DNA of 64,000 nucleotides. Source: a virus (Duplodnaviria > Heunggongvirae > Uroviricota > Caudoviricetes). A program made the translations under genes and the position numbers. Of this stretch, positions 1 through 64,000 are shown one piece after another (positions within the stretch are counted from its first letter, which is position 1; every line of letters starts with the position of its first letter). The notes under the pieces were generated by a model that saw only the letters and a list, made by a program, of their open reading frames with translations, did no database searches and was not told the DNA's origin. The DNA is taken from IMG/VR virus record IMGVR_UViG_3300043444_000502, positions 64,001-128,000 of that record. One strand, given 5' to 3'.

Positions 1-809
1 TTGATGCATTTAAAAAGTTTATTAATTATACGCTTTATAAAGAAAGAGCAGTATCTAATACTCAATTAGGTAGCGTTAGTGCATTAAATCTAAGTACACT
101 ATTATCTGGTTTAGATGGTGCTAGTAATGTATTTGCAAATCAAGATGTGGATCCTAAACAAATTCAACGTATTAAAGATATGAAATTAAATTTTTCATAT
201 GAATTATTATTAGCTGAATACTTAAGTGGTTCTACAATCCACGTTGATCAATTAAAATCAGTTGTACACTTATTTTTACGCAGATGGTTTAAAGAAATTT
301 TTACAGATAATCGTCAAATGGTATTATTAAATCTTACAAATGAAAGATTCCAAAAAACATTTGATTATACAGAAGATGATTTTAATATTAATGCAAAAAA
401 TCCATTAAGTAATATTTCTGCATTAAAATATTATGCAGATGAAACAATTTGGGATACGCCAACTGACTTATCTAGTGGAGTATATGGTATTTGCAAACTT
501 GAAGATTTATCACAAGATCAAATTAATGGATTACGTGATACTATTTTATCGGTATTCACTAATTTTGAAGGTATGTTAATTGATAATAATAACTTATCAA
601 TTATGAATTGGTTAGAATATGCTGTTGCTGATTCTATTACTAAAGAACAATTAGATCAAATTTTATCACATGTGATTAAACATCCATTTGATACATGTTT
701 AGTTCCTAGATTTGATTTCCAAAATGTTAATTTCCCATTTATTTTAGATTGTCTAAAAAAGAAAAATAATGCTCAAGGAGCTGAGTTATCAGTTTATAAG
801 TTGATTTAA
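1..809 (+). CDS. Hypothetical protein, 5'-truncated (frame is open from position 3: DAFKKFINYTL...); first gene of the rSAM cluster
   Basis: The frame of ORF 147..809 has no stop codon back to the window edge; no recognisable motif. Confidence 0.75.
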   Translation, partial: DAFKKFINYTLYKERAVSNTQLGSVSALNLSTLLSGLDGASNVFANQDVDPKQIQRIKDMKLNFSYELLLAEYLSGSTIHVDQLKSVVHLFLRRWFKEIFTDNRQMVLLNLTNERFQKTFDYTEDDFNINAKNPLSNISALKYYADETIWDTPTDLSSGVYGICKLEDLSQDQINGLRDTILSVFTNFEGMLIDNNNLSIMNWLEYAVADSITKEQLDQILSHVIKHPFDTCLVPRFDFQNVNFPFILDCLKKKNNAQGAELSVYKLI

Positions 810-810
810 A

Positions 811-1881
811 ATGCGTGATTTTATTATTGAAAAGAAACGTGATCCTGAACAAGAATATACGCTTCATTTATTTGAACATTGCAATCTAAGATGTTCATTT
901 TGCTGGCAAGACCATGAAAATAAAGCAGGGTTGGATACAGTAATTGATAAATTAGATCCTATTGAACTATTCCTTAAAACGGAACAGCGCCACTCTGTAG
1001 TATTCAATGCTATGGGTGGCGAAGTTTTTTCCGATGAAATATTTGATGAAAAACTTTTGCAATCATATAAAGATTTATCATGGGGCATTAAAGAGTTAGG
1101 AAAAAAATATAATAAACTCGTTAAAATTAATTGGGTTACAAACTTAGTAACTCATAAAATTGATTATATTGAAGATTTACTAAATTATTCAAAAACTATT
1201 GGTTTAGAAGCACAATTAGTTACATCATATGATCCGCGCGGAAGATTTAATATAAATCAGTTCGAAGTTTTTAAAAAGAATATGGAATATTTTGGCAAAA
1301 GAATCACATGCATTAGTATGTTATTAAATGCACCAAATATTGAATACATCTTAAAAGATAAAGATTATTATTTCAAAAAGCTTTATAATGAAGGTTATTA
1401 CATATATTTTGATTATTATATGCCAGATGAATCAGCTGAATTTCAAGCTCCATCTGACATTCAATTAAAAAATGTTTTTAAACATTTAATAGATAATTAT
1501 CCTAATGTTCATCCAATATCTGACTGGATTAACAATGATAAAAATTATATTTCATGCAGAACTAGTAAATTGGTTTTAGCTGATGGAACAATCTGTAATT
1601 GCGGTAATTTAGTACAAGACGAAAAAGTTATTAAATTTTATTCATCTAAAATAGAAAAGATGGATAATTCAACCATTGAAAATAATTTTTTACAAAAATA
1701 TAATTGTGCTTCATGTGAATATTTGGATAGATGTACATTAAGTTGTTTTATGCAACATGATTATAAATTTAGGGAAGAACTTGATGAGTGTGTCTACAAA
1801 CTTACGCACAGATATATCGATGATGTTAGATTACAGCGAAAAGCCAACACCTCTATCGATAGTCCCTCCAAATCATATTGA
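811..1881 (+). CDS. Radical SAM protein with SPASM-like C-terminal Cys cluster
   Basis: CxxxCxxC (HCNLRCSFC), GGE motif, C-terminal CNCG...CASCEYLDRCTLSC. Confidence 0.9.
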   Translation: MRDFIIEKKRDPEQEYTLHLFEHCNLRCSFCWQDHENKAGLDTVIDKLDPIELFLKTEQRHSVVFNAMGGEVFSDEIFDEKLLQSYKDLSWGIKELGKKYNKLVKINWVTNLVTHKIDYIEDLLNYSKTIGLEAQLVTSYDPRGRFNINQFEVFKKNMEYFGKRITCISMLLNAPNIEYILKDKDYYFKKLYNEGYYIYFDYYMPDESAEFQAPSDIQLKNVFKHLIDNYPNVHPISDWINNDKNYISCRTSKLVLADGTICNCGNLVQDEKVIKFYSSKIEKMDNSTIENNFLQKYNCASCEYLDRCTLSCFMQHDYKFREELDECVYKLTHRYIDDVRLQRKANTSIDSPSKSY

Positions 1882-2383
1882 AGTATCTTTAGATACTGTA
1901 CCAACAAATTATCCGTATTTACCTAGGATTTGTTCTAGACAAGGATATGTTTTTATGTGGCATACAAATAAAAATGAATATCCAAATTTGTATCAAGTAT
2001 CCCAAAATTGTAAAACTGAATCTCAGTGGTTTACTACTAAAGACCAAAATGGCATCGAATTAGCATTAGCACTTATTCATGAATATGACAATGAAGTAAT
2101 TATTGGATGTGTAAAAACAGCAGGTTATTTAAAAAATGAACCTAAAGAGTTTGTACATACACTTATAAAAAATGTATGGAAAGACATAATTAAAACGTTT
2201 GGACATAAAAAAATTATATGTCCAAGTAGTTCATATCTAGAATACATACATTTATTTTTAAATCAAAAGAGAATTCCACATACTCCATATTGTAAAAAAT
2301 ATATGACTAAAAATAAATTCTATAGAATTGAAAACTATTGGATTAGAGATGGACTTAATAATAAAACCGACAGAAAAGTGTAA
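1784..2383 (+). CDS. Hypothetical protein in rSAM cluster (start 1784 or 1820)
   Basis: ORF track 1757..2383; in-frame ATGs at 1784 and 1820; overlaps both flanking rSAM genes. Confidence 0.7.
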   Translation: MSVSTNLRTDISMMLDYSEKPTPLSIVPPNHIEVSLDTVPTNYPYLPRICSRQGYVFMWHTNKNEYPNLYQVSQNCKTESQWFTTKDQNGIELALALIHEYDNEVIIGCVKTAGYLKNEPKEFVHTLIKNVWKDIIKTFGHKKIICPSSSYLEYIHLFLNQKRIPHTPYCKKYMTKNKFYRIENYWIRDGLNNKTDRKV

Positions 2384-3374
2384 TTTTAAATGCACGTTTT
2401 GTTCTTCTACACATATTACTGATGATAAAAGTGTAGAACTTGATCATGCAAAAATCTTTCAGTTCTTAGAAAGATATCCCAATACAAATACTATTATTGT
2501 TAATGGAGGAGATCCATTAATGATGCCTCCAGAATATTATCAAGAAATACTAGATTGGTTAGATGAACGAAATTATAAAACTACCATAAGTTTTACAACA
2601 AATCTTTGGCCGTTTTATAAGAATCCTACAAAGTGGTCAAATATATTTTCACATAAAAGAGTTGGAGTGACTACATCATTTCAATATGGTGGAGGTCGTC
2701 TTAAAGGAGATTTAACAGAATTTAGTGAAGAAGATTTTTGGAATGTTTCGAATTTATTTGTAACATATTTTGCTTATAGACCTAACTTTATCTCAGTTAT
2801 TACAGAAGAAAATGAACATCTTGCAATTAAAAACGTTGAACTTGCAAAAAAGATGAACACAGAATGTAAATTAAATTATGCGATGTCTTCAGGACCTCCT
2901 GTAAAATTTAAAGGTATTATTATGGGTCAAGAAGGTAAACCATATCTTCTTGCAAAGATCTATGAAATTTATGTTGAAATTTGGAAACGCGGATTAGCTC
3001 CTTGGGAGTTTAATACTAAACAAATGATGCAACGATTAAAGGGTCATGCAACATGTTGTCCACAAAATCGTGATTGTGATTCTGGTATCAGAGTTCTTCA
3101 ACCATCTGGAGATTATTATTCATGCGGTGCATTTGGAGATGATAGGCAATATCCAATTAATTTCTACAAAGAAATGAATGGAGAATTTATTCAACCATTA
3201 AAGCATCAGTTTGAATTACAAACAATGACTCCTAATTGTTACGGTTGTTCTATGTTCGATATATGTAATGGTTGTAAAAAAACAATCAAAGATCACAAAG
3301 ATTACAATTTAACAGAAATACATTGCAAAAAAATGAAATCATTAGCTCAGGATATAATTTATGCTAATAACTGA
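2349..3374 (+). CDS. Radical SAM/SPASM protein (anaerobic sulfatase maturase-like architecture)
   Basis: MDLIIKPTEKCNFKCTFC, NGGDPL, SPASM-like CCPQNRDC...YSC...CYGCSMFDICNGC...HC; ATG at 2349. Confidence 0.92.
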   Translation: MDLIIKPTEKCNFKCTFCSSTHITDDKSVELDHAKIFQFLERYPNTNTIIVNGGDPLMMPPEYYQEILDWLDERNYKTTISFTTNLWPFYKNPTKWSNIFSHKRVGVTTSFQYGGGRLKGDLTEFSEEDFWNVSNLFVTYFAYRPNFISVITEENEHLAIKNVELAKKMNTECKLNYAMSSGPPVKFKGIIMGQEGKPYLLAKIYEIYVEIWKRGLAPWEFNTKQMMQRLKGHATCCPQNRDCDSGIRVLQPSGDYYSCGAFGDDRQYPINFYKEMNGEFIQPLKHQFELQTMTPNCYGCSMFDICNGCKKTIKDHKDYNLTEIHCKKMKSLAQDIIYANN

Positions 3375-3900
3375 TATACACAATGAGTTTTTTAATAATG
3401 GTTTTTGCAAATTTAATGATCCAGAAGTATTTAAATTTTTACATGACATAGATTCTTGGGAATGGAAAAACTGGAAAGATCAAGGATTACAATTAATTAA
3501 ACGCAATCATACTATTGAATCTGCCATAATACAAACACAAAAATATATTGGTGAAAAATATATTTGTAAATTGGATGAAAATTATGTTTTGGGTGACGAG
3601 TGCGAAATAGTTAATGGAATGGATGATGCAACATTAACGTGGCATAATGACAATATTGAAGGTTATAATTTGTGTGTTTTATTATATTTTGATTCTATGG
3701 ATGAAGATATCGGTGGCATGACTCGTTTTAGAGATATTAACACTAAAAAATTGACTGGAGAATTTTATCCACAGCAATATGATGTTTCTTTTATGAATCA
3801 TTGTTTAAGATTTCAACACGTTGTAACTCCATTAATTTTAGATATGCCAAGAAGAGTTGCGTTATTTAATTATAAAATAAATGAGATTTTGACAGGATGA
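3361..3900 (+). CDS. 2OG-Fe(II) oxygenase
   Basis: HxD (WHND), GG strand motif, distal His (FQHVV) and Arg (RRVALF). Confidence 0.8.
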   Translation: MLITDIHNEFFNNGFCKFNDPEVFKFLHDIDSWEWKNWKDQGLQLIKRNHTIESAIIQTQKYIGEKYICKLDENYVLGDECEIVNGMDDATLTWHNDNIEGYNLCVLLYFDSMDEDIGGMTRFRDINTKKLTGEFYPQQYDVSFMNHCLRFQHVVTPLILDMPRRVALFNYKINEILTG

Positions 3901-4829
3901 TACTTTCAATCAATCCATGGTATTATTGTAATTTCAGATGTGAATTTTGTTATCTTACAGAAAAACAATTATCTGATAAAAAGCTTTTATCGCTTGACAA
4001 ATTAGCGAATATATTAGGCGAAATTGTTGCGCATAAACAAATTGATATGGTTGATTTATATGGCGGAGAATTGGGATTATTACCAAAGGAATATTGGAAT
4101 GATTTGATACAATTATTGCATAATTATGGAATATATGATATTAATTTAATTACTAATTTATCAATGATTAATGATATTACTATAGATGAACGAGTTTATA
4201 CATCAGTTAGTTATGATTTTAAAGCTCGTGAAGATTTTTTCAGAGTGTGGAAAAATATGGCTTTAATGAATAAACCATTTTCTATATTAATGTTAGCATC
4301 TCCAGGATTAATTAGCGAAAGCATTGACGATATAGTTTCAATGTTTAATTCTTTAAAAAATCTTGAATCTGTTGAAATTAAACCATACAGCAAAAATCAA
4401 GCCAATCAGTTTTCTATCAAAGATGATATTTACGAAGAATATGTCAAAAAATGGATATTACATAAAGATCGTAAATTTAAATTGGTTAATGAATCTCTCC
4501 TGGAATCTGTAGTAAATAGATCTAGGAATAGTTTTTCTGATGATCATGTTTATATTACACCCAATGGAAAATATGGCGTATTAGAATTTGATTTGAATGA
4601 TAATGAATATTTTTTAGAATATGATACTTTAGACGAATATTTTGCTTGGTGTGAAACTGAAAAAAAGAGAGTTTCTAAAAATAAATTCTGTAGTAGTTGC
4701 AAGTATTTTGGAAGGTGTTTATCAGAACATCTTAGAGATGTTAAAAGTTTAGATAATAGTTGTAATGGATATTATAAATTAATTGATTGGTATGAAAGAC
4801 TGGAAAATAAAACAAGAAATATATCATAG
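3897..4829 (+). CDS. Radical SAM protein with C-terminal Cys cluster
   Basis: YCNFRCEFC, YGGE, ITPNG, CSSCKYFGRC...CNG. Confidence 0.9.
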   Translation: MILSINPWYYCNFRCEFCYLTEKQLSDKKLLSLDKLANILGEIVAHKQIDMVDLYGGELGLLPKEYWNDLIQLLHNYGIYDINLITNLSMINDITIDERVYTSVSYDFKAREDFFRVWKNMALMNKPFSILMLASPGLISESIDDIVSMFNSLKNLESVEIKPYSKNQANQFSIKDDIYEEYVKKWILHKDRKFKLVNESLLESVVNRSRNSFSDDHVYITPNGKYGVLEFDLNDNEYFLEYDTLDEYFAWCETEKKRVSKNKFCSSCKYFGRCLSEHLRDVKSLDNSCNGYYKLIDWYERLENKTRNIS

Positions 4830-5190
4830 GTTGAATATTCAACATGATGATGATTTAAGTACTAAAGATATTCAAATTAGTACTAATATTATTGAAGATG
4901 CTATTAAATATTTTAATGAACGAGATCTTGGTTGGTTATATCCAGCTAAAAGTTATATGGTAGCTATATGTTATGCTAAATGGATAGCTAAAGAATTTAA
5001 TGAAAATAGAATGGATCTTTTAAATGATCCAGATTTATTACATGGTAATGATCCATATTTTGTGCCATATACACAAGATCCAGATACATATATCGGAATT
5101 TTTCAAAAGATTAATAGTTGGGATTTTGACGAATCTGCCGGAATGGTGCCAGATGTTAGATCATATTTCGAAAAAGAATTTATGTTATGA
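4792..5190 (+). CDS. Hypothetical protein in rSAM cluster
   Basis: ORF with ATG at 4792 overlapping the end of rSAM3; ATGA overlap with the next gene. Confidence 0.75.
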   Translation: MKDWKIKQEIYHRLNIQHDDDLSTKDIQISTNIIEDAIKYFNERDLGWLYPAKSYMVAICYAKWIAKEFNENRMDLLNDPDLLHGNDPYFVPYTQDPDTYIGIFQKINSWDFDESAGMVPDVRSYFEKEFML

Positions 5191-5699
5191 AGTTATATGA
5201 TCTGTGGCCAACTCGTGTAGTTAATGTAGATGTTCCATTGGACCTATGCACCAAAATTTATTCACAACATATCAATGTTCAATCTAAAGATTATGAAGAA
5301 GTCCTAGATGATAATGATAAAAGAACGTTGTTAGAATATGTGAATCGTTATTACCTGGCGGAATATGATATATGTGATGGTTGGATTAGAACTCTAACAT
5401 CTAAAGGTCATAATAATTTCGAATTGCACTGTGATAGTCATTATGGCAATCAATTGGTTGGTGTACTTCAATTGTTTGGTGATGAGGATAGAGGCGGAGA
5501 TATTAAATTATATGATCCAGCTTGGAGAAATCCTCAATGGATGTCAGATACTAAAAACAAGAATAGTAACACATTTGTAGTACCATTTAAAGCAGGTCAG
5601 TTTATTATATTCCCAGCTAATGTTTGGCATAGTGTTGAAACTTATTATGGTGAATCAAATAGAGTCACTTTAAATTTAATGTTTAGAAGAATAACATGA
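5187..5699 (+). CDS. 2OG-Fe(II) oxygenase-like protein
   Basis: HCD, GGDIKLYDP, IFPANVWHSV, RVTLN. Confidence 0.8.
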   Translation: MKLYDLWPTRVVNVDVPLDLCTKIYSQHINVQSKDYEEVLDDNDKRTLLEYVNRYYLAEYDICDGWIRTLTSKGHNNFELHCDSHYGNQLVGVLQLFGDEDRGGDIKLYDPAWRNPQWMSDTKNKNSNTFVVPFKAGQFIIFPANVWHSVETYYGESNRVTLNLMFRRIT

Positions 5700-6268
5700 T
5701 AAAACAACTTTGGCCAACATATTTCATGCAAGACACTATGGAAACTAGTATTATGCATGAAATGATATATTATCTAACTGTAGAATGTGACTTCAATAAA
5801 CCTCCATCTGATTTTGGATTAGAGAATATATTAGATAGTAAACATCCATCAGTATTAAAGTTCAAACAACAAGTTATTATTCCATCATTTAATAAGTATT
5901 TAAAAAATACCATCAATAAACAAATTGATGATTGGGCTGGATATAAAATGAAAGGTTGGTTAGCAGGAACTGGAAATGATTATAGTTTAAATTACCATAA
6001 TCATAGGGGAGCTCAAATTTCTGCAGTTTTTTATTTGTTATGTGAAGATCATAATAAAGGAGGTAATATTGCTTTTACTGATCCTAGACAAAACGCCAAT
6101 AGAGGATATGATGAAAACTTTACTCCATGGTTTAATGATGAAATTTTAAAGGTAAAATCTGGTGACATCGTAGTATTTCCAAGTTTTTTATATCATTTTG
6201 TCAGCACATATCGAGGATCTATGCGGTTGGCAATGCCTGTAGATTTATTTTTACATACTAACTCCTAG
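5696..6268 (+). CDS. 2OG-Fe(II) oxygenase-like protein
   Basis: HNH, SAVFYL, GGNIAFTDPR, VFPSFLYHFV. Confidence 0.82.
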   Translation: MIKQLWPTYFMQDTMETSIMHEMIYYLTVECDFNKPPSDFGLENILDSKHPSVLKFKQQVIIPSFNKYLKNTINKQIDDWAGYKMKGWLAGTGNDYSLNYHNHRGAQISAVFYLLCEDHNKGGNIAFTDPRQNANRGYDENFTPWFNDEILKVKSGDIVVFPSFLYHFVSTYRGSMRLAMPVDLFLHTNS

Positions 6269-6280
6269 CAATAAAAAATA

Positions 6281-6288
6281 TATAAATA
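6281..6288 (+). promoter_or_regulatory. T4-type late promoter TATAAATA
   Basis: Exact TATAAATA 37 nt upstream of the first structural gene; a gp55 gene is present in the window. Confidence 0.85.
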
Positions 6289-6324
6289 AAGCCAGAATAA
6301 CTCTATTTTTGGATTCACACACAA

Positions 6325-6657
6325 ATGGCTCAATTAGTTAACTTAGTTGTTGATCAAGGATCAGACTTTGTAGCCACCCTAGACGTTGAAGATTCTATTG
6401 GTACACCTATTGATCTTCAACCATATAATGTTAGAGGACAAATTAGAAAGACATACCAATCTTTAAATAAGGTTGAGTTTGGATGCACTAAAACAACTAA
6501 CCAGGGTGAAGTTAAACTATCTCTCACCGCAGCGCAAACTGCAGTTATGAAAGATGGTCGTTACGTTTATGATATTGAAATCGTCCACGCTACTGCAGGA
6601 ACAGTGATTCGTGTAGTAGAAGGCCAAATAACAGTAACACCAAGAGTATCGAGGTAA
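6325..6657 (+). CDS. Small virion structural protein (baseplate/fibre-associated, beta-rich)
   Basis: NLVVDQGSDF...GRYVYDIEI...RVVEGQITVTPRVSR pattern typical of T4-like structural ORFs; follows a late promoter. Confidence 0.6.
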   Translation: MAQLVNLVVDQGSDFVATLDVEDSIGTPIDLQPYNVRGQIRKTYQSLNKVEFGCTKTTNQGEVKLSLTAAQTAVMKDGRYVYDIEIVHATAGTVIRVVEGQITVTPRVSR

Positions 6658-6660
6658 TAA

Positions 6661-6888
6661 ATGTCTACAGCGTTAAGATCCAAGATTAGATTAGATACAC
6701 CAGTAACAGTGCGTACGTTCGCATTGGGTATTACATCGCTTAACTTATTAGACCTTAATGATGTTGACGCTACCGAATTAGAAGACGGTGCCATGATGAT
6801 TTATGATAGTGAAACACAAAAATTTAAGCTTACAGCTTCGTTGGACCATCCAAGAGCAAAGACAAAAATCATCGGAGGAAAGTACTAA
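6661..6888 (+). CDS. Small putative structural protein
   Basis: LLDLNDVDATELEDGAMMIYD fibre-type motif, ends IIGGKY; lies in the late operon. Confidence 0.55.
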   Translation: MSTALRSKIRLDTPVTVRTFALGITSLNLLDLNDVDATELEDGAMMIYDSETQKFKLTASLDHPRAKTKIIGGKY

Positions 6889-6891
6889 ACC

Positions 6892-8277
6892 ATGGCAACG
6901 ATTATTAAAATTAAAAATTCCGGTACAAGCGGTAACCCTAGTTCCCTTGCAACCGGTGAATTAGCGTATTCATACTTACAACAATTACCTATTGAAGGTC
7001 TAGTTGCCGCAAACGGTGGTGATCGTCTATACATTGGTACAGGTACAGAAGTTGCCGGTGAAGCTACTGATATTGTGGTTATTGGTGGTAAGTATTTTAC
7101 TGATATGTTGGATCACCAAAATGGTATCCTAAATCCAAGTTCTGCAATCGTCACAGATAGCTATTCTAAAATTAATGAAATCTTTATTGATAATATCGCT
7201 ATCGACGGTAATACAATTAACGTTACTCAAACTAACGGAGATTTACACTTAGCTGCTAACGGTACTGGTAAAGTTAAAATTGATTCTGACATTGATTTAT
7301 CAATCATTAACGTAGATACAGTATCATCATCACGCACAGATGGTAAAATTTTTATTGTACCAACTGGAACAGGATATGTTCAAATCTCTGGTCAAAACGC
7401 TCTACGCGTTCCAGTAGGTAATACAGCAACACGTGATGCTGCTCCTCTTGCTGGTATGTTCCGTTTCAACACAACAACAAACGTGTTTGAAGGTTATGAT
7501 GGTATTGCTTGGAACGCGATTGGTTCACGTCTACAAGATATTGACGGTAATACATACGTTTCTCCAGAAAATTCACCTGGTTCAAACAATAACCAATTGC
7601 GTATGTTTACAGACGGTCTAGAAAGATTACGTGTAGATAATGATGGCGGTTCAAAGTTTTCTACTGATTTGACTGCAGCAAGTCCAATCGGTACACGCAT
7701 CTATAATAACAGAATTGAATCATTTGGTTCTGATATTCTTTACCTTGATCCATCAACTGGAGCAGAAAATACTGGTTCTGTTGTTATTGAAGGTAACTTA
7801 ACAATCAAAGGTACTACAACAACAGTATCTTCTTCATCAATGCAATCTAATAATCCAACATTCATTTTGGGTTATATTTCAGATGCTGATGGTTCTGAAA
7901 CACCTTTAACAGCTCCTGATGGTCTTGATAAAGGTATGGAATTTAGATGGCATAATGGCAGTGCACAAAAATCTGGTTTCTTCGGTTATGATTCATCTGC
8001 ACGTCGTTTAACATTTATTGAAGATGCTACTAACTCAAATGATACATTTGCTGGTACCGCTTCTGATGTTCGCTTTGGCAATGCTTTATTAACAAGCTTA
8101 TCATTCTCATCATTTGCAGCAAATTCAGTACCATTCGTTGATGTTAACGGAGATGCATTATTCGCAGCCGGTGATTTCGTATCTGCATATAACACAGGCG
8201 ATGTAACTGGTCAAGTTTTACAAATGAGCGCATCAGGTGTTCCAACATTTGGTCATATTGATTGCGGTACATATTAA
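6892..8277 (+). CDS. Tail fibre/virion structural protein with Mtd-N-like N-terminus
   Basis: MATIIKIKNSGTSGNPSSLATGELAYSY; GMFRFNTTTNVFEGYDG fibre motif; ends IDCGTY. Confidence 0.7.
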   Translation: MATIIKIKNSGTSGNPSSLATGELAYSYLQQLPIEGLVAANGGDRLYIGTGTEVAGEATDIVVIGGKYFTDMLDHQNGILNPSSAIVTDSYSKINEIFIDNIAIDGNTINVTQTNGDLHLAANGTGKVKIDSDIDLSIINVDTVSSSRTDGKIFIVPTGTGYVQISGQNALRVPVGNTATRDAAPLAGMFRFNTTTNVFEGYDGIAWNAIGSRLQDIDGNTYVSPENSPGSNNNQLRMFTDGLERLRVDNDGGSKFSTDLTAASPIGTRIYNNRIESFGSDILYLDPSTGAENTGSVVIEGNLTIKGTTTTVSSSSMQSNNPTFILGYISDADGSETPLTAPDGLDKGMEFRWHNGSAQKSGFFGYDSSARRLTFIEDATNSNDTFAGTASDVRFGNALLTSLSFSSFAANSVPFVDVNGDALFAAGDFVSAYNTGDVTGQVLQMSASGVPTFGHIDCGTY

Positions 8278-8294
8278 TTTAAATAGGATATATT

Positions 8295-8504
8295 ATGTCA
8301 ATTGAAGCTTCACAAGAATTTGTTAATAAGTTTGTTGAACGTCAGCAAAGAGCAATTGCAGATCTAATGAATAAAGTAGTTTTATTAGAAACACAACTTG
8401 CGATGGCTGCCGATAAAATTGTAGCTTTAGAAAAACTTGTACCAGAAGAAGAAAAAAAATCTGATGGCTTCGAGTCATCAGATATTAAAAAAGATAACGA
8501 GTAA
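8295..8504 (+). CDS. Small coiled-coil protein (possible fibre chaperone)
   Basis: 69-aa ORF with heptad-like pattern; GGA RBS upstream. Confidence 0.6.
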   Translation: MSIEASQEFVNKFVERQQRAIADLMNKVVLLETQLAMAADKIVALEKLVPEEEKKSDGFESSDIKKDNE

Positions 8505-8983
8505 TGTCTAACGGAACTATTATCACATTAAAGAAGAGTACTACTGCAGGCACAGTTCCTGCAGCTTCTTCTTTATATCAAGCTGAATTAGCAATTAATA
8601 CTGCTGATGCAAATCTATTTGCAAAGCGTGATGATGGTACAGTTTTAATTCAATCTATTGGTTCTGTCCAAGCTAATCATGCAGAATTATTAGATACAAC
8701 TACTGATCAACTGCTTGACTCAATGGACGCAAGCGTGTATAGATCAGCAAAATATGTAATTCAATCGAATCATGCTTCTGAAGGATTTCAAACTATTGAA
8801 ATATTATTAATGCATGATGGTGCAAATGCTTATATTACTAGATATGGTTTGATGTATACTGAAAACGAATTAGCATTATTTACGGCATCCTTTGATTCTA
8901 TAAATAACACATTAAATCTATTAACTACTCCACAATTTAATAACGTTTCATATAAGTGGACACGAACAGTAGTGCAGGCATAA
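8504..8983 (+). CDS. Virion structural protein (Mtd-N-like N-terminus plus beta domain)
   Basis: IITLKKSTTAGTVP...ELAINTAD; RSAKYVIQ...EILLMHDG...YG. Confidence 0.6.
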   Translation: MSNGTIITLKKSTTAGTVPAASSLYQAELAINTADANLFAKRDDGTVLIQSIGSVQANHAELLDTTTDQLLDSMDASVYRSAKYVIQSNHASEGFQTIEILLMHDGANAYITRYGLMYTENELALFTASFDSINNTLNLLTTPQFNNVSYKWTRTVVQA

Positions 8984-8984
8984 G

Positions 8985-8992
8985 TATAAATA
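8985..8992 (+). promoter_or_regulatory. T4-type late promoter TATAAATA
   Basis: Exact consensus directly upstream of ORF 8999. Confidence 0.8.
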
Positions 8993-8998
8993 TAATCT

Positions 8999-9289
8999 AT
9001 GGCAACTATTAATAAACCTCTAAGAATTAAAGACGACTTGATTATCGATCAAGCACCAGGTCGTCAAATGGTTATTCCAGTTGGTACAGATAGCGATCGT
9101 CCTGGTGCATTAGGCATGCCTTGGGAAGTAGAAGGTCCTACTACAGGAACTATGCGTTTAAATCAAGATAGAGGCGTTGTTGAAATTTACAATGGATCTG
9201 GTTGGCAATCAGTTGCTCAAGCTGGTGATGCTGTTAACGCTTCAGGTGCTGAAGAGATTGCGCTTGTACAAGCGATTATTTTTGGATAA
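8999..9289 (+). CDS. Putative structural protein
   Basis: GTMRLNQDRGVVEIYNGSGW fibre motif; ends AIIFG. Confidence 0.6.
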   Translation: MATINKPLRIKDDLIIDQAPGRQMVIPVGTDSDRPGALGMPWEVEGPTTGTMRLNQDRGVVEIYNGSGWQSVAQAGDAVNASGAEEIALVQAIIFG

Positions 9290-9296
9290 TAAATAA

Positions 9297-9638
9297 ATGG
9301 CATCAGTTAGTAATATCACAAATAAAGTATATCCAGAAGTTGGTAGAACTCCAGTTACACTAGTAACAACTGCTTTTAATCAAAAGGCTGCAGTTGTCGG
9401 TTTAAATCTGTGTAACGTCGCTGACACTGGTGTTTATGTTTCCGTCACTGTAACAGATGATGCAGGAAACGAAGGTTATTATATTAAAGATATCCTTATT
9501 GCTCCTAATAGTAGCTTGAAGGTTGTCAATGGTGGCGAGAAATTACTTCTTGCACCAAATAATACAATTAAAATCGTATCAAGCTGGGATGCTGGTATTG
9601 ATGCGCTTTTAAGTGTAGTTGTAATTACTTACACATAA
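9297..9638 (+). CDS. Putative structural protein
   Basis: Beta-rich 113 aa (GLNLCN...YYIKDILIAPNSSL...KLLL) resembling small phage virion ORFs; late operon. Confidence 0.55.
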   Translation: MASVSNITNKVYPEVGRTPVTLVTTAFNQKAAVVGLNLCNVADTGVYVSVTVTDDAGNEGYYIKDILIAPNSSLKVVNGGEKLLLAPNNTIKIVSSWDAGIDALLSVVVITYT

Positions 9639-9650
9639 TAGAGGATTTAA

Positions 9651-10019
9651 ATGGCTCATGTAATTGGTGCTAGCGCTGAAGGTTTCGCGAACCTAGATGA
9701 AAGACCACGCTATTATTATGGTCTTCGTCGTGATGAGGAAGGTACACTTTGGTTGGGTAAAGCTGACCTAAAGGATCCTAATGATAACGTGCGTTTATAC
9801 GCACAACCTTTGACGCGTGATGGCGGTTTATCGCCTATTCCATTTCATGAGTTTTTTAATCAAAGAGAACTTTACGATACAGATGCTACTAACCCTGAAG
9901 AAGCATTATACTATCAGCAGTGGCGTATTGATAAAGTTAAAATTTCGTACTACATCGATGACAATGGCGAGTTTGTAGCATCAGTTGGTGCTGACAGAAC
10001 TTATCCAACAGATGTTTAA
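9651..10019 (+). CDS. Hypothetical (probable structural) protein
   Basis: ORF with RBS; YYYGLRRDEEG...YQQWR...YYIDDNGEFV. Confidence 0.55.
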   Translation: MAHVIGASAEGFANLDERPRYYYGLRRDEEGTLWLGKADLKDPNDNVRLYAQPLTRDGGLSPIPFHEFFNQRELYDTDATNPEEALYYQQWRIDKVKISYYIDDNGEFVASVGADRTYPTDV

Positions 10020-10053
10020 TAAATAAAAATCATATAAAGTAACGAGGACCAAT

Positions 10054-13000
10054 ATGGCAGAGTTTAAACTTGGTAGATTAAAGTTCTGGTGGAAAGGTGA
10101 GTGGCAAACAGGTCATGCTTACGTCAAAGATGATGTAGTTCGCTTTGGCGGTAAGTCATACGTTTGTATCGGCTCACACAATTCCGGAATTAACGATGAG
10201 AGCTTTTATACAGCTCTTGAAACAGCTCCTTTCAAATGGGAGTTAATGACTGATGGTATTCAGTGGCAAGGCGAATGGACAACAGGCACTTACTATAAAG
10301 AAGGTGATGTTGTTAAGTTTGGTTCTGACACATATATCTGCGTCGATGGAAATACAGCTTCTGCTGATTTCATGGCTGACCAAGATGCTGGTAATTGGGA
10401 AAACTTCGTTAATGGAGTTGAACTAGAAGGCGATTGGAATTCTTCACACAATTACCAAGTTGGTGATATCGTACGTTTAGGCGGTAATACATTTATTGCT
10501 AAGCGTGACAATACGAATGCAAAACCGACTGTTAGTACAGACGACTGGGGTGTATTCGTTCATGGTTTAAAGTGGAAAGGTCAATATGCTCCTACCACAA
10601 CATATTTCCCTGGTGATGTAGTTAAAGAAGGTTCTTCTTCATATGTAGCTATTGTAGAAACAATTGGAACTGCACCATCTACAGATTTAGCTAATACTAC
10701 ATGGAATGCAGTTGCTGAAGGCGACACATCTGATGTTTTAACTACAACAGGTGATATCGCTGTTTATGGCACAACAAATATTCAACGCTTACCTGCTGGC
10801 GCCGGTAATGCAGTTCTTCAAATTGATGCAGTTTCTGGTGTTCCTGCTTGGAAGCAAGATGTTGAAATTGCAGGCGATTTGATGGTACAAGGTGATGCAC
10901 ATGTTGTACAAGGCGACGTGTATCAAGGTCCAAATGCTCAAGATTATACACAAGACGTTGATATTTTCGATGTAACATCAGAAATTACTAGTGTTACAAA
11001 ATCGGCGACTCAAGTATTCATCTATTATGCTGTTGGTTCAGCATTAGCTAATGCTAATGGTGGTTATCATATCGATATGTCAGGTGTAGCTGATCCTAAC
11101 ACATTAATGAATTCATCATTCTCTGTTGATAGCAATAATACAACTAATCGTGTAATTACTATTACAGTCGCAGGTTTAACTGGAACTGGTACAGTTAATT
11201 TAACTGGTGCTACAGTTTCTTTATATGGTCCAAATGCATATGCAGGTATGACTGATGCATCTGGCGTATTCGTTGGTAATGCTGATTCATTTGTACAATT
11301 TGCTCTTAAGAATACAAATAACGGCACTGGTGCTTCTACTGACTTAATCGTTTATGCTGATAACGGTGATAATTCATCTGGTTGGATGGATATGGGTATC
11401 ACTTCATCACAATTCGATAATCCTGACTTTACAGTTACTGGTCCAAACGATGGTTATATTTTCATGTCTGCTCCTACTGGAACAGCAGGTAAAGGTGACT
11501 TGATTCTTGGTACTGGTGACGGTGGTCAACACAATGACATTGTAATGTTTACTGGTGGTTTTGATGCTGCTAACGTAAAGATGAGATTGATTGGTACAGC
11601 TCGTCCAGAAATTTCAGAATCAACAGGTATGCCAACTGGTCGTACAATCGAACCAGGCGTTGAAGTATATTTAACTTCAGTCGCAGAAAACTGGGATGAA
11701 GGTGCACTTCGTGTTGTTGGCGGTCTTGGTGTTCAAGGTAATATCATTACGAAGGGTGATCTTCGTGCTGAAATGGGTGTTATTTGCCAAGGTTCAAACG
11801 CTAAGAAATTAACAGAAGATGACTATGTTTACCCAGGTTATGTTGGTTTAACAAATCCTTCTGCAATTATGACAGGTAATGCAAACTCATTTGTACAAAT
11901 GTCATTGAAAAACTTTAGTACTGGCGATTTAGCTTCTACTGACTTAATTCTTTATTCTTCAGCCGGTGATAATAACTCTGGTTGGATCGATATGGGTATC
12001 TGTTCTGAGAACTATGATGATCCATCATTCGGTGTAACAGGTCCTGGTGACGGTTACATTTTTATGTCAGCTAAAGAAGGTTCTACAACTGAATTAGGTA
12101 ACTTATACGTTTCAACATCATCTAATGGTGTTCAAAATGATATCGTATTCTCAACTGGTGGTTTTGAAGATAGTTCGTATGAACGTATGCGCATTATTGG
12201 TTCAGCACGACCAGGCAAACAAGCTGGTGTTGAAATTTATTCTTCAACAAATTCAACAAGTACTACAACAGGTGCTTTACGTGTTAACGGTGGTATTGGT
12301 TTACAAGGTAACTTAAACGTTGGTGGTGATGTTAATATTAATGGTAACACAACTATCCAAGGTACAATTGTTATTGCCGGTGGTTCAACAACTGTTACAT
12401 CTCAAAACTTAGCTGTTCAAGATCCGATGATTTTCTGTGCAGACGGTAACTCTGCAGACATCGTTGATATGGGTGTTGTTGGTTCATATCGTCTTGCGCC
12501 AGATTCATACACAAGCGTTGATTTAGTAGGAGCTACATTTGCTGCTGCAGGAGAAACGCTATATATCACTAAAACTGCTCATGGTGCAACAAATTTAGAT
12601 CGTATGACTATTAGCAGTGCTAATAAAACTGAATATAATGGTACATACGAAACTATTACTATTGTAGACGCAAATACTATCACAGTACAAAAAATTGGCG
12701 CTACATGGAATGGTCCAGTTACAGCAACTGCAACATTAGGCGTATTTGTGAATGGTTTACGTTATGCAGGTTTAGTGCGTGATCACGTTGATGGTCGCTT
12801 TAAGTTATTCACTGCATATCAAGTTTCTAATAAACCTACAACTGTAATTAATCAAACTGATGCTCAAGATGCATTCTTAGAATTAGGTGCAATCAAAGTT
12901 ACTAATACTACAGCGTCATCAAGTTATACAACTGGTGCGGTAATTGTTAGTGGCGGCGTGGGTGTTTCTGGTGCGATGTATGTACAAAATGCATTATATT

Positions 13001-13329
13001 GCGGCAGCGATATTACAGCATGGTATTCATCTGATAGTCGCTTAAAAGATAATGTTAAACCTATTGAAGGCGCATTAGATAAGATTTCTAAAATTGGTGG
13101 TTATGAGTTCGACTGGAACGCAACTGCTAAAGAACAATTCCCAGATCGTGAAACACATGATATCGGTGTGATTGCTCAAGAAATTCAAGCAGTACAACCA
13201 GAAGTTGTTGTTGAACGTGATAACGGTTATTTAGCTGTTAACTATGAGAAGCTTGTTCCACTATTAATTCAAGGTATTAAGGAACTACAAGAGGAAGTTA
13301 AAGCTCTTCGTGCAAAAATTGGAGAATAA
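10054..13329 (+). CDS. Long tail fibre: four N-terminal CBM5/12-like repeats, internal 200-aa duplication, C-terminal intramolecular chaperone (peptidase S74)
   Basis: Four WxGxW...Y..GDVV repeats; STTTGALRVNGGIG motifs; SDSRLKDNVKPI...GVIAQE...VNYEKLVPLLIQGIKEL. Confidence 0.88.
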   Translation: MAEFKLGRLKFWWKGEWQTGHAYVKDDVVRFGGKSYVCIGSHNSGINDESFYTALETAPFKWELMTDGIQWQGEWTTGTYYKEGDVVKFGSDTYICVDGNTASADFMADQDAGNWENFVNGVELEGDWNSSHNYQVGDIVRLGGNTFIAKRDNTNAKPTVSTDDWGVFVHGLKWKGQYAPTTTYFPGDVVKEGSSSYVAIVETIGTAPSTDLANTTWNAVAEGDTSDVLTTTGDIAVYGTTNIQRLPAGAGNAVLQIDAVSGVPAWKQDVEIAGDLMVQGDAHVVQGDVYQGPNAQDYTQDVDIFDVTSEITSVTKSATQVFIYYAVGSALANANGGYHIDMSGVADPNTLMNSSFSVDSNNTTNRVITITVAGLTGTGTVNLTGATVSLYGPNAYAGMTDASGVFVGNADSFVQFALKNTNNGTGASTDLIVYADNGDNSSGWMDMGITSSQFDNPDFTVTGPNDGYIFMSAPTGTAGKGDLILGTGDGGQHNDIVMFTGGFDAANVKMRLIGTARPEISESTGMPTGRTIEPGVEVYLTSVAENWDEGALRVVGGLGVQGNIITKGDLRAEMGVICQGSNAKKLTEDDYVYPGYVGLTNPSAIMTGNANSFVQMSLKNFSTGDLASTDLILYSSAGDNNSGWIDMGICSENYDDPSFGVTGPGDGYIFMSAKEGSTTELGNLYVSTSSNGVQNDIVFSTGGFEDSSYERMRIIGSARPGKQAGVEIYSSTNSTSTTTGALRVNGGIGLQGNLNVGGDVNINGNTTIQGTIVIAGGSTTVTSQNLAVQDPMIFCADGNSADIVDMGVVGSYRLAPDSYTSVDLVGATFAAAGETLYITKTAHGATNLDRMTISSANKTEYNGTYETITIVDANTITVQKIGATWNGPVTATATLGVFVNGLRYAGLVRDHVDGRFKLFTAYQVSNKPTTVINQTDAQDAFLELGAIKVTNTTASSSYTTGAVIVSGGVGVSGAMYVQNALYCGSDITAWYSSDSRLKDNVKPIEGALDKISKIGGYEFDWNATAKEQFPDRETHDIGVIAQEIQAVQPEVVVERDNGYLAVNYEKLVPLLIQGIKELQEEVKALRAKIGE

Positions 13330-13335
13330 TACAAA

Positions 13336-14007
13336 ATGGCAACACGTTTAACACAGACCGGTATCGAATATCCAGACGGTACCGTTCAAATTCAACGCTT
13401 TGATGGCAATGATGATCGTGGCGGTCTTTTACAGATCGCTACGTATACTGGTAGTAGTACGTGGTACAAACCTGATGGAGCACGTCAAATTCGTGTTCTA
13501 GTTATTGGTGGCGGTGGCGGTGGTTGCGGTCACACAGAATCTGGTGGTGCAGGTGGTTTTGCTGAAAAATGGATTGATGTTTCTAGTTGGGCAAATGGTA
13601 CTGCTGTTACTGTAACATGTGGTGGTGCTGGAGATGGTAGAAACTATTTCCAAGGTTGTGGTAATGGCGGAACATCTTCTTTCGGTGGATATTGTTCAGC
13701 TTCTGGTGGTCATGGTGCTAACACACAATGGGGTCATACAGGAGGAACAGGCGGTGTAGGTTCCGGCGGAGATATCAACCTTAGAGGTGGCGGTGGCCAT
13801 GGCCATGATAATGAAGCTGCTTCTCAAGGTGGTACAGGTTATTTTGGTGGCGGTTCATTTGGTAACCACCACAGTTATCGCCCTCACTATGCTGAAGGCA
13901 CAAACCATAATGCACCCGGTGGTGGTGGAGCTGGTAACTGGATTACTAATCACGGTCGCGGAGCATATGGTTCTGACGGTGCTGTCATCGTTTATAGCTA
14001 CGCATAA
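13336..14007 (+). CDS. Glycine-rich adhesin-like protein, paralog 1
   Basis: YPDGT..Q; TWYKPDG...V.VIGGGGGG; poly-Gly runs; ends GAVIVYSY. Confidence 0.8.
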   Translation: MATRLTQTGIEYPDGTVQIQRFDGNDDRGGLLQIATYTGSSTWYKPDGARQIRVLVIGGGGGGCGHTESGGAGGFAEKWIDVSSWANGTAVTVTCGGAGDGRNYFQGCGNGGTSSFGGYCSASGGHGANTQWGHTGGTGGVGSGGDINLRGGGGHGHDNEAASQGGTGYFGGGSFGNHHSYRPHYAEGTNHNAPGGGGAGNWITNHGRGAYGSDGAVIVYSYA

Positions 14008-14019
14008 GGAAAAAGATTT

Positions 14020-14685
14020 ATGTCTATTAAATTAGGTCAAGCAGGTGTAGTATATCCAGATGGCGTAGCACAATCAACTAAATATGATACTTCGCTAGAT
14101 AGAGGTAAGGTTATTAGAGTTGACTTCTGGACTAGTAATGCTACGTGGAATAAACCAGCGGGTTGCAGAAAAATTTTCGTACAAGTAATTGGCGGCGGTG
14201 GTGGCGGTTGTGGCCACTGTGAAGCTGGTGGTGCTGGCGGTTATGCAGAAAAATTAATCGATGTTACTGGTATAGATAGTGTATCAGTAACAGTTGGTGG
14301 TGGTGGAGATGGTCGTAACTATCATCAAGGTTGCGGTGGCGGCGGTACAACATCATTTGGATCATATCTATCAGCATCTGGTGGTAATGGTGCAAATACT
14401 TGGGGTTCTCATACTGGCGGTCATGGCGGTGTAGGTTCTGGTGGTGACGTTAATTTACACGGCGGCGGAGGTCGTTCACATGGTGATCAAGGCCAATCTA
14501 AAGGTGGCGAAGGTTATTTTGGTGGAGCTAGTGCATCAGGACATCATGGCGGCAATTTCTACTCACACTACGCCGAAGGTTTAAATCATTGTCCTCCAGG
14601 TACAGGAGGTTCAGGAGAGTGGACATCACATTCTCGTGGTGCGTATGGTGTACAAGGTTGCTGTATCGTATATAATTATTCTTAA
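14020..14685 (+). CDS. Glycine-rich adhesin-like protein, paralog 2
   Basis: Colinear with paralog 1 (YPDG, TWNKPAG, GGGGGCGH, GGVGSGGDVNL). Confidence 0.8.
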   Translation: MSIKLGQAGVVYPDGVAQSTKYDTSLDRGKVIRVDFWTSNATWNKPAGCRKIFVQVIGGGGGGCGHCEAGGAGGYAEKLIDVTGIDSVSVTVGGGGDGRNYHQGCGGGGTTSFGSYLSASGGNGANTWGSHTGGHGGVGSGGDVNLHGGGGRSHGDQGQSKGGEGYFGGASASGHHGGNFYSHYAEGLNHCPPGTGGSGEWTSHSRGAYGVQGCCIVYNYS

Positions 14686-14697
14686 GAAGATAAAGTT

Positions 14698-15360
14698 ATG
14701 TCAGTAAAATTAGGTCAAACAAATATTACGTACCCAGACGGTACTACGCAAGCAGCTAAATATACATCTGCAGATGATAAAGGTAATTTACTAAGTATTC
14801 AATCATGGACTAGTAATGGTACATGGACAAAACAAGCTGGTGTAAGAAGCATTCGTGTTATGTTAGTTGGTGGCGGTGGTGGTGGATCTGGTCATGGTCA
14901 ATCTGGTGGTGCTGGCGGTTATTCTGAAAAAAGAATCGACGTATCATCTTGGGCTGATGGCACTACAGTAAGCGTCACAATTGGTGATGAAGGCGGTGGC
15001 GCACATTCAAATAACTCAGGCGGTCAAGGTGGCACAACATCATTTGGTTCATATTTGTCTGCAACAGGTGGTCGAGGCGCTAATCAAGATTGGGGTCATT
15101 GCGGTGGTCATGGTGGCGTAGGTTCTGGCGGCGACATCAATCTTCGTGGTGGTGGTGCATCAGGACATGATAACCGCGGAGGTCGCGGTGGTGCATCATT
15201 CTTCGGCGGTTCTAAATTCTCAGGTTGGCCAAATCACCATTTCTCACATCAACATGAAGGACATGTTCCTCCAGGTGCTGGTGGGTGTGGTGAACACGTT
15301 AATCATTCGCGCGGTGCGCATGGTGCAAGAGGTATCTGTATCGTATATAACTATAGTTAA
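14698..15360 (+). CDS. Glycine-rich adhesin-like protein, paralog 3
   Basis: Colinear with paralogs 1 and 2; His-rich loop NHHFSHQHEGH. Confidence 0.8.
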   Translation: MSVKLGQTNITYPDGTTQAAKYTSADDKGNLLSIQSWTSNGTWTKQAGVRSIRVMLVGGGGGGSGHGQSGGAGGYSEKRIDVSSWADGTTVSVTIGDEGGGAHSNNSGGQGGTTSFGSYLSATGGRGANQDWGHCGGHGGVGSGGDINLRGGGASGHDNRGGRGGASFFGGSKFSGWPNHHFSHQHEGHVPPGAGGCGEHVNHSRGAHGARGICIVYNYS

Positions 15361-15390
15361 TAGTTATTTTTTTATTATAAAGGTTATATA

Positions 15391-17013
15391 ATGCAAGTTA
15401 AAAGTGTCTTAATTGTTGGTGGTGGTAGTTCAGGATGGATGACAGCTGCAGCGATTAAAAAACAATTGCCACATATTGATATTACATTAGTTGAATCTGA
15501 TAAAGTTCCAACTATTGGAGTGGGCGAATCAACAATTGGTCAAATCAACAGTTTTATGATGGCTGTTGGTTTAAAAGATAAAGATCATGAATGGATGCCT
15601 AAATGTAATGCTACATATAAAACATCCATTAGATTTACAGATTTCAGAGAAAAAAATGAAAAGCCTAATACTTTTCATTATCCATTTGGAATATTTGATT
15701 TAACTGACAAAGAACGTGGTGCGATGGATTGGTTCTATATGCAATTAGACGATCCATCTATTCCTCCAGAAAATTTTGCTGAATTTTATCATGATCACGT
15801 TATCATGGCAAATCAGATGAAATTTACTGATAACAAAGATCATGAAATTAGAATGTTTAATTTTAAGTTTGATACTGCATATCATATGGATGCAGCGTTA
15901 TTTGGACAATACTTAAAAAATAATATTTGTATTCCTGAAGGTGTTAAACATATTGTTGATGATGTTACAGGAGTAATTCAAAATGAAGATGGTTATGTAA
16001 CTGGTGTTACAACGGTAACAAATGGTGTATTAAAAGCTGACCTATTTGTTGATTGTACTGGTTTTAAATCTATGTTATTAGAAGGTGCTATGGGAGCAGA
16101 GTTTGTTTCTTTCCATGACACGCTAATGAATGATAGTGCAATTGCTACAATTATTCCATATCTAGACAAAGATAAAGAAATGTCTAGTGTAACAAACTGT
16201 ACAGCAATTGATGCTGGTTGGGTTTGGAATATTCCATTATATAATCGAATCGGCACAGGTTATGTGTATTCTTCAAAGTTTGCAACTAAAGAAGAAGCTG
16301 AAGCACAATTTAGAAAACATTTGGCTTCAGATAGAATGGATTATGTCGATGAACGTTCTAAAGAACGTGCTGAACAAGCAGAATTTAGACATATTAAAAT
16401 TAAACATGGATGTCATAGACGTTCTTGGATTAAAAACGTAGTAGGTGTTGGTTTAGCTAATGGGTTTATTGAACCATTAGAATCCACTGGTCTTATGTTA
16501 ACGCATGAAGCAATTATGAAATTAATTGATGTGTTAGACATGAGAGATGGCTATGTAAATCAATATGATATTGATACATTCAATTTTACAATGTTTGATC
16601 AAGTAAATGGATTTAAAGAATTTATTTCTTTACATTATACTCTTTCTAAGAGAAATGATACTCCATATTGGAAACATGTAACTGAAGGTTTTACATATTC
16701 CAATGAAATGATTGAATGGAAACCTAAAATTAGAAATCCATATACAGATTTAGCATATAGAAATTTAGTAAATCACACATATGGTCCAGATCAGGGCGGT
16801 TTAATTTATATTGCAGCTGGTCATGGTTATAATCCATTATCTAAGCGTTGGATTGATGATGAAGCTCAACGCATTAATATAAATATGGGATATGATATAA
16901 AGAAAACTAGGAAGTTGTGGGAAGATCACGTTAAAGAGTTACAAATAACTTTAGACAAACTTCCGACACATTATCAATGGTTAAAACAAAATTATTACAA
17001 TAATCAGGAGTAA
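15391..17013 (+). CDS. Flavin-dependent (tryptophan) halogenase family protein
   Basis: GGGSSG FAD motif, IGVGEST, ATYK (PrnA K79-equivalent), WVWNIP (WxWxIP), FIEPLESTG. Confidence 0.9.
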   Translation: MQVKSVLIVGGGSSGWMTAAAIKKQLPHIDITLVESDKVPTIGVGESTIGQINSFMMAVGLKDKDHEWMPKCNATYKTSIRFTDFREKNEKPNTFHYPFGIFDLTDKERGAMDWFYMQLDDPSIPPENFAEFYHDHVIMANQMKFTDNKDHEIRMFNFKFDTAYHMDAALFGQYLKNNICIPEGVKHIVDDVTGVIQNEDGYVTGVTTVTNGVLKADLFVDCTGFKSMLLEGAMGAEFVSFHDTLMNDSAIATIIPYLDKDKEMSSVTNCTAIDAGWVWNIPLYNRIGTGYVYSSKFATKEEAEAQFRKHLASDRMDYVDERSKERAEQAEFRHIKIKHGCHRRSWIKNVVGVGLANGFIEPLESTGLMLTHEAIMKLIDVLDMRDGYVNQYDIDTFNFTMFDQVNGFKEFISLHYTLSKRNDTPYWKHVTEGFTYSNEMIEWKPKIRNPYTDLAYRNLVNHTYGPDQGGLIYIAAGHGYNPLSKRWIDDEAQRININMGYDIKKTRKLWEDHVKELQITLDKLPTHYQWLKQNYYNNQE

Positions 17014-17018
17014 TAAAC

Positions 17019-17546
17019 GTGGCAAAATATGCTTTATTTTTAAAAGATGAACCAATTTCACAAGATGGTTTAAAGCGCATTCATGAAGTAGTTAATTCTG
17101 CAGAAGAATGTTTTGAAGTACATGAATCATTTGAGTGGGTACAATGTCCAAATCAAGTATTAAACCGTGATTGGAAATTTAACACACAAACAAATTCTTG
17201 GGTTGAACCGGCTATTCCAGTAACAGAATATGGTATTGCGCGCAGAGTGCATTATGGAGAAGTTGGTGCTCAATTAGATCGCATTTTTCACGCAACTCAA
17301 GCTGGAGCAACTGATCCTCTTGGTGAATGGGCTGCAGAACAAGAAAAAATTAAAGCTGTATTTCCAAAAGATAATGCAGCATACACAAATGAATCTAATG
17401 CAGAAATCGTACGTCGCTGTAATGCTATTTTAGAAGAAGCAGAACGCGAAACTGGTGTTTTTGGCAAATATATCGATATGCGTCAAATGGCATTAGATTT
17501 ATACGATGATATTCAAGCTGGTCGTTGGGTTAATCCAGCAGCTTAA
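17019..17546 (+). CDS. Tail fibre assembly-like protein
   Basis: FEVHESFEWVQCP...W.F...W.EP...R..HYGEVGAQLD pattern typical of fibre-associated ORFs; GTG start. Confidence 0.5.
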   Translation: MAKYALFLKDEPISQDGLKRIHEVVNSAEECFEVHESFEWVQCPNQVLNRDWKFNTQTNSWVEPAIPVTEYGIARRVHYGEVGAQLDRIFHATQAGATDPLGEWAAEQEKIKAVFPKDNAAYTNESNAEIVRRCNAILEEAERETGVFGKYIDMRQMALDLYDDIQAGRWVNPAA

Positions 17547-17568
17547 GCTTCAAAAATTTAAAGCATAT

Positions 17569-17595
17569 ATAAAGGGAGATTCGATCTCCCTTTAT
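17569..17595. terminator. Hairpin/terminator ending the fibre-halogenase operon
   Basis: Perfect 12-bp inverted repeat ATAAAGGGAGAT-tcg-ATCTCCCTTTAT. Confidence 0.7.
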
Positions 17596-17614
17596 CATTT
17601 GGAATGGAACTATT

Positions 17615-18907
17615 ATGAACTTTGACAAAATTATATCTTTTGGATATCCACAATTTACTGAACAACCGCATTTATATTACACGTATTTAAAAAATGCACA
17701 TCCAAGATATCGTGCTGAAATTCGTGATTTATATTTTTCAGTACCATACAAATATAAATGGAATGGTCATGATTTTATGTATGGTGACGTTATGGCTGCA
17801 TCATCTGATGATAGACATTTTGAATATATGTTAAAAATTCAAAATGAATTTGGAATTGCTCTATCATTAACGTTTAACGAAACATATCCAAATAAAGAAT
17901 TATGCGGTGATAAAGATGTATTAAATGGATTTATTAATCATATTGGTAAATTCTATGAAATGGGTATTAGATCGTGTACAATATCACACGTACACATGAT
18001 GGCTATGGGTATTTTGCAAAAAAACTTTCCAGAAATGAAATGGAAAAATACAGTTAATCATATCATTACTAAACCCCAACAAGTAGTTGACATGTATACA
18101 TTGGGTTATGATGTTATTAATTTAGATCGTTCATTAAATCGCGATATGGATGCTTTAAAAGCAATTCAACCGCTGCGTAAAAAATATCCTGAAATGGAAC
18201 TGAGTTTACTAGTTACAGAAGGATGCATGCCACACTGTCCATTTAAAGTAGAACATGATACCATGAATAAAGAACCTGGTTATCAATATTGGCATAATCA
18301 TGGTAATGTTTCATGCGGGATTTGGAGAAATGTTGAAACAAATGAATTGCCTAGAATTGGCACTGATATGATTTGGGGCGATAAAGAAACTTTTTATGCA
18401 TATGCTGAAATGGTAGATTATTTTAAATTTTCAGGTAGAATGGGAAAACTTCCAGATAATGCAGATGCTGAAAATGATAAATTCGTTTGGTCGATGGTTC
18501 AACCAAAATCAAAAAGGCGTTATACTTACAATCCGTGGTTTTTAAATCATTTAGATCAAGGCACATACGCAACGGCAGATTGTCTACAAGATGTCATTGA
18601 GAATGATTTAGGTCCAATTAGTCCAACATGGGAATTTGGAAGATTTATTAATAAAACACATGATTGTAAAACCACATGGAATTCAATCAATGCATTAAAT
18701 GATGGTAACGTGTGGGCTACCAAAAAGGGTAAAGCTTTAAATCATGTTTTAAAAAATTGTAAAAATGAATGTTGGGATTGCCATGCATGTGAAAGAACGT
18801 TTGGAAGTAAAGATTTTGATTCTCTAATTGAAATCGATAGAGATGTTTCTGTTTTACAAGGTAATTTAGAACATTTTAAAGGCATTCCAATTATCAAGCA
18901 ATTATAA
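17615..18907 (+). CDS. U32 peptidase-like Fe-S protein (putative O2-independent hydroxylase family)
   Basis: INLDRSLNRD, LLVTEGCMPHCP, YFKFSGRM (cf. U32 LKIEGR), C-terminal CKNECWDCHAC. Confidence 0.6.
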   Translation: MNFDKIISFGYPQFTEQPHLYYTYLKNAHPRYRAEIRDLYFSVPYKYKWNGHDFMYGDVMAASSDDRHFEYMLKIQNEFGIALSLTFNETYPNKELCGDKDVLNGFINHIGKFYEMGIRSCTISHVHMMAMGILQKNFPEMKWKNTVNHIITKPQQVVDMYTLGYDVINLDRSLNRDMDALKAIQPLRKKYPEMELSLLVTEGCMPHCPFKVEHDTMNKEPGYQYWHNHGNVSCGIWRNVETNELPRIGTDMIWGDKETFYAYAEMVDYFKFSGRMGKLPDNADAENDKFVWSMVQPKSKRRYTYNPWFLNHLDQGTYATADCLQDVIENDLGPISPTWEFGRFINKTHDCKTTWNSINALNDGNVWATKKGKALNHVLKNCKNECWDCHACERTFGSKDFDSLIEIDRDVSVLQGNLEHFKGIPIIKQL

Positions 18908-18910
18908 ATA
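18903..18910 (+). promoter_or_regulatory. T4-type late promoter TATAAATA
   Basis: Exact consensus overlapping the U32 stop codon, 32 nt upstream of ORF 18942. Confidence 0.8.
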
Positions 18911-18941
18911 GATAAGAAATTAATCTATTTTAGGACATAGA

Positions 18942-19364
18942 ATGTCACATTGGTTAGAACAATTCTTTCAAAGACGCACAGATGGAGGTTTAGTACTTCG
19001 TGATGGTGCGTCTTGTCATCATCAAACATCACAAGGATTATATGTTTATCCAGACAGATTTGTTGTCTTGGATTCTTTTCATATGATCGAAACAATGATT
19101 GCAAAATACACAGTAATTTGCGAATCTCAAGCAGAACGTCCTCATAAACTTGATACTTTTGAACTTACAGTTTTGGCTAATCGCGATAATGTAGTTTTCA
19201 CTGTTTATGGTCGCGTATTCACAGATAGAAAATTAGTTGACATTGAGATTGAACAAGATGCTAGTCTAGTATACCTCAAAGTCAAAGAACATGATTATGG
19301 TACATCAGATCGTGTTAAAGTATCATTAATTAGAAATTATATTGACGCGAGTGGAACATCATGA
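18942..19364 (+). CDS. Putative structural protein, distant paralog of the C-terminal domain of 8504..8983
   Basis: LDS...AKYTV...DTFEL...TVYG aligns with LDS...AKYVI...QTIEI...TRYG. Confidence 0.55.
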   Translation: MSHWLEQFFQRRTDGGLVLRDGASCHHQTSQGLYVYPDRFVVLDSFHMIETMIAKYTVICESQAERPHKLDTFELTVLANRDNVVFTVYGRVFTDRKLVDIEIEQDASLVYLKVKEHDYGTSDRVKVSLIRNYIDASGTS

Positions 19365-20707
19365 GCATAACAAAAAAGTTCTGTGAAGTAGAAGAAGGTT
19401 TAGTAGTAGGTAATGTTACTATCGATGGAGATGGTAGTATTCAACTTACTGGAACAGTTTCCGCAAATTCAATTCAAACAACAAGTGGTGTATTAATTCA
19501 TGCTTCTGGAAATATGGATATTCCAGGTGAAGTCACAATTGATGACTTAACAACATTACACTCATTGCACGTTTTAAACAATACTGAAGTAGATGGTTCT
19601 CTTAGTGTGTTAGATAACGCACACATTTCAGGAGATTTAACTGTCAATGGTATTGTTACAACAAATTCTTCATTTAATCTCTTAAATAAAACTGTTAATA
19701 TAGTTAATTTTGGTGGAGAGGCATCGCAAATTAATATTGGTGCAACTGGTGATAATTGGGTTAAAACAAATTCAAATTTAGAAGTTAGTCGCAATTTAAC
19801 AGTAGGTTATCAATTTGAAGTTGCTGAAGGTAAATTCCAAATTGATGGTACATTTGGAGATCAAGGTGCAACACGTCTTCAAGGTATTTTAGAAGTTGGC
19901 CAAGATGCAACATTCGAATCTGGTTTAGAAGTTCAAGGATTAACATATTTAACCGGTTTATTTAATGTCAATGATAAATTCACAGTAGATCAATTAACTG
20001 GTAATACTGTTGTTTATGGTACACAAAATGTTAAAGGCGCAGTTGATTTAGATTCAACATTAAACGTCGATGGCAATACAATATTAAATGGTACACAAAA
20101 TGTTAAAGGCGCAGTTGATTTAGATTCAACATTAAACGTTGATGGAACAGTAAACATTGAAGGTGCTACTGTTATTGATGACACTCTTCAAGTTACAGGC
20201 GCAGTAGATTTTGACAATAATCTTAATGTAGATGGCACGTTAAATGTAGAAGGCGCTACTACAATTGATGATACATTAAATGTCACTGGCAATACAGATG
20301 TAGACGGTACACTAAATGTTGACGGTAATGTAACACTTCAAGGTACTCTTGAAGTTGATGGAATTTTATATGGATTTTCAGAAGTTCATGATGCTAAAGG
20401 TGAAGTTCGTTTAGTACCACAGAATGAACAAGCATCATCATATACTTTAGTTGCATCTGATCATGGTAAACATATTCTTGCATCAAACACTGTAACCGTT
20501 CCTGGTAATGTATTTTCTGCAGGTCAAACTGTTGTTGTAATTAATTGGACTAGCGGAAATATTACATTATCACAAGGTGCTAGTATGACAATGTATCAAG
20601 TCGGTACATCTAACACTGGTAATAGAACTATTGCACAACGCGGTTTAGTAACATTATTTTTTATTAATGCAACTAATTGTATCGTATCAGGTTCTGGATT
20701 AAGTTAA
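19361..20707 (+). CDS. Tail fibre-like protein with ~12-aa beta-helix repeats
   Basis: Repeats of GAVDLDSTLNVDG/GATTIDDTLNV; C-terminal YTLVASDHGK...FSAGQTVVV...GSGLS domain. Confidence 0.75.
   Translation: MSITKKFCEVEEGLVVGNVTIDGDGSIQLTGTVSANSIQTTSGVLIHASGNMDIPGEVTIDDLTTLHSLHVLNNTEVDGSLSVLDNAHISGDLTVNGIVTTNSSFNLLNKTVNIVNFGGEASQINIGATGDNWVKTNSNLEVSRNLTVGYQFEVAEGKFQIDGTFGDQGATRLQGILEVGQDATFESGLEVQGLTYLTGLFNVNDKFTVDQLTGNTVVYGTQNVKGAVDLDSTLNVDGNTILNGTQNVKGAVDLDSTLNVDGTVNIEGATVIDDTLQVTGAVDFDNNLNVDGTLNVEGATTIDDTLNVTGNTDVDGTLNVDGNVTLQGTLEVDGILYGFSEVHDAKGEVRLVPQNEQASSYTLVASDHGKHILASNTVTVPGNVFSAGQTVVVINWTSGNITLSQGASMTMYQVGTSNTGNRTIAQRGLVTLFFINATNCIVSGSGLS
20016..20139 (+). repeat. Exact 52-nt direct repeat (20016-20067 and 20088-20139), period 72 nt
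   Basis: ATGGTACACAAAATGTTAAAGGCGCAGTTGATTTAGATTCAACATTAAACGT occurs twice. Confidence 0.92.
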
Positions 20708-21636
20708 TGACAATTTATGCAACGATTGGTAGTGGTGGTCAATATAAACCAGTTGTAGCTTCTGGTGGAAGTGAATTTTCATTTACGTGGAATGGAGATC
20801 AATATAAAGGTCATTCATACACATATACCGGTGGTGCACAATCGCTTGTAGTATCTGATGCTGGTGATGATAAAGTAGTTCATTGCATTCTTTGGGGTGC
20901 TGGTGGTGGTGCTGGTGGTCAAAGCGGAAATTCAGGCGGTGGTGGTGGATGTGTTCGACTAATGAATATATCAGTTTCCAATTCTGAAACGCTTAACATC
21001 TCTGTTGGTGGTGGCGGAGGCAATGGTTCAGGTTGTTGTGGTTCATGCGGAGCAGGTAGTAGCGGCGGTGGACCGATCATAGGTCGTGGTGGTCATGGTT
21101 ATTCTTCAGGCGGCGGTGGTTGTTCTGCTGGCGGTGGAGGTGGAGGTGGCGGAACATTTTTACTTCGCTCAAATAATTCTGTAATTTGCGCTGCTGGTGG
21201 CGGCGGAGGCGGCGGTGGTTCTGAAGGATGTGGTGGCGCTGGAAGAGGCGGATCTGGTGGTGGATCAGGTGAAAATGGCGGCAATAGTGCTTGGGGCGGT
21301 GGAGCAGGTCAAGCTGGTGGACAAGGCGATGGTAGTTATAATGGCGGAGATGGATGGAATCCTGGTGGAGATCAATCTGGTCCTGGAGGCGGTGGCGGTG
21401 GTTATGCTGGTGGCACTATGGGTTATGTTGATAATGGTGGAGACTGTCATGGAAAATCTGGTGGCGGGGGTGGAAGAGGTTATCCATCAAGCGCAGTTGA
21501 ATATTTAACATCATATAGCACATCTGCTGCTAATTCAAGCGATGGTACATTTTCTAGTTGGCGTAGTTCATATGGTGATGCTAACGGCACAGGCGGTAAA
21601 TTAGTTGTATTCTATAGAATTAAAAAAGGTTTATAA
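20707..21636 (+). CDS. Glycine-rich adhesin-like protein (fourth, more divergent)
   Basis: TAATG overlap with the fibre stop; LWGAGGG, long poly-Gly, Cys-containing loops (GCCGSCG). Confidence 0.8.
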   Translation: MTIYATIGSGGQYKPVVASGGSEFSFTWNGDQYKGHSYTYTGGAQSLVVSDAGDDKVVHCILWGAGGGAGGQSGNSGGGGGCVRLMNISVSNSETLNISVGGGGGNGSGCCGSCGAGSSGGGPIIGRGGHGYSSGGGGCSAGGGGGGGGTFLLRSNNSVICAAGGGGGGGGSEGCGGAGRGGSGGGSGENGGNSAWGGGAGQAGGQGDGSYNGGDGWNPGGDQSGPGGGGGGYAGGTMGYVDNGGDCHGKSGGGGGRGYPSSAVEYLTSYSTSAANSSDGTFSSWRSSYGDANGTGGKLVVFYRIKKGL

Positions 21637-22115
21637 TGGCTATAGTTACAGTTAAATTCGATTTAGATACAAAAAAATACAACATTAGTAGTTTAGACGC
21701 TGGTAGCGTTCATGATCCTATGGGTGATATTAACTACGATGATTTATACGTTTTATTTGGTTTTACACGTGGTGAAACTAAGCCAGTAGAATTTAATAAT
21801 TTAAAATTTGGATTCAACTTAAGAGATATGGAAACTAAAAAGATTGTTAGTTCTATCGCATATCCTTTAATTGGAATTCAATATATGAGAAGTGATGCTG
21901 ATATATTAGAACACACTAAAGTATCAGTTATTCCCGGAAAGCAGTATCGTTTAGATTTTTGGGTTCAAAACAATTATGAAGAAACAAAGGGATATGCATG
22001 GTTTGTTATTCCGATTTATAGTGATTATGAACTAGATTATAATACAACACATGATGATTCATATCAAGAGTTTTTGACTATGAAAGATGATACGTTAGAT
22101 GGTACAGTTTATTAA
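21636..22115 (+). CDS. Hypothetical protein
   Basis: 159-aa ORF translationally coupled (TAATG) to the Gly-rich gene. Confidence 0.65.
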   Translation: MAIVTVKFDLDTKKYNISSLDAGSVHDPMGDINYDDLYVLFGFTRGETKPVEFNNLKFGFNLRDMETKKIVSSIAYPLIGIQYMRSDADILEHTKVSVIPGKQYRLDFWVQNNYEETKGYAWFVIPIYSDYELDYNTTHDDSYQEFLTMKDDTLDGTVY

Positions 22116-22272
22116 TCCAATATTGGAAAAAGAAAAAGCACAAGAAAGATTTAATATTTGCATTAAATGCGATGAATTTACAAAAATAACAACTATGTGT
22201 AAACAATGTAAATGCATTATGAAAGTTAAATGTAAATTAAAATCAGCAAAATGTCCATTAAATAAATGGTAA
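22099..22272 (+). CDS. 57-aa Cys-rich (zinc-ribbon-like) protein, not in the ORF track
   Basis: Manual translation MVQFINPILEKEKAQERFNICIKCDEFTKITTMCKQCKCIMKVKCKLKSAKCPLNKW; CxxC...CxxCxC...CPxxKW. Confidence 0.8.
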   Translation: MVQFINPILEKEKAQERFNICIKCDEFTKITTMCKQCKCIMKVKCKLKSAKCPLNKW

Positions 22273-22287
22273 TAAATAGAGATAACT

Positions 22288-22725
22288 ATGAACGAATTAA
22301 TTAAAAAACTCCGTGAAGTATTAGCATCTAATTTTGCTTTATACTTAAAAACTCAAATGTTTCATTGGAACATCGAAGGTCCAAATTTTAATGATTATCA
22401 TGCATTTTGGGCAACTGTGTATACAGATCTATATGAACAAAATGATTTAATTGCGGAATATATTAGACAAGCAAATGAATATGCTCCAGGTTCATTAGAT
22501 GTTTATAAACAATTATCTGTTATTGATGACGAAGATGGATTTCCAAAATCTGTAGAAATGTTTAATAAATTCTTGAGCAATAATGATTCAATGATTACAT
22601 TATATAATCAACTATATGAACTAGCAGAGAAGAATGAAGAATATCAAATTTCAGACTTTTGTGCACAAAGATTAGCAGCACATAAAAAACACGCATGGAT
22701 GGTTCGTTCTATCCTTAAGGATTAA
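22288..22725 (+). CDS. dps: Dps/ferritin-like DNA-protecting protein
   Basis: HWNIEGPNFNDYH...DLIAEYIR ferroxidase signature; C-terminal HKKHAWMVRS. Confidence 0.9.
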   Translation: MNELIKKLREVLASNFALYLKTQMFHWNIEGPNFNDYHAFWATVYTDLYEQNDLIAEYIRQANEYAPGSLDVYKQLSVIDDEDGFPKSVEMFNKFLSNNDSMITLYNQLYELAEKNEEYQISDFCAQRLAAHKKHAWMVRSILKD

Positions 22726-22728
22726 TCA

Positions 22729-23466
22729 ATGGCAACTCCAACAAATAGACAAGAATTAAAAGACTATTGCTTAAGAGCATTGGGTGCGCCTGTACTTGAA
22801 GTTAATATTGATGAAGACCAATTAGACGATCGTGTCGATGAGGCTCTTCAAAAATATTATGATTATCATTATGATGCTACAGAACGCGTATATATCCCAA
22901 TTCAAGTTACAGATATTGATTTAGCAAATGGTTGGTTTACGTTAACAGATGATATCATTTCTGTTACGCGCATTCTTCCACTATCAAATACATGGTCAGG
23001 TGTTAATATGTTTAACATGAAATATCAGATGTATTTGAATGATTTTTATGCATTATATCGTGCAGACTCTATGCAATATTATGTTGAAATGCAACAATAT
23101 CTTTCAACATTAGATTCATTATTAAATGGTGTACAAACTATTCAATATAGTCGTCATGGAAATAGATTGCGTATTGAAGCAAATTTAGAAGAAAAAATTC
23201 AGCCAGGTCAATATATTATGGTTGAAGGATATAGAAGAATTGATAACGCAGAAGTTTGGAATGATTTCTGGTTAAAACGTTATGCAACATCTTTAATTCA
23301 GTTCCAGTGGGGTGCAAACCTTGCTAAGTTCGATGGTATGCAATTACCAGGTGGTGTTACAATTAATGCGCGTCAATATATTGATGATGCAGAAAATGAT
23401 ATTCGCTTATTAGAAGAAGAACTAAGAAGCACACACGAATTGCCAGTAGACTTTTTCTGCGGATAA
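22729..23466 (+). CDS. g13: Neck protein gp13
   Basis: RQELKDYCLRALGAPVLEVNIDEDQLDDR; QWGANLAKFDGMQLPGGV. Confidence 0.95.
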   Translation: MATPTNRQELKDYCLRALGAPVLEVNIDEDQLDDRVDEALQKYYDYHYDATERVYIPIQVTDIDLANGWFTLTDDIISVTRILPLSNTWSGVNMFNMKYQMYLNDFYALYRADSMQYYVEMQQYLSTLDSLLNGVQTIQYSRHGNRLRIEANLEEKIQPGQYIMVEGYRRIDNAEVWNDFWLKRYATSLIQFQWGANLAKFDGMQLPGGVTINARQYIDDAENDIRLLEEELRSTHELPVDFFCG

Positions 23467-23472
23467 TAATAT

Positions 23473-24510
23473 ATGCCAACCAATGTATATTTTAACCCGG
23501 GGGTTATGTCTGAACAACGTTTTTACGAAGACATGATTGAAGAATCTCTTCGCATTTACGGTCAAGACGTTTATTACATCCCGCGCAACTTAAAAAATTT
23601 AGATTCAGTTATGAATGATGCTATTGCATCAGAATTTAATCAAGCGTATTTGATTGAAATGTACATTGATGAAGGTGGTTATACTGGTGAAGGTACAATC
23701 ATGTCTAAGTTTGGTCTTGAAATACGAGATCAAGCAACACTAGTTGTTTCACGCAGACGTTGGGAAAACTTTATTGGTCGTGAAAATACAACGATGATTG
23801 GTGGACGTCCAAACGAAGGCGACTTGATTTATATTCCGCTTTCTGGTACGTTCATGGAAATTAAATTCGTTGAACACGAAGCTTCATTCTATCAGTTAGC
23901 TAACATTTTCGTATATGAGTTACACTGTGAAACATTTGAATATTCGGGTGAAAAATTCAATACTGGTTATGCAGATTTGGATGGTATTGAAGATACATAC
24001 GCATTTGCTCAAACATTGAACTTAGGTTCTGGTAATGGTAAATCGTTTGTAGAAAATGAAGAAGTTCAACAATTCGTTGGTTATGATATGAATAACCAAC
24101 CTATTTTTGTATTTGGTAATTTAGCTAGTGTTGACTTTGCTGGTGGTATTGCTGCAGCTATTACAGTAAATCAGATTAGATCTACTGATGGAAAAGCTAG
24201 ATATTTCCAAGAATCTGGAATTGGTGAAGCTGCAGTAGAACGTCGTATTATTGGTATGTCATCTGGAGCAGCATTCTTAATTAGTACAGCACAAGATGCA
24301 CAAGAATTACCAAATGATGCTAATGCACAAAACGCATCATTTGAAGAATTCGGCGATGATATTCTTGACTTCTCTGAATCAAATCCATTTGGTGAACCAG
24401 GCGGTGATTATCACCAAATGACATTGACATCATACGAACCATCTGCAATTTCAATCGACAATAATCTGTTGCGTTTTGATGAAAATACCGCAACGTGGGA
24501 TGCACAATAA
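23473..24510 (+). CDS. g14: Neck protein gp14
   Basis: IYGQDVYYIPR, SKFGLEIRD, RPNEGDLIY, ETFEYSGE, DFSESNPFG. Confidence 0.95.
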   Translation: MPTNVYFNPGVMSEQRFYEDMIEESLRIYGQDVYYIPRNLKNLDSVMNDAIASEFNQAYLIEMYIDEGGYTGEGTIMSKFGLEIRDQATLVVSRRRWENFIGRENTTMIGGRPNEGDLIYIPLSGTFMEIKFVEHEASFYQLANIFVYELHCETFEYSGEKFNTGYADLDGIEDTYAFAQTLNLGSGNGKSFVENEEVQQFVGYDMNNQPIFVFGNLASVDFAGGIAAAITVNQIRSTDGKARYFQESGIGEAAVERRIIGMSSGAAFLISTAQDAQELPNDANAQNASFEEFGDDILDFSESNPFGEPGGDYHQMTLTSYEPSAISIDNNLLRFDENTATWDAQ

Positions 24511-24522
24511 TAGGATTCTAAC

Positions 24523-25767
24523 ATGGCAAAACAAGTATTAAACGTAGGTCTAAAAAATAACGATAAAACTGGTGACACATTACGTGCAGGTGGTTTAAAG
24601 ATCAAAGCTAACTTTGATGAAATTTATGCCGCACTAGCTCTTGATAGTGTAAACATTTCAGGCGGTAATTTATTAAAAACCGGTGATTATTCAGATTTAC
24701 GTAATAAACCAGACTTTTCAAATGTTGCTATTTCAGGTTCTTTCTATGATCTAGAAAGTCGTCCTGATATTGGCATTTATGTTGGTGCACCACCTAATGA
24801 TGAAGGCGTTGATGGGCACGTAGCTGCTAATATGGCTTTTGATAGTCAAAATCTTTATGTTTGTTTAGCTGATTATGAAGAACAAGCAGTATTTGGTAAT
24901 ATTACATTTATGCATGAAGAAAATCATGTTGATTTTCCTGTTAGAGCCAAATTTACTAATAATGATGGTGTAATCGCATTATATACAAATACATATAAAA
25001 CTCCATTGGCTGGTTGGTCTATTAGTGATGGTACAAATACTGTTGTAATTACACAAGTTGAATTACAACAAGATATCAATAATCAACCATATTACCTATG
25101 TCATTTAGCATCAAACTTTGTGTCTGTAGCAGAACAATTATATTCTATGCAATATGACGCTCCTTCAAATTCACATGTGATATGTGTACAATGGAAACCA
25201 GAATATCAAGCATTATTAGATGCGCATGAGCAAGGACAAGGTTCACGCTTACGTAACGTTAATGATCAAAATGCTCGCGTAATCACTGACTTAATTCATG
25301 ATTCTATTAATAATGAATTAACTATTGTATATCTTGGTTCTCAAGTTGGTAATTATGTTGGTATGACTATTAAATTAGATCAACCTAAAATTTGGAAATC
25401 AATTCCATGGGCAGATTTTGGGCAGCAGTTTGATGCTCGTTCAAATATTTTATTAACTGCATCTGTAACAGGTGGAGTAGATGAAGTATCAGCCACAGTA
25501 TTAAATGTTAATACTCGTGTACAAAAATTAGGTGATGGAGTATATCGCTTAGGTAATGGTCAAGAAGGTCAAGTAGTTGAATTAGTGTTAAAATCATCAG
25601 CATTAAATCCTTCGGCGATTAAAGTATATTTTGATAATGCTAGAGTTGGTAATACAGAATATCAAAATATTTTTATGAATCCATTTATTGGAAATCCGGC
25701 TATTGGAATAGTTACTTTAATTTTCACCGATGGTGCGTGGCAATCTAATGGCGGCCAATGGGATTAA
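24523..25767 (+). CDS. Putative virion protein with gp9/gp10-like N-terminal motif
   Basis: KQVLNVG...NDKTGDTLRAGGLKIKANFDEIY; inserted between g14 and g15. Confidence 0.6.
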   Translation: MAKQVLNVGLKNNDKTGDTLRAGGLKIKANFDEIYAALALDSVNISGGNLLKTGDYSDLRNKPDFSNVAISGSFYDLESRPDIGIYVGAPPNDEGVDGHVAANMAFDSQNLYVCLADYEEQAVFGNITFMHEENHVDFPVRAKFTNNDGVIALYTNTYKTPLAGWSISDGTNTVVITQVELQQDINNQPYYLCHLASNFVSVAEQLYSMQYDAPSNSHVICVQWKPEYQALLDAHEQGQGSRLRNVNDQNARVITDLIHDSINNELTIVYLGSQVGNYVGMTIKLDQPKIWKSIPWADFGQQFDARSNILLTASVTGGVDEVSATVLNVNTRVQKLGDGVYRLGNGQEGQVVELVLKSSALNPSAIKVYFDNARVGNTEYQNIFMNPFIGNPAIGIVTLIFTDGAWQSNGGQWD

Positions 25768-25771
25768 GTAG

Positions 25772-26545
25772 ATGTTTGGACAATATTTTTATAATTCACA
25801 TTTAAGAAAAGCTGTTGCCATATTTGGTACGCTTTTCAATAATATTAACGTTGTGAAACGTGATGCACAAGGAAATGTACTTTCTACGGTGAAAGTACCA
25901 TTAGCTTATGGCCCTAAACAAAAATTCTTAGCACGTCTACTTGAAGAACCTGATCTTATTGCGCCTGAAGTTTCCATGCGTTTGCCGCGTATGTCATTTG
26001 AAATTACGTCTCTTGCATATGACACACAAGCTAAAGTAAATAAAAATATAAAATTGCAAACTCCTTCAATTCATGGAGTTAATACAATTTATACTGCTGC
26101 ACCATATATCTTAAACATGCAATTGAATATTATTGGTAAAACTCAAGATGAAGTTTTGCAAATTAGTGAACAGATTTTGCCGTTTTTTAATCCTGAATAT
26201 ATCGTAACTGTTAAAGAAATACCAGAAATTGGTTTAATGCGTGATGTCCCAATTGTATTACAAAGCATTGCAATGGCTGATGATTATGAAGGTGAATTTG
26301 AACAACGTAGAACTCTAATTTATACGTTAGATTTTACGATGAAAATTCAGTTTTATGGTCCAATTCAGAAAGATATTGGTGTTATTAAAGATACTACAGT
26401 AAATCTACGCAGTATTGAATCCCATAAAAAAATGGCAACTGTGAATGATCAAGTATCTCCTATTAACGTTGGTCCTGAAGATCCACATCAAGTGATTGAA
26501 ACAATTATCCATTATGATACAGATTTTGGTTTTACTGAAGATTAA
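25772..26545 (+). CDS. g15: Tail sheath stabiliser/terminator gp15
   Basis: YFYNSHLRKAVAIFGTLFN, VPLAYGPKQKF, LPRMSFE, EQILPFFNP. Confidence 0.95.
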   Translation: MFGQYFYNSHLRKAVAIFGTLFNNINVVKRDAQGNVLSTVKVPLAYGPKQKFLARLLEEPDLIAPEVSMRLPRMSFEITSLAYDTQAKVNKNIKLQTPSIHGVNTIYTAAPYILNMQLNIIGKTQDEVLQISEQILPFFNPEYIVTVKEIPEIGLMRDVPIVLQSIAMADDYEGEFEQRRTLIYTLDFTMKIQFYGPIQKDIGVIKDTTVNLRSIESHKKMATVNDQVSPINVGPEDPHQVIETIIHYDTDFGFTED

Positions 26546-26563
26546 ACCAATTAAGTGAATATT

Positions 26564-27025
26564 ATGAAAAATATAGATAGTACTGTAGATAAAAAAACTA
26601 AGATAGCCGAAGCCCTTTCTAAGAATATGCCGATATCGGCAAAACAAGAATCTTCGCAACCGGTCGATGATCTGCAGGTCGACTATGATGTGTCGAGAGA
26701 GACATATAAAGAACTTATTGATAAGGGCAATCAAGCTATTGATTTAATGATGGAGCTTGCAAAAGACTCTCAGCATCCTCGTGCTTTTGAAGTATTAGCT
26801 GGTCTTTTAAAAACACAAGCAGATAATACTGATAAACTTGCAGATCTACAAAAGAAAATGACAGCATTACGCAACCCTAAAGGTGGTAATAATAATGCTG
26901 GAATTCCTTCTACTACGACTAATAATAATGTATTTGTGGGTTCAACTAGCGACCTACAACGTTTTATTCTTTCTCAACAGAATAAACAGGTGATCGATGT
27001 CGACATTAACAAGTCTAACGAATAA
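26564..27025 (+). CDS. g16: Terminase small subunit gp16
   Basis: DYDVSR, HPRAFEV, NNNVFVGSTSDL; directly upstream of g17. Confidence 0.88.
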   Translation: MKNIDSTVDKKTKIAEALSKNMPISAKQESSQPVDDLQVDYDVSRETYKELIDKGNQAIDLMMELAKDSQHPRAFEVLAGLLKTQADNTDKLADLQKKMTALRNPKGGNNNAGIPSTTTNNNVFVGSTSDLQRFILSQQNKQVIDVDINKSNE

Positions 27026-28643
27026 CGAATATGGTTACTTAGGTAACCCATTAGTTAAACGTGACGGCGTACAACAAACTTTCTCCCAAGACGAATTAAA
27101 CGAATACATTAAGTGTATGAATGATCCTGCGTACTTCGCAAGAAAGTACATTAAGATCATTAACCTTGATGAAGGCCTTGTGCCGTTTGATCTGTATCCA
27201 TATCAGGAACAGATGTTTAATCATTTTAATAATAATCGTTTTTCTATTGTTCTTGCGTGTCGACAATCTGGTAAATCTATTTCATCTGTTGTATACATTC
27301 TTTGGTATGCAATCTTTAAACCAGAACAAACAATCGCTGTATTAGCTAACAAAGGTGCAACTGCACAAGAAATGTTAGGACGTATTACACTTGCGCTTGA
27401 AAATTTACCATTCTTTTTGCAACCAGGTTGTAAGACATTAAATAAAAAATCAATTGAATTTTCTAATAACTCGCGTATTGTTGCAGCTGCGACATCAGGT
27501 AATTCAATTCGTGGTATGTCAGTTAACTTATTGTTTCTTGACGAGTTTGCGTTCGTTGAAAATGATGCTACATTTTATACATCAACATATCCTGTAATTT
27601 CATCAGGTAAATCTACTCGAGTTATTATTACATCTACTGCAAATGGTTTAGGTAATGTATTTCATAAATTGTGGGAAGGTGCAGTACAAACAACGAATGA
27701 ATTTAAACCATTCCGTGTAGATTGGTGGGACGTTCCTGGTCGTGATGATGAATGGAAGCGACAAACAATTGCTAACACATCTGAGTTACAATTTGACCAA
27801 GAATTTGGTAATAATTTCCATGGTACTGGTAATACTTTAATTAACGCGAATGCTCTATTAGCGTTAAAAGCTAAAGAACCATTATATACAATGAATAATG
27901 TTCGTGTATATGAGACGCCAATTAAGAGAGAAAAAGATTATCCAGAAAGTAAAGATCATACTTATATGATGACGGTTGACGTCGCAAAGGGTCGAGGTCA
28001 AGATTATTCAACATTTACAATTGTCGATGTAACAGTAAAACCGTACAAACAAGTTGTCACATATCGTGATAACTTAATTTCTCCATTATTATTTCCAGAT
28101 GTGATCTATAAATATGCAAATCTATATAATAAAGCATTAGTTGTAATTGAAAATAATGATGCTGGACAAGTCGTATGTAATGGTTTATTTTATGACTTAG
28201 AATATGAAAATGTATACACATCTAATGGTGTTAAAGCAGATGCTATTGGTGTGTATATGGATAAGAAAACTAAAAAGATTGGTTGTTCACATATTAAAGA
28301 TTTAGTAGAACAAAAGAAAATCGAGATCATCGATGCAGATACTATAGTCGAAATGTCGACATTCGTCGCTAAAGGTCAATCGTATGAAGCTATGCCTGGA
28401 ATGCATGATGATTTAATGATGAACTTAGTAATGTTTGGTTGGTTTGCTGCAACACCAATGTTTCAAGAATCAGTAGATGGTACAATGAGAGAGTATATCT
28501 ATTCTCAACAAGTAAAACAAATTGAAGATGAAGTTTTACCATTTGGATTTAATGATGATGGTAGAGAAGATTTAGAACCTATTCACATAGATAACGAAGG
28601 ACAAGTGTGGCGAGAATTTAATTGGCCAGATGAACAAAAATGA
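26997..28643 (+). CDS. g17: Terminase large subunit gp17
   Basis: YLGNP, RQSGKS Walker A, LFLDEFAF Walker B, ITST, DVAKGRGQDYS, HDDL. Confidence 0.97.
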   Translation: MSTLTSLTNNEYGYLGNPLVKRDGVQQTFSQDELNEYIKCMNDPAYFARKYIKIINLDEGLVPFDLYPYQEQMFNHFNNNRFSIVLACRQSGKSISSVVYILWYAIFKPEQTIAVLANKGATAQEMLGRITLALENLPFFLQPGCKTLNKKSIEFSNNSRIVAAATSGNSIRGMSVNLLFLDEFAFVENDATFYTSTYPVISSGKSTRVIITSTANGLGNVFHKLWEGAVQTTNEFKPFRVDWWDVPGRDDEWKRQTIANTSELQFDQEFGNNFHGTGNTLINANALLALKAKEPLYTMNNVRVYETPIKREKDYPESKDHTYMMTVDVAKGRGQDYSTFTIVDVTVKPYKQVVTYRDNLISPLLFPDVIYKYANLYNKALVVIENNDAGQVVCNGLFYDLEYENVYTSNGVKADAIGVYMDKKTKKIGCSHIKDLVEQKKIEIIDADTIVEMSTFVAKGQSYEAMPGMHDDLMMNLVMFGWFAATPMFQESVDGTMREYIYSQQVKQIEDEVLPFGFNDDGREDLEPIHIDNEGQVWREFNWPDEQK

Positions 28644-29653
28644 CATTTGCATTAATATTATTTCTAACTGCTTTTGCAATTTCTAGCGTAGCTGCATACT
28701 ATTCGGTTGCTGGTTTAGTAACCATTTTTTCATCTGCTTCTATCGCATCGGTTATTATGGGTGGATCATTAGAAGCAGCGAAACTGGTTGCTGCTTCTTG
28801 GTTATATCGTAATTGGCAAGAAGCTCCGAAATTTTTAAAATATTATTTTACAACAGCCGTAATAATATTATCAATTATCACGTCAATGGGTATTTTTGGA
28901 TATTTGTCAAAGGCACATTTAGATCAATCAGTTGTTATTGGTGAGTCTACAAGTAAACTTTCAATTTATGATGAAAAAATTAAAACCGAAAAAGAAAATA
29001 TTGAAATAAACCGTAAGGCACTTAAACAAATGGATGATTCAGTGGACCAAGTACTGGGCCGCTCAACAGATGAAAAAGGTGCCGACAAAGCTGTGGCTAT
29101 TAGAAGGTCCCAGCAGAAAGAACGTGTTAGACTTCAAAATGAAATACTTCAGTCGCAAAAGTCTATCGCGGAACTTAACGATGCACGTGCGCCTATTGCC
29201 GCCGAGACCCGTAAGATTGAAGCCGAAGTTGGACCGATTAAATATGTTGCAGAATTAATTTACGGTGAAAGTAATGAAGAGGTTATTAGTAAAGCTGTAC
29301 GACTAATGATTATTCTTATAATCTTTGTCTTTGATCCATTAGCAATTTTATTGTTGATCGCAGCAAATATGGAAATAAAAAAAGCTACTAATGTTGTCGC
29401 AGAAAAAAAGGAAGAATCTGACGTGATTAATGATATATTACCAGTTGCAACAATTGCACCAATTAAACCTAAAAAACCTAAAAAACCAATTGCGCCTAAA
29501 AAGTCTCCAATTAAACCTAAGAAAAAACCAGATCCTATTAAAAAAACTAGACCAGTAAAACCTCGGAAAAAATCAATTGGTAGTGGAGAAGACGCAGCCA
29601 TTGATGATGTTATTACAATAAAGAAAAATACCGTATATAGATTCGATTCATGA
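28640..29653 (+). CDS. Membrane protein (about 4 TM segments, coiled coil, Lys/Pro-rich tail)
   Basis: Hydrophobic N-terminal helices, EVGPIKY, IIFVFDPLAILLL, PKKPKKP tail. Confidence 0.75.
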   Translation: MTFALILFLTAFAISSVAAYYSVAGLVTIFSSASIASVIMGGSLEAAKLVAASWLYRNWQEAPKFLKYYFTTAVIILSIITSMGIFGYLSKAHLDQSVVIGESTSKLSIYDEKIKTEKENIEINRKALKQMDDSVDQVLGRSTDEKGADKAVAIRRSQQKERVRLQNEILQSQKSIAELNDARAPIAAETRKIEAEVGPIKYVAELIYGESNEEVISKAVRLMIILIIFVFDPLAILLLIAANMEIKKATNVVAEKKEESDVINDILPVATIAPIKPKKPKKPIAPKKSPIKPKKKPDPIKKTRPVKPRKKSIGSGEDAAIDDVITIKKNTVYRFDS

Positions 29654-29665
29654 AAATGATAACTT

Positions 29666-29694
29666 TATAAATATATTAAGAATTGATATAAATA
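29666..29694 (+). promoter_or_regulatory. Tandem T4-type late promoters (29666-29673 and 29687-29694)
   Basis: Two exact TATAAATA upstream of g18. Confidence 0.85.
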
Positions 29695-29757
29695 CTTATT
29701 ATGCTCCATATTATGCTCTCAACAACATATCATCAACTAGAATCGAGGTAGAGAAAA

Positions 29758-31446
29758 ATGGCTTTTCAAGTTTCTCCTGGCGTAGCAGTACGCGAAATCG
29801 ATCTCACTAACGTTGTGCCTGCAGTCTCTACTTCAATCGGAGCTACAGTTGTAAACGGTATCTGGGGTCCAATAGAGGAGATTGTTACCATTACCAACGA
29901 GAAAGAATTAGCTGATGCATTTGGCGTACCTAATGACGACACATTTGCATACTTCTTCAATGCTGCGGCTTTCTTAAAGTACGGTAATAATCTAAAAGTA
30001 GTGCGTGTGGCTGGCACAGGCGCTAAAAACTCAACAGCAGGTGTTAGCGGTGCTGGCACTGGTTTATTAATCAAGAATCGCGACCAATATGAAAATTCAT
30101 ATGTAGATGGTCAAGGTACTGTAGGTATTTGGGCAGCTAAATACGCAGGTGCTATTGGCGATTCATTAAAAGTTTCTTTTGTAACAGCAGGTTCTGCTTA
30201 TTCAACTTGGACTTATGCAGATCAATTTGATTCTGCTCCTGGTACTTCTGCATATGCAGATGCTAAGGGTGGTGTTAATGATGAAATGCATATCATCGTT
30301 ATTGATGAACTAGGTTTAATTTCAGGCACAGCTGGTACAGTACTTGAAAAGTTCGCATTTGTTTCTCAAGCACGCGATGCTAAGAAATTCGATGGTTCAA
30401 CAAACTACTATAAAGAAGTAATTAACGGAACATCAAAATATGTTTGGTGGATGGATCACGAGTCAACTATGTCTAAAGCTGGTTCTCTATCAACAGAAAC
30501 ATTTGTTACATTAGCTTCAGCTATCACTAAGTCTTTAGCAGGCGGTGAAGATGGTGCAGCTATTGATGCGGGTGATATCGATTCAGGTTTCCAACTTTTT
30601 GCTGATGGCGAAACAGTTGATGTTAACTTATTAATCGGTGCACCAACATTAACAGGTTTAGATGGTGTAACACAAACTAATGGTTTAATCGCCGTTGCTG
30701 AAAATCGCAAAGATGTAGTTGCTTTTGTATCTCCTCCAGTTTCTGCAACTGTTGGTACATTAACACCTAAAGAAGATGTTATCGATTTTGCTGATCAAAT
30801 CACATCTACTTCATATGCATTTATGGATTCTACAGCTCTTAAGATTTACGATAAATACAATGACGTTTATCGTTGGATCGTTGGTGCTGGTCACATGGCT
30901 GGTCTATGTGCTAACACAGATGAAGTAGCTGATGCATGGTTCTCACCAGGTGGTTTCACTCGTGGTCAATTATTAGGTATTACAAAAATTGCTTTCAATC
31001 CTAAGAAAGCAGAACGTGATGACTTATATAAGAAGCGTGTAAACCCAGTTGTATCATTCCCAGGTGAAGGTACAGTATTATTTGGTGATAAGACTCTTCA
31101 ATCTAAGCCAAGCGCATTCGATCGTATTAACGTACGTCGCTTGTTTATTGTATTAGAGAAAGCCATTTCAACAGCTGCAAGATATCAGTTATTCGAACTT
31201 AACGATGAATTTACTCGTGCTATGTTCCGTAACATGACAGAACCTTTCCTTCGTGAGATCAAAGGTCGTCGTGGTATTACTGACTTCAAGGTTGTTTGTG
31301 ACGAGACAAATAACACTGGTGAGATTATCGATAGCAATCAATTTGTTGCAGATATCTACATCAAACCAGCACGCTCAATCAACTTTATCTCTCTAAACTT
31401 CATCGCTACTCGTACTGGTGTTGATTTTGCTGAGATCGGAGGTTAA
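29758..31446 (+). CDS. g18: Tail sheath protein gp18
   Basis: MAFQVSPGVAVREID, WFSPGG..RG, SAFDRINVRRLF, IKPARSINFI. Confidence 0.97.
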   Translation: MAFQVSPGVAVREIDLTNVVPAVSTSIGATVVNGIWGPIEEIVTITNEKELADAFGVPNDDTFAYFFNAAAFLKYGNNLKVVRVAGTGAKNSTAGVSGAGTGLLIKNRDQYENSYVDGQGTVGIWAAKYAGAIGDSLKVSFVTAGSAYSTWTYADQFDSAPGTSAYADAKGGVNDEMHIIVIDELGLISGTAGTVLEKFAFVSQARDAKKFDGSTNYYKEVINGTSKYVWWMDHESTMSKAGSLSTETFVTLASAITKSLAGGEDGAAIDAGDIDSGFQLFADGETVDVNLLIGAPTLTGLDGVTQTNGLIAVAENRKDVVAFVSPPVSATVGTLTPKEDVIDFADQITSTSYAFMDSTALKIYDKYNDVYRWIVGAGHMAGLCANTDEVADAWFSPGGFTRGQLLGITKIAFNPKKAERDDLYKKRVNPVVSFPGEGTVLFGDKTLQSKPSAFDRINVRRLFIVLEKAISTAARYQLFELNDEFTRAMFRNMTEPFLREIKGRRGITDFKVVCDETNNTGEIIDSNQFVADIYIKPARSINFISLNFIATRTGVDFAEIGG

Positions 31447-31448
31447 TT

Positions 31449-31976
31449 ATGGCGATTTTAGGCGTAGATGATTTTAAGTCTAAATTAATTGGTGGCGGTG
31501 CGCGTCCTAATTTATTCAAAGCTACAATCAATTTTCCAGCAATCGCAGGCGGTGATGTTGAATTAACTTCATTCTTAGTTAAAGCAACTTCTCTTCCAGC
31601 TTCAACAGTTGGCACAATCATGGTTCCATTCCGTGGTCGTCAATTAAAGATTGCAGGTGATCGTACATTTGATCCATGGACAATCACAATCATCAATGAT
31701 ACAGATTTCAAAGTGCGTAATGCGTTTGAACGTTGGATGAATGCTATCAATGAGCATCGTAATAACACTGGTTTAACAAATCCAGTTGATTACCAAGCAG
31801 ACATGCAAGTAGCTCAATTAGATAAAGCTGGTAACGAAGTTAAAGTTTATAACTTCCGCAGCACATTCCCAACTGCAGTTTCTGCTATCGAACTTTCATA
31901 TGAGTCAACAGACCAAATTGAAGAGTTCCAAGTAGAACTACAAGTTCAATATTGGGAATCAAACACAACATCTTAA
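31449..31976 (+). CDS. g19: Tail tube protein gp19
   Basis: GGARPNLF, FRGRQLKIAGDRTFDPWTITIIND. Confidence 0.97.
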   Translation: MAILGVDDFKSKLIGGGARPNLFKATINFPAIAGGDVELTSFLVKATSLPASTVGTIMVPFRGRQLKIAGDRTFDPWTITIINDTDFKVRNAFERWMNAINEHRNNTGLTNPVDYQADMQVAQLDKAGNEVKVYNFRSTFPTAVSAIELSYESTDQIEEFQVELQVQYWESNTTS

Positions 31977-31992
31977 TTTAGAGTTGGTAAAT

Positions 31993-32018
31993 AGGAGAGA
32001 GGAGAAATCTTCTCTCCT
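31993..32018 (+). terminator. GAAA-tetraloop hairpin between g19 and g20
   Basis: AGGAGAGAGGA-GAAA-TCTTCTCTCCT; weak U tract. Confidence 0.55.
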
Positions 32019-32042
32019 CTTCGTTATTAGAAAAGGTAAAAA

Positions 32043-33647
32043 ATGGAATTATTCGGCTTCGAAATATCACGTAAGAAAGAGATCGCTGAGCAAGAACGCA
32101 AGCAATCATTTGTCGCACCAGAGACAGATGATGGCGCAACCGTTGTTTCTGAAGGTGGTTATTATGGTCAATACGTTGATATCGAGGGCACTAAGGCTAA
32201 AGATGATGCTGACTTAATTAAAAAGTACAGAGAATCATCGCTTTATCCTGAGTGCGATGCAGCAATTACAGATATTGTTAATGAAGCAATTGTTGCAGAC
32301 GATAATGAAAAAATCATCGATATTAATACAGATGATTTAAAAGAATATAATGATAAAATTAAAAGTCTTATTAAAGGTGAATTTGAAGAAGTTATTCGCT
32401 TATTAAAATTCAATAATAATGCTCATGACATTTTCCGCAAATGGTATGTGGATGGTCGTTTATATTATCATATGATTATTGATGAAAAAAATCCTAAAGC
32501 AGGTATTTTAGAATTACGTCCTATTGATGCATTAAAACTTCGTAAAGTTCGTCAAATCATTGAAGATAAAGATCCAAAAACTGGTGCTAAACTTGTAAAA
32601 GGATTTAATGAATTTTACATTTATCAAGAAGTTTTAGGTACTACTGCTACTGTAATGGGTGGTGGCTCAGGTTCTAGAAGCACACAGGGTTTAAAAATTT
32701 CTAAAGATGCTATTGTATATGCACCATCTGGTTTAGTTGATAGTACATCCAAAAAAGTATTATCATACTTATTTAAAGCTTTAAAACCAGTTAATCAATT
32801 ACGTATGATGGAAGACTCATTAGTCATCTATCGTATGTCACGCGCACCAGAACGTCGTATTTTTTATATTGACGTTGGTAACTTGCCTAAAGGTAAAGCT
32901 GAAGCGTATCTACGTGATATCATGGCACGTTATAAAAACAAGATTGTTTATGACGCATCTACTGGTGAAATCCGCGATGATCGTAAACATATGGCTATGT
33001 TAGAAGACTTTTGGTTACCTCGTCGCGAAGGTGGAAGAGGTACTGAAATTTCTACACTACCTGGCGGAGAAAATCTTGGTCAAATTGAAGATATCATTTA
33101 TTTCCAAAAGAAATTATATCGTTCATTAAACGTTCCTATGTCACGTATGGAATCAGAAAATTCTGGTTTTAACTTAGGTCGTTCTAGCGAAATTTCTCGT
33201 GATGAATTAAAATTTAATAAATTCATTAATCGTTTACGCAAGAAGTTTGCAGATTTATTCTTACAAGCATTAAAAGCCCAATTAATTCTTAAAGGTATTA
33301 TTAATAAAGAAGATTGGGAAATCATGAAAGAAGATATTCGTATCGATTTCATGAAAGACAATTATTTCTCTGAATTAAAAGACGCAGAGATGTTAAGAGA
33401 ACGTATGCAGACATTACAATTAATGGATCCATATGTTGGCAAATATTATTCACAGATGTGGATTCGTAAAAATATCCTTAAAATGAAAGATGAAGAGATT
33501 GAAGAAATCGAAGCTGAAATTGAAGCTGAAGGTCCAACTATGCAAGATCTAGAACTTCAACAGCAGCAACAAGAACTTCAAGCTTCACAAGAACCTGAAC
33601 CTCCAACTCCGGAGAATCCAGGTAATCCGTTTGACCAACAAGGTTAA
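32043..33647 (+). CDS. g20: Portal protein gp20
   Basis: WYVDGR, RAPERRIFYIDVGNLPK, MLEDFWLPRREGGRGTEI. Confidence 0.97.
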   Translation: MELFGFEISRKKEIAEQERKQSFVAPETDDGATVVSEGGYYGQYVDIEGTKAKDDADLIKKYRESSLYPECDAAITDIVNEAIVADDNEKIIDINTDDLKEYNDKIKSLIKGEFEEVIRLLKFNNNAHDIFRKWYVDGRLYYHMIIDEKNPKAGILELRPIDALKLRKVRQIIEDKDPKTGAKLVKGFNEFYIYQEVLGTTATVMGGGSGSRSTQGLKISKDAIVYAPSGLVDSTSKKVLSYLFKALKPVNQLRMMEDSLVIYRMSRAPERRIFYIDVGNLPKGKAEAYLRDIMARYKNKIVYDASTGEIRDDRKHMAMLEDFWLPRREGGRGTEISTLPGGENLGQIEDIIYFQKKLYRSLNVPMSRMESENSGFNLGRSSEISRDELKFNKFINRLRKKFADLFLQALKAQLILKGIINKEDWEIMKEDIRIDFMKDNYFSELKDAEMLRERMQTLQLMDPYVGKYYSQMWIRKNILKMKDEEIEEIEAEIEAEGPTMQDLELQQQQQELQASQEPEPPTPENPGNPFDQQG

Positions 33648-33664
33648 GTTGAAAAATTAAATTT

Positions 33665-33672
33665 TATAAATA
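33665..33672 (+). promoter_or_regulatory. T4-type late promoter TATAAATA
   Basis: Exact consensus upstream of the prohead core genes. Confidence 0.85.
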
Positions 33673-33689
33673 TATTGAAAGAAGGAATT

Positions 33690-33914
33690 ATGAGTGAATT
33701 GTCTAATGCATTACTAGATGCTATTGCTTCTGGTAATAACGAACAAATGAATTCTGCATTTGACGCTGTAATGAATGCAAAAATTAGTGATAGCCTTCAA
33801 GCTAAAAAGATTGAGCTTGCTAACAGCATTTATAATGGTGTTCAAGCAAAAGCTGAAGCCATTGACGATGCAACAGATGGGATAGCATCTGACAATGGAT
33901 CAGAAGAAGTTTAA
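33690..33914 (+). CDS. g67: Prohead core protein gp67-like
   Basis: Small acidic ORF after the portal gene; AAGGA RBS before ATG 33690. Confidence 0.7.
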   Translation: MSELSNALLDAIASGNNEQMNSAFDAVMNAKISDSLQAKKIELANSIYNGVQAKAEAIDDATDGIASDNGSEEV

Positions 33915-34101
33915 AAATTTAAGGGAATCAATAACTATTCAGTTATTTGATGCCGGTAAAGCGACAATAGAAGTCAAAAGATCTATTAATTCTTTTGACG
34001 TTTATGTCAATGACTTTATGGTTGAAGCATTTAAAACAGAAAAAATGGCATTAGAAGTTGCTAAAGAAGCAGCAGATGCTATAAGGAATGAATTAGAATG
34101 A
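33895..34101 (+). CDS. g68: Prohead core protein gp68-like
   Basis: Synteny between g67 and g21; KFKNLRES N-terminus. Confidence 0.55.
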   Translation: MDQKKFKNLRESITIQLFDAGKATIEVKRSINSFDVYVNDFMVEAFKTEKMALEVAKEAADAIRNELE

Positions 34102-34745
34102 AACTAATTTTAGAAAGAATGGATTCTGATATCTCTGTGGTAACAGAATCAAAACAAAACGGTACTAAAGAAGTTTTCATCGAAGGCATCTTTATGATGG
34201 CTGATGCAAAAAACCGTAATGGTCGTATTTACGAATCAAAGATTTTACAACCTGCTGTCGAAAAGTATATCGAAGAGCAAGTTAAACATGGTAGAGCAGT
34301 TGGTGAATTAAACCATCCAGATGGTCCAACTATCAACCTAGATAAAGTATCTCACTTAATTACAGATCTTCGTTTTGAAGGTGCTAATGTAATTGGTAAG
34401 GCAAAAATCCTAAACACTCCTATGGGACAAATCGTAAAAGGTTTACTTGAAGGCGGTGTAAAATTAGGAGTATCATCTCGTGGTATGGGTAGTCTTGAGA
34501 CACGTGAAGGCGTAAACTATGTTGGAAAAGATTTCCACTTAGCTACAGTCGACATCGTTCAAGATCCTTCCGCTCCTTCAGCTTTCGTTAACGGAATCAT
34601 GGAAGGTGTAGAATGGATTTGTGAAAATGGCGTGTTTAAACCTCAAGAAATTGAACAGATTGAGACTGAAATTAAGAGAACACCTAAAGCTCAGCTTGCT
34701 GAAGCTCAAGTTCGTGTTTTCCAACATTTCCTCTCTAAACTTTAA
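34098..34745 (+). CDS. g21: Prohead protease gp21
   Basis: KNRNGRIY, GELNHP, GVSSRGMGSL, DIVQDPSAP. Confidence 0.97.
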   Translation: MKLILERMDSDISVVTESKQNGTKEVFIEGIFMMADAKNRNGRIYESKILQPAVEKYIEEQVKHGRAVGELNHPDGPTINLDKVSHLITDLRFEGANVIGKAKILNTPMGQIVKGLLEGGVKLGVSSRGMGSLETREGVNYVGKDFHLATVDIVQDPSAPSAFVNGIMEGVEWICENGVFKPQEIEQIETEIKRTPKAQLAEAQVRVFQHFLSKL

Positions 34746-34763
34746 CACTAAGGAGTGATTTGA

Positions 34764-35837
34764 ATGTCACAAAAAGATCTTAAAAAAGATCAACTAGATG
34801 AACAGCTTAGTGATGAACAACTCGTTGAAGTTTCTGAGGAACAGCTAGAAGAAGGTAACGCTGCTGCAACGATTGATCCAAAGGGAGACGCTAAGTCTGC
34901 CGATTTTGGTCAAGATGCAGATTTCCAAGATGACAAGAAGAAAACTCTTGCAGATCTTGGCGCTACTAAAACTGCTGAAGCACCAAAGACAAAAGCGGGT
35001 ATCATTGCTGCAACTGTTGATAAGTTGAATTCTTTAAAGAAAGAAGATCTTCAAGCTATCTACAGCAAGCTTTTCACAGAAGAGTCTACAGAAGTAAAAG
35101 ATGCTCCAGTTGCTATCGATGTAACAGAAGACTTAGAAGCTTTAGTTGCAGCTGATGCAAACCTTTCAGAAGAATTTAAAGAGAAATCTGCAGTTCTATT
35201 TGAAGCAGCTTTAACATCACGCATTGCTGTTGAAAAACACAAACTTGAAGAACAGTATCAATCTAAGTTACAAGAAGAAGTTGACGGTATTCGTTCAGAA
35301 CTAGTAGAAAAGATCGATGGTTATCTTAACTACGTAGTTGAGCAGTGGATGGAAGAAAATGAACTTGCAGTTGAATCTGGCCTACGTGCTGAGATCGCTG
35401 AAAGCTTTATTGATTCATTGAAGACTGTATTCGTTGAACATTACATTGAAGTACCTGAAGGCAAGGGTGACCTAGTTGACGGTTTAGCTACACAAGTTGA
35501 AGAACTTGAAGAACAATTACAAGCTGCTACTGAGAAATCAGTTAAGCTTGCTGAATCAATTGAAACATTGACTCGTGAAAAGATTGTTATTGAAGCTACT
35601 GAAGGCATGGTTGCAACTGATGCTGAAAAGCTTAAGTCACTTGTTGAAGGTGTGGACTACGAAGATGCAGAAGCTTTCGCTAAGAAAATTTCTATCATCA
35701 AAGAAGCTCACTTCTCAAAATCTGGTTCTACAACTGAAGCATTAGTTGAAGAGACAGAAGAGCAAACTGAACAACAAACAACTTCACCACGTATGGCTGC
35801 ATATTTAAGCGCCATCTCCCGTACTACTAAAAAATAA
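34764..35837 (+). CDS. g22: Prohead scaffold gp22
   Basis: LSEEFKEK...FEAA, YLNYVVEQWMEEN, acidic composition. Confidence 0.93.
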   Translation: MSQKDLKKDQLDEQLSDEQLVEVSEEQLEEGNAAATIDPKGDAKSADFGQDADFQDDKKKTLADLGATKTAEAPKTKAGIIAATVDKLNSLKKEDLQAIYSKLFTEESTEVKDAPVAIDVTEDLEALVAADANLSEEFKEKSAVLFEAALTSRIAVEKHKLEEQYQSKLQEEVDGIRSELVEKIDGYLNYVVEQWMEENELAVESGLRAEIAESFIDSLKTVFVEHYIEVPEGKGDLVDGLATQVEELEEQLQAATEKSVKLAESIETLTREKIVIEATEGMVATDAEKLKSLVEGVDYEDAEAFAKKISIIKEAHFSKSGSTTEALVEETEEQTEQQTTSPRMAAYLSAISRTTKK

Positions 35838-35849
35838 AGGAACATAAAA

Positions 35850-37187
35850 ATGTTTTTAGCTGAACAAGCACAACAAAAATGGTCTGAGGTTCTCGACCAC
35901 GCTGATCTTCCAAAGATCGCTGATCCATATAAGCGTGCAGTTACTGCCGTTATTCTAGAAAACCAAGAGAAAGCACTTGCTGAAGAGCGTGCACAATCTG
36001 GTTACATCACAGAAACAGCACACGCTAACGCAACTGGTGCTGGTATTTCTAACTTCGACCCAATCCTTATCAGTTTGGTTCGTCGTTCAATGCCTAACCT
36101 TATCGCTTATGACATCGCTGGTGTTCAACCAATGTCAGGTCCAACAGGTTTAATCTTCGCAATGCGTTCACGCTACGGCGCACAAAACGGTGCTGAAGCT
36201 CTTTACCAAGAAGCTGATACAGATTACTCTTCATCAAGCTTCAACGGTTCTACTGGTACTCCTAAGAACGGTACACACGGTGGTTCATCTGATTCTCTTC
36301 CAGGTACAGATGCTAACACTGATGGTGTTTCTGACGCTTTCGGAGTTGGTGGTGGTATGACTACAGCAGAAGCTGAAGCATTAGGTGATTCTTCTGCAAA
36401 TAGCTTCGCACAAATGGCATTCTCTATCGAGAAAGCAACTGTAACAGCTAAGACACGTGCGTTAAAAGCTGAGTACACAATGGAATTAGCACAAGACCTT
36501 AAAGCAGTTCATGGTCTTGACGCTGAAACTGAATTGGCTAACATCCTTTCAGCAGAAATTCTTGCTGAAATCAACCGTGAAGTTATCCGTACAATCAACG
36601 TTAAAGCTAAATTAGGTGCTCAAACATCTAACGTTACAGCTCCAGGCGTATTTGATCTTCAGTCAGATGCTGATGGTCGTTGGTCAGTTGAAAAGTTCAA
36701 GGGTCTTCTAGTTCAGATCGACCGTGAAGCTAACCAAATTGCTAAAGATACACGTCGTGGTAAAGGTAACTTCATCGTTTGTTCAAGCGATGTTGCTACT
36801 GCATTAGCTGCTTCTGGTATGTTAGTTTACAACCCAGCAATGTCTGTTGACTTAGCAGTTGACGACACTGGTAACACATTTGCTGGTGTTCTAAATGGCC
36901 GTATGAAGGTTTATATTGACCCATATGCAACAGCTGATTACATCACTGTTGGTTACCGTGGTACAAACCCATATGACGCTGGTATGTTCTATGCTCCATA
37001 CGTTCCATTAACAATGGTTCGTGCTGTGGATCAAGGTACATTCCAACCTAAGATCGGTTTCAAGACACGTTACGGTATGATCGCTAACCCATTCGCTGTT
37101 CCAGGTCAAACTGCTGCAAGCGATACAGGTGCTAACCGTTCTAACGTTTACTTCCGTATCTTCAAGGTTACTGGCCTATTAGGTTAA
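35850..37187 (+). CDS. g23: Major capsid protein gp23
   Basis: GVQPMSGPTGLIFAMR, ALKAEYTMELAQDLKAVHG, GMFYAPYVPL, FKTRYG. Confidence 0.98.
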   Translation: MFLAEQAQQKWSEVLDHADLPKIADPYKRAVTAVILENQEKALAEERAQSGYITETAHANATGAGISNFDPILISLVRRSMPNLIAYDIAGVQPMSGPTGLIFAMRSRYGAQNGAEALYQEADTDYSSSSFNGSTGTPKNGTHGGSSDSLPGTDANTDGVSDAFGVGGGMTTAEAEALGDSSANSFAQMAFSIEKATVTAKTRALKAEYTMELAQDLKAVHGLDAETELANILSAEILAEINREVIRTINVKAKLGAQTSNVTAPGVFDLQSDADGRWSVEKFKGLLVQIDREANQIAKDTRRGKGNFIVCSSDVATALAASGMLVYNPAMSVDLAVDDTGNTFAGVLNGRMKVYIDPYATADYITVGYRGTNPYDAGMFYAPYVPLTMVRAVDQGTFQPKIGFKTRYGMIANPFAVPGQTAASDTGANRSNVYFRIFKVTGLLG

Positions 37188-37235
37188 TCAACCAAAAAGA
37201 ATCTTACATATAATAATAACTATAAGTAAGAATTT

Positions 37236-37263
37236 AAAGAGGGACTTCGGTCCCTCTTTTTTT
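37236..37263 (+). terminator. Rho-independent terminator with cUUCGg loop
   Basis: AAAGAGGGAC-TTCG-GTCCCTCTTT followed by a T run. Confidence 0.92.
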
Positions 37264-37276
37264 ATTTGGGCGAAGG

Positions 37277-37284
37277 TATAAATA
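37277..37284 (+). promoter_or_regulatory. T4-type late promoter TATAAATA
   Basis: Exact consensus upstream of g3. Confidence 0.85.
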
Positions 37285-37308
37285 GCTTTATCTTTTGGAG
37301 AATTTTAT

Positions 37309-37782
37309 ATGGCAGATCCAATTTTAACACAAAACAAGAATCCGTTAACAGTATCAGACGGTTTTAGATTAATATTTCAGCGTGCACCAAACGTTGAATT
37401 TTTCTTGCAAGAAATTTCATTGCCAGGTGTTTCGGTTAATGAAGTTGCAATTGCAAGACCGCATCTTAATGCTTATGTTCCAGGCGATAAATTAGTTTTT
37501 GAACCATTATCAGTACAAGTATTAGTATCTGAAGATATGGATAATTACAAAGAAATATTTGAATGGTTACAAACTAGTGTTGTAGAAAATGATACACCTA
37601 AAAAATATTCAGATATTACTTTGTATGTTTTAACAAGTAAAAATAATCCTAATAAACGAATTATTTTTAAAAATGCATTCCCTATATCAATTGGTGCAAT
37701 TAATTTTTCTGTGAAAGAATCAGAGATTGTTTATGGTACTATTGACATGTCATTTAGATATGACTACTTTACTTTTGAATAA
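37309..37782 (+). CDS. g3: Tail tube terminator/completion protein gp3-like
   Basis: NPL...GFRL...PNVEFF...LPG...PGDKLVFEPL...EDMDNYKEIFEW; synteny after g23. Confidence 0.85.
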   Translation: MADPILTQNKNPLTVSDGFRLIFQRAPNVEFFLQEISLPGVSVNEVAIARPHLNAYVPGDKLVFEPLSVQVLVSEDMDNYKEIFEWLQTSVVENDTPKKYSDITLYVLTSKNNPNKRIIFKNAFPISIGAINFSVKESEIVYGTIDMSFRYDYFTFE

Positions 37783-37796
37783 AACTGTGGTATAAT
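37768..37796 (+). promoter_or_regulatory. sigma70-type early/middle promoter TTTACT-N17-TATAAT with TGTGG extension
   Basis: -35 at 37768-37773, -10 at 37791-37796, upstream of uvsY. Confidence 0.8.
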
Positions 37797-37824
37797 TAAT
37801 AGTAAAAACTTTGGAATTTATAAC

Positions 37825-38274
37825 ATGCTAACTCTTGAACAAATTTTAGAACAGTGGAAAAAAGATTGCGAGATCGATGATATGGAACTCGACAAATCTT
37901 CACGTGAAACACCAAAACTACATGCAAAATATATTGAACTATTATCATTAGCTAAACTACAAAAGCAACGTAAAGATATGGAATTTAAACGCTTGCTAAA
38001 AGATAAATTCATGTGGTATAACGGTAAAATGGACAAAAATACAATGGATGAAAAAGGTTGGGAATACGATCCATTTGGTGGACTAATTAAACCGTTAAAG
38101 AGTGATATGGATTATTTTTATGAAAGTGATCCACAAATTCAAGCGCTTCAATCTCAAATTGAATATTGGAAGACTATGATAGATACTATATCAGAGATTG
38201 TTTCTAATATTACATGGAGACATCAAACTATTTCAAATATGATTAAGTGGCGACAGTTCACTTCAGGCGTATGA
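37825..38274 (+). CDS. uvsY: Recombination mediator UvsY
   Basis: WKKDCEIDDMELD...PKLHAKY; KLKSDMDYFYESD; ISNMIKWRQFTSG. Confidence 0.9.
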   Translation: MLTLEQILEQWKKDCEIDDMELDKSSRETPKLHAKYIELLSLAKLQKQRKDMEFKRLLKDKFMWYNGKMDKNTMDEKGWEYDPFGGLIKPLKSDMDYFYESDPQIQALQSQIEYWKTMIDTISEIVSNITWRHQTISNMIKWRQFTSGV

Positions 38275-38924
38275 TACCTACAATTGTTATTGATAATTTT
38301 TTCCCTCAACCAGATAATGTGCGAAATTATGCATTATCACTTAAAGAATGGCATGCTGATGAAGAGTTGAGATGGCCAGGAATTCGTACTAATAGTTTAC
38401 ATACCTTTGCGTTAGATAAACATGCAGAATTAGTATGGTCTATCTACAATTGTTTACCTCGTCATTTAGCTATGAAATATGGTTCATTTAAAAAATTTGA
38501 TGCGATGTTTCAAATTGTTAGCGAAGATTATATTGATGGTTGGATTCATGATGATGGTGCAGATTTAGATTTTGCGGGTTTAATTTACTTAAATAAAAAT
38601 CCGTGCGATGATAGCGGAACTTCAATATATCACCATATAACTGATGAATTAGAATATTTTGGTGAAGAAGAACGAGAACTAAAGAAAAAATTTCTATCTA
38701 AACCAGAACACCGCAGAGATTACGATTTATTAAAAAATAATAGACATTCACAGTTTAAAGAAGTTACTAAAATAGAAAATGTGTACAATAGATGTATCAT
38801 TTATGATGCATATGCTTGGCATAGAGCGAATAAATATTTTGGTAAAACAAAGGAAGATTCTAGATTGACACTAGTATTCTTCGGTAAATTTGATGATGGA
38901 CAAACTAACAATATCCAAAGTTAA
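38271..38924 (+). CDS. 2OG-Fe(II) oxygenase-like protein
   Basis: IDNFF..PD.VR, WIHDD, AGLIYL, GTS, NRCIIYD...WHRA; ATGA overlap with uvsY. Confidence 0.78.
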   Translation: MIPTIVIDNFFPQPDNVRNYALSLKEWHADEELRWPGIRTNSLHTFALDKHAELVWSIYNCLPRHLAMKYGSFKKFDAMFQIVSEDYIDGWIHDDGADLDFAGLIYLNKNPCDDSGTSIYHHITDELEYFGEEERELKKKFLSKPEHRRDYDLLKNNRHSQFKEVTKIENVYNRCIIYDAYAWHRANKYFGKTKEDSRLTLVFFGKFDDGQTNNIQS

Positions 38925-40374
38925 TGATGTATTTTTAAGAATACAGTGTGAAAGCGGAGTTCGACAAGAACTTGCAGATTATTTTACATTTTATGTTCCT
39001 GGATACAAATTTATGCCTGCATTTAAAAATAAAATGTGGGATGGAAAAATTCGTTTGTATGATTTACGATCATTAACACTATATGTTGGTCTATATGAAT
39101 ATGTTAAAAAATTTGCTGAAGAACGCGGTTATCTAATTGAACAAAACTTTAGCGATAAAATTACAGAAGTAAATGAACAAGATTTAAAAACTTTTGTTGA
39201 TAAAGTTCTCCACTTACCATTCCCTCCAAGAGATTATCAGTATAGAGCCGTAACACATGGTTTACGCCATAAACGTTGTATGCTATTATCTCCAACTGCG
39301 AGTGGCAAATCTCTCATCATTTATATTTTAACACGATTTTTCTTAGAAGTACATAAGAATAAACGCATGTTGTTAATTGTTCCAACTACTTCATTAGTTG
39401 AACAAATGCGCACTGATTTTTTACAATATGCTCAAAATGATGACGCGTTTGATGATTCATGGATGCATGTCATTTACAGCGGAAAAGAAAAACAAACTGC
39501 AGCAAAAATTGTAATTACTACTTGGCAATCAGTTTATAAAATGCCTAAAGAGTGGTTTGAACAATTTGGCATGGTTGTTGGTGATGAAGCTCATACATTT
39601 AAAGCAAAATCATTAACAAGTATTTTAGAAAAAATGACAGATTGTCCATATCGCTTTGGTATGACAGGCACATTAGATGGTACATTAACTCATAAACTCG
39701 TTTTAGAAGGTTTATTTGGTACAGTATATCAAGTTACAACTACTAAAGCTTTGATGGATGCAGAACAACTTGCTAAATTAAATATCAATTGTTTAGTTTT
39801 AAAATATTCTGATGAAGAATGCCAATATGTAAAAGATAAAACATATTCTGAAGAAATTGATTTTATAATTGCACATGAAAAACGCAATAGATTTGTACGC
39901 AATTTAGCAGTTGCACAAGAAGGTAATACTCTTGTATTGTTTAATCGTGTTGAAAAACATGGTAAACCATTATTTAATATGATTAGAGAAAAAGCAGCAG
40001 ATACAAGAAAAGTATTTTATGTATCTGGAGAAACTGCAGTAGATGACAGAGAGTCTATTCGTGCTATCACCGAAAAAGAAAAGAATGCAATTATCGTAGC
40101 ATCGCTTGGCACTTTTTCAACTGGTATTAACATACGTAATTTGCATAATATCATTTTCGCATCTCCATCAAAATCTCAAGTTAAAGTGCTCCAATCAATT
40201 GGTCGTGGTTTAAGAAAATCAGATGATGGTAGAGATACTGTGCTTTATGATATTTGTGATGATTTACATTGGAAGACTAAAAAGAACTTCACTTTGGTCC
40301 ATGCTGGTATCAGAGTACAAATATATACTAAAGAGCAATTTGATTATAAAATTCACGAGGTAAAAATAACATGA
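38893..40374 (+). CDS. uvsW: UvsW helicase
   Basis: SPTASGKS, VPTTSLVEQM, GDEAH, GMTGT, QSIGRGLR. Confidence 0.96.
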   Translation: MMDKLTISKVNDVFLRIQCESGVRQELADYFTFYVPGYKFMPAFKNKMWDGKIRLYDLRSLTLYVGLYEYVKKFAEERGYLIEQNFSDKITEVNEQDLKTFVDKVLHLPFPPRDYQYRAVTHGLRHKRCMLLSPTASGKSLIIYILTRFFLEVHKNKRMLLIVPTTSLVEQMRTDFLQYAQNDDAFDDSWMHVIYSGKEKQTAAKIVITTWQSVYKMPKEWFEQFGMVVGDEAHTFKAKSLTSILEKMTDCPYRFGMTGTLDGTLTHKLVLEGLFGTVYQVTTTKALMDAEQLAKLNINCLVLKYSDEECQYVKDKTYSEEIDFIIAHEKRNRFVRNLAVAQEGNTLVLFNRVEKHGKPLFNMIREKAADTRKVFYVSGETAVDDRESIRAITEKEKNAIIVASLGTFSTGINIRNLHNIIFASPSKSQVKVLQSIGRGLRKSDDGRDTVLYDICDDLHWKTKKNFTLVHAGIRVQIYTKEQFDYKIHEVKIT

Positions 40375-40781
40375 TTAATTATTTGCCACGCGACATTAGA
40401 CAAATAAAACTTGTTAATGGTGAAGAACTATTAACAGAAGTAGTTGGTGAAGATTCTGCAGAATTGTTGATTCGTAATCCACTAAAAGTACATAGAGAGC
40501 GTATGCAAATAAATGATATTGCCCGCGAAGCAAATATGTTTACTAGATGGATGGGGTTTTCTGATAATGATGAGCATATTCTTAAGAAAGAATTTGTTAT
40601 CATTCAAGATATTGTTAATGATGCGGTAGCGTTGTATTATAATAAAATGACAGCTAATATTCTAGAAGATCAAGTTAATCCAATATCAAGCGCTGATGAA
40701 GCTTCTGATCCAGATTTAGTAAAGAGCACAATTAATTATGTTGAACCAGATGATACTGATGAAGGTCCAACTTATCACTAG
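40371..40781 (+). CDS. Conserved T4-like hypothetical (Sm-like fold) protein
   Basis: IKLVNGEELL...IRNPLKV; usual position between uvsW and g55. Confidence 0.65.
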   Translation: MINYLPRDIRQIKLVNGEELLTEVVGEDSAELLIRNPLKVHRERMQINDIAREANMFTRWMGFSDNDEHILKKEFVIIQDIVNDAVALYYNKMTANILEDQVNPISSADEASDPDLVKSTINYVEPDDTDEGPTYH

Positions 40782-40790
40782 GATTATATT

Positions 40791-41420
40791 ATGGAATTTG
40801 AACATTATTTTCACGAATTAAAATCACCTGGATATATCACGGCTAAAGTGCCTGCAGAAATTATGCGAGTATTTGATAATGCAGTGAATGATGTAAAGCT
40901 AAACGGCGGTCAAGATATGGCACATAGATTAGCTGGTCATCTCGATAATCAAATCAATTTGATGAATAGAAAAGATTGTGTTGACGCTATCACGCCATTT
41001 GTATATGACTTAGCTCGTTTATATGATATGCGCTTTGATTATATGCGTAGATTTCAAACGCGTGAAGATGATCAATTGCTATATCTACAAGCGCTATGGT
41101 TAAATTTGCAAAAGAAACATGAATTCAATCCATTGCATAAACATGGTGGTGTATATTCATTTGCTATATGGCATACTATTCCATATGATATTAATGATGA
41201 AATAAATATGTTTAAGACAAAACATAGTAAAGCATCTTGCTTTGAATTTGGATATGTTGATGCGTTAGGTTTGCAACAATTTGAAACTATACCAGTCAAT
41301 AAATCGTATGAAGGTGTAATATGTTTCTTTCCAGCAGTACTTCATCACGGCGTATATCCATTCTTTACTAGTGATGACTATAGAATAAGTATTGCTGGTA
41401 ACTTATACTTTAAATCATAA
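40791..41420 (+). CDS. 2OG-Fe(II) oxygenase-like protein
   Basis: EFNPLHKH, SFAIW, FFPAVLHHGVYPF, RISIAGN. Confidence 0.8.
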   Translation: MEFEHYFHELKSPGYITAKVPAEIMRVFDNAVNDVKLNGGQDMAHRLAGHLDNQINLMNRKDCVDAITPFVYDLARLYDMRFDYMRRFQTREDDQLLYLQALWLNLQKKHEFNPLHKHGGVYSFAIWHTIPYDINDEINMFKTKHSKASCFEFGYVDALGLQQFETIPVNKSYEGVICFFPAVLHHGVYPFFTSDDYRISIAGNLYFKS

Positions 41421-41454
41421 TAAAGGTTATACCTCTGGCCCTGGGGGTAGATAA

Positions 41455-41483
41455 ATTATATCATAAAAATATCCTGTTGTACA
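41455..41483 (-). promoter_or_regulatory. Antisense copy of the phage early promoter
   Basis: Minus strand reads GGGCCTA-TGTACA-N17-TATAAT, the same motif as the + strand promoters at 45453 and 47818. Confidence 0.7.
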
Positions 41484-41505
41484 TAGGCCCCCCGTAAAAA
41501 AATAT

Positions 41506-41534
41506 TGTACTTTTGTTAAAAAATATGTTATAAT
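41506..41534 (+). promoter_or_regulatory. sigma70-type promoter TGTACT-N17-TATAAT upstream of g55
   Basis: -35 at 41506-41511, -10 at 41529-41534. Confidence 0.75.
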
Positions 41535-41576
41535 ACATTATGTGTCCTAATTTTTTAGTTGGAGTGAAATGATAAG

Positions 41577-42179
41577 ATGTCTGAACCTAAGGCTCGTCCC
41601 CATTATGTGGACAACAAGAAGTTTGGCAAAGCATTAGAAGAATACGCAATCGTAGTTAATAAAGCTAAAGCTGACAACAAACCAATCCCTACAGTACCAA
41701 ACTATATCGCAGAATGCTTTCTGAAAATTGCAGAAGGTTTATCACATAAAGTCAACTTCATTCGATACACATATCGAGAAGAGATGGTTATGGACGCGGT
41801 TGAGAACTGTTTACGTGCTATCACAAACTATAATCCAAATGCTGAAACTAGAACTGGTACACAAAATGCCTTTTCTTATTTTACACAAATTTGTTTCTTT
41901 GCCTTTTTAAGGAGAATCGAAAAAGAAAAGAAACAACAAGACATTAAATTCAAATTCATTGAACAGTGTGGTGTTGAAGAGTTTATTGCAAATATTGAAG
42001 GTGATGATACTCATAGCGAACAAGCATTCATAGATTCTTTAAGAGAACGTATTTCAAAAGTTAGAGAAAAAGATGGTGCTATTAAAGAATTCAGTAAAAA
42101 AGAAAAACAAAATAAAGCTTTAGAATTGTTTATGACAGATGAGTTAGTGGAATTTATTAATGAAAATTGCAATTCTTAA
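41577..42179 (+). CDS. g55: Late sigma factor gp55
   Basis: HYVDNK, YIAECFLKIAEGLS, YREEMVMDAVEN, AFSYFTQICFFAF. Confidence 0.96.
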   Translation: MSEPKARPHYVDNKKFGKALEEYAIVVNKAKADNKPIPTVPNYIAECFLKIAEGLSHKVNFIRYTYREEMVMDAVENCLRAITNYNPNAETRTGTQNAFSYFTQICFFAFLRRIEKEKKQQDIKFKFIEQCGVEEFIANIEGDDTHSEQAFIDSLRERISKVREKDGAIKEFSKKEKQNKALELFMTDELVEFINENCNS

Positions 42180-43221
42180 CGATACACATTGTGGTGCTCG
42201 TAATTCATCTGATATCTTTATGGATTATCAGGAAAAATTTTATACAGATGTTTTCTTTCCATATTTGATAGAAAATCATATCACTGAAATTATTCATTTG
42301 GGTGATTATTATGAACATCGTAAATATGTAAACTTTAAAGCATTAGAACACAATCGTAAAGTTTTCTTGGAAAAATTACGTGAACATAAAATTCATATGA
42401 GAATTATTCCAGGCAATCATGATGTATTTTATAAAAATACGAATGAATTATGTTCATTAAAAGAACTAATGGGTTATTATGTTGATTGTGTTACAATTGA
42501 AATGGAACCAATTGTTGTTGAAGAATATGATATACCAATTGCATTAGTGCCATGGATCAATGCAGAAAATTATGCTAATACGATGGAGTTTATTAAAAAC
42601 TGTAAAGCATCGATTATTGGAGGACACTTTGAATTTTCTGGATTCGAAATGTATAAGGGGATTCCTAATCCTCATGGTATGGATACATCTAACTTTGCTA
42701 GATTTGAAACCGTATTATCTGGCCATTTTCACACTAAGTCTTCTCGCGACAACATTCATTATCTTGGTTCTCAAATGGAATTTACTTGGGGTGATTGCGA
42801 TGATCCAAAATATTTTCATATTTTAGATACACAAACACGTGAAATTGTTGCAGTTAATAATCCATATACACTTCATAAAAAAGTAGTGTACAATGATGAA
42901 AAAATGGATTATAATAATTATGATGTAACAAAATTAGATAATCAATTTGTAAAAGTCATCGTTGAAAAGAAAAGTGATTTTTTTGCATTTGATCGTTTTA
43001 TTGATCGTATTCAACAACGTCCAATTTATGAATTAAAAATAGCTGAATCTTTTACAGAATATTTGGGTGATAATGTAGAAGATGATGAAATTGAGTTGGA
43101 TGATACACAAGTTTTATTAGATTCTTATGTTGAAGCAGTTGACACAGAAGCTGATAAAGAAAAATTAAAAACTCTACTAAGAGGTTTATACGTAGAGGCT
43201 CAAACCGCAGAAGTTATATAA
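42160..43221 (+). CDS. g47: Recombination endonuclease gp47 (Mre11-like)
   Basis: DTHCG, HLGD, GNHD, GHFE, SGHFH. Confidence 0.96.
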   Translation: MKIAILNDTHCGARNSSDIFMDYQEKFYTDVFFPYLIENHITEIIHLGDYYEHRKYVNFKALEHNRKVFLEKLREHKIHMRIIPGNHDVFYKNTNELCSLKELMGYYVDCVTIEMEPIVVEEYDIPIALVPWINAENYANTMEFIKNCKASIIGGHFEFSGFEMYKGIPNPHGMDTSNFARFETVLSGHFHTKSSRDNIHYLGSQMEFTWGDCDDPKYFHILDTQTREIVAVNNPYTLHKKVVYNDEKMDYNNYDVTKLDNQFVKVIVEKKSDFFAFDRFIDRIQQRPIYELKIAESFTEYLGDNVEDDEIELDDTQVLLDSYVEAVDTEADKEKLKTLLRGLYVEAQTAEVI

Positions 43222-44939
43222 TGGCATCTATTATCTTTAAAACTGTACGATGGAAAAATTTCTTAAGTACAGGAGATCAATTTACAGAAATTCAATTGGA
43301 TCGCAACGATAGTACTCTTATCGTCGGTCAAAACGGCGCAGGTAAGAGTACGTTGCTTGATGCGTTATCATTTGGTTTATTTGGAAAACCATATCGTAAT
43401 ATTCTTAAACCACAATTAGTTAATTCTATCAATGGAAAACAGTGTGTGGTTGAAGTTGAATTTAGTGTTGGTGCAGCAGAATTTAAAATTATTCGTGGTA
43501 TTAAACCAAACACTTTTGAGATTTATCAAAATGGTAAAATGATAAATCAAGATTCTAATACACGTGACTATCAAGCATTCCTCGAACAAAATGTTTTGAA
43601 GTTAAATCATAAATCGTTCCATCAAATTGTTGTCATTGGATCTGCTTCTTTTACTCCTTTTATGCAGCTTCCAACTGGACAACGTAGAACTATTATTGAG
43701 GAATTGCTTGATATTCAAGTGTTTTCTAGAATGAACCAAATTCTCAAAGAGAAAATGGCAAGACTGAAGGAACAAATTGCAGATGTTAATACACAACTCG
43801 AGCTTATTGGTGAAAAGATTAGATTACAAAACAAGTATATTTCCGATGTCGAATCACTTGCAAAAGACCAGATTCTTGATAAGCAGAATTCCATCGCAGA
43901 CTACCAGAATAGCATACGGAATTTACAAGACCAAAACTCTGAACTTTCGCAAAAGTTGGAGTTACTTATTCAACGACAAAAAGATCTCAAAGCAGTTACA
44001 AATAAGAAACAAAAAATGGTCGGATTTGGAAGTAAGTTTGAATCTACCCTCAAGACATTGCAAGACGACAGAGCTTTTTTTGTGGAAAATACTTCTTGCC
44101 CAACCTGTTCTCAAGAAATATCTGCCGAAACACGGGAAAGCCACGTGCATCGATGCGATAATAAGATCGGGGAAATTACTCAAGGTATTGAGAAGCTCAA
44201 GGAAGAATTAGAAGTTGTTCTTAACCAAGAAACTTCATTAATGTCAGACATCGAATCATTTCAACAGTCTCAAATGGATATTGTTGCAAATAATGCTTCA
44301 ATTTCTGCGCTGCAAAAAGCCATTGATAAATTAGAAAAAGAAATTTTAAATATTGAAGGTACTGATGGAGATGTTAGTGCAGCTCATGGTGATTTAAAAA
44401 TATTGCATGAACAAAAAGAAAAATTAGCTGAATTGAAGTTATCGCAAATCGATCAACAAAATTACAATCATATTGTAAATGAAATGTTGAAAGATACAGG
44501 TATAAAAACAAAGATTGTTAAACAATATCTACCAGTAATTAATAAATTAGTAAATCAATATTTACAAATCTTAGACTTTTTTGTATTATTCAACTTAGAT
44601 GAATCTTTCAATGAAACAATTAAATCTCGTCATCGCGATGATTTTTCTTATGCAAGTTTCTCTGAGGGCGAGAAACAGCGTATTGATTTAAGTCTACTCT
44701 TCACATGGCGTCAAATTGCCAAAATGAAGAATTCTGCTAATACAAACCTTCTAATCTTAGATGAAACATTTGATTCATCACTAGATAATGATGGTATTGA
44801 TAATCTAATGAAAATTTTAAACACAGTTACTGTTGATACAAATGTGTTTATTATTTCTCATAAAGGTGATGTGCTAGATTCTAAATTTAGACACAAAATT
44901 GAATTTATTAAAGAACGAAACTTTTCAAGGATTAAATAA
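43221..44939 (+). CDS. g46: Recombination ATPase gp46 (Rad50-like)
   Basis: GQNGAGKS, CPTC hook, FSEGEKQR, LILDE. Confidence 0.97.
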   Translation: MASIIFKTVRWKNFLSTGDQFTEIQLDRNDSTLIVGQNGAGKSTLLDALSFGLFGKPYRNILKPQLVNSINGKQCVVEVEFSVGAAEFKIIRGIKPNTFEIYQNGKMINQDSNTRDYQAFLEQNVLKLNHKSFHQIVVIGSASFTPFMQLPTGQRRTIIEELLDIQVFSRMNQILKEKMARLKEQIADVNTQLELIGEKIRLQNKYISDVESLAKDQILDKQNSIADYQNSIRNLQDQNSELSQKLELLIQRQKDLKAVTNKKQKMVGFGSKFESTLKTLQDDRAFFVENTSCPTCSQEISAETRESHVHRCDNKIGEITQGIEKLKEELEVVLNQETSLMSDIESFQQSQMDIVANNASISALQKAIDKLEKEILNIEGTDGDVSAAHGDLKILHEQKEKLAELKLSQIDQQNYNHIVNEMLKDTGIKTKIVKQYLPVINKLVNQYLQILDFFVLFNLDESFNETIKSRHRDDFSYASFSEGEKQRIDLSLLFTWRQIAKMKNSANTNLLILDETFDSSLDNDGIDNLMKILNTVTVDTNVFIISHKGDVLDSKFRHKIEFIKERNFSRIK

Positions 44940-45430
44940 TGGATTTACAATATAAACTTATTCCTTTTGATGATGCAATGTTATCATCTCCAGTACAATA
45001 TATTGATATTGAAAATAAACAAGAATTTGCAGAACGTTTAGAAAATGCTTGTAAATTTTTTAAAGGTATTGGATTATCAGCCAATCAAGTGGGTATTAAT
45101 AATAGAGTTTTTTGTGTAGCGTATGAAGGGTTTAATGAAACGTTCTTCGATCCAAAAATCGTTGAATATTCTAAAGAAGAAACTTTATTTGAAGAAGGTT
45201 GTTTGTCACAACCTGGTGTATTCATCAATTTAAAACGTCCTAAGGCAATTAGAATTGAATATACGAATAAAAACAATGAACGCGTTACTACTGATTTTGG
45301 TGGTATCACTGCAAGAATTATTCAACATGAATATGATCATATGGAAGGCACAAATTTTATAAAACGTGCTTCTCCTTTAAAACAAGCATTGGCACTTAAG
45401 AAAGCTAATGCAAAGAAAAGACGTTATTAA
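44939..45430 (+). CDS. def: Peptide deformylase
   Basis: GIGLSANQ, EGCLS, QHEYDH. Confidence 0.93.
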   Translation: MDLQYKLIPFDDAMLSSPVQYIDIENKQEFAERLENACKFFKGIGLSANQVGINNRVFCVAYEGFNETFFDPKIVEYSKEETLFEEGCLSQPGVFINLKRPKAIRIEYTNKNNERVTTDFGGITARIIQHEYDHMEGTNFIKRASPLKQALALKKANAKKRRY

Positions 45431-45452
45431 TCATATACTTGCATAGGGCCTA

Positions 45453-45481
45453 TGTACAGCATGTTATTTCTATGGTATAAT
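45453..45481 (+). promoter_or_regulatory. Early promoter TGTACA-N17-TATAAT
   Basis: -35 at 45453-45458, -10 at 45476-45481 preceded by TGG. Confidence 0.85.
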
Positions 45482-45507
45482 ATATACATATCAAATGAGG
45501 AAATAAC

Positions 45508-47796
45508 ATGCAAGGTGTCCAACTCGATGCAATCTCAATCAACTTAGATCAGCAGTCTACTTTAGCACGTTTGTTAGCTAGAGAAAATATCACTGTTATT
45601 CACGGTGCTTATAAGACTGCATGGTTCGATCCCACAAAACGTGTACTCGCTTTGCCTATTTGGAAGAATAAGGGTAAAGCAGTCTACGATCTTTTAACAG
45701 GCCATGAAGTCGGTCATGCATTATACACTCCAGCACAAGGATGGCATGATGCAGTTGATGATATTAATGGCGCACCTAAAGCATATCTCAATATTTTAGA
45801 AGACGTACGAATCGAACGTAAAGTTCAAGATTTGTATCCTGGTCTTCGCTTTCAATTTCGCAAAGCTTATAAACAATTGGCTGAAGAAGACTTTTTCGGT
45901 ATCGTAAAAAGTGGAGCAGATGTTAATTTGTTGAAAGTTATTGATAAGATTAATCTATTAGCAAAACTTGGTGATCATATTACTATTGCTTTAGATCCAA
46001 TTGAAATGAATTATTTTACTCGTGCTTATTGTACGGAAACATTTGAAGATGTGATAGCTTTAGCTAAAGAAATTTATGCATATCAAAAATCATTAGAAAA
46101 AGATATTCCACAATCTACAGAAGAAGTTCCAACTATTAATGTGTCTTCGAATGAAATAGAAGAAAGTGAAGACGATAATAGCAGTGATTATGAAAAGCAA
46201 GAGTCTTCTACAGAAGAACCATCATCAGTAGATGAAACACAAGAAGAAGACACAACTGAAGAAGAACCACAATCTGGAAAATCTGGTCGTGGAACTCGCG
46301 ACGTCGAACAAAAAGAACTTGCTAAAGATGATGTAAAAACTGAATCTGATAAAGACAAGCACAAAACTAAAGACATTGATGAAGAAGACATCGTTGATCA
46401 AGAAGCAATGACTGATAAGGCATTTCGCGAAAGAGAAAGTGAATTGGTTGCTGACTCTGAGTTGAATAAGCATATGATTTACACAATCAACAAAGTTCGT
46501 CAACCTGAAATCATCATTGACTATAAAGAATATTACGCTGAATGGCATAAACATTTAAATGCTATCACATCATCAGATGCATGGTATAAAGATCGTATTA
46601 CTGAAAATTTAGTAGAGCTTGAAGACACATTTAAGAAATTTAAATCTGATACAGATCTTGCTGCAGCATATATGGCAAAAGAATTTGAATTGCGTAAAGC
46701 CGCATATCAATATTCTCGCTCGACGTTACAAAAAACTGGTGTTATTAATACCAATCGTTTGCATGCATATAAAACTAGTGAAGATATTTTCTTAAAGTCT
46801 ACTAAACTTGCAAATTATAAGAACCATGGTATGATGTTGTTTATTGACTTCTCAGGTTCTATGTCAGAAAATATTGGTCCTACAATTCGTCAAACATTAA
46901 ATCTTGCAGCATTTTGTCGCATGATTAATATTCCATATGAAGTGTATGCGTTTACAACTCGTGTACGTGATGAAGTTTCTGATGAAATTGATTTATCGTC
47001 ATATAGTGACTGTGAAGTTGTCATGCAAAAGTTCAACTTAATGAACCTAATGTCTTCGCGTATGTCACGTCGCGAATATAATGAAAGTTTCCGTATGCTT
47101 TGGAATTTATCAATGGCATGGGATAATAAACTTCATAACAGTTACATTAATCCGTGGAATCATTTACATAGTACACCATTGAATACATGCATTGTATATG
47201 CTCATGATCTTATTGCTCAATATAAGATTAAACATAATGTCGAAAAAATGACTACAATGTTTTTGACTGATGGAGATTCTGATAGTTTCCAGATTAGAGT
47301 TACTGATGAAGGAAAATCAAATAGCATTTATGCAAACGATGGTTATGGTTATAGAGGACGTAAAGCTATTATTCGTTGTGCAGGCAAAAGCTTCACTGTG
47401 AATAATATTGTTGGTTCAGATATGACAAAGAACTTATTGCTTTCACTTAAGAAAACAACTAATACTAATGTACTTGGTTTTTTCATTAGCGAATATCGTA
47501 ATCAAGCTATTGCTAAAGCAGTTGATCAAGCTCCTGTTGGTCAATGGACTAAGTACAAAGAAAAGTATACTGAGCATATGAATAAAAATCGTTGCTTGAT
47601 TGAAGATAACATTTTTGGTTATGATCGCTATTTTGGTCTATGCACAAAATATATGGATATTGTAGAAGATGAATTTGGTGAAATGGTTGAAGATGGAGCC
47701 AGTAAAGGTAAAATTAAAACAGCATTTGCAAAAATGACTAAGGCAAAGCGAGTAAATCGTATCTTGCTAAATGCATTTGTTGATGCAATTGCATGA
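45508..47796 (+). CDS. vWA (MIDAS) protein with N-terminal HExxH domain (CobT-like partner of MoxR)
   Basis: LLTGHEVGHALYT; acidic linker; FIDFSGSMS; LHSTPL; FLTDGDS. Confidence 0.85.
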   Translation: MQGVQLDAISINLDQQSTLARLLARENITVIHGAYKTAWFDPTKRVLALPIWKNKGKAVYDLLTGHEVGHALYTPAQGWHDAVDDINGAPKAYLNILEDVRIERKVQDLYPGLRFQFRKAYKQLAEEDFFGIVKSGADVNLLKVIDKINLLAKLGDHITIALDPIEMNYFTRAYCTETFEDVIALAKEIYAYQKSLEKDIPQSTEEVPTINVSSNEIEESEDDNSSDYEKQESSTEEPSSVDETQEEDTTEEEPQSGKSGRGTRDVEQKELAKDDVKTESDKDKHKTKDIDEEDIVDQEAMTDKAFRERESELVADSELNKHMIYTINKVRQPEIIIDYKEYYAEWHKHLNAITSSDAWYKDRITENLVELEDTFKKFKSDTDLAAAYMAKEFELRKAAYQYSRSTLQKTGVINTNRLHAYKTSEDIFLKSTKLANYKNHGMMLFIDFSGSMSENIGPTIRQTLNLAAFCRMINIPYEVYAFTTRVRDEVSDEIDLSSYSDCEVVMQKFNLMNLMSSRMSRREYNESFRMLWNLSMAWDNKLHNSYINPWNHLHSTPLNTCIVYAHDLIAQYKIKHNVEKMTTMFLTDGDSDSFQIRVTDEGKSNSIYANDGYGYRGRKAIIRCAGKSFTVNNIVGSDMTKNLLLSLKKTTNTNVLGFFISEYRNQAIAKAVDQAPVGQWTKYKEKYTEHMNKNRCLIEDNIFGYDRYFGLCTKYMDIVEDEFGEMVEDGASKGKIKTAFAKMTKAKRVNRILLNAFVDAIA

Positions 47797-47817
47797 TGGG
47801 CATGCATCTAGGGTCTA

Positions 47818-47846
47818 TGTACAACATGTTAAAAATGTGGTATAAT
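47818..47846 (+). promoter_or_regulatory. Early promoter TGTACA-N17-TATAAT
   Basis: -35 at 47818-47823, TGTGG plus -10 at 47841-47846. Confidence 0.85.
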
Positions 47847-47899
47847 ATAACCTGGATGTATGATTAAATTGTAATGTAAATGTGAAAGGTGTCCAAACC

Positions 47900-49051
47900 A
47901 TGAAGCAAGAAATTAAAACAGCATTCGTCAAAACTCTTGGCGATAAATATCCTGGTCGATCAGTATTCGATGTAAAAGAACTCGTCGATCATGCTGAAGA
48001 AATGGGTCTAGGTTACCCGAACTTTATCACTAAACCAGAAAATCGAGTTGGTCGTGGTAAATACCAAATTCAAATGTTGGCAGCAGTTGTGCCACTTAAA
48101 AAGCCTGTTGCAGAAACGTCTGCACAGAATCAAGTTATTCAAACGGTATTTGATCAAGTGAAAATTGAAGTTCCAGAAAAAGATAAAACTTACGTATCGT
48201 GGGGATTCTTTCGAGACGTAAAGCAAATCATTGAATCAATGGCATTCTATCCTGTGTTTATTGCAGGTTTGTCAGGTAATGGTAAGACAATGATGGTTGA
48301 ACAGGCTTGTGCTCAATCACAGCGCAAATATGTACGCGTTAACATTACAGAAGAAACTGATGAAGATGATCTTATCGGTGGTTTCCGTCTAGTGAACGGT
48401 GAAACTGTTTGGTGTGATGGTCCTGTACCTCAAGCCATGAAGCAAGGCGCAATTTGTCTAATCGACGAGATCGATCGTGGTTCTAATAAGCTTATGTGTT
48501 TGCAAGCTGTACTTGAAGGCAAACCACTATATATTAAAAAGACTGGCGCGGTTGTTCGACCAGAAACGGGTTTCAATGTGATTGCAACTGCCAACACTAA
48601 AGGTCGTGGCTCTGAAGATGGTCGCTTTACAGGTGCACGCATCCTTGATGAAGCTTTCCTAGAACGTTTTGTTGCAACTATGGATCAACCATATCCTACT
48701 ACTGCAGTAGAAAAGAAAATTGTTCTAAACGCTATGGAATCTTATGGCAAATTGGATGGTGAATTTGCAGATAACTTAGTTACATGGTCAGATATTATCC
48801 GTACTACATACAAAGATGGCGGTGTAGATGATTTAATCTCTACACGTCGTCTAGTTCATATCGCTCGTACGTATGGTATTTTTGGTGATCGCAAGAAAGC
48901 GATTGAGCTTTGCATCTCTCGCTTTGATGAAGATACACGTACAGCATTTTTAGATCTGTACACAAAGGTGGATAGTAAAGCTGTACAACCAGTTTCAGAA
49001 AAAGAATTTGTTGAAGCACCAATTCAGAACGATACTGTAACACCATTTTAA
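47900..49051 (+). CDS. MoxR/CobS-like AAA+ ATPase
   Basis: GLSGNGKT, DLIGG, LIDEIDR, ATANTKG, DEAFLERF; ATG at 47900. Confidence 0.92.
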   Translation: MKQEIKTAFVKTLGDKYPGRSVFDVKELVDHAEEMGLGYPNFITKPENRVGRGKYQIQMLAAVVPLKKPVAETSAQNQVIQTVFDQVKIEVPEKDKTYVSWGFFRDVKQIIESMAFYPVFIAGLSGNGKTMMVEQACAQSQRKYVRVNITEETDEDDLIGGFRLVNGETVWCDGPVPQAMKQGAICLIDEIDRGSNKLMCLQAVLEGKPLYIKKTGAVVRPETGFNVIATANTKGRGSEDGRFTGARILDEAFLERFVATMDQPYPTTAVEKKIVLNAMESYGKLDGEFADNLVTWSDIIRTTYKDGGVDDLISTRRLVHIARTYGIFGDRKKAIELCISRFDEDTRTAFLDLYTKVDSKAVQPVSEKEFVEAPIQNDTVTPF

Positions 49052-49061
49052 TTTTTACACC

Positions 49062-49088
49062 TAAGAGGAGTTTTCGCCCCTCCTCTTA
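49062..49088 (+). terminator. Hairpin downstream of the AAA gene
   Basis: TAAGAGGAG-N9-CTCCTCTTA. Confidence 0.55.
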
Positions 49089-49129
49089 TTCAAGGTGATA
49101 ATTGGGCGTTTTATTATGGAGCATAAACA

Positions 49130-49393
49130 ATGACAAAGCAAGCAAAACTTTTGGCGTCTTTCGAACAAGGTAATTCACTTACGGCTAAACAAATTAGCTC
49201 AATGTTCGGCTTAAAAGATCCAGCAGCATCAGTTCGCAATCTTCGCGAACAAGGTCATTGCATCTACGCTAATAGCGTTAAGTTGCATGATGGCACTGAA
49301 TCTACTAAGTATCGCCTTGGCAAACCAACACGCCGCATGGTTGCACTAGCTGCACGAATTGCTGGCGCAGGTGCGTTCACACGTAACGTTTAA
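49130..49393 (+). CDS. Small basic winged-HTH-like protein
   Basis: LTAKQI...FGLKDPAASVRNLREQGH...YRLGKPTR. Confidence 0.7.
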   Translation: MTKQAKLLASFEQGNSLTAKQISSMFGLKDPAASVRNLREQGHCIYANSVKLHDGTESTKYRLGKPTRRMVALAARIAGAGAFTRNV

Positions 49394-49404
49394 TCACGTG
49401 TACT

Positions 49405-49452
49405 GAAGAAGGGCAGAGGGACTGGACACCTACTCTGCCCATTCTTCTTTTT
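49405..49452 (+). terminator. Rho-independent terminator
   Basis: GAAGAAGGGCAGAG...CTCTGCCC-A-TTCTTC plus T run. Confidence 0.8.
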
Positions 49453-49464
49453 GTTTAAGGAATA

Positions 49465-49809
49465 ATGATGGCAAAAAAAGATAATATTGATGTTGTAAAA
49501 GCATCGCAAACTGCCACCACCGGCGGCAGAAAATTTGATGGTAATAAAACAGAATATGGTCTTTTGCCTCCTCTTGCGTTAGAGGAGATTGCAAAAGTTT
49601 TGACATTTGGTGCACAAAAATATGAGCGTGATAATTGGAAACGAGTTCCAGATTCTAAGCGAAGATATTTTGATGCATTGCAACGACATATTTGGGCATA
49701 TAAACGCGGCGAAAAATTAGATCCAGAAACCGGTTTGCATCATTTAGCCCATGCAGGTTGTTGTTTAATGTTCTTATATGAGCATGATGTCGAATATTCG
49801 AAAGAATAA
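49465..49809 (+). CDS. dATP/dGTP diphosphohydrolase N-terminal-domain (DUF5664-type) protein
   Basis: KFDGNK...LLPP..L..IAKVLTFGAQKY..DNW; RYFDALQRH; DPETGLHHLAHA. Confidence 0.85.
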   Translation: MMAKKDNIDVVKASQTATTGGRKFDGNKTEYGLLPPLALEEIAKVLTFGAQKYERDNWKRVPDSKRRYFDALQRHIWAYKRGEKLDPETGLHHLAHAGCCLMFLYEHDVEYSKE

Positions 49810-49810
49810 T

Positions 49811-49839
49811 TGTACAAATTATTTGATTTATGGTATAAT
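49811..49839 (+). promoter_or_regulatory. Early promoter TGTACA-N17-TATAAT upstream of g45
   Basis: -35 at 49811-49816, -10 at 49834-49839. Confidence 0.85.
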
Positions 49840-49866
49840 GTTATTATACAACGTTAAGGATATATT

Positions 49867-50541
49867 ATGAAACTTTCCCAAGAAACAATTGCAATTTTGA
49901 AAAATTTTGCATCTATTCAACCAAATCTAATGTTTAGAGCTGGTTCAGAATTAAAAACAATTGCAGAAGCAAAAAATATTGTTGCTAAAGCAACGATTAC
50001 TGAAACAATTCCACAAGACTTTGGCATTTATGACGTCAATGATTTCTTATCTTCATTGAGTTTGTTTAGTCAACCATCTATGACTTTCTCAGAAGATGGG
50101 AAAAATGTCTTTTTACAAGAAGGTAAATCTTCTCTAAAATATTTCTTTTCAGATGAAGCTTCATTGACATATCCTCAAAAAGATATTACAATGCCAGCAA
50201 CAGATGCATCATTTGAATTGACGGCTGAAGTTCTAAAAAATCTTCAGCGTGCTACATCGCTTTTATCAGTTTCAACAGTTGCAGTTGAAAGCGTTGGTAG
50301 TGGTATTGTTATTCGTGTACAAGATGCAAAAAATTCAACTTCTAATTCATACGGTACAGAAGTAGAAGGTAATAATAATGGCCATAATTTCAAATTCCAT
50401 TTTGATATCTCAAATTTTAAAATTCTTCCGGGAGACTATGACGTATCAATCTCTGGTAAACTCATCTCCCATTTTAAACACAAGACTCTCCCAATTGAAT
50501 ATTGGATTGCTCTTGAAAAATCATCAACATATGAGGCATAA
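49867..50541 (+). CDS. g45: Sliding clamp gp45
   Basis: MKLSQETIAILKNFASIQ, FGIYDVNDFL, YWIALE. Confidence 0.96.
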   Translation: MKLSQETIAILKNFASIQPNLMFRAGSELKTIAEAKNIVAKATITETIPQDFGIYDVNDFLSSLSLFSQPSMTFSEDGKNVFLQEGKSSLKYFFSDEASLTYPQKDITMPATDASFELTAEVLKNLQRATSLLSVSTVAVESVGSGIVIRVQDAKNSTSNSYGTEVEGNNNGHNFKFHFDISNFKILPGDYDVSISGKLISHFKHKTLPIEYWIALEKSSTYEA

Positions 50542-50543
50542 TA

Positions 50544-50729
50544 ATGAAACTATCTGATCTACAAATCGTTGTTCAAATTATTGATCTTGCAGCAGAACGA
50601 GGCATTTATAAAGGTGCTGATCTAAAAACTGTTGGAGAAGTACGTGAACGTGTAATTGAATTTATTAAAGTTAACACACCAAAGGAAGAAGGAGTTAATA
50701 CAAATGAGTCTAGCCAAACAACTGAGTAA
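50544..50729 (+). CDS. Small hypothetical protein
   Basis: 61-aa ORF (IIDLAAERG...G) between g45 and dsbA. Confidence 0.65.
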   Translation: MKLSDLQIVVQIIDLAAERGIYKGADLKTVGEVRERVIEFIKVNTPKEEGVNTNESSQTTE

Positions 50730-50964
50730 TCCAGCAGATCGTAAAGCTGTATATGATGCTATTGTAGAAATTTCAAATTCTATGACTCGCATGGATGCTG
50801 AGCGTGATCTTATTAAAGAAACCTTAAATATGGTTAAAGATAAGTATGAACTTCCATCAAAATATACACGCACCCTTGCAAAGATTTATCATAAACAAAA
50901 CTTTACTCAACTTAAAGCTGAACAAGAAGAAGTAGAAGATTTGTATGAATCCCTCACGTCGTAA
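50704..50964 (+). CDS. dsbA: dsDNA-binding protein DsbA (T4-type)
   Basis: LAKIYHKQN...AEQEEVEDLYE resembles T4 DsbA LLALYHKDN...AETEEVVELYD; GGAG RBS before ATG 50704. Confidence 0.8.
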   Translation: MSLAKQLSNPADRKAVYDAIVEISNSMTRMDAERDLIKETLNMVKDKYELPSKYTRTLAKIYHKQNFTQLKAEQEEVEDLYESLTS

Positions 50965-51277
50965 ATTCTTTAAAGGATTTGGTGTATTAGGTGCGGTGGT
51001 TGCAGGCGCAACTGCCGTAAAAGTTACGGTTGAAGAAACTAAAAAAACAACTGAGGACATTTCTCACCTAGCCCCAGAACCAAATACAACATTAATGTTG
51101 ACTGGTGATAATAGAACGCCAGAAGAAAAACAAGCAATGATGTCACCACCATCAAATGGATTCATGCTTTACCAACAACCTCAAGTTACTAATCAAGTTT
51201 CATTGGCCGTTGGTAAAGACAACAGGTTGTGGATTAAAATTGATGAGCAATGGAAACGAGTTTCTGTTGACGCTTAA
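50945..51277 (+). CDS. Hypothetical protein with twin-arginine (Tat) signal peptide
   Basis: MNPSRRKFFK-GFGVLGAVVAGATA. Confidence 0.7.
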   Translation: MNPSRRKFFKGFGVLGAVVAGATAVKVTVEETKKTTEDISHLAPEPNTTLMLTGDNRTPEEKQAMMSPPSNGFMLYQQPQVTNQVSLAVGKDNRLWIKIDEQWKRVSVDA

Positions 51278-51293
51278 TATTATGGAGTTATGA

Positions 51294-52232
51294 ATGCAAG
51301 ACCAATTTTTGTGGGTAGAAAAATATCGTCCTAAAACTATCGAAGAATGTATTCTTCCAAAACAATTGAAAGATACATTCCAACAAATTATTGATAGCGG
51401 CGAATTACCTAATTTGATGTTTACAGGTACTGCTGGTCTTGGCAAGACTACAGTTGCTCGAGCTCTATGTGAGCAACTTGGAATTGATTACATTGTAATT
51501 AACGGATCTGAAGAAGGTAATATCGATACGCTTCGTACAAAGATTCGTCAATTCGCTTCAACAGTTTCACTTACTGGTGGATACAAATGTGTTATCCTTG
51601 ATGAGGCTGATTATCTAAATCCACAATCAACTCAACCAGCTTTACGCGGTTTCATTGAAGAATTTGCAAATAACTGCCGATTCATTCTAACATGTAACTT
51701 TAAGAATCGTATTATTGAACCACTTCATTCTCGTTGTGGTGTGATTGACTTCAAGTTTGATAAGAAGATTCTTGCAAACTTGTGCGGTCAGTTTATGAAT
51801 CGTTTAAAGTTTATTCTTACAGAAGAAAATATTTCTTTCCAAGAACCAGTACTTGCAGAGCTCATCATGAAACATGCACCAGATTGGCGCCGTGTTTTAA
51901 ATGAAGCCCAACGTTATAGTATTACAGGTTCTATTGATGAAGGTGTATTAGTTACTCTTAATGATAAATCTATTAAAGATCTAATGACAGCTCTTAAAGC
52001 TAAAAATTTTAAGAGTATGCGTGAATGGGTTGTCAATAATATTGACACAGAACCGCATGCAATCTTTAGAAAGATCTATGATAATTTAAACGAGCATTTG
52101 CAACCACAATCTATTCCACAAATTATCATTATCTTAGCTGATTATCAATATAAGAATGCATTTGTCGCAGACCACGAATTAAATGTGGTTGCATGTATGA
52201 CTGAAGTTATGGCAAATGCGGAGTTTAAATGA
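51294..52232 (+). CDS. g44: Clamp loader large subunit gp44
   Basis: LWVEKYRP, GTAGLGKT, ILDEAD, SRC. Confidence 0.97.
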   Translation: MQDQFLWVEKYRPKTIEECILPKQLKDTFQQIIDSGELPNLMFTGTAGLGKTTVARALCEQLGIDYIVINGSEEGNIDTLRTKIRQFASTVSLTGGYKCVILDEADYLNPQSTQPALRGFIEEFANNCRFILTCNFKNRIIEPLHSRCGVIDFKFDKKILANLCGQFMNRLKFILTEENISFQEPVLAELIMKHAPDWRRVLNEAQRYSITGSIDEGVLVTLNDKSIKDLMTALKAKNFKSMREWVVNNIDTEPHAIFRKIYDNLNEHLQPQSIPQIIIILADYQYKNAFVADHELNVVACMTEVMANAEFK

Positions 52233-52411
52233 CACGCGCTAATATATACTCTAAAGAAAATTTTTGGTGTGTAGACTATATTGATTCGAATTATGAAATG
52301 TTACCAGCAGTTGGTATGTTCACAGAATTAGAAGCTGCACGCCAATCTGCATTAGAGTGGTGTGAAGGAGTATTAGAAAATGTGGCGATTGTGGGCAAAG
52401 GCTCTTGGTGA
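52229..52411 (+). CDS. Small hypothetical protein
   Basis: 60-aa ORF with ATGA overlap with g44. Confidence 0.55.
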   Translation: MTRANIYSKENFWCVDYIDSNYEMLPAVGMFTELEAARQSALEWCEGVLENVAIVGKGSW

Positions 52412-52529
52412 AAAGGCAAGTGCGTGTGATAATGAATCTGATAAAGTTGCTCTAATTCGCACGTGCATTGTCCTTTGTTATATAATTACTAACCTGTTCA
52501 TTGTAGCAGGTGTTATTAGGCATTGGTGA
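52380..52529 (+). CDS. 49-aa single-TM protein, not in the ORF track
   Basis: Manual translation MWRLWAKALGEKASACDNESDKVALIRTCIVLCYIITNLFIVAGVIRHW; stop abuts the g62 ATG. Confidence 0.75.
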   Translation: MWRLWAKALGEKASACDNESDKVALIRTCIVLCYIITNLFIVAGVIRHW

Positions 52530-52530
52530 T

Positions 52531-52905
52531 ATGAATCCATTTGATTATGTAAATGCAATATGTGACACTAAACAAAACTTAATTGTAGATGAAGTTTCTG
52601 AAAAAGCTTATAATCCATTTATGATTAATAGATCTTTGTCATACCATTATGACACTGTTTTGCTAGCCAATGAGATGAACACTAGACATCATCTCGATAA
52701 AAAGCTTCAAAACGATTTTCTTATAAATACAGTTAGGAAGAAAAAAAGGTTCTCCAAATGGATCAAACCTTTATCTTCTAGTGATTTGGAAATCGTCAAA
52801 GAGTATTATGGCTACAGCAATGAAAAAGCTCGACAAGTCTTATCCTTACTCAATGACGAACAAATGGGACAATTGAGACAAAGGATTTTCAAAGGTGGAA
52901 AATAA
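52531..52905 (+). CDS. g62: Clamp loader small subunit gp62
   Basis: MNPFDYVNAI, YNPFMINRSLS, KKKRFSKW, VKEYYGYSNEKA. Confidence 0.93.
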   Translation: MNPFDYVNAICDTKQNLIVDEVSEKAYNPFMINRSLSYHYDTVLLANEMNTRHHLDKKLQNDFLINTVRKKKRFSKWIKPLSSSDLEIVKEYYGYSNEKARQVLSLLNDEQMGQLRQRIFKGGK

Positions 52906-53320
52906 CGAAAAGAGCGTCGAGTGGACTCCAGCAAGTATGTTGGAAGTTACCCTAAACGAGCCAGATGATTTCTTAAAAGTGAGAGAAACACTTACACGAA
53001 TTGGTGTAGCATCACGTAAAGATAGAAAACTGTATCAGTCATGTCATATCTTGCATAAACAAGGCAGATATTTCATTGTACATTTTAAAGAATTATTTGT
53101 ATTAGATGGAAAACCATCCACTATTACTGAGAATGATATTCAACGTCGCAATACTATTGCAATTTTGTTATCTGACTGGGGATTAGTAACTATAAATAAT
53201 GGCGAACAAGCCAAAGATCGTGCTCCTCTAAGACAGATCAAAGTATTGTCATTTAGAGAACGCGATGAATGGGAATTGTGTCCTAAATATAATATCGGTA
53301 ATACGCGTAAAGATTTCTAA
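52895..53320 (+). CDS. regA: Translational repressor RegA
   Basis: PDDFLKVRETLTRIGVA, LYQSCHILHKQGRYFIVHFKELF. Confidence 0.97.
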   Translation: MENNEKSVEWTPASMLEVTLNEPDDFLKVRETLTRIGVASRKDRKLYQSCHILHKQGRYFIVHFKELFVLDGKPSTITENDIQRRNTIAILLSDWGLVTINNGEQAKDRAPLRQIKVLSFRERDEWELCPKYNIGNTRKDF

Positions 53321-53437
53321 ATCCCTTCGGGATGGGAACTGGCTTTGAGGGTGTGCCAGTTAAGAAACACCTCACTATACGCCTTATGGGTATAGGACAA
53401 TTTATAACTTTTTAACTCGCTTAATAGGAGCAAAAAT
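53321..53437 (+). promoter_or_regulatory. Structured 5' leader of hsp20 with ROSE-like thermometer hairpin
   Basis: Stems AACTGGC/GCCAGTT and CTATAC/GTATAG; CTCGCT-TAAT-AGGAG pairs the SD with a bulged G. Confidence 0.6.
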
Positions 53438-53947
53438 ATGAACACATTAGTAAAAGACTTTTTTCAGAAGCCATTTGAAGTTTTAAACGTTTCATCTAAG
53501 GACTTCGACAAATTCTTCGTTGGTTTCGACGAGCAATTCGATCGTATGGCAAAAACTGCCCAAGAACTAACTAAGAACATTCCAGCATATCCTCCATTCA
53601 ATATCAAAAAAGAATCTGATAACAAATACTCTATCGAGATGGCTGTTGCAGGATTCTCTCAATCTGATATTGATATTACTCTTGACGGCAATAAACTTAC
53701 TATTACAGGTAAGACAACTGATGATGCTGAAGGTGGTGAATTCTTATTTAAAGGAATTGCTAATCGCGCATTCACACGCACATTTGCACTAGCTGATAAG
53801 ATTGAAGTTCAATCTGCAGAAATCGTAAATGGTATGTTGAAGGTTGCTCTTGACAAGTTGGCAGAAGTGTCTACTGTTAAGAAGATTGAGGTTAAAGGCG
53901 CTAAAAAGTCTAAGAAAGAATTCTTAGCTGAAGAAGCTGCTGAGTAA
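53438..53947 (+). CDS. hsp20: Small heat-shock protein (Hsp20/IbpA-like)
   Basis: YPPFNI, IEMAVAGF, FLFKGIANRAFTRTF, NGML. Confidence 0.95.
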   Translation: MNTLVKDFFQKPFEVLNVSSKDFDKFFVGFDEQFDRMAKTAQELTKNIPAYPPFNIKKESDNKYSIEMAVAGFSQSDIDITLDGNKLTITGKTTDDAEGGEFLFKGIANRAFTRTFALADKIEVQSAEIVNGMLKVALDKLAEVSTVKKIEVKGAKKSKKEFLAEEAAE

Positions 53948-53964
53948 TAATCTTCATCAGAGGT

Positions 53965-53992
53965 AAGGGCGGGCAACCGCCCTTTGTGGTTT
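53965..53992 (+). terminator. Terminator with GCAA tetraloop
   Basis: AAGGGCGG-GCAA-CCGCCCTT followed by TGTGGTTTT. Confidence 0.8.
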
Positions 53993-53993
53993 T

Positions 53994-54575
53994 ATGATCG
54001 TAAGAAAATTAAAAAGCACTAAAGATAAAGAATTAGTTAAACTACATTTATATAGTTTAACTGGTGAAGATCGTCGCCTTAGATTTGGATCTATGGTTAG
54101 TGATACGTATATTAGAGATTATGTTGATTTATCTTGGAATGATGAAAAAAACCAATGGTTTGGTTGTATTGTAAATGGTGCATTAGTTTCCGCATGCCAC
54201 GTAGCCATATATAATAATGAGGGCGAACTCGGATGTTCAGTCGATAAAAACTATCGAGGACATGGATTAGCTCAAGAAATGTTTGATAGAGCTGTTACAT
54301 ATCTACGTACGCAAAATATTAAAGAAGTCTATATGCATTGTTTGACAGAAAATCAGGCAATGAGACACATTGCAAAAAAGCATGACATGGTAGTTGTTAG
54401 TTGTGATGGAGAAACAGACGCTAAAGTCAAGGTTGAACCACCCACTCCGCTTACCATTTATAAAGATGCATACTTAGATCGTGTAGCAATCTACGACATG
54501 GTTATCAGAACACATTCTGAAATCTATGAAAGATGGCTAAACGCGTTTAGGTATGAGCGGAAAAAAGAAATATAA
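53994..54575 (+). CDS. GNAT-family acetyltransferase
   Basis: DRRLRFG, ELGCSV...YRGHGLAQEMF, ENQAMRHIAKK. Confidence 0.85.
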   Translation: MIVRKLKSTKDKELVKLHLYSLTGEDRRLRFGSMVSDTYIRDYVDLSWNDEKNQWFGCIVNGALVSACHVAIYNNEGELGCSVDKNYRGHGLAQEMFDRAVTYLRTQNIKEVYMHCLTENQAMRHIAKKHDMVVVSCDGETDAKVKVEPPTPLTIYKDAYLDRVAIYDMVIRTHSEIYERWLNAFRYERKKEI

Positions 54576-54756
54576 AATAGTCTCTATGGACACTGTCTTG
54601 CTAGGTGAATGGCAAATAAAAGCTAGTCAAATGGCAGGACAAATATTATTGCTGATGTATAATCAGCATACCCATGAATTTGTTATTCAATATGTCGATG
54701 ACATAAAGAAAGCAAATATTATAGTTGAATATGTGATTGAAAAAGGAACATTATGA
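54553..54756 (+). CDS. Small hypothetical protein
   Basis: 67-aa ORF overlapping its neighbours. Confidence 0.55.
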   Translation: MSGKKKYKIVSMDTVLLGEWQIKASQMAGQILLLMYNQHTHEFVIQYVDDIKKANIIVEYVIEKGTL

Positions 54757-55037
54757 TTAAATGCATTCAGTTAGTAAATGGCCACGATATTATTGGTGAT
54801 ATTGAAGAACATGGTCCTCACTACATTGTAAAAGAACCTGCAGCAATTCATTTAGTACCGCAACAAGGTACATCATTTGGAGTAGGTTTAATTCCATTTA
54901 TGCCATACAGCGAAAGCAATAAAATCGCAGTCGTTAAAGATAAAGTTGTGATTGAATTTGAACCTTCGATTGAGATGCGCAATAATTACAGCAAATTATT
55001 TGGTGCAGGAATCCAAATCGCTAATGTTATGCCTTAA
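54753..55037 (+). CDS. Conserved T4-like hypothetical (Sm-like) protein upstream of g43
   Basis: IKCIQLVNGHDIIG...LIPFMPY. Confidence 0.65.
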   Translation: MIKCIQLVNGHDIIGDIEEHGPHYIVKEPAAIHLVPQQGTSFGVGLIPFMPYSESNKIAVVKDKVVIEFEPSIEMRNNYSKLFGAGIQIANVMP

Positions 55038-55044
55038 AAACTAG

Positions 55045-55073
55045 TTTACTTTTTAATCTAGTTGTGGTATAAT
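55045..55073 (+). promoter_or_regulatory. Promoter TTTACT-N17-TATAAT upstream of g43
   Basis: -35 at 55045-55050, TGTGG plus -10 at 55068-55073. Confidence 0.82.
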
Positions 55074-55079
55074 ATAGCT

Positions 55080-57596
55080 ATGGAATTCTATACTAATATA
55101 TCTCGTTACGGCAATCAACTCCTTTATCGTGGATACAAGGATGGTCGCCGTATCCAAACAAAAATCCCCTTTTCTCCAACACTTTTTGTCCCAGTAGAAA
55201 AACCTACGGGATGGATAGCTGTCGATGGAAAACATGTTGAACCATACCGTTGCGAAACTATGCGCGACGCAAAAGAATTTATGGAACGTTATAAAGATGT
55301 TTCTAATTTCGAAATCTATGGTAACACTAATTATATTGCACAATTCGTTACTGAAAAATTTCCAGGAATAATTAAATTTGATCCTACAATTGTCAATATT
55401 ACTTCAATCGATATCGAAGTAGCTTCTAATGAAGGTTTCCCAGAACCAGAAGAAGCAAAATATCCAATCATTTCTATCGCAATTAAGAATAATATTGATA
55501 ACACATATTATGTGTGGGGTCTTGGACCTTATGATGTAAGTAAATCTATTATGCAAAATAATAGAGTTGTGTATGTTCAATGCAAAGATGAACAAGAATT
55601 GTTAGTTCGATTTATAAATCATTGGGGTTCAGCTACACATATTCCAGATATTGTTACAGGTTGGAATATTCGTAATTTTGATATTCCATATATCGTCAAT
55701 CGTTGCGCTCGTATCCTTGATGGTGATACTATTAGAAAATTATCTCCATGGGGTAGAGTCGAAGAAAAACTTGTTACAATGCAAAAGAAACAAGTTCAAA
55801 TGTATGATATCATCGGTATTGCACAACTTGACTGGATGGATTTATTTAAAAAGTTTGGTCACACTTATGGTCCACAAGAAAATTATCGTCTAGATACGAT
55901 TGCTAATACTGTGCTTGGTGAACATAAGCTTGATTATGATGGCACACTACACACATTGTACATGACTGATCATCAGAAGTTTATCGACTATAACATTCGA
56001 GATGTTGATCTTGTTGTTCGTATGGAAGAAAAAGTTGGATTGATCGTTCTATGTTTGACTATGGCTTATAAAGCTGGTGTTAACTATAACGATACATTTG
56101 GTACTACTTCTATTTGGGATACATTAATCTATCGTTATCTTACTCCACAAAATATTGCGGTACCTCCAAATAGAGAATCATTCAAAGAAGCTTATGATGG
56201 TGGTTATGTTAAGGAACCGCAATGTGGTGTGCATGATTGGGTTGCATCATTCGACGTAAACTCTCTGTATCCAAACATCATTGTACAATGGAACATGTCA
56301 CCTGAAACTATCGTTAAAGGTCGTCATGATCATCGTGTAAGTCCTGATTCTATTCTCGAAGGTTATGTACCTGAGAAGACTGAATATGGTGTATGTGGTT
56401 CTGGTCAAATGTTCTCTAATGAGAAACAGGGTTTCATGCCTAAGATTATTGAAGAACTATATGATGAGCGTGTTAAAGTTAAGAAGATGATGCTAGCTTC
56501 TAAACGAGAACTTGAATCATGTGATAAAACAAATAAGCAAGAAGTGTATAGAATTGAACGTGATATTGTTCGTTATGAAAATGAACAAACAGCTATTAAA
56601 CTTTTGCTTAACTCACTTTATGGTGCACTTGGTAATAAGTACTTCCGTTACTTTACGATGGAGATTGCAGAAGGCATCACATTATCTGGCCAATCGATCA
56701 TTCGTTGGGCTGAAAAAGCAGTTAATGATTATCTAAATAAAGCACTAAGAAACCAAAAGTACAAAGACTATGTCATCGCTATTGATACTGATTCTGTTTA
56801 TGTTAATCTTGGTGAGGTTGTTAAGGCGTCGAAATTAACAGACAAAACTAAGATCACTAACTTCCTTGATAAGTTGTGCAGTGAAGCATTAGAATCTGTA
56901 TTGGATAAAGCATTCATTCAGATTACAGAAAATATGAATTGCTTTAAGAAGCGTCTAACTATGAAGCGTGAAGCTATTGCAGATCGTGCCATTTGGACTG
57001 CTAAGAAACGTTATATCTTAAATGTACTAGATAACGAAGGTGTACGATATGCAAAACCGAAGCTTAAGATCATGGGAATCGAGGCGATCAAGTCCTCAAC
57101 ACCGGGCACGTGTCGCGAGGCTTTTGAAGAATTGTTTAAAGTGCTCATCTCAGGTACGGAAACTGAAACTCAAACTTTTATTCAATCTTATAGAGAAAAA
57201 TTTGAGTCACTTCCGCCCGAAGATAAAGCGTTCCCGCGCGGGGTTTCACAAGTTAAGGAATACCAATCGCGTGATACGATCTACAAGAAAGGTACGCCGA
57301 TAAATTCACGTGCTGCTATCTTGTATAATCATATGCTTGATAAAAACGGATTGAAGACTTATACACCAATCCGTGGTGGTGACAAGATTAAGTACATTTA
57401 TTTGTATCCAAACAATCCAACAAAAGAAGATGTAATTGGATTTGTAGATATTTTACCACCTGAATTTAAACTAGATAAGTATATCGATAACGATAAACAA
57501 TTTGAAAAGGCTTTTCTTGAACCAGCTAAATTAATTTTAGATGCTATCGGTTGGAAAGCTGAACCAGTTGCAACATTAGAGGACTTTTTTGGATGA
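55080..57596 (+). CDS. g43: Family B DNA polymerase gp43
   Basis: DIE ExoI, GWN..NFD, SFDVNSLYP, KLLLNSLYG, AIDTDS, KKRY; ATG at 55080; no intein seen. Confidence 0.98.
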   Translation: MEFYTNISRYGNQLLYRGYKDGRRIQTKIPFSPTLFVPVEKPTGWIAVDGKHVEPYRCETMRDAKEFMERYKDVSNFEIYGNTNYIAQFVTEKFPGIIKFDPTIVNITSIDIEVASNEGFPEPEEAKYPIISIAIKNNIDNTYYVWGLGPYDVSKSIMQNNRVVYVQCKDEQELLVRFINHWGSATHIPDIVTGWNIRNFDIPYIVNRCARILDGDTIRKLSPWGRVEEKLVTMQKKQVQMYDIIGIAQLDWMDLFKKFGHTYGPQENYRLDTIANTVLGEHKLDYDGTLHTLYMTDHQKFIDYNIRDVDLVVRMEEKVGLIVLCLTMAYKAGVNYNDTFGTTSIWDTLIYRYLTPQNIAVPPNRESFKEAYDGGYVKEPQCGVHDWVASFDVNSLYPNIIVQWNMSPETIVKGRHDHRVSPDSILEGYVPEKTEYGVCGSGQMFSNEKQGFMPKIIEELYDERVKVKKMMLASKRELESCDKTNKQEVYRIERDIVRYENEQTAIKLLLNSLYGALGNKYFRYFTMEIAEGITLSGQSIIRWAEKAVNDYLNKALRNQKYKDYVIAIDTDSVYVNLGEVVKASKLTDKTKITNFLDKLCSEALESVLDKAFIQITENMNCFKKRLTMKREAIADRAIWTAKKRYILNVLDNEGVRYAKPKLKIMGIEAIKSSTPGTCREAFEELFKVLISGTETETQTFIQSYREKFESLPPEDKAFPRGVSQVKEYQSRDTIYKKGTPINSRAAILYNHMLDKNGLKTYTPIRGGDKIKYIYLYPNNPTKEDVIGFVDILPPEFKLDKYIDNDKQFEKAFLEPAKLILDAIGWKAEPVATLEDFFG

Positions 57597-59071
57597 ACAC
57601 TAGAATTAAAAAAATGATTATTGTAGGAGGCGGTACAGCTGGTTTAGTTGCTGCCATTATTCACAAACGCCTAAATCCCACTATTGAGATTCAAGTTTTA
57701 GAATCATCAGAGATTGGAATTATCGGCGTTGGAGAAGGTAGCACAGAACATTGGAATATGTTTATTGACCAATGCAATCTAAGTCGTGCAGAAGTGATGA
57801 AAGAATGTGCTGCTACCATTAAAACTGGCATTAAGTTTGTAAATTGGAATGGCAAAGGTGATGACGACGTGTATTTTCATTCAGTGATTGGACCATATGA
57901 TTCAGTGTTCATCAATGGAGTGTTTTCATATTGGACTAATGCATTAGTTACAGGTAAGTCATCAGTTGAAATGACATCGCCTAGAATTCCTGTAAGTATG
58001 TTCCAAAAGGGTGATGGTCCAGGAACTAATCAATATCATTTCGATACCTTTAAACTTAATCAATATTTGCATAAAGTAGCAAAGGAACGTGGTGTTATAT
58101 TTACCGATGCAATAGTCAATGAAGTAAAATTAAAAGAAAACGGTTATGTAAAATCTTTAATTGATAATGCTGGAAATGAATACGTAGCAGATTTTTTCAT
58201 CGATGCTAGTGGATTTAATAGAGTTATCATGAATAAACTAGGAGCAAAATGGATTGATTGCAAAAAGTATTTGCCAATGAATCATGCAATTGCTTTCCCT
58301 ACAGAATATCAAGAAGATATTGACGCATTTACGACTGCACACGCTAGAAATGCAGGTTGGTCATGGCGTATTCCAACTCAAGAACGATTTGGTAATGGAT
58401 ACGTTTTCTGTGATGATTATATCACAAAAGAACAAGCACACGCAGAAATGGAACAAATCTTTGGTAGATCTATTGAAATCGGCCGAGATATTAAATTTGG
58501 TGCAGGTCATGTGGATAGACCGATGATTAATAACTGTACTGCTATTGGTTTAGCTGGCGTTTTCGTTGAACCACTTGAAGCTTCTAGTATTGGTGCAACT
58601 ATTCAACAGTGTTTTGCGTTATCAACATCATTGCAAATGTATGAAGAAGGTAATAAAACATTAGAGAATATTCATAACAAGCAAATGCTTAAAATGTTCT
58701 CAAATATTATTGACTACATTCAAATTCATTATTTTACAAAGCGTGATGATACAGCATTTTGGAAAGATAAACCGTTTGAAATTACAGAATTTAATAAAGA
58801 AACTATTGATACAATGAAACGTTCATTGCCTTCTATTCATTATTTCCAAGATCCATATCTTATGTTTAGACATGTAAATTGGTTTATGACTATGGAAGGA
58901 TTAAAGTTATTTGACATTGAAGAAATTAAGCGTATTCACGCTGAACAACCACCACAGGCTTGGGAAGAAGTGAATACATTTTTTGATAACGCAACTATCG
59001 CATTTAGAGAAGGTGCAAAAAACAAACACCGCGATCAATTGCAAGATATCATGAGCGGTATGTACAATTAA
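57593..59071 (+). CDS. Second flavin-dependent halogenase family protein
   Basis: GGGTAG, IGVGEG, ATIK, WSWRIP, FVEPLEA. Confidence 0.9.
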   Translation: MNTRIKKMIIVGGGTAGLVAAIIHKRLNPTIEIQVLESSEIGIIGVGEGSTEHWNMFIDQCNLSRAEVMKECAATIKTGIKFVNWNGKGDDDVYFHSVIGPYDSVFINGVFSYWTNALVTGKSSVEMTSPRIPVSMFQKGDGPGTNQYHFDTFKLNQYLHKVAKERGVIFTDAIVNEVKLKENGYVKSLIDNAGNEYVADFFIDASGFNRVIMNKLGAKWIDCKKYLPMNHAIAFPTEYQEDIDAFTTAHARNAGWSWRIPTQERFGNGYVFCDDYITKEQAHAEMEQIFGRSIEIGRDIKFGAGHVDRPMINNCTAIGLAGVFVEPLEASSIGATIQQCFALSTSLQMYEEGNKTLENIHNKQMLKMFSNIIDYIQIHYFTKRDDTAFWKDKPFEITEFNKETIDTMKRSLPSIHYFQDPYLMFRHVNWFMTMEGLKLFDIEEIKRIHAEQPPQAWEEVNTFFDNATIAFREGAKNKHRDQLQDIMSGMYN

Positions 59072-59074
59072 TAA

Positions 59075-59103
59075 TGTACAACAAAGAAAAAATGTGGTAT
59101 AAT
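59075..59103 (+). promoter_or_regulatory. Early promoter TGTACA-N17-TATAAT
   Basis: -35 at 59075-59080, -10 at 59098-59103. Confidence 0.85.
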
Positions 59104-59123
59104 ATTATTTTAGGAATTATGAA

Positions 59124-59573
59124 ATGAGTGAATTTATGAACAGTAAATGGGTTGGTGATATTGCAGCAATGCATACAAAATTTGGCGTTAATAAAGTATT
59201 GCGTCAACTTGATCGTGATAAGCTTGAGGCATTCCTTAAGTTTCGAATTGACTTCTTGCAAGAAGAACTTGACGAGATGCGTAAAGCTGTAGTTGATCGT
59301 CAAACTGGCAAGATTGATGCAACTACTGCAGCAGATGATACAGTCGATGCATTGATTGATCTTTGTGTTGTTGCTATTGGTACATTGAATGCTTTCGACG
59401 TAAATGCAGATGAAGCATGGAATCGCGTACATCGTGCAAATATGACTAAGGAAGTTGGTATCAAAGAATCTCGACCAAATCCGCTTGGTCTTCCAGATCT
59501 AATTAAACCTGAAGGTTGGACAGCACCAACTCATGCTGATAACATAGGTATGTTGAACAAAGTATTTGAGTAA
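59124..59573 (+). CDS. MazG-like/all-alpha NTP pyrophosphohydrolase
   Basis: LQEELDE...DALID...VHRANMTK...LIKPEGW. Confidence 0.85.
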   Translation: MSEFMNSKWVGDIAAMHTKFGVNKVLRQLDRDKLEAFLKFRIDFLQEELDEMRKAVVDRQTGKIDATTAADDTVDALIDLCVVAIGTLNAFDVNADEAWNRVHRANMTKEVGIKESRPNPLGLPDLIKPEGWTAPTHADNIGMLNKVFE

Positions 59574-59917
59574 TGGCAATCTCAACACCTATCGGTCAGA
59601 TTAGGTACAACCCAAATACTCTATTTCAAGAGATTTGGGATGGAAAAACTTGGGTAGAAGTGGATGATACAGGCTTTACACAAATGCCTATTCATACCAT
59701 TTCTGCTAATACTATATCTACAACCGCAGCTTCTAATATTGTTAATACTAATTTGACTGACAACGCTAAAGAAGATTTATATCAATTTTTAAAATCAAAT
59801 CTAAGAGTTGGCGAATACTTAGATGAAAATGGTAAAATTGAATATGTTCAATTAGAACTGCGAGAAGGCGAAGGTTGCACTTGGGAAACAATTCAACGTG
59901 TAAGAATTAAACAATGA
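59573..59917 (+). CDS. Hypothetical protein
   Basis: 114-aa ORF translationally coupled at both ends. Confidence 0.6.
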   Translation: MAISTPIGQIRYNPNTLFQEIWDGKTWVEVDDTGFTQMPIHTISANTISTTAASNIVNTNLTDNAKEDLYQFLKSNLRVGEYLDENGKIEYVQLELREGEGCTWETIQRVRIKQ

Positions 59918-60903
59918 AATATTCTTTGACAGCGTTTGAGTCTATTTTTGATAATAAGACTCATCGGCAAATACATCATGAAACTTGGGAAGCATTCGAA
60001 GCTATGCTTTATAAGATGGCTTCTATTCCTGGATATAAATTAAAAAAGGGCGAACGTCGTGCACCGAAAGGTCTAAAGGCTTCGCCTTTAATTACTCCTG
60101 CAGTTTATGCAGAAAATAAAACACGAGCTAATGATAACGTAATTGAATGGGCTGGTTGGGCTGCTATTGACGTAGATGATCATAAGTTCGAAGGAAATTT
60201 AAAGGACGAACTTCATGCTAAGTATGGCAATTATTATTACGTTTGTTATTCTACTAGCTCTAGTACGAGCGATCATCCTAAGTTTCGGCTTGTCTTCCCA
60301 CTTACGAATGGTGTTAGACAGTCATCGATCAAGCATTTCTGGTATGCACTCAACCGGGAATTCGATGGCATCGGAGATCAACAGACTAAGGACTTATCTA
60401 GAATGTACTATGTCCCTGCGACATATCCTAATGCTAATAACTTCATTTTCACTAATGTTGGTAGTTTTATTAATCCAAATGATTTGATGAATAAACATCC
60501 ATTTGTTGTAACGCAATCAAACGTTGCAACATTTATGGATAGACTTCCGCCAGAAGTGCAAAAGAAAGTTACTGCACATCGTGAAGAACTTTTAAAATCA
60601 CTTGCTAATTATGATTTTGAATGGTCATCATATCAAGATTGTCCATTTGTTAATAAAAAATTAGTCAGTGATTATGCATCAATTGCACATGCAGATGGTT
60701 CTGGTCGTTATGCTATGATTTATAAGATCATGTCATCTATTGCATGCAATGCAATAAAGAAAAAATATCCAATTACTGCTGCACAAATTGCAGAATTAAT
60801 TAGACAACTTGATAGAGATACATCTCGTAGATACCAAAAACGTCCTCTTCAAACAGAAGCAGAACGTGCATTAGAATATGCATATAAAACAGTTGAAATC
60901 TAG
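59914..60903 (+). CDS. AEP primase-polymerase-like protein
   Basis: AIDVDD (DxD), YSTSS, PKFRLVFPL, D...KDLSRMYYVP; helical C-terminal domain. Confidence 0.7.
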   Translation: MKYSLTAFESIFDNKTHRQIHHETWEAFEAMLYKMASIPGYKLKKGERRAPKGLKASPLITPAVYAENKTRANDNVIEWAGWAAIDVDDHKFEGNLKDELHAKYGNYYYVCYSTSSSTSDHPKFRLVFPLTNGVRQSSIKHFWYALNREFDGIGDQQTKDLSRMYYVPATYPNANNFIFTNVGSFINPNDLMNKHPFVVTQSNVATFMDRLPPEVQKKVTAHREELLKSLANYDFEWSSYQDCPFVNKKLVSDYASIAHADGSGRYAMIYKIMSSIACNAIKKKYPITAAQIAELIRQLDRDTSRRYQKRPLQTEAERALEYAYKTVEI

Positions 60904-60932
60904 TGTACAGCAAGAAATAAATGTGGTATAAT
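60904..60932 (+). promoter_or_regulatory. Early promoter TGTACA-N17-TATAAT
   Basis: -35 at 60904-60909, -10 at 60927-60932. Confidence 0.85.
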
Positions 60933-60957
60933 ATTATTATACAATTAAGGAAATAAC

Positions 60958-61332
60958 ATGCAAAAACAATATTCACGTCCATCAGCAAATATTTTGCTAG
61001 AAGCAGCCGAAATTCAAGAGAAAAAGGGTCAAGATTATAATAATGCCGTATCAAGTGTTGAACAAGCAGACTATTACCCGCGCGGTGTAACTTCTATTCT
61101 TGATATCATTAACGCAAAATATCTTCGTATGGTATCTGTACTTGAGACTATGCAAGCTGGTGGAAAGGTTAACTTCGAATCAGTCGAAGATTCAGCACTC
61201 GACATGATCAATTATGCGTCATTTGTAGTAGCTTATATGCGTGGTCAAGTACCCGGTCAAAAACCTGGTTATGATATCTTTAATCGTAAATCTGACGGCA
61301 ATCCTGCATTACTTCCATCTTCTAAGGAATAA
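60958..61332 (+). CDS. Nucleotide-modification-associated domain 1 (Nmad1/DUF1599)-like protein
   Basis: EIQEKKGQDY, K..R, EDSALDMINYA. Confidence 0.7.
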   Translation: MQKQYSRPSANILLEAAEIQEKKGQDYNNAVSSVEQADYYPRGVTSILDIINAKYLRMVSVLETMQAGGKVNFESVEDSALDMINYASFVVAYMRGQVPGQKPGYDIFNRKSDGNPALLPSSKE

Positions 61333-61333
61333 T

Positions 61334-62041
61334 ATGATTCGTAATTACGTATATGATATTCAACAAGAATTTGCACGTAAACTTGTTGAACAAGAATTTG
61401 TCACTGATAAAGGTGGTGCAAAAACAATTGAAATTATTAATGCATCTTTTATTGCTGATGAGAAATCTATTTTTGGCGAAGTTAATGAAGACTATGTAAA
61501 ACGTGAACTTGAATGGTATCGTTCAATGTCATTAAATGTTAACGACATTCCAGGTGGTACACCTGCAATTTGGAAACAAGTTGCTGATAAAAATGGCATC
61601 ATTAATTCGAATTATGGTTGGTGCATTTATTCTGAAGAGAATCATCATCAGTTTACAAAAGTTGTTGATGAATTAGTTAAGTCACCATTGTCACGTCGTG
61701 CTACAATGATTTACATTCGTCCAACAATGCATGAAGATTATAAGGCGAATGGTATGTCAGACTTCATGTGTACTTACTCAACTCAATATTATATCCGTGA
61801 TGGTCAACTTCATGCTTCAGTTTTTATGAGATCTAACGATGCAGTTTATGGATACAAAAATGATTATGCATGGCAACGATACGTACAAAAAGAAGTGCTT
61901 CAAGCAATCAACGGTAAGTGTAATACTGTATATGCTCTTGGTGATCTTCACTGGAATGCTGGTAGTCTTCATGTCTATGAGCGGCACTTTGAACTAGTTG
62001 ATAAATGGGCTATTAATGATGGAGACTTCATTGTCAGATAA
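61334..62041 (+). CDS. g42: dCMP hydroxymethylase (T4 gp42-like, thymidylate synthase fold)
   Basis: INSNYGW, SRRA, DFMCT, MRSNDAVYGYKNDYAW (Asp at the TS Asn177 position), SLHVYERH; ATG at 61334. Confidence 0.88.
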   Translation: MIRNYVYDIQQEFARKLVEQEFVTDKGGAKTIEIINASFIADEKSIFGEVNEDYVKRELEWYRSMSLNVNDIPGGTPAIWKQVADKNGIINSNYGWCIYSEENHHQFTKVVDELVKSPLSRRATMIYIRPTMHEDYKANGMSDFMCTYSTQYYIRDGQLHASVFMRSNDAVYGYKNDYAWQRYVQKEVLQAINGKCNTVYALGDLHWNAGSLHVYERHFELVDKWAINDGDFIVR

Positions 62042-62477
62042 TAAATGGAATGATCGTTATATGGCTATGGCCAAAGAAGTTTCTCTTTGGTCTAAAGATC
62101 CTAATACTAAAGTTGGTGCAGTTGCAGTTGGAGAGAAAGGACAGATTCTATCTCAAGGATATAATGGTTTTCCCCGCGGAATTTTGGATTCTCCTCAACG
62201 CTTAAATGATAGAGAAACTAAATATCGTTTTGTAGTTCATGCAGAAATGAACGTAATTTACAATGCTACATATTCAGGAGTTTCTCTTGATAATGCAAAA
62301 TTATTTGTTTATGGATTACCTGTTTGTAGCGAATGCGCTAAAGGTATTATTCAAGTAGGTATTAAAGAAGTATATGTTGCAAAAGAATGCATTGATTTGA
62401 GACCACATTGGTTTGAATCATTTCAAAAAACTATGGATATGTTTGAAGAAGTTGGAATTAAAGTGTTTGCCGTATGA
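62016..62477 (+). CDS. cd: dCMP deaminase (start may be TTG 62031)
   Basis: SKDP.TKVGA, GYNGFPRG, HAEMN, PVCSEC. Confidence 0.93.
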   Translation: MMETSLSDNKWNDRYMAMAKEVSLWSKDPNTKVGAVAVGEKGQILSQGYNGFPRGILDSPQRLNDRETKYRFVVHAEMNVIYNATYSGVSLDNAKLFVYGLPVCSECAKGIIQVGIKEVYVAKECIDLRPHWFESFQKTMDMFEEVGIKVFAV

Positions 62478-63625
62478 CAATTGAAACCACTAAATATTAT
62501 GATGAGTACTTGAGATACTTTGCTCTTGCTACTAAACAGCAAGAGCTTTGTAACTTTGGAACTACGTTACATACTGAATCAAATATAGATGATGATCTTA
62601 TGCATCATGTAGAATTATATGATGTAGTTGAACGTAAGTATGCCGGTTTCTCACAAATCGTTAATGATGCATTTTATGGATGGACAGATAAACATCCGTA
62701 TTGGGACAAGATGCAATCAGGTCATATCACACTTCAACGTGAAGTAGTAGCAAAAGATTGGACAGGTAAACATGCAGACTTTAAACTCGCTGAATGGTTG
62801 TATATCTTTATTCTGCATAGAGTTTGTGGTTCCGCGATTAATTATGCTACTAAGCCAAGCGGTTATTACAATACGTTACTCTTCAACTTGCACAAAGCCA
62901 AGACGATTGAAGGAATGGTTGAGATCGTAAACAAACATCCTAAACCATTCTACACTTCAGTTGGTTATCAGTTCCCATCATTCCCTAAACCACCAGCTGA
63001 CTCTTCATATAAGCGTAGTGGCGATTACTACTTAAGCGAATATGCACCACGTTTAGCTAGAGAGATGGCTGAATGGTTAGAAAAAGGCGGTAAGCGAGAT
63101 CTTCGCGAAATTGGTAGTTTCATGTTAGATTGGAATGAAAAGAATGGATTACGAAAGTATCATTTCCAATATGCAGCTGTTGTTGCAGACGTTGCTGATT
63201 GGTATCCGCAGTATGTTAATAGAGAATCACACTTCTATTATGGTACAAACGCTCGTGAATGTATTTCTTACTTAGCAAAACCAACAAAGAAAATGAAGGA
63301 AGATGAGTTCTTAGATGCAGTAATGACTAAGATCTATGAAGATACAGGCGCAGTACCATATAATGCTGAGGACGTATGTTGTGACTTTATTCGTTGGGTA
63401 GAAAACTATATTCGACCAGGCGCAGATTATAATCACTTAGACTTTGATTCTGTATGGTCATCATGTACGATTAAAGACCATCCATTTGGTAGACAAGAGA
63501 ATATGTTGAAGCTTGGATTGGTAAAGACATTTAATAATATTACTGCTCATCCATCAGATGATACAATTATTAAAGCAGCTGGTTTAACAGTAGAACAATA
63601 TAAAGAAAAATGCAAAACGATTTGA
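62474..63625 (+). CDS. Probable amino acid:DNA transferase (aGPT-PPlase)-like protein
   Basis: Helical protein with FILHR, AVVADV, EDVCCDFIRW (cf. E..LCE..K motif); directly after g42 and cd. Confidence 0.5.
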   Translation: MTIETTKYYDEYLRYFALATKQQELCNFGTTLHTESNIDDDLMHHVELYDVVERKYAGFSQIVNDAFYGWTDKHPYWDKMQSGHITLQREVVAKDWTGKHADFKLAEWLYIFILHRVCGSAINYATKPSGYYNTLLFNLHKAKTIEGMVEIVNKHPKPFYTSVGYQFPSFPKPPADSSYKRSGDYYLSEYAPRLAREMAEWLEKGGKRDLREIGSFMLDWNEKNGLRKYHFQYAAVVADVADWYPQYVNRESHFYYGTNARECISYLAKPTKKMKEDEFLDAVMTKIYEDTGAVPYNAEDVCCDFIRWVENYIRPGADYNHLDFDSVWSSCTIKDHPFGRQENMLKLGLVKTFNNITAHPSDDTIIKAAGLTVEQYKEKCKTI

Positions 63626-64000
63626 TGGAATTTATCAGTGAACCATATGTGAACATCACATATGAAGGCACATCTCCAGTTACCTTAAAAAACGGTAAAC
63701 CAACTGAAAGTTGGATGAAAGACTGGACACAAGAACAACGATTCGAAAAGTTCTTTGAGTGGTGCCATGCATTTGATAAACGCGAAGATAAATTATTGCG
63801 AGAAGACTATCAAATCTTCTCGCATCGTCTACATTGGCATGAACATCCATTTGTAGATGTTATGAAGCCAATCACAGATAATAAACTGCGTTTATTCTAT
63901 ACGTTAGTATTCTCATTTAGTAATGAACATTGGGGTACGCTCATGTCATTAATGAATGATGGTATTATAACGACACGCGAACGTTTTAAAACTCAACGAC
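63625..64000 (+). CDS. 3'-truncated ORF, probable second aGPT-PPlase-like protein
   Basis: Frame open from ATG 63625 to the window end; FFEWC...KREDKLLREDYQIFSHRL resembles the clade-1 N-terminus. Confidence 0.45.
   Translation, partial: MEFISEPYVNITYEGTSPVTLKNGKPTESWMKDWTQEQRFEKFFEWCHAFDKREDKLLREDYQIFSHRLHWHEHPFVDVMKPITDNKLRLFYTLVFSFSNEHWGTLMSLMNDGIITTRERFKTQR

Follow-up and report, generated by a model that had tools for sequence, protein, structure and literature searches.

A conserved phage gene cassette of radical SAM enzymes and 2OG-type oxygenases, and its candidate substrate, a virion protein with a Cys-His-Ser tail

The window analysed here, a stretch of 64,000 nucleotides of a virus genome, opens with nine tightly packed genes, among them several for radical SAM enzymes and 2OG-Fe(II) oxygenases, directly upstream of a tail-fibre region. 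On what would such a set of enzymes act at this place? An earlier note on this DNA suggested a RiPP-like or virion-protein tailoring pathway, with a substrate that might lie upstream of the window or be a structural protein. The cassette to which these genes belong is conserved across many genomes and unstudied; our literature search found no paper characterising it.

Extent and genomic setting of the cassette

All nine ORFs that the earlier note had placed in positions 1-6268 are present there on the plus strand (Table 1), and they are real genes and not chance ORFs, each having conserved orthologues in dozens of contigs. The start of the cluster, which that note had put at base 1, had to be moved: the cassette spans about 9.3 kb (60937-70268 of the source genome, G000), its first gene begins 3.06 kb 5' of the window, and the nine window genes are the distal two-thirds of a 13-gene phage cassette. 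The upstream part adds a fourth radical SAM enzyme, a cupin/JmjC protein and a candidate substrate; its genes A, B, C and D lie on the same strand as the window genes and, like these, overlap or are spaced by 1-2 nt. In total, the cassette encodes 4 radical SAM enzymes (B, F, H, J), 4 Fe(II)/2OG-type oxygenases (A, I, L, M), 4 orphans (D, E, G, K) and 1 folded protein, C.

The description of a tight operon that ends 12 nt before a late promoter holds for the spacing and for the presence of the motif TATAAATA, which by itself is weak evidence because its 2 copies in 14 kb do not exceed the ~3 expected from composition. Gene N, found 3' of the cassette in most loci, opens the fibre block, which continues with a 1091-aa S74 fibre and Gly-rich adhesin paralogues. 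In this T4-like, pelagimyophage-like virus, the cassette lies at the beginning of the host-recognition cluster. In pelagimyophages, radical SAM cassettes have been reported in this cluster as additions that vary between close relatives (Zaragoza-Solas et al., mSystems 2020, PMC7029224). These occupy the same place (the hypervariable island after VrlC, DUF4815) in the same kind of phage, but are only mentioned in that work, which describes no substrate, gene families or function.

Table 1. Features of the cassette and its flanks (window positions unless given as G000, the source genome)
Feature	Position	Strand	Remarks
g03, fibre-like	G000 59854-60936		outside window, 5' of A
A, JmjC/cupin	G000 60937-61431		outside window
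B, radical SAM enzyme 1/SPASM	G000 61409-62455		outside window
C, tailed substrate candidate, 191 aa	G000 62455-63030		outside window
D, orphan	G000 63033-63698		outside window
E, orphan, accessory	1..809	+	C-terminal 268 aa of a 376-aa protein; start G000 63679, 321 nt before window
F, radical SAM enzyme 2, core	811..1881	+	PF04055, phrog_1802, conserved Cys
G, orphan, accessory	1784..2383	+	ORF opens 1757; conserved Met at 1784
H, radical SAM/SPASM enzyme 3	2349..3374	+	ORF opens with TTG 2328; conserved Met at 2349
I, small Fe(II)/2OG-oxygenase-like, accessory	3361..3900	+	conserved residues
J, radical SAM enzyme 4, core	3897..4829	+	PF04055; reduced auxiliary-cluster motif
K, 132-aa orphan, core	4792..5190 (ORF from 4783)	+	orthologues; fusions to J-type proteins
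L, 2OG-Fe(II) oxygenase, accessory	5187..5699	+	PF13759
M, PF13759 oxygenase-like, frequent accessory	5696..6268	+	PF13759, conserved residues
TATAAATA, T4-type late-promoter consensus	6281..6288	+	12 nt after M stop (6268), 37 nt before N
N, LtfC-like beta-sandwich (tail-fibre assembly family)	6325..6657	+	phrog_1084 4e-27, phrog_3304 5e-23

Enzymes and orphan proteins

The four radical SAM proteins all exceed the PF04055 gathering cut-off of 29.5 bits (F 29.8, H 33.6, J 32.1, B 33.4) and hence belong to the superfamily; CX3CX2C and the SAM-binding GG[ED] show no variation in any of the four subfamilies. This substantiates the three radical SAM genes originally proposed in the window, F, H and J, which carry CX3CX2C near the N-terminus and match phrog_1802 at 1e-46 to 1e-56 (F 5e-46). 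Two of the three had been credited with SPASM-like Cys arrays, and indeed F combines the C24-C28-C31 cluster with 6 conserved C-terminal Cys, and H combines C18/22/25 with 9 conserved further Cys, both keeping CX2CX5CX2-3C. J has only 4 such Cys (C265, C268, C274, C289), enough for one auxiliary, twitch-like cluster, and does not fit the full SPASM motif. Judged by the SPASM definition (CX9-15GX4C ... CX2CX5CX3C ... C, two auxiliary 4Fe-4S clusters and an HMM score of at least 27), B passes with 33.1 bits against TIGR04085, and H (24.3) and F (20.8) stay just short of it.

The NCBIfam neighbours of these enzymes are PapB, DynA, anSME, HxsB/C and cyclophane synthases; the best match of B is PapB (3.6e-15, full length) and that of H is DynA (40 bits against a cut-off of 450). 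The radical SAM profile aligns over its full length with SPASM enzymes that modify peptides or proteins, namely, cyclopropyl synthase (8vpo), anSME (4k37) and CteB (5wgg). Orthologues in RSF1, Phosso and Atu_ph07 are 1:1, with identities of 48% for B, 31-36% for F, 60% for H, the most conserved gene of the cassette, and 50% for J, compared to ~20-30% between paralogues. Each of the four forms one clade (SH-like support 0.93-1.0; 1.0 for F and H) that includes T4-like, Rak2-like, phiKZ-like and Bdellovibrionota members, so that the sequence comparisons indicate four old orthologous clades.

Among the three 2OG-Fe(II) oxygenases that had been claimed for the window, L and M pass the PF13759 cut-off of 27 bits (32.9 and 42.7), whereas I falls below every Pfam cut-off (PF13640, 18.9 against 27) yet conserves H95, D97, H153 and R164 in at least 31 of 32 orthologues. 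L, with H81-x-D83, H148 and R159, qualifies as a 2OG-FeII_Oxy_5 enzyme; M shows the variant triad H101-N-H103...H167 plus R177, that is, H-N-H and not HxD. The fourth oxygenase, A, located 5' of the window, is of the JmjC/cupin type. The source genome encodes many further 2OG oxygenases besides those of the cassette, and given this abundance and the accessory status of I, L and M, the role of these three in the pathway is less certain.

E, G and K are orphans, as the earlier note had it. E has no Pfam, NCBIfam or PDB sequence match and is not radical-SAM-like by hhalign; G has no PDB or Pfam match, and its orthologues share 20 invariant columns, with M10 invariant. NCBIfam searches gave no match for C, D or K. 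The K family comprises 280 representatives; the K model is confident (pLDDT 93) and has no PDB match, and its fold search produced winged-helix-like rows (best VIA Z 3.3) too weak to show or exclude an RRE. Fusions to a J-type radical SAM protein occur in seven of the best 150 K-family representatives, 6 in the order J-K and 1 in the order K-J; among the 4 fusions looked up, 3 read through in table 11 and 1 only with TAG=Q, and one fusion (P0002) occurs on two contigs from different samples. In one lineage (L081-L083), an L-type oxygenase domain is located at the C-terminus of J. These natural fusions, J/K in both orders and J-L in one lineage, are new here, and K is likely to be a partner domain of J.

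Protein C, its tail and the spread of the cassette

The upstream location anticipated for the substrate fits protein C, encoded directly 3' of B and ending 971 nt before the window. C terminates in VCHASCHSSCHSSRGRR, that is, in a tail of the form V-CHAS-CHSS-CHSS-RGRR that is near-invariant across phage lineages: [VI]CHxSCHxSCHxSR[GSA]RR is found in 45 of 48 tailed ORFs, and in a 34-sequence alignment (mean identity of the body 41%) only 8 columns are invariant, the tail Cys and His among them. The motif is unique within the 167.6-kb genome. In the model of C, the body is confident and the tail flexible (pLDDT ~53). The possibility that the substrate is structural gains from Atu_ph07, whose C orthologue gp170 (tail CHSSCHASCHNSRSRR) was found among the proteins of purified virions (8 peptides, 35% coverage) and peaks in the top gel band though its mass is 32 kDa (PMC6102473). 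The fibre-like gp176, the g03 homologue, is likewise part of that virion proteome, in which the enzymes gp165, gp168 and gp171 went undetected (PMC6102473).

Across 80 IMG/VR loci the genes follow the order g03-A-B-C-D-E-F-(G)-H-(I)-J-K-(L)-M-N, and the same gene order is found in Atu_ph07, Phosso, RSF1, DT01 and Bdellovibrionota MAGs. Core genes include B (58/59 loci), F (56/59), D (54/59), C (51/59), J (61/65) and K (59/65); accessory ones are E (37/59), G (16/59), I (26/65), L (9/65) and M (42/65), and the flanking g03 and N are present in 37/59 and 41/65 loci. Many of the 80 loci come from related T4-like phages, so that part of this synteny reflects common descent rather than independent occurrence; the adjacency of C to the enzymes is not absolute, given that C is absent beside them in L026 and L081-L083. 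Gene-neighbourhood analysis bears out the association with fibre genes, which recur next to the homologues in T4-like and Rak2-like phages and in a Bdellovibrio MAG: a g03 homologue lies 5' of the cassette in Atu_ph07 and Phosso, and three S74 fibre-like genes precede it in the MAG. In RSF1 the cassette occurs in the absence of g03 and N homologues, and a Bdellovibrionaceae locus (L094) is surrounded by cellular genes and contains no fibre gene. RSF1-like phages also carry two dihydrofolate reductase genes, with an HNH endonuclease, inside the cassette, a lineage-specific insertion.

Wherever the tail occurs, B and H occur as well. In a clade of 27 loci and in L062, the tail ends in CHGS[IL] and lacks RxRR, and F, J and K are missing as well, a co-variation that involves one or two lineages only. 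L104, the sole locus of the RxRR-less clade that was scanned, encodes a B12-binding radical SAM protein and an AspH-like hydroxylase 3' of H. Like the fusions, this clade is a new observation.

Relation to known systems and proposed function

Several characterised systems resemble the cassette in part. The HXS antiphage system consists of HxsA with His-Xaa-Ser repeats, the radical SAM proteins HxsB and HxsC, and the small partner HxsD (Li et al., Nat Commun 2026, PMC13128918). Both sets combine several radical SAM enzymes and a small partner with a folded protein in which short H-x-S motifs recur amid many basic residues; the binding of HxsD by HxsC is comparable to the proposed J-K pairing, and the HXS modification maps to SHRSS, to be compared with CHSS-RGRR (PMC13128918). 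However, C lacks a signal peptide, a peptidoglycan-binding domain and any match to HxsA; each cassette repeat begins with an invariant Cys; there are four radical SAM paralogues plus oxygenases; and the cassette is phage-encoded with its product in the virion and not in a defence effector. The scores (TIGR03976-03979) place the cassette outside HXS: H 29.7 bits against 267.9 for HxsC, and B 28.4 against 370 for HxsB.

The anaerobic sulfatase-maturating enzyme anSME (TIGR03942, PDB 4K36-4K39) is a radical SAM/SPASM enzyme of ~350-370 aa that acts on a protein, oxidising Cys or Ser in a short motif, and aligns full length with the cassette profile (E 1e-14); like anSME, the cassette enzymes have no N-terminal recognition domain. 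Its target motif in sulfatases, C/S-x-P/A-x-R, resembles the last tail repeat, C-H-G/S-S-R. With anSME, one enzyme serves one site, in contrast to four paralogues and three repeats here; B, J and H score 35.9, 20.6 and 29.2 bits against 349 (TIGR03942/PRK13758), outside the family, and the locus contains no sulfatase. Thioether-forming SPASM maturases (PapB/ranthipeptides, the SCIFF maturase, CteB, CXXX-repeat TIGR04114/04115) share the fixed Cys spacing, here C-x-x-x three times, B weakly matches the SCIFF and CXXX-repeat maturases, and CteB is among the closest solved structures. The cassette differs in the lack of a leader peptide or recognition element, in tail His and Ser that are as invariant as Cys, and in a substrate candidate that is a folded 191-aa virion protein; B falls well short of NF047865 (56 bits against 340) and TIGR04115 (22 against 350).

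PQQ (PqqA/PqqE/PqqD plus an oxygenase) and mycofactocin (MftA/MftC/MftB) biosynthesis involve an invariant core, a radical SAM/SPASM enzyme with a small, sometimes fused partner, and oxidative tailoring. The J-K fusions in both orders are reminiscent of this arrangement, but K has no detectable PqqD/RRE fold, no protease is recognisable and the carrier protein stays in the virion. Nor does the locus look like a RiPP biosynthetic gene cluster: there is no short precursor, and searches of the cassette picked up neither an RRE nor a family of proteases or transporters.

In our estimate, with a probability of roughly 0.6, the cassette would serve to mature the tail of C enzymatically, C being a virion protein that belongs to the host-recognition module, in line with the tailoring pathway suggested by the earlier note. 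We infer C as the substrate, along with the roles of individual enzymes and the function of the product; the link between the enzymes and the tail rests on synteny and co-variation. Under this scheme, the enzymes would modify the tail post-translationally: the CHxS repeats would probably receive radical cross-links, either thioethers or His/Ser carbon links, from B and H, whose action F and the J-K(-L) module would supplement by extra steps dependent on the RxRR end; the oxygenases would hydroxylate His, Arg or other tail residues, after which matured C would be incorporated into the virion close to the fibres. A point against it is that radical SAM enzymes are oxygen-sensitive and 2OG oxygenases require O2, and one pathway would encode both in an oxic marine host. 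Tentatively, and with considerable doubt, the rebuilt (CHxS)3-RGRR tail might be a new enzyme-made functional group on the host-contact apparatus that either forms a protein-derived metal or redox centre or provides a covalent cross-link to a protein of the fibres or baseplate, a tool common to at least three unrelated phage lineages and predatory Bdellovibrionota for attacking or entering Gram-negative envelopes. It could also represent, on the side of the phage, a counterpart to the gate that bacterial HXS places on DNA entry.

The invariant Cys3His3 tail could also be a mere metal site and not a substrate. The enzymes might then tailor the adjacent fibre or adhesin proteins (g03, the S74 fibre, the Gly-rich adhesins), with C as a metal-binding scaffold, chaperone or adaptor, a reading that we consider rather unlikely. 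It draws on the position of the cassette between g03 and N in most T4-like loci, on the fibre-like genes that precede it in Atu_ph07, Phosso and the Bdellovibrio MAG, and on the plausibility of Cys3His3 as a metal site. RSF1 and the Bdellovibrionaceae locus, however, maintain the cassette without these neighbours; it is C, and no fibre, that co-travels with the enzymes, and fibres have no comparably invariant motif.

C might instead be a large precursor whose tail is cross-linked, oxidised and cut off to yield a small peptide-derived cofactor or natural product (PQQ, mycofactocin, RiPP) acting in the infected cell. Precursors of peptide-derived cofactors typically have an invariant core motif, as PqqA and MftA do, the combination of a radical SAM/SPASM enzyme, a small partner (J-K) and oxygenases parallels PQQ biosynthesis, and one of the orphans D, E and G could be a protease. 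This seems improbable all the same: Pfam and NCBIfam detect no protease or exporter family in the cassette, the enzymes are devoid of RiPP recognition domains, the body of C is conserved and confidently folded in the model, and the whole protein is in the Atu_ph07 virion. Homologues in nucleotide or cofactor pathways, which would have been at odds with tailoring, were looked for, and none came up. Nucleotide or DNA hypermodification, or a metabolic auxiliary pathway, is brought to mind by the dihydrofolate reductase pair of RSF1-like phages and by the radical SAM and 2OG enzymes of DNA modification pathways (PMC8989533). We regard this as highly improbable, because that pair belongs to an insertion limited to one lineage, none of the 80 marine loci contains a nucleotide-metabolism gene, the radical SAM profile matches peptide and protein maturases, and the cassette sits in a structural, host-recognition region.

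Extent and genomic setting of the cassette

The genes at the 5' end of the window belong to a larger cassette that runs from A to M and comprises 13 genes in ~9.3 kb (see table). All nine open reading frames described in the earlier note were recovered, on the + strand and overlapping or 1-2 nt apart: three radical-SAM genes (F, H and J), three oxygenase-like genes (I, L and M) and three orphans (E, G and K). The identification of the oxygenases as 2OG-Fe(II) enzymes holds for L and M, although M has H-N-H...H where HxD is expected; I falls under every cut-off, yet its key residues are conserved. The 3' limit of the cluster stands as described, but the 5' limit does not: a search of the whole record turned up a fourth radical-SAM gene (B) a short way upstream, the DNA there read as four further genes, A to D, and only the 3' portion of E, a gene for 376 aa, falls inside the window. 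Profile searches of PDB sequences with D, E and G as queries gave no match, and the possibility that E is a degenerate radical SAM protein was ruled out (hhalign probability 0.7%).

Genes of the cassette and its flanks in 5' to 3' order, with occurrence among the IMG/VR loci that have enough flank
Gene	Window position	Strand	Assignment	Conserved Cys (radical-SAM cluster + auxiliary)	Loci
g03			fibre-like, 360 aa		37/59, accessory
A			cupin/JmjC oxygenase; H94-D96-H134 invariant		32/59, accessory
B			radical-SAM/SPASM; TIGR04085 33.1 bits vs cut-off 27	3 + 8	58/59, core
C			191 aa; C-terminal end VCHASCHSSCHSSRGRR		51/59, core
D			orphan		54/59, core
E			orphan		37/59, accessory
F	811-1881	+	radical SAM; Pfam cut-off passed; phrog_1802	3 + 6	56/59, core
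G			orphan		16/59, accessory
H	2328-3374	+	radical SAM; Pfam cut-off passed; phrog_1802	3 + 9	core
I	3361-3900	+	oxygenase-like; H95, D97, H153, R164 conserved in 32 orthologues		26/65, accessory
J	3897-4829	+	radical SAM; Pfam cut-off passed; phrog_1802	3 + 4	61/65, core
K			orphan		59/65, core
L	5187-5699	+	oxygenase; PF13759 passed		9/65, accessory
M	5696-6268	+	oxygenase; PF13759 passed		42/65, accessory
N			LtfC-like		41/65, accessory

As the earlier note had it, the late-promoter motif TATAAATA begins 12 nt past the last stop codon of the cluster. The DNA downstream is a genuine fibre block, with genes for an LtfC-like protein, for a 1091-aa fibre that bears an S74 chaperone domain and for three paralogous Gly-rich adhesins. 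This fibre (window 10054-13329) combines an N-terminal CBM_5_12 carbohydrate-binding module (5e-15) with the C-terminal S74 intramolecular chaperone domain (7e-17). A second copy of TATAAATA, within B and 200 nt 5' of C, was dismissed as a promoter, the motif being no more frequent than expected by chance in AT-rich DNA, and a scan for sigma-70-like promoters remained at shuffle level (77 sites vs 82.7 expected). Gene A contains a strong hairpin of the terminator type (9-bp stem, 5 of its pairs G-C, then a T-rich tail), 3 kb 5' of the window, just 3' of g03 and 80 nt into the conserved cupin ORF (L089:2017-2039, whole-record positions G000 61017-61039); it may be an attenuator that reduces read-through from the structural gene g03 into the enzyme cassette.

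The 167.6-kb record, of which the window is bases 64001-128000, has an estimated completeness of 99% and carries T4-type baseplate genes (gp8-like; PF09215, phrog_438) and the gene for a 2163-aa DUF4815 protein upstream of the cassette. Because the gp8 homologue is related to the versions of Pelagibacter phage HTVC008M and cyanomyoviruses (31-35% identity), the source virus is, judging from this homology, an uncultured T4-like marine myovirus. In pelagimyophage-type phages, the island 3' of the DUF4815 (VrlC) gene is the "host recognition cluster", a hypervariable region for which radical-SAM cassettes are on record as variable additions (PMC7029224). The G+C content of the cassette stretch is 27-29%, vs ~35% genome-wide.

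Conservation and class of the enzymes

With H as the query, 80 IMG/VR loci were retrieved that maintain the gene order g03-A-B-C-D-E-F-(G)-H-(I)-J-K-(L)-M-N, and the nine genes within the window split into a core (F, H, J, K) and an accessory set (E, G, I, L, M). H is 55-61% identical to proteins from 15 phage records, a set that includes jumbo phages with Ralstonia, Burkholderia, Agrobacterium, Sinorhizobium and Pseudomonas hosts, and K matches the same 15 records. The order cupin-rSAM-tailed protein-...-rSAM-rSAM-oxygenase-rSAM-...-K is identical in the cultured phages RSF1, Phosso, Atu_ph07 and pPa_SNUABM_DT01 (DT01). According to tblastn, the radical-SAM genes have 1:1 orthologues (B 48%, F 31-36%, H 60% and J 50% identity), the paralogues being mutually only ~20-30% alike, and in a FastTree phylogeny of 78 radical-SAM proteins they form four clades (SH-like support 0.93-1.0), each with T4-like, Atu_ph07/Phosso, RSF1 and Bdellovibrionota members. 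By this 1:1 orthology and mixed-lineage clade structure, B, F, H and J are, at the level of sequence, old, non-redundant paralogues.

Some carriers encode extra radical-SAM paralogues, as in DT01 (L131:6642-10875, pPa_SNUABM_DT01 48641-52874), a phage with six radical-SAM genes. RSF1 gp074 (L006:7662-8765), hypothetical by annotation, has a C-terminal SPASM-like Cys array and forms a fifth clade with Bdellovibrionota and L026 proteins. Additionally, an HNH endonuclease gene and two dihydrofolate reductase (DHFR) genes are inserted between the F and H orthologues of RSF1 (L006:10330-11619, RSF1 80329-81618), an insert that looks mobile and outside the pathway. Ralstonia phages RP12 and RP31 also have a radical SAM cluster (PMC5468394), but it is a different one and was set aside.

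A profile built from all four radical-SAM subfamilies can be aligned along its entire length to the RS-SPASM cyclopropyl synthase 8vpo (PMC10878394), anSME 4k37 and CteB; YydG, MoaA and SuiB are weaker matches. Among NCBIfam families, B is nearest to PapB and DynA, and H to DynA; next come anSME, HxsB/HxsC, cyclophane synthases and the SCIFF maturase, every score being far under the family cut-off. Because the profile matches are full-length but the scores stay so low, B, F, H and J are assigned from sequence to the peptide-/protein-modifying SPASM/twitch group, outside all its named families. These enzymes begin at the cluster motif, without an N-terminal recognition domain, and so does anSME, the substrates of which are proteins.

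A profile search of 1.84 billion representatives assigned 280 members to the K family at an E threshold of 0.001, of which 209 also pass a threshold of 1e-10. In 7 of the best 150 of the 280 representatives, K is fused to a radical-SAM protein, which is J-type in 7/7, with the order J-K in six (P0002, P0034, P0089, P0091, P0139 and P0140) and K-J in one (P0123). Four fusions were checked on contigs: P0002 (two contigs from different samples), P0034 and P0123 (one contig each) read through in table 11 and have cassette context, and P0089 (J-K; L133:98-1330) is a single open frame only with TAG read as Gln. Because its 19 in-frame TAG codons are spread across the whole gene, the genome carrying P0089 is probably recoded, which would extend the cassette to a stop-codon-recoded phage. 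In loci L081-L083, J has a C-terminal L-type oxygenase domain. By virtue of the J-K, K-J and J-L fusions, the consecutive genes J, K and L (window 3897-5699) are regarded as one functional module, in which K is best read, by analogy, as the dedicated partner domain of J, as HxsD is the partner of HxsC in HXS (PMC13128918). Fold searches with the K model (pLDDT 93) yielded no relative of solved structure (Foldseek against PDB; VIA-wide best Z 3.3) and only its own orthologue in AFDB; a predicted J + K complex (score 0.00, K poorly folded without an alignment) speaks neither for nor against their pairing. The P0002 contigs also carry genes for Fe-S assembly, NifU-like and IscA-like, ~1.2 kb 3' of the cassette (L134:8511-8921, L135:4509-5232), which may represent a phage-borne Fe-S cluster supply for the radical-SAM enzymes.

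The tailed virion protein C

The suggestion that the substrate lies upstream of the window or is a structural protein fits on both counts: the candidate substrate C is encoded upstream, and its Atu_ph07 orthologue, gp170, is a component of the virion proteome. The C terminus of C reads [VI]CHxSCHxSCHxSR[GSA]RR in 45/48 tailed ORFs of the compared loci, with three Cys and three His invariant in a 34-sequence alignment and a body averaging 41% identity. This motif occurs once in the 167.6-kb genome, and the same tail ends RSF1 gp071, Phosso gene 289 and Atu_ph07 gp170. The AlphaFold model of C consists of a confident alpha/beta body (pLDDT 87) and a flexible tail (pLDDT ~53); fold searches with it gave no solved relative in the PDB or in VIA (best Z 4.0), and in BFVD only orthologues, Atu_ph07 gp170 among them.

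In the published Atu_ph07 virion proteome, 8 unique peptides cover 35% of gp170, and gp176, the homologue of g03, was detected too; gp165-169, gp171, gp172 and gp149, that is, the enzymes and K, are absent from the list (PMC6102473, Table S5). Among the well-supported proteins <40 kDa in the same data, gp170 (31.9 kDa) alone has its peak in gel band 1, which is also the peak band for 76-139 kDa proteins, whereas other ~30 kDa proteins peak mostly in bands 7-8. This difference suggests that gp170 forms an SDS-stable high-mass species, and since the loading buffer, as described, contained no reducing agent (PMC6102473), disulfides via the Cys tail could explain the position.

The tail and the enzyme set vary together. 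The RxRR end is present in every tailed census locus that has F, J or K; a 27-locus clade and locus L062 keep the set g01-g02-g03-B-C-D-x-x-H without F, J and K, and their tails end in CHGS[IL], without RxRR; the co-variation comes from one or two lineages only. The reading of this clade as a minimal B-C-D-H cassette was rejected in favour of an alternative enzyme set: in the one locus scanned (L104), H is followed by genes for a radical-SAM protein that binds B12 and for an AspH-like hydroxylase. The B12-binding radical SAM gene (629 aa) and its AspH-like neighbour (stretch L104:14082-16641) are followed by an S74 fibre gene. We propose that B and H would target the CHxS repeats and that the basic RxRR end would be what F and J-K act on or depend on; this fits the presence of RxRR in all tailed loci with F, J or K.

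When prokaryotes were scanned for the pattern, with a single genome for each species, the tail and the cassette came up on 5 Bdellovibrionota MAG contigs, as well as on some further contigs that are probably mis-binned phage. One Bdellovibrionota locus, from Bdellovibrionaceae (L094), lies between the cellular genes for FabH and acyl-CoA synthetase, and another has three S74-domain fibre-like genes 5' of the cassette. These MAG loci are possibly prophage-derived. S74 fibres are prey-recognition adhesins of Bdellovibrio, and the paper on them makes no mention of radical-SAM genes (PMC10769870). A B12-binding radical SAM gene lies ~2 kb 3' of the Bdellovibrionaceae cassette (L094:18563-20233).

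Interpretation and significance

We consider it somewhat probable (about 0.6) that several enzymes of the cassette act after translation to mature the tail of C, which is a virion protein and belongs to the host-recognition module. By analogy, the chemistry could involve thioether or His/Ser carbon cross-links, formylglycine-type oxidation, or His/Arg hydroxylation. It is unlikely, but worth keeping in mind given the fibre genes on both sides of the cassette, that the enzymes modify fibres and C, itself the bearer of the invariant Cys and His, is a scaffold. Slightly less plausible still is excision of the tail as a cofactor or RiPP. Nucleotide or metabolic chemistry, an idea prompted by the DHFR genes within the RSF1 cassette, is highly improbable, these genes being a lineage-specific insertion accompanied by an HNH gene.

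Known modifications of phage virion proteins include proteolysis, HK97-type autocatalytic cross-links and glycosylation; to our knowledge, enzymatic post-translational chemistry on such proteins is nearly unexplored. Radical-SAM/SPASM maturation of a Cys-rich C-terminal motif, as proposed for this cassette, would be unusual in scale and in its virion target, and would extend the field to a new class of substrate and, probably, to new chemistry. Spending 9-15 kb and at least four radical-SAM enzymes, together with oxygenases, on a single small virion protein implies an important function; the cassette persists in marine T4-like phages, soil jumbo phages (with plant-pathogen and Pseudomonas hosts) and predatory bacteria. 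A specific hypothesis also follows for part of the 2OG-oxygenase load of marine myoviruses, which is so far unexplained. Direct tests are possible, since the cassette is present in four groups of cultured phages (Atu_ph07; RSF1/RSL2/FLC/S13; Phosso; pPa_SNUABM_DT01). Our literature search found no paper characterising the cassette or treating radical SAM and SPASM in bacteriophage virions; the cassette is merely listed or mentioned in passing (PMC7029224, PMC11898562, PMC6102473). New here are the orthology tree, the core/accessory split, the fusions of J with K and with an L-type domain, the finding that another enzyme set accompanies the RxRR-less tail, and the anomalous gel behaviour of gp170.

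Within the fibre block, immediately 3' of the three Gly-rich adhesin paralogues, lies a full-length flavin-dependent tryptophan halogenase gene (window 15391-17013; PF04820, 4.5e-108; phrog_2928), possibly a second virion-protein-tailoring enzyme of the host-recognition cluster.

Follow-up and report, generated by a model that had tools for sequence, protein, structure and literature searches.

Two separately distributed gene cassettes flank the late fibre operon of a marine T4-type phage and may modify different proteins

The 64,000-nucleotide stretch of DNA analysed here (the window) comes from a marine, pelagimyophage-like phage of the T4 type, no cyanophage, whose MCP is 63% identical to that of HTVC008M. 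A sequence-only reading had placed eight enzyme genes around its fibre genes, and this inventory is borne out, with three radical-SAM/SPASM enzymes, three small 2OG-type enzymes (one of them weak), one halogenase and one U32-like enzyme recognised by fold only. The enzymes do lie on both sides of structural genes, which encode three Gly_rich_2 paralogs, an LtfC-like assembly protein and a fibre of 1091 aa that carries CBM_5_12 and an S74 chaperone. All genes given with coordinates below are on the + strand.

The radical-SAM genes belong to a first cassette (cassette A, 811-6268) that extends about 3 kb further upstream of the window, where a JmjC gene and a radical-SAM gene (rSAM0) are followed by the gene for a 191-aa protein with C-terminal CHASCHSSCHSS. 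The C-terminus of this protein is CHASCHSSCHSSRGRR (the Cys-His-Ser tail), and the protein, with its three CHxS repeats, has no family match. In total, cassette A comprises four radical-SAM/SPASM enzymes together with JmjC and 2OG oxygenases. Within the window, rSAM1 (811..1881; radical-SAM/SPASM-like, CNLRCSFC motif, PF04055 E 8e-7), rSAM2 (2328..3374; radical-SAM/SPASM, PF04055 E 5e-8, SPASM TIGR04085 E 3e-5) and rSAM3 (3897..4829; PF04055 E 1.6e-7) all pass PF04055 (E 8e-7 to 5e-8), and each carries CxxxCxxC and a Cys-rich, SPASM-like C-terminus; the TIGR04085 matches of the radical-SAM genes are weak (E 3e-5 to 4e-4). A 208-aa ORF between rSAM1 and rSAM2 (1757..2383), whose listed start overlaps rSAM1, has no match in Pfam, NCBIfam or PHROG. 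The first of the oxygenases, 2OGa (3361..3900), is a probable 2OG-Fe(II) oxygenase with an HxD...H triad (WHNDN...FQHV) and a PF13640 match below the Pfam cut-off (E 3e-3). The second, 2OGb (5187..5699; 2OG-type, PF13759 E 9e-8), is not a halogenase variant, since its triad is HCD...H, and the third, 2OGc (5696..6268), is a PF13759 oxygenase-like protein (E 8e-11) whose triad reads HNH...H. Both PF13759 matches pass the Pfam cut-off. A further member of the cassette is a 135-aa protein (unk135; 4783..5190; phrog_20737 E 9e-50).

Much of this arrangement recurs in jumbo phages. The gene order JmjC, rSAM0, Cys-His-Ser-tail protein, u221, rSAM1, rSAM2, rSAM3 is colinear in Atu_ph07, whose homologue of the tail protein has the C-terminus CHSSCHASCHNSRSRR, and RSF1 shows the order rSAM1, rSAM2, 2OG, rSAM3 and several 2OG genes, closed by an unk135 homologue (E 1e-27). 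Orthologues of rSAM1 occupy the same cassette position in RSF1 (E 6.5e-54) and Atu_ph07 (E 8e-72), orthologues of rSAM3 are found in the same two phages (E 5.7e-96 and 6.9e-103, respectively), and rSAM2, which weakly matches the peptide maturases DynA and HxsC, is ~60% identical to genes of jumbo phages of Ralstonia, Burkholderia, Agrobacterium, Sinorhizobium and Pseudomonas. The RSF1 cassette also contains homologues of 2OGa (E 4.5e-9) and of 2OGc, the latter being found in addition downstream of halogenases in cyanophage-type loci. Neither Atu_ph07 nor RSF1 has a halogenase. Relatives with the fibre/halogenase module are without cassette A, whose radical-SAM genes are present in none of 80 U32-centred loci; rSAM2 is missing from five long relatives. 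The three radical-SAM genes form a cassette separate from the fibre/halogenase module, and the oxygenases adjoining them are probably part of that cassette as well.

The reading of all eight enzymes as a single system for cross-linking, hydroxylating and halogenating the adhesins is thereby rendered highly improbable. The physical proximity that speaks for it is seen in the window genome only, no other genome examined has the fibre/halogenase module together with the radical-SAM cassette, and this cassette encodes its own candidate substrate. The earlier interpretation of the region as an integrated system is therefore supported only in part, because the enzymes fall into two independently distributed cassettes: the link to the Gly/His-rich tip genes holds for the halogenase, for the U32-like enzyme and often for a 2OG oxygenase, but not for the radical-SAM genes. 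Splitting the radical-SAM cassette from the fibre module keeps a composite neighbourhood from being taken for one system. The target of cassette A is likely to be the upstream Cys-His-Ser-tail protein rather than the adhesins; the cassette would mature this protein in the manner in which HxsB/C mature HxsA (PMC13128918) and leave the adhesins untouched.

Downstream of cassette A, a late-promoter-like TATAAATA site (6281..6288, + strand) precedes the fibre genes. Further sites lie at 8899, 8985, 16878 and 18903, and the window holds 12 matches, all on the + strand, a total not above chance; none occurs between 8985 and the start of the halogenase gene. The first structural genes encode an LtfC-like fibre assembly protein (6325..6657; phrog_3304 E 5e-23, with a weak PF23926 match) and a virion structural protein of 461 aa (6892..8277; phrog_15769 E 1.7e-123). 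Cassette B (10054-18907) follows, consisting of the fibre, three Gly-rich paralogs, the halogenase, a gp40-like protein and the U32-like enzyme. The 1091-aa tail fibre (10054..13329) has two N-terminal CBM_5_12 domains (PF02839 E 5e-15) and a C-terminal S74 intramolecular chaperone (PF13884 E 7e-17). Behind it lie the Gly-rich paralogs 1 (13336..14007; PF21722 E 1.8e-11), 2 (14020..14685; E 2.9e-9) and 3 (14698..15360; E 8e-14), paralog 1 being 57-60% identical to both others. The AF2 model of paralog 3 (pLDDT 90.4) superimposes on the cyanophage Pam3 fibre 7ypx_A with Z 21.0 and an rmsd of 2.3 A over 179 residues, and reaches Z 15.5 with the mycobacteriophage Bxb1 tail tip (9d93) and Z about 9 with the ALK Gly-rich domain. 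On the basis of this model, all three paralogs, members of Gly_rich_2 (PF21722) by profile match, are predicted to have a genuine fibre-tip fold. No gp38 entry is found among the structural matches of paralog 3, a result that leaves room for kinship to the T-even gp38-type adhesin.

The halogenase gene (15391..17013) encodes a flavin-dependent enzyme of VirX1 type (PF04820 E 4.5e-108), with VirX1 (6QGM, E 1.5e-143, 44% identity) as best PDB match. Its catalytic motifs are intact (GxGxxG, the Lys of ATYK, WxWxIP and EPLEST), and alignment to VirX1 (GGGSSGW, NATYKTSIRF, GWVWNIP, FIEPLESTG) places it within the VirX1 clade by sequence. The genome encodes a second halogenase, adjoining the DNA polymerase gene, and more distant halogenases (<=37% identity) neighbour gp46 in S-B64 and psbA in S-MbCM6. 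Although knowledge of viral halogenases dates back to 2005 and VirX1 is in use as a biocatalyst, we know of none with an assigned natural substrate. The active site of VirX1 is open and unusually large, and the enzyme takes many small aromatic compounds in vitro, with no natural substrate or biosynthetic cluster assigned to it (PMC8407142).

The gp40-family protein (p175; 17019..17546; phrog_1787 E 7e-18; atlas cluster 'Gp40 family') is possibly a fibre assembly chaperone; the nearest named atlas clusters are tail assembly chaperones, at a score of 0.86 that serves as a lead only. In 73 of 78 Gly-centred loci, the gene immediately after the Gly-rich genes encodes a p175 homologue. A palindromic hairpin with a 12-bp stem (17569..17595) separates p175 from the gene for the U32-like TIM-barrel protein of 430 aa with invariant Cys residues (17615..18907; phrog_1458). 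Searches with this protein at E up to 0.01-1 give no sequence match in Pfam (PF01136 or related), NCBIfam or the PDB. Its AF2 model (pLDDT 89.8) has the U32 peptidase Mk0906 as first PDB match (5d88, E 7e-9, TM 0.66 by target) and MJ1657, TrhP, PrtC, UbiU and RlhA as top Swiss-Prot models, and the protein is accordingly U32-like by predicted fold, outside U32 as defined by sequence. Residues C204, C208, C234 and the motif C382-x3-C-x2-C-x2-C392 are invariant in 43 homologues, and C121 is nearly so.

The U32 relatives that have been characterised are hydroxylases of RNA bases or quinones. By analogy, nucleic acids, tRNA or glycans might be the substrates of the U32-like enzyme, and possibly of the halogenases, these enzymes then being unrelated to the fibre proteins. 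Consistent with this, the fold matches include TrhP, RlhA and UbiU, about a quarter of the U32-like relatives, one clade included, are placed in replication modules with regA on one side and DNA polymerase on the other, two bacterial copies accompany glycosyltransferases and a flippase in a polysaccharide biosynthesis locus, and the second halogenase has its place beside the DNA polymerase gene. We nevertheless consider this explanation unlikely, as linkage to fibre genes is seen in three deep U32-like clades, always immediately 3' of the gp40-like gene, distant 521-aa relatives in P-SSM4 and S-RIM2 likewise end the fibre module, and sequence-level membership in U32 is lacking.

The linkage of cassette B enzymes to the tip genes extends well beyond the window. 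Across 39 dereplicated Gly-centred IMG/VR clusters, the halogenase is beside the Gly-rich genes in 38, a 2OG oxygenase in 29 and the U32-like gene in 15. Cultured phage records with a tblastn Gly-rich match have a halogenase <=4 kb away in 16/16. Three layouts are seen: Gly, p175, U32, 2OG, Hal; Gly, Hal, p175, U32, as in the window; and an inverted Hal-2OG block. Linkage to Gly/His-rich tip genes persists across many diverged phages for the halogenase and the U32-like enzyme, and often extends to a 2OG oxygenase; the halogenase linkage provides a testable guess at what viral halogenases act on. Halogenation cannot be essential, because a halogenase-free clade and S-RIM2 retain the Gly, p175 and U32-like genes.

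The tip proteins themselves offer candidate target residues. Of the W, H, C and Y enrichment that had been described for their loops, only that of His is confirmed (4.5-5.9%, against a window mean of 2.1%), with W and C within ~1-2 SD and Y average; in His content the three paralogs rank 1, 3 and 5 among 69 window ORFs. Where the locus has a halogenase, 45/45 Gly-rich proteins carry H134 and H157 and 43/45 carry Y104, whereas the corresponding counts for loci without a halogenase are 0/9, 2/9 and 0/9; on the tree, this association of residue loss with halogenase absence needs two changes, one of them on a long branch. Paralog 2 retains Y101, H131 and H154, which are invariant or nearly invariant in 42 proteins from halogenase-bearing loci, and paralog 3 is without Y104. 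Among 50 diverse Gly_rich_2 family members, W, H, C and Y are fully conserved in no alignment column.

These observations bear on a further explanation, that the halogenase and the oxygenases make or tailor a small halogenated and hydroxylated metabolite derived from amino acids, their position after the fibre genes being an inherited, tolerated end-of-operon site. Iyer et al. 2010 (PMC2938197) proposed such a role for the Syn9 neighbourhood gp38-gp54, an array of 10 dioxygenases and 2 halogenases, which they read as secondary metabolism by analogy with bacterial clusters holding TonB receptors and peptide synthetases and did not link to fibre genes. The earlier statement that no system of this kind is known has to be qualified because the Syn9 halogenase/dioxygenase cluster was published. 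The activity of VirX1 on small aromatic compounds in vitro and the occurrence of halogenase relatives in non-fibre contexts fit a metabolite, as does the end of the block, in many loci, where the convergent neck genes start; the fibre/neck boundary could be a tolerated, vertically inherited insertion site. However, the loci examined showed no enzyme that would form a scaffold (NRPS, PKS, ATP-grasp), nor was a peptide-synthetase or other small-molecule pathway gene seen in cassette B, the link to the Gly-p175 genes outlasts three rearrangements (38/39 dereplicated clusters), and the conserved Tyr and His of the tip proteins track the presence of the halogenase. We regard a metabolite as a possible but doubtful product.

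We favor a proposal in which two independent, conserved cassettes flank the late fibre operon, cassette A maturing the Cys-His-Ser-tail protein and cassette B modifying the tip proteins, and give this proposal as a whole a probability of about 40%. While the tip proteins are still in the cytoplasm and the fibre is not yet assembled, the halogenase would use reduced flavin, O2 and halide to halogenate conserved Tyr and/or His or Trp of these Gly/His-rich proteins, the neighbouring 2OG oxygenase of relatives would also hydroxylate them, and adhesion or stability would be tuned by both modifications together. Least certain in this scheme is what the U32-like enzyme does. The more general suggestion that VirX1-type viral halogenases tailor Tyr, His or Trp of polyglycine-type tip proteins, with the U32-like Fe-S enzyme performing a second, O2-independent step there, is offered tentatively. 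If true, marine phage virions would carry halogenated, possibly iodinated or brominated, receptor-binding proteins. This would be a first for the enzymatic halogenation of virion proteins, and would give phages a new means of adjusting adsorption in seawater rich in halide.

MibH and other flavin halogenases from RiPP pathways act on Trp within a peptide, not on the free amino acid. They are a precedent for the enzyme class, but their substrates are short leader-guided peptides rather than folded structural proteins. Syn10 and S-CREM1 have the gene order Gly-rich, gp40-like, halogenase; compared with Syn9 and Syn10, the window has a single halogenase, located between the Gly-rich and gp40-like genes, has a U32-like enzyme, and has no tandem dioxygenase array behind the halogenase. 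The U32-like enzyme is a TIM-barrel protein with conserved Cys, as are TrhP, RlhA, UbiU/UbiV and Mk0906, from which it differs in Cys spacing and in an extra C-terminal CxxxCxxCxxC, with TM-scores of only 0.4-0.66.

Cassette A is similar to the HXS anti-phage system (HxsA/B/C/D; PMC13128918) in placing several radical-SAM/SPASM enzymes beside a protein with repeated His-x-Ser motifs, and may resemble it in working. It is no member of that system: its HxsC and HxsB scores are 29.7 and 28.4 bits, against cut-offs of 268 and 370, and no HxsD or peptidoglycan-binding domain was detected in it. Unlike HXS, cassette A is phage-encoded, has four radical-SAM genes with JmjC/2OG oxygenases, and has a target tail in which C-H-x-S occurs three times at the extreme C-terminus. 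Lastly, the Gly-rich paralogs have a predicted fold in common with the Pam3 fibre, the Bxb1 tail tip and the ALK/LTK glycine-rich domain, a likeness found by fold and not by sequence, and differ from all of these in being three tandem paralogs with additional conserved His and Tyr.

The enzymes around the fibre genes, which the sequence-only reading had put forward as a candidate single eight-enzyme system modifying the adhesins, fall instead into two cassettes: the radical-SAM genes of cassette A occur in 0 of 80 loci centred on the U32-like gene of cassette B, and the jumbo phages Atu_ph07 and RSF1, which share cassette A, have no halogenase. As an observation, the sequence-only reading largely holds, the W/C/Y enrichment excepted. 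Three radical-SAM genes (rSAM1 to rSAM3, at 811-1881, 2328-3374 and 3897-4829; Pfam, NCBIfam and direct reading) each encode CxxxCxxC and a Cys-rich C-terminal part. Two small cupin/2OG-type genes pass the PF13759 threshold (5187-5699 and 5696-6268), and a third (3361-3900) has only a weak match to PF13640, with HxD...H present. A flavin halogenase (15391-17013; PF04820, E 4.5e-108) aligns in all catalytic motifs with VirX1, its closest solved relative (6QGM, E 1.5e-143). The U32 enzyme is recognisable by its fold alone. A WelO5/SyrB2-type halogenase identity for the 2OG genes was rejected, as 5187-5699 matches WelO5 weakly but keeps an intact HxD.

The window belongs to a single contig of 167.6 kb carrying T4-type terminase, sheath, portal, major capsid, UvsW, gp46 and gp43 genes, all on the + strand. 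With Pelagibacter phages HTVC008M and Mosig and Methylophilales phage Melnitz it shares the major capsid protein at 63% identity, which places the phage with the pelagimyophage-like T4 relatives, not with the cyanophages. A megablast search with the full region gave no match among cultured phages.

The structural genes between the enzymes comprise an LtfC-like assembly gene, other structural genes and the gene of a fibre (1091 aa; CBM_5_12 modules, S74 chaperone), followed by three Gly_rich_2 paralogs of 220-223 aa (13336-15360; 57-60% mutual identity). Of the richness in W, H, C and Y first ascribed to loops of these adhesin-like proteins, His is clearly enriched but W, C and Y are not. For paralog 3, a model derived from 50 relatives (pLDDT 90.4) superimposes on the fibre chain of cyanophage Pam3 (Z 21.0, rmsd 2.3 Å, 179 residues), the tail-tip chain of mycobacteriophage Bxb1 (Z 15.5) and the glycine-rich domain of ALK/LTK (Z about 9). 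PDB sequence searches with paralog 3 alone and with a 42-sequence profile retrieved neither Pam3 nor Bxb1; only fold comparison did. Judged by this modelled fold, the Gly-rich paralogs are genuine polyglycine-type fibre-tip proteins. Exactly three tandem paralogs are the rule (32/39 dereplicated clusters; IMG/VR loci L020-L090 and L095-L172), which suggests either that the tip is a heterotrimer or that there are three alternative tips. Downstream of cassette B, the product of 19361-20707 (448 aa) contains a bactofilin-type domain (PF04519, E 2e-9) and matches phage structural and tail-fibre PHROGs.

Loci were sampled around three anchors, namely the halogenase, the U32-like gene and the Gly-rich genes, and all three revealed a common block of fibre, one to four Gly-rich paralogs and p175 (17019-17546 in the window), then enzymes. 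The p175 protein is a member of the virus-only "Gp40 family" whose nearest named neighbours, a weak lead only, are tail assembly chaperones. In the Gly-centred sample, dereplicated at 80% p175 identity and restricted to loci with at least 4 kb of downstream sequence (n = 39 clusters), a halogenase is present in 38 clusters, a 2OG oxygenase in 29 and the U32-like gene in 15. Among cultured phages, each of the 16 records in which a Gly-rich homologue could be detected carries a halogenase no more than 4 kb away. The common layout is Gly, p175, U32, 2OG, Hal, and the ORF that frequently separates the U32-like gene from the halogenase is a 2OG oxygenase too; in the window and its closest relatives the order is Gly, Hal, p175, U32, and in a third layout the halogenase-oxygenase block is inverted after p175. 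Syn9 (whose Gly-rich proteins are gp38/gp39), Syn10, S-CREM1 and P-RSM6 share this pattern but lack the U32-like gene.

Certain residues of the Gly-rich proteins seem to follow the presence of the halogenase. Where the locus has a halogenase, His134 and His157 (numbered as in paralog 3) are each found in 45/45 proteins and Tyr104 in 43/45, versus none, two and none, respectively, of the nine from loci lacking the halogenase. A maximum-likelihood tree places the proteins from halogenase-free loci in a single well-supported clade nested within the halogenase-bearing ones, apart from the long-branched protein of S-RIM2, whose entire genome lacks a halogenase; there are therefore two apparent co-losses. 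This pattern in the alignments is suggestive of Tyr/His loss along with the halogenase, although two events are statistically not strong.

The U32-like protein (17615-18907) had no sequence match in Pfam, NCBIfam and PDB searches, and a Pfam domain was detected in 0 of 269 collected homologues. Its folded model (pLDDT 89.8) has the U32 peptidase Mk0906 as top PDB match (E 7e-9) and MJ1657, TrhP, TrhP1/2, PrtC, UbiU and RlhA as best matches among Swiss-Prot models; with fold matches in the absence of a sequence match, the U32 assignment therefore holds at fold level only. Invariant in an alignment of 43 of the 269 homologues are C204, C208, C234 and C382-x3-C-x2-C-x2-C392. Against a fibre-directed role, about one quarter of the relatives, in two separate clades, lie in T4-type replication modules, flanked by regA and DNA polymerase, and a bacterial pair of 416 aa each (L173, a Desulfobulbaceae MAG contig; 8001-9251 and 13292-14542) sits in a surface-polysaccharide locus with GT2/GT4 transferases, methyltransferases, a Wzx-type flippase and TPR proteins. 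The regA/gp43 placement of one clade is exemplified by L062 (7884-9227) and about 20 similar loci, and in L054 two copies stand in tandem in this setting. A head/tail-module setting for relatives without Gly-rich neighbours was rejected, PHROG scans having given the replication module. Distant relatives of 521 aa close the fibre gene set in the cultured cyanophages P-SSM4 (L091, 7055-8620) and S-RIM2 (L092, 7067-8632), the latter also having a Gly-rich gene and a p175 homologue but no halogenase.

The best-supported reading of cassette B, to which we assign a probability of only about 0.3-0.4, is that the VirX1-type halogenase, perhaps with an oxygenase and the U32-like enzyme, tailors the Gly/His-rich tip proteins. 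Several observations speak against such a fibre-directed role. Halogenases no more than 37% identical adjoin gp46 in S-B64 and psbA in S-MbCM6, and a second one in the window's own genome adjoins DNA polymerase. This second enzyme (57593-59071; 492 aa, phrog_2928) is an intact flavin halogenase encoded directly after the polymerase gene, away from the fibre genes, and shares 29% identity with its fibre-linked counterpart. The enzyme block of many loci stops at the start of the convergent neck and gp15 genes, which could mark a tolerated insertion site. The Syn9 cluster has been interpreted as serving secondary-metabolite synthesis (PMC2938197), and older reviews suggested antibiotic protection, DNA repair or 2OG balancing; our literature search found no paper tying viral halogenases to fibre proteins. 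Tip-protein tailoring is directly testable in cultured cyanophages.

Sites of TATAAATA occur at 6281, 8899, 8985, 16878 and 18903 and are absent from 1-6280; the 12 copies within the window all lie on the coding strand, their total being not above chance. A hairpin with a 12-bp stem separates p175 from the U32-like gene. We infer that the tip genes and the halogenase are co-expressed late.

Cassette A extends upstream of the window, where the genome encodes a fibre-like protein of 360 aa, a JmjC-type cupin, rSAM0 (radical-SAM/SPASM), a 191-aa tail protein ending in HVCHASCHSSCHSSRGRR and two unknown proteins. Atu_ph07 has the same gene order, JmjC, rSAM0, tail protein (ending in CHSSCHASCHNSRSRR), u221 (the protein preceding rSAM1), rSAM1, rSAM2 and rSAM3, and RSF1 has u221, rSAM1, rSAM2, 2OG, rSAM3, three more 2OG genes and a homologue of unk135 (4783-5190). 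The rSAM2 gene is ~60% identical to jumbo-phage genes (hosts Ralstonia, Burkholderia, Agrobacterium, Sinorhizobium and Pseudomonas) and absent from five long relatives. Given this shared order and the absence from U32-centred loci, the radical-SAM genes at 811-4829 are the downstream half of cassette A. The G+C content, 27-29% in the radical-SAM/oxygenase island (1-6000) versus 36-41% in the adjoining fibre genes (6000-16000), is in keeping with an origin of its own for the cassette. Membership of the PF13759 oxygenases (5187-6268) is ambiguous: relatives are found in the RSF1 cassette but also behind halogenases in cyanophage-type loci. The family cut-offs of the HXS defence system are not reached, so cassette A is no member of it; the likeness to this nearest characterised analogue, in which two radical-SAM enzymes mature a His-x-Ser repeat effector (PMC13128918), lies in the way of working.

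What the first reader, a model, noticed from the sequence alone, without database searches (positions are those of the whole stretch)
59124..64000. Cytosine-specific hydroxymethylase paired with amino-acid:DNA-transferase-like genes: possible new hmC hypermodification
Seen: a gp42-like enzyme with RSNDAVYGYKND (Asp where dUMP-specific TS has Asn177), with Nmad1-like, MazG-like and dCMP deaminase genes, followed by two coupled ORFs resembling aGPT-PPlase/AADT proteins. No glucosyltransferase is in the window. Established: AADTs in phiW-14/ViI-type phages attach amines or amino acids to 5-hydroxymethyluracil after phosphorylation by a DNA kinase, whereas T4 hmC is glucosylated. Inference: this phage may apply the kinase/AADT route to hmC, giving an amino-acid- or amine-modified cytosine. 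The AADT calls rest on motif resemblance only.
Basis: partly seen in the sequence, partly recalled or inferred. Interest (0 to 1): 0.8.

Follow-up and report, generated by a model that had tools for sequence, protein, structure and literature searches.

The report
Kinase-less hydroxymethylcytosine hypermodification gene cassette
An uncultured aquatic T4-like phage has T4's enzyme for making 5-hydroxymethylcytosine, but where T4 keeps its sugar-adding enzymes it carries four genes distantly related to the enzymes that attach amino acids to thymine in other phages, so its DNA probably carries an undescribed, non-sugar cytosine modification.

Summary
The window holds a MazG-like pyrophosphatase, Nmad1, a T4-type dCMP hydroxymethylase, a dCMP deaminase and two coupled unknown ORFs.

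The hydroxymethylase carries Asp at all three diagnostic positions. It is therefore not an RB69-type 5-hydroxy-dCMP synthase.

The two ORFs (383 and 327 aa) match no Pfam model. They are distant paralogs sharing an E-D-x-x-C motif. The 383-aa protein folds confidently, and its best solved match is the amino-acid:DNA transferase PaMx11 gp46.

The operon continues past the window with two more genes:
- a chimera of the N-terminal half of T4 beta-glucosyltransferase and an SGNH esterase/acyltransferase domain, which is fused to the 383-aa family in other phages;
- a PLP enzyme of the family of M6 gp52, a proven DNA-acting decarboxylase.

No 5-hmdU-type kinase, glycosyltransferase or second ThyA homolog is detectable in the 99%-complete genome.

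The cassette sits in the gene 42-uvsX slot that holds sugar transferases in T4, Acinetobacter phages and RB69. It recurs in at least 588 viral contigs.

My reading is a post-replicative, amino-acid-type hypermodification of hmC with an esterase-fold enzyme in place of the kinase. No chemistry has been shown. The scan has reported the same cassette in at least eight other genomes.

The parts
59124..59573 (+). MazG-like all-alpha NTP pyrophosphohydrolase (149 aa). Candidate dCTP-clearing enzyme, in the role of T4 gp56.
   Evidence: Pfam PRA-PH E 1.2e-7; phrog_671 E 6e-22. No dUTPase_2/gp56-type gene elsewhere in the genome. Related cassettes carry a dUTPase_2-type gene in the same neighbourhood. 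The substrate is inferred.
60958..61332 (+). Nmad1 (DUF1599, nucleotide-modification-associated domain 1), 124 aa
   Evidence: Pfam DUF1599 E 5.5e-4 (20.7 bits, below the cut-off of 25); phrog_1485 E 4.4e-17. Conserved directly upstream of the hydroxymethylase in close relatives.
61334..62041 (+). T4-type deoxycytidylate 5-hydroxymethyltransferase (gp42 homolog), 235 aa
   Evidence: 54% identical to Tequatrovirus gp42, 62% to the Acinetobacter phage AB1I1M-1 homolog, 25% to RB69 gp48. Catalytic Cys present. Asp at the ThyA L143, D169 and N177 positions. It is the only ThyA-family gene in the genome.
61998..62477 (+). dCMP deaminase (T4 cd-like), up to 159 aa
   Evidence: Pfam dCMP_cyt_deam_1 E 1.4e-18; phrog_174 E 2.2e-42.
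62474..63625 (+). P0001, 383 aa: AADT/HMUDK_hel-fold (HhH-GPD-like) protein with invariant E299...C303. Core component of the cassette.
   Evidence: No Pfam or PHROG hit. Model pLDDT 95.1. Best of 48,161 PDB chains is PaMx11 gp46/PUGT, Z 9.4. AFDB and ESM Atlas matches to HMUDK_hel/AADT-labelled clusters. Family of 140 clusters at 50% identity. Fused behind the SGNH protein in seven of them.
63610..64000 (+). First 130 codons of P0004 (327 aa in full; genome record 127610-128593): distant paralog of P0001 with the same E-D-x-x-C motif.

Two more cassette genes follow beyond the window:
- P0005, 326 aa, genome 128590-129570: beta-glucosyltransferase N-terminal half plus SGNH domain.
- P0006, up to 320 aa, genome 129546-130508: PLP enzyme.

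uvsX comes next.
   Evidence: - P0004: hhalign to the P0001 family gives prob 86%, E 4.7e-6. ESM features 0.97-0.98 to AADT/HMUDK_hel clusters. Absent in 13 of 62 close relatives.
- P0005: SGNH fold, Z 12. N-terminal half against a beta-glucosyltransferase profile: prob 92.5%, E 5e-7.
- P0006: phrog_7093 E 1.9e-69, the family of M6 gp52. Lys65 aligns with M6 K36.

Best explanation
This is a DNA-hypermodification cassette that works on 5-hydroxymethylcytosine.

Shown by sequence:
- The phage encodes a T4-type dCMP hydroxymethylase.
- A MazG-like pyrophosphatase and a dCMP deaminase lie beside it.

Inferred from the T4 paradigm:
- dCTP is cleared, hm-dCTP is made and hmC is built into the DNA at replication.

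Inferred for the cassette, after replication:
- Four co-transcribed proteins decorate the hydroxymethyl group.
- P0005 binds hmC-DNA through a domain homologous to the N-terminal half of T4 beta-glucosyltransferase. Its SGNH (Ser-His) domain carries out an acyl-transfer or ester step that takes the place of the DNA kinase of the thymidine pathways. The most likely step is O-acylation, which makes the hydroxyl a leaving group.
- P0001, an AADT-fold base-binding protein that is fused to P0005 in other phages, then couples a small amine or amino acid to the 5-methylene carbon.
- P0004 is an accessory paralog.
- P0006, a PLP enzyme of the M6 gp52 family, then decarboxylates or otherwise trims the appended amino acid.

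The expected product is a non-glycosyl cytosine carrying an amine or amino acid, which would protect the DNA from host nucleases.
For: - Hydroxymethylase signature and 54-62% identity to gp42 homologs that sit next to glucosyltransferases. The diagnostic residues come from PMC13326640.
- It is the only ThyA homolog in the genome, and ThyX is present.
- P0001 fold: pLDDT 95.1. PUGT/AADT is the best of 48,161 PDB chains (Z 9.4, rmsd 4.1, 206 residues). HMUDK_hel-domain proteins score at probability 1.0 in AFDB. ESM Atlas matches by features and by shape.
- P0001 and P0004 are paralogs sharing E-D-x-x-C. The PUGT active site uses E243, T244 and C247. The ends of the structural alignment (314 with 258) place E299 on E243.
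- P0005 has an SGNH fold with conserved GDS Ser and a block-V His. Its N-terminal half is homologous to beta-glucosyltransferase: prob 92.5%, E 5e-7, reversed control 0.4%.
- Seven fusion representatives join a P0005-like and a P0001-like domain. Aeromonas phage 44RR2.8t ORF233c is an SGNH fusion whose best, weak Pfam hit is HMUDK_hel.
- P0006 lies in phrog_7093 with M6 gp52. The PLP lysine and phosphate loop are conserved, and M6 gp52 activity is described in PMC8989533.
- The cassette sits in the gene 42-uvsX slot that holds glucosyl- or arabinosyl-transfer genes in T4-like phages.
- Conservation: at least 588 IMG/VR contigs. In close relatives P0005 is present in 59/62, P0006 in 59/62 and P0004 in 49/62, and every complete hydroxymethylase hit has the Asp signature.
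- A non-T4 phage carries fusion + PALP + Asp-type ThyA homolog + NTP pyrophosphatase. A second divergent contig looks alike.
- No glycosyltransferase families and no kinase candidate were found.
Against: - No chemistry is shown, and no cultured phage carries the full cassette.
- P0001 and P0004 fail the Pfam AADT/HMUDK_hel models. Only 2 of 77 family members give weak hits.
- Profile-profile comparison with a 73-sequence gp46-clade AADT profile is not significant.
- The structural match to PUGT (Z 9.4) is statistically tied with queuine-salvage DUF2419 (Z 8.5) and AGOG glycosylases (Z 7.9). It is also below the level that is safe for helical proteins.
- The acyl donor, the nucleophile and the order of steps are guesses.
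- SGNH domains are more often hydrolases than transferases, and the catalytic Asp of the triad is missing.
- I did not look for the dNMP kinase needed to make hm-dCDP.
Confidence: 0.6

Rival explanations
1. The cassette acts before replication, on free nucleotides. The DUF2419/Qng1-like fold of P0001 and P0004, the SGNH enzyme and the PLP enzyme would build or salvage a modified deoxycytidylate, which the polymerase then incorporates.
For: - P0001's second and third best solved matches are queuine-salvage nucleotide hydrolases (Z 8.5 and 8.1).
- The cassette sits among nucleotide-metabolism genes: MazG, hydroxymethylase, deaminase.
- Nmad1 is a nucleotide-modification-associated domain.
Against: - The N-terminal half of P0005 is homologous to beta-glucosyltransferase, which works on hmC in duplex DNA.
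- P0006's family includes a DNA-acting enzyme. P0006-like domains are fused to or sit beside ParB/DNA-methylase proteins.
- All characterised AADT-fold enzymes act on DNA.
Confidence: 0.1
2. The true substrate is 5-hydroxymethyluracil. The adjacent dCMP deaminase would convert hm-dCMP to hm-dUMP, and the cassette would then be an ordinary thymidine-type hypermodification.
For: - A dCMP deaminase is translationally coupled between the hydroxymethylase and P0001. One also lies beside the cassette on a divergent contig.
- All known AADTs act on 5-hmdU derivatives.
Against: - dCMP deaminase is a standard T4-like gene, needed to feed ThyX, which is present.
- Another divergent cassette has no deaminase nearby but keeps an Asp-type ThyA homolog.
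- The P0005 N-terminal half resembles the hmC-specific beta-glucosyltransferase.
- No 5-HMUDK is present.
Confidence: 0.08
3. P0001 and P0004 are HhH-GPD-type DNA glycosylases or base-flipping proteins used for repair or for attacking unmodified host DNA. hmC would stay plain, and the SGNH and PLP genes would be unrelated auxiliary metabolic genes.
For: - A run of HhH-GPD glycosylases matches at Z 5-8.
- Sequence profiles do not link the proteins to AADT.
Against: - SGNH and P0001-like domains are fused in seven cluster representatives.
- P0001, P0005 and P0006 are linked in 59/62 close relatives and in a non-T4 phage, together with an Asp-type ThyA homolog.
- The Pfam HhH-GPD model does not match.
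- The cassette occupies the slot that holds hmC-decorating genes in other T4-like phages.
Confidence: 0.08
4. The cassette adds a sugar or polyol after all, through an unrecognised transferase. P0005, as a remodelled glycosyltransferase, or P0001 would attach a carbohydrate-like group rather than an amino acid.
For: - P0005 keeps a beta-glucosyltransferase-like half.
- The Aeromonas phage fusion lies next to a Na+/glucose symporter.
- One fusion representative has a weak MGDG_synth hit.
- A cytidylyltransferase-like gene lies about 9 kb downstream.
Against: - The UDP-sugar-binding C-terminal half of beta-glucosyltransferase is replaced by an SGNH domain.
- No glycosyltransferase family is found in the genome.
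- The conserved PLP enzyme points to amino-acid chemistry.
Confidence: 0.08

Closest known systems
Thymidine hypermodification pathways of phages M6, ViI, PaMx11, PhiW-14 and SP10: dUMP hydroxymethylase, 5-hmdU DNA kinase, amino-acid:DNA transferase (aGPT-Pplase/AADT) and tailoring enzymes such as the PLP decarboxylase M6 gp52 (PMC8989533; PUGT structure in PMC11472151)
   Same: - A ThyA-family hydroxymethylase supplies a 5-hydroxymethylpyrimidine.
- AADT-fold proteins are present (top structural hit PUGT, shared E-x-x-x-C spacing).
- The PLP enzyme is in the same PHROG as M6 gp52, with the same lysine.
- The genes are clustered with nucleotide-metabolism and replication genes.
   Different: - The hydroxymethylase is dCMP-type, so the base is cytosine.
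- There is no P-loop 5-HMUDK.
- A beta-glucosyltransferase-half/SGNH chimera is the conserved and often fused partner.
- The AADT-like proteins fall outside the Pfam models and are not linked to the gp46 clade by profile comparison.
T4 hmC glucosylation (gp42, gp56, alpha- and beta-glucosyltransferases) and RB69/DLP3 arabinosylation of 5-hydroxycytosine (PMC13326640)
   Same: - T4-type gp42 homolog.
- Same genomic slot between gene 42 and uvsX.
- The N-terminal half of P0005 is homologous to beta-glucosyltransferase.
- A dCTP-clearing pyrophosphatase candidate and a dCMP deaminase are present.
   Different: - No glycosyltransferase catalytic half and no NDP-sugar genes in the cassette.
- The ThyA homolog keeps Asp169, so it makes hydroxymethyl and not 5-hydroxy.
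- The tailoring set is SGNH + AADT-fold + PLP.
Aeromonas T4-like phages 44RR2.8t, 31 and Aes012, and Stenotrophomonas phage IME13: 795-aa ORF233c family (phrog_17781)
   Same: - The N-terminal 330 residues belong to the P0005 family (phrog_13881, E 1e-111).
- The C-terminal part gives HMUDK_hel as its best, weak Pfam hit.
- These phages also carry gp42-like genes.
   Different: - The helical domain is not detectably P0001-like (no hit with the P0001-family HMM).
- No P0006-like PLP gene was found in these phages by tblastn.
- The gene lies beside a Na+/glucose symporter, not beside gene 42.

Membership tests
T4-type dCMP hydroxymethylase (gp42; ThyA superfamily) | ThyA-family fold/HMM with the catalytic Cys (E. 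coli C146) | tested here: met
   Pfam Thymidylat_synt E 5.4e-16, above the cut-off; phrog_160 E 2.6e-56. The Cys is invariant in alignment A2.
T4-type dCMP hydroxymethylase (gp42; ThyA superfamily) | Asp at the N177 position (cytosine specificity) and an acidic residue at the L143 position (water access, giving hydroxymethyl) | tested here: met
   GYKND and MSDFMC motifs, identical in pattern to Tequatrovirus gp42. Criteria from PMC13326640.
T4-type dCMP hydroxymethylase (gp42; ThyA superfamily) | Asp kept at the D169 position (Asn marks 5-hydroxy-dCMP synthases) | tested here: met
   RSND here and in T4-type enzymes, against RSQN in RB69 gp48. Criterion.
T4-type dCMP hydroxymethylase (gp42; ThyA superfamily) | Converts dCMP to 5-hm-dCMP | not testable with these tools
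   Needs an enzyme assay or the in-vivo incorporation assay of PMC13326640.
Amino-acid:DNA transferase (Pfam ADDT PF18724 / aGPT-Pplase clades) | Match to the family HMM above its cut-off | tested here: not met
   P0001 and P0004 give no hit even at E<=10. A whole-genome six-frame search with PF18724 finds nothing. 1 of 77 family members hits at E 1e-3. Profile-profile comparison with the gp46 clade gives prob <3%.
Amino-acid:DNA transferase (Pfam ADDT PF18724 / aGPT-Pplase clades) | Two-helix-bundle fold of PUGT (PaMx11 gp46) | tested here: met
   8z2m_A is the best of 48,161 chains (Z 9.4, rmsd 4.1, 206 residues). This is tied within 1 Z unit with DUF2419. AFDB HMUDK_hel proteins score at prob 1.0. 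ESM Atlas TM 0.63-0.74 to clusters labelled AADT or HMUDK_hel.
Amino-acid:DNA transferase (Pfam ADDT PF18724 / aGPT-Pplase clades) | Active-site Glu-Thr...Cys helix (PUGT E243, T244, C247) that holds the flipped base | tested here: inconclusive
   E299-D300-x-x-C303 is invariant in the P0001 family and conserved in P0004. The correspondence to PUGT rests only on the alignment end points (314 with 258), not on a residue-level superposition.
Amino-acid:DNA transferase (Pfam ADDT PF18724 / aGPT-Pplase clades) | Works with a 5-hmdU DNA kinase encoded in the same genome | tested here: not met
   PF18723 is absent. All Walker-A ORFs are accounted for as PhoH, AAA_5, clamp loader, terminase, gp46 or gp41, or are weak AAA proteins.
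SGNH/GDSL hydrolase superfamily (P0005 residues ~135-326) | SGNH alpha/beta fold | tested here: met
   VIA Z up to 12.0 (4rsh, 2hsj). Dozens of SGNH esterases and O-acetyltransferases match at Foldseek prob 1.0. AFDB SGNH domains also match.
SGNH/GDSL hydrolase superfamily (P0005 residues ~135-326) | Block I GDS Ser nucleophile, block V His, and the Asp of the triad | tested here: inconclusive
   G146-D147-S148 and H309 are invariant in 24 sequences. The usual Asp three residues before the His is not conserved, so at most a Ser-His dyad is present. No Pfam SGNH model matches.
T4 beta-glucosyltransferase (GT-B, PF09198) | N-terminal domain | tested here: met
   hhalign of P0005 residues 1-102 against a 5-sequence beta-glucosyltransferase profile, residues 1-114: prob 92.5%, E 5e-7, shared NxFGG motif; reversed control 0.4%.
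T4 beta-glucosyltransferase (GT-B, PF09198) | C-terminal UDP-glucose-binding domain / whole-family HMM | tested here: not met
   PF09198 finds nothing in the genome. The C-terminal part of P0005 is SGNH.
DNA-acting fold-type-II PLP enzymes (M6 gp52 / ViI gp226; phrog_7093) | Family HMM match and PLP-binding lysine | tested here: met
   P0006 hits phrog_7093 at E 1.9e-69 over positions 8-278 of 279. M6 gp52 hits it at E 2e-159. K65 aligns with M6 K36, and the SxGT loop and the PFP...YD.KAW motif are shared. Pfam PALP is only 21 bits, below the cut-off of 35.
DNA-acting fold-type-II PLP enzymes (M6 gp52 / ViI gp226; phrog_7093) | Decarboxylates an amino acid attached to a DNA base | not testable with these tools
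   Needs reconstitution. Pairwise identity to M6 gp52 is low (BLAST E 0.006).

The most novel reading that the evidence does not exclude
hmC in DNA would be activated by a new kind of enzyme. This enzyme is a beta-glucosyltransferase acceptor half welded to an SGNH acyl-transfer domain, and it would replace the ATP-dependent DNA kinase of every known pyrimidine hypermodification pathway. An AADT-fold protein and a PLP enzyme would then convert the activated base into the first amino-acid- or amine-bearing cytosine known in any DNA. This base would be abundant in aquatic T4-like phages.
Probability: 0.4. Interest if true: 0.85.

Novelty: new variant of a known kind. Interest (0 to 1): 0.72.

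Why it matters
All known non-methyl decorations of cytosine in phage DNA are sugars. Amino-acid-derived hypermodifications are known only on thymine, and they always start with a DNA kinase.

A conserved, widespread cassette that joins the hmC pathway to AADT-fold and PLP enzymes without a kinase would imply three things:
- a new modified base in environmental phage DNA;
- a new way of activating a hydroxymethyl group on DNA;
- new enzymes for site-specific chemistry on 5hmC, which is also a mammalian epigenetic mark.

It would also bear on how restriction, CRISPR and sequencing chemistries behave on aquatic viral DNA.

Tried and rejected
- Direct Pfam and PHROG scans of P0001 and P0004: no hits.
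- P0001-family and P0005-family profiles against PDB sequences: nothing meaningful.
- Foldseek of the P0001 model against PDB: only weak HhH-GPD rows.
- hhalign of the P0001 and P0004 families against PaMx11 gp46 alone, 4 sequences and a 73-sequence clade profile: not significant.
- Bridging through 77 family members scanned against Pfam: 2 weak hits only.
- tblastn of P0001 and P0004 against 50,697 phage records: no match.
- P0001-family HMM against the C-terminus of Aeromonas ORF233c: no hit.
- Reading the ThyA homolog as an RB69-type 5-hydroxy-dCMP synthase: considered because its best DNA matches include Acinetobacter phages. Rejected on the Asp169 criterion and on 25% identity to RB69 gp48.
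- Search for a hidden kinase by Walker-A motif and Pfam: none.
- Glycosyltransferase families PF09198, PF11440, PF00534 and PF00535, and dUTPase_2: none in the genome.
- ESM Atlas features for the P0005 N-terminal part: no usable hit.
- IMG/VR scan with a beta-glucosyltransferase: nothing.
- Complex prediction for P0001 with P0005: 'no answer' (score 0.00). This is neither support nor evidence against binding.
- phmmer of P0006 against PDB: nothing.

Full report
**What is there**

The window is bases 64001-128000 of a 167.6-kb IMG/VR virus record rated 99% complete. It is a T4-like phage of an uncultured aquatic lineage. Its family-B DNA polymerase is at most 51% identical to that of any GenBank phage, and cyanomyoviruses are next at about 46%.

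From 55062 onward the + strand carries one tightly packed series of genes:
- DNA polymerase;
- a flavin-dependent halogenase;
- a MazG-like pyrophosphatase (59124-59573);
- a 114-aa unknown;
- a primase-like protein;
- Nmad1/DUF1599 (60958-61332);
- a ThyA-family enzyme (ATG at 61334, to 62041);
- a dCMP deaminase (61998-62477);
- P0001 (62474-63625, 383 aa);
- P0004 (63610 onward, 327 aa, running 594 bases past the window).

Beyond the window come P0005 (326 aa), P0006 (up to 320 aa), uvsX, a small ORF, the gp41 helicase, ThyX and a 2OG-Fe(II) oxygenase. The stop and start codons of deaminase/P0001, P0001/P0004 and P0004/P0005 overlap, so these genes form one operon.

**The hydroxymethylase**

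A 2026 paper shows that some gp42-like enzymes (RB69 gp48, DLP3 gp80) make 5-hydroxy-dCMP rather than 5-hydroxymethyl-dCMP. These enzymes are marked by Asn at the position of E. coli ThyA Asp169. Asp at N177 gives cytosine specificity, and an acidic residue at L143 goes with hydroxymethylation (PMC13326640).

In alignment A2 the window enzyme has Cys at C146 and Asp at L143, D169 and N177, exactly like Tequatrovirus gp42. Its identities are as follows:

| Compared with | Identity |
|---|---|
| Tequatrovirus gp42 | 54% |
| Acinetobacter phage AB1I1M-1 homolog, which is followed by two glucosyltransferases | 62% |
| RB69 gp48 | 25% |
| PaMx11 dUMP hydroxymethylase | 20% |

It is the only ThyA-family gene in the genome. 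dTMP can come from ThyX. The enzyme is therefore a T4-type 5-hm-dCMP synthase by every sequence criterion available.

Neither matches any Pfam or PHROG model, even at permissive thresholds. Six-frame searches of the whole genome with PF18724 (ADDT) and PF18723 (HMUDK_hel) are empty.

Both proteins are nevertheless abundant in metagenomes:
- 935 and 481 cluster representatives respectively;
- 140 clusters at 50% identity for P0001;
- at least 588 IMG/VR contigs.

With a 49-sequence alignment P0001 folds at pLDDT 95.1. The fold evidence is:
- An exhaustive comparison with 48,161 PDB chains puts the 5-PmdU glycinyltransferase PaMx11 gp46/PUGT first (Z 9.4, rmsd 4.1 A, 206 residues). This is the one solved amino-acid:DNA transferase I am aware of.
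- Next come queuine-salvage DUF2419 (Z 8.5 and 8.1), AGOG (7.9) and other HhH-GPD glycosylases.
- The PUGT authors themselves found glycosylases/lyases at Z about 6 as its nearest folds.
- AFDB clusters give several '5-hmdU DNA kinase helical domain' proteins at probability 1.0.
- The ESM Atlas gives AADT- or HMUDK_hel-labelled viral clusters both by language-model features (0.95-0.97) and by shape (TM 0.63-0.74).

P0004 is a distant paralog. hhalign against the P0001 family gives probability 86% and E 4.7e-6 over 130 columns. It aligns P0001's invariant E299-D300-x-x-C303 with an E-D-x-x-C in P0004.

In PUGT, E243, T244 and C247, with the same spacing, hold the flipped base and the metal. The structural alignment ends at model residue 314 and chain residue 258. 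That offset places E299 on E243. This is an inference from end points, not a residue-level result.

Against membership:
- Profile-profile comparison with a 73-sequence gp46-clade profile is not significant.
- Only 2 of 77 family members give weak ADDT or HMUDK_hel hits.

I therefore file P0001 and P0004 as a new family with the AADT/HMUDK_hel fold, not as members of the described Pfam families.

P0005 (pLDDT 89.6) has an SGNH/GDSL-fold domain at residues about 135-326. The evidence is Z up to 12 and dozens of esterases and O-acetyltransferases at Foldseek probability 1.0. G-D-S148 and H309 are invariant, but the triad Asp is not conserved.

Earlier notes of this scan suggested a glucosyltransferase-like half, so I tested that. 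The first 102 residues align colinearly with residues 1-114 of a five-sequence T4 beta-glucosyltransferase profile at probability 92.5%, E 5e-7, sharing an NxFGG motif. The reversed control scores 0.4%. T4 beta-glucosyltransferase acts on hmC in duplex DNA (record annotation). In GT-B enzymes the N-terminal domain generally holds the acceptor; this last point is from my own knowledge. The nucleotide-sugar half is replaced here by the SGNH domain.

P0005-like and P0001-like domains are fused, in that order, in seven independent cluster representatives of 640-790 aa.

In cultured Aeromonas T4-like phages, the 795-aa ORF233c of 44RR2.8t joins a P0005-family domain (phrog_13881, E 1e-111) to a C-terminal part. 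The best Pfam hit of that part is HMUDK_hel, and it is weak (E 0.0036).

P0006 hits phrog_7093 at E 1.9e-69 over its whole length. M6 gp52 is in the same family (E 2e-159). M6 gp52 is the PLP-dependent enzyme shown to decarboxylate an amino acid already attached to thymine in DNA (PMC8989533). P0006 Lys65 aligns with the proposed PLP lysine K36 of gp52, and the SxGT loop and a C-terminal PFP...YD.KAW motif are shared. P0006-like domains are also built into a 'DNA modification methylase' fusion in Erythrobacter phage vB_EliS_R6L, and one lies beside ParB genes in Microcystis phage Mae-JY30.

**What is absent**

- No 5-hmdU-type DNA kinase. All Walker-A ORFs are PhoH, an AAA_5 ATPase, clamp loader, terminase, gp46 or gp41, or are weak AAA proteins.
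- No T4 alpha- or beta-glucosyltransferase, GT2 or GT4 family gene.
- No gp56-type dUTPase_2. This leaves the MazG-like protein as the candidate dCTP-clearing enzyme.

**Context and conservation**

The cassette lies between gene 42 and uvsX. The same slot holds:
- a glucosyltransferase gene (annotated beta-glucosyl-HMC-alpha-glucosyltransferase) directly after gene 42 in a Tequatrovirus;
- two glucosyltransferases in Acinetobacter phage AB1I1M-1;
- the arabinosylation genes in RB69.

Among the 80 closest IMG/VR relatives with enough flanking DNA:

| Gene | Present |
|---|---|
| P0005 | 59 of 62 |
| P0006 | 59 of 62 |
| P0004 | 49 of 62 |
| ThyA homolog | 46 of 66 (within up to 10 kb fetched) |

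46 of the 48 ThyA-homolog hits show RSND....G...D; in the other two the motif was not found in the aligned segment. P0004 is therefore accessory, and the core is SGNH + P0001 + PLP.

The core recurs far outside T4-like phages. On contig L012 (RecA, SNF2 helicase) a fusion protein is followed by a PALP enzyme 36% identical to P0006, an Asp-type ThyA homolog and an NTP pyrophosphatase. Another contig has dCMP deaminase, dUTPase_2, the fusion, two unknowns and a ThyA homolog.

**Mechanism proposed**

Shown: the gene content, the folds, the fusions, the synteny and the signature residues.

Inferred from the T4 paradigm: dCTP is cleared, hm-dCMP is made and hmC is incorporated.

Inferred for the cassette:
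- P0005 binds hmC-DNA with its beta-glucosyltransferase-like half. Its Ser-His SGNH domain performs an acyl-transfer or ester step on the hydroxymethyl group.
- The most economical version is O-acylation, which creates a leaving group. Amino-acid biosynthesis offers a parallel: homoserine is activated for the same kind of substitution either by acylation or by phosphorylation.
- P0001 flips and holds the base and couples an amine or amino acid to the 5-methylene. P0004 acts as an optional second transferase or subunit.
- P0006 decarboxylates or otherwise processes the appended amino acid.

A variant I cannot exclude is that the invariant Cys303/Glu299 pair of P0001 activates C6 or N3 of cytosine, in the manner of C5-methyltransferases. 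Departure of the hydroxyl would then need no prior activation, and the SGNH domain would have a later, trimming role.

**Rivals**

The rivals are action on free nucleotides, action on hmU after deamination, a glycosylase or repair role with plain hmC, and a cryptic sugar or polyol transfer. Each is listed in its own section with evidence for and against. Together I give them about 0.35.

**Comparison and novelty**

The system works like the thymidine hypermodification pathways. It differs in three ways:
- the base is cytosine;
- the activating enzyme is an SGNH chimera, not a P-loop kinase;
- the AADT-fold proteins belong to a family that Pfam does not cover.

I found no paper in the searchable library that links hmC with AADT-type, SGNH or PLP enzymes. 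It is a new variant of a known kind.

This scan has already reported the same cassette in at least eight other genomes, and follow-up agents reached the same reading. Those are unchecked AI notes, not independent evidence. The one lead I took from them, the beta-glucosyltransferase-like half, I tested here.

**Verdict**

- Observation: confirmed.
- Interpretation: partly supported. The base and the enzyme superfamily are right. The kinase step is wrong, and family membership is not met.
- Confidence in the general explanation: 0.6.
- Interest: 0.72.

Noticed in passing
window 57593-59071 (+): A flavin-dependent halogenase (Pfam Trp_halogenase E 1.5e-91) overlaps the DNA polymerase stop codon by 4 nt and directly precedes the nucleotide-modification genes. 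Its substrate is unknown. A second halogenase lies in the late region, according to earlier notes.
   Followed up: partly
L003 6995-9382 (Aeromonas phage 44RR2.8t ORF233c, 795 aa), and the same gene in about 40 Aeromonas, Stenotrophomonas and Tenacibaculum phage records: These cultured phages (the Aeromonas ones T4-like with gp42-like genes) carry a beta-glucosyltransferase-half/SGNH domain fused to a weakly HMUDK_hel-like C-terminal domain. In the two Aeromonas phages inspected it lies next to a Na+/glucose symporter. This is a tractable system for testing what the SGNH partner does to hmC-DNA.
   Followed up: partly
L096 7001-7696 (Erythrobacter phage vB_EliS_R6L gp1); L097 5986-6696 (Microcystis phage Mae-JY30): P0006-like PLP domains occur inside a large 'DNA modification methylase' fusion protein and beside two ParB/sulfiredoxin genes. 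The annotation as methylase is probably wrong for this domain. It suggests that DNA-acting PLP enzymes also occur in other modification systems.
   Followed up: partly
window 61334-62041 compared with 55062-57596: The gp42-like gene is 62% (protein) and 71% (DNA) identical to Acinetobacter T4-like phage genes. The polymerase of the same phage is at most 51% identical to any GenBank phage. This suggests horizontal acquisition or unusually strong constraint on the hydroxymethylase.
   Followed up: no
L002 14771-16545 (genome record 137770-139544): A DUF6267 protein (384 aa, E 1e-26) and a cytidylyltransferase-like protein (206 aa, E 1e-7) lie about 9 kb downstream of the cassette. Whether they supply an activated donor is unknown.
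   Followed up: no
L012 9605-9883 and 13273-13803; contig of P0168: Divergent versions of the cassette carry extra small conserved unknowns: a DUF6378 protein upstream, and 176-178-aa and 293-aa proteins between the PLP enzyme or fusion and the ThyA homolog. These have no counterpart in this window.
   Followed up: no
protein P0244 (584 aa): A repetitive metagenomic protein matches P0001 residues 321-350 nine times through a repeated CTLDTHPFG-like unit. This is probably a spurious translation of repeated DNA, not a relative.
   Followed up: no
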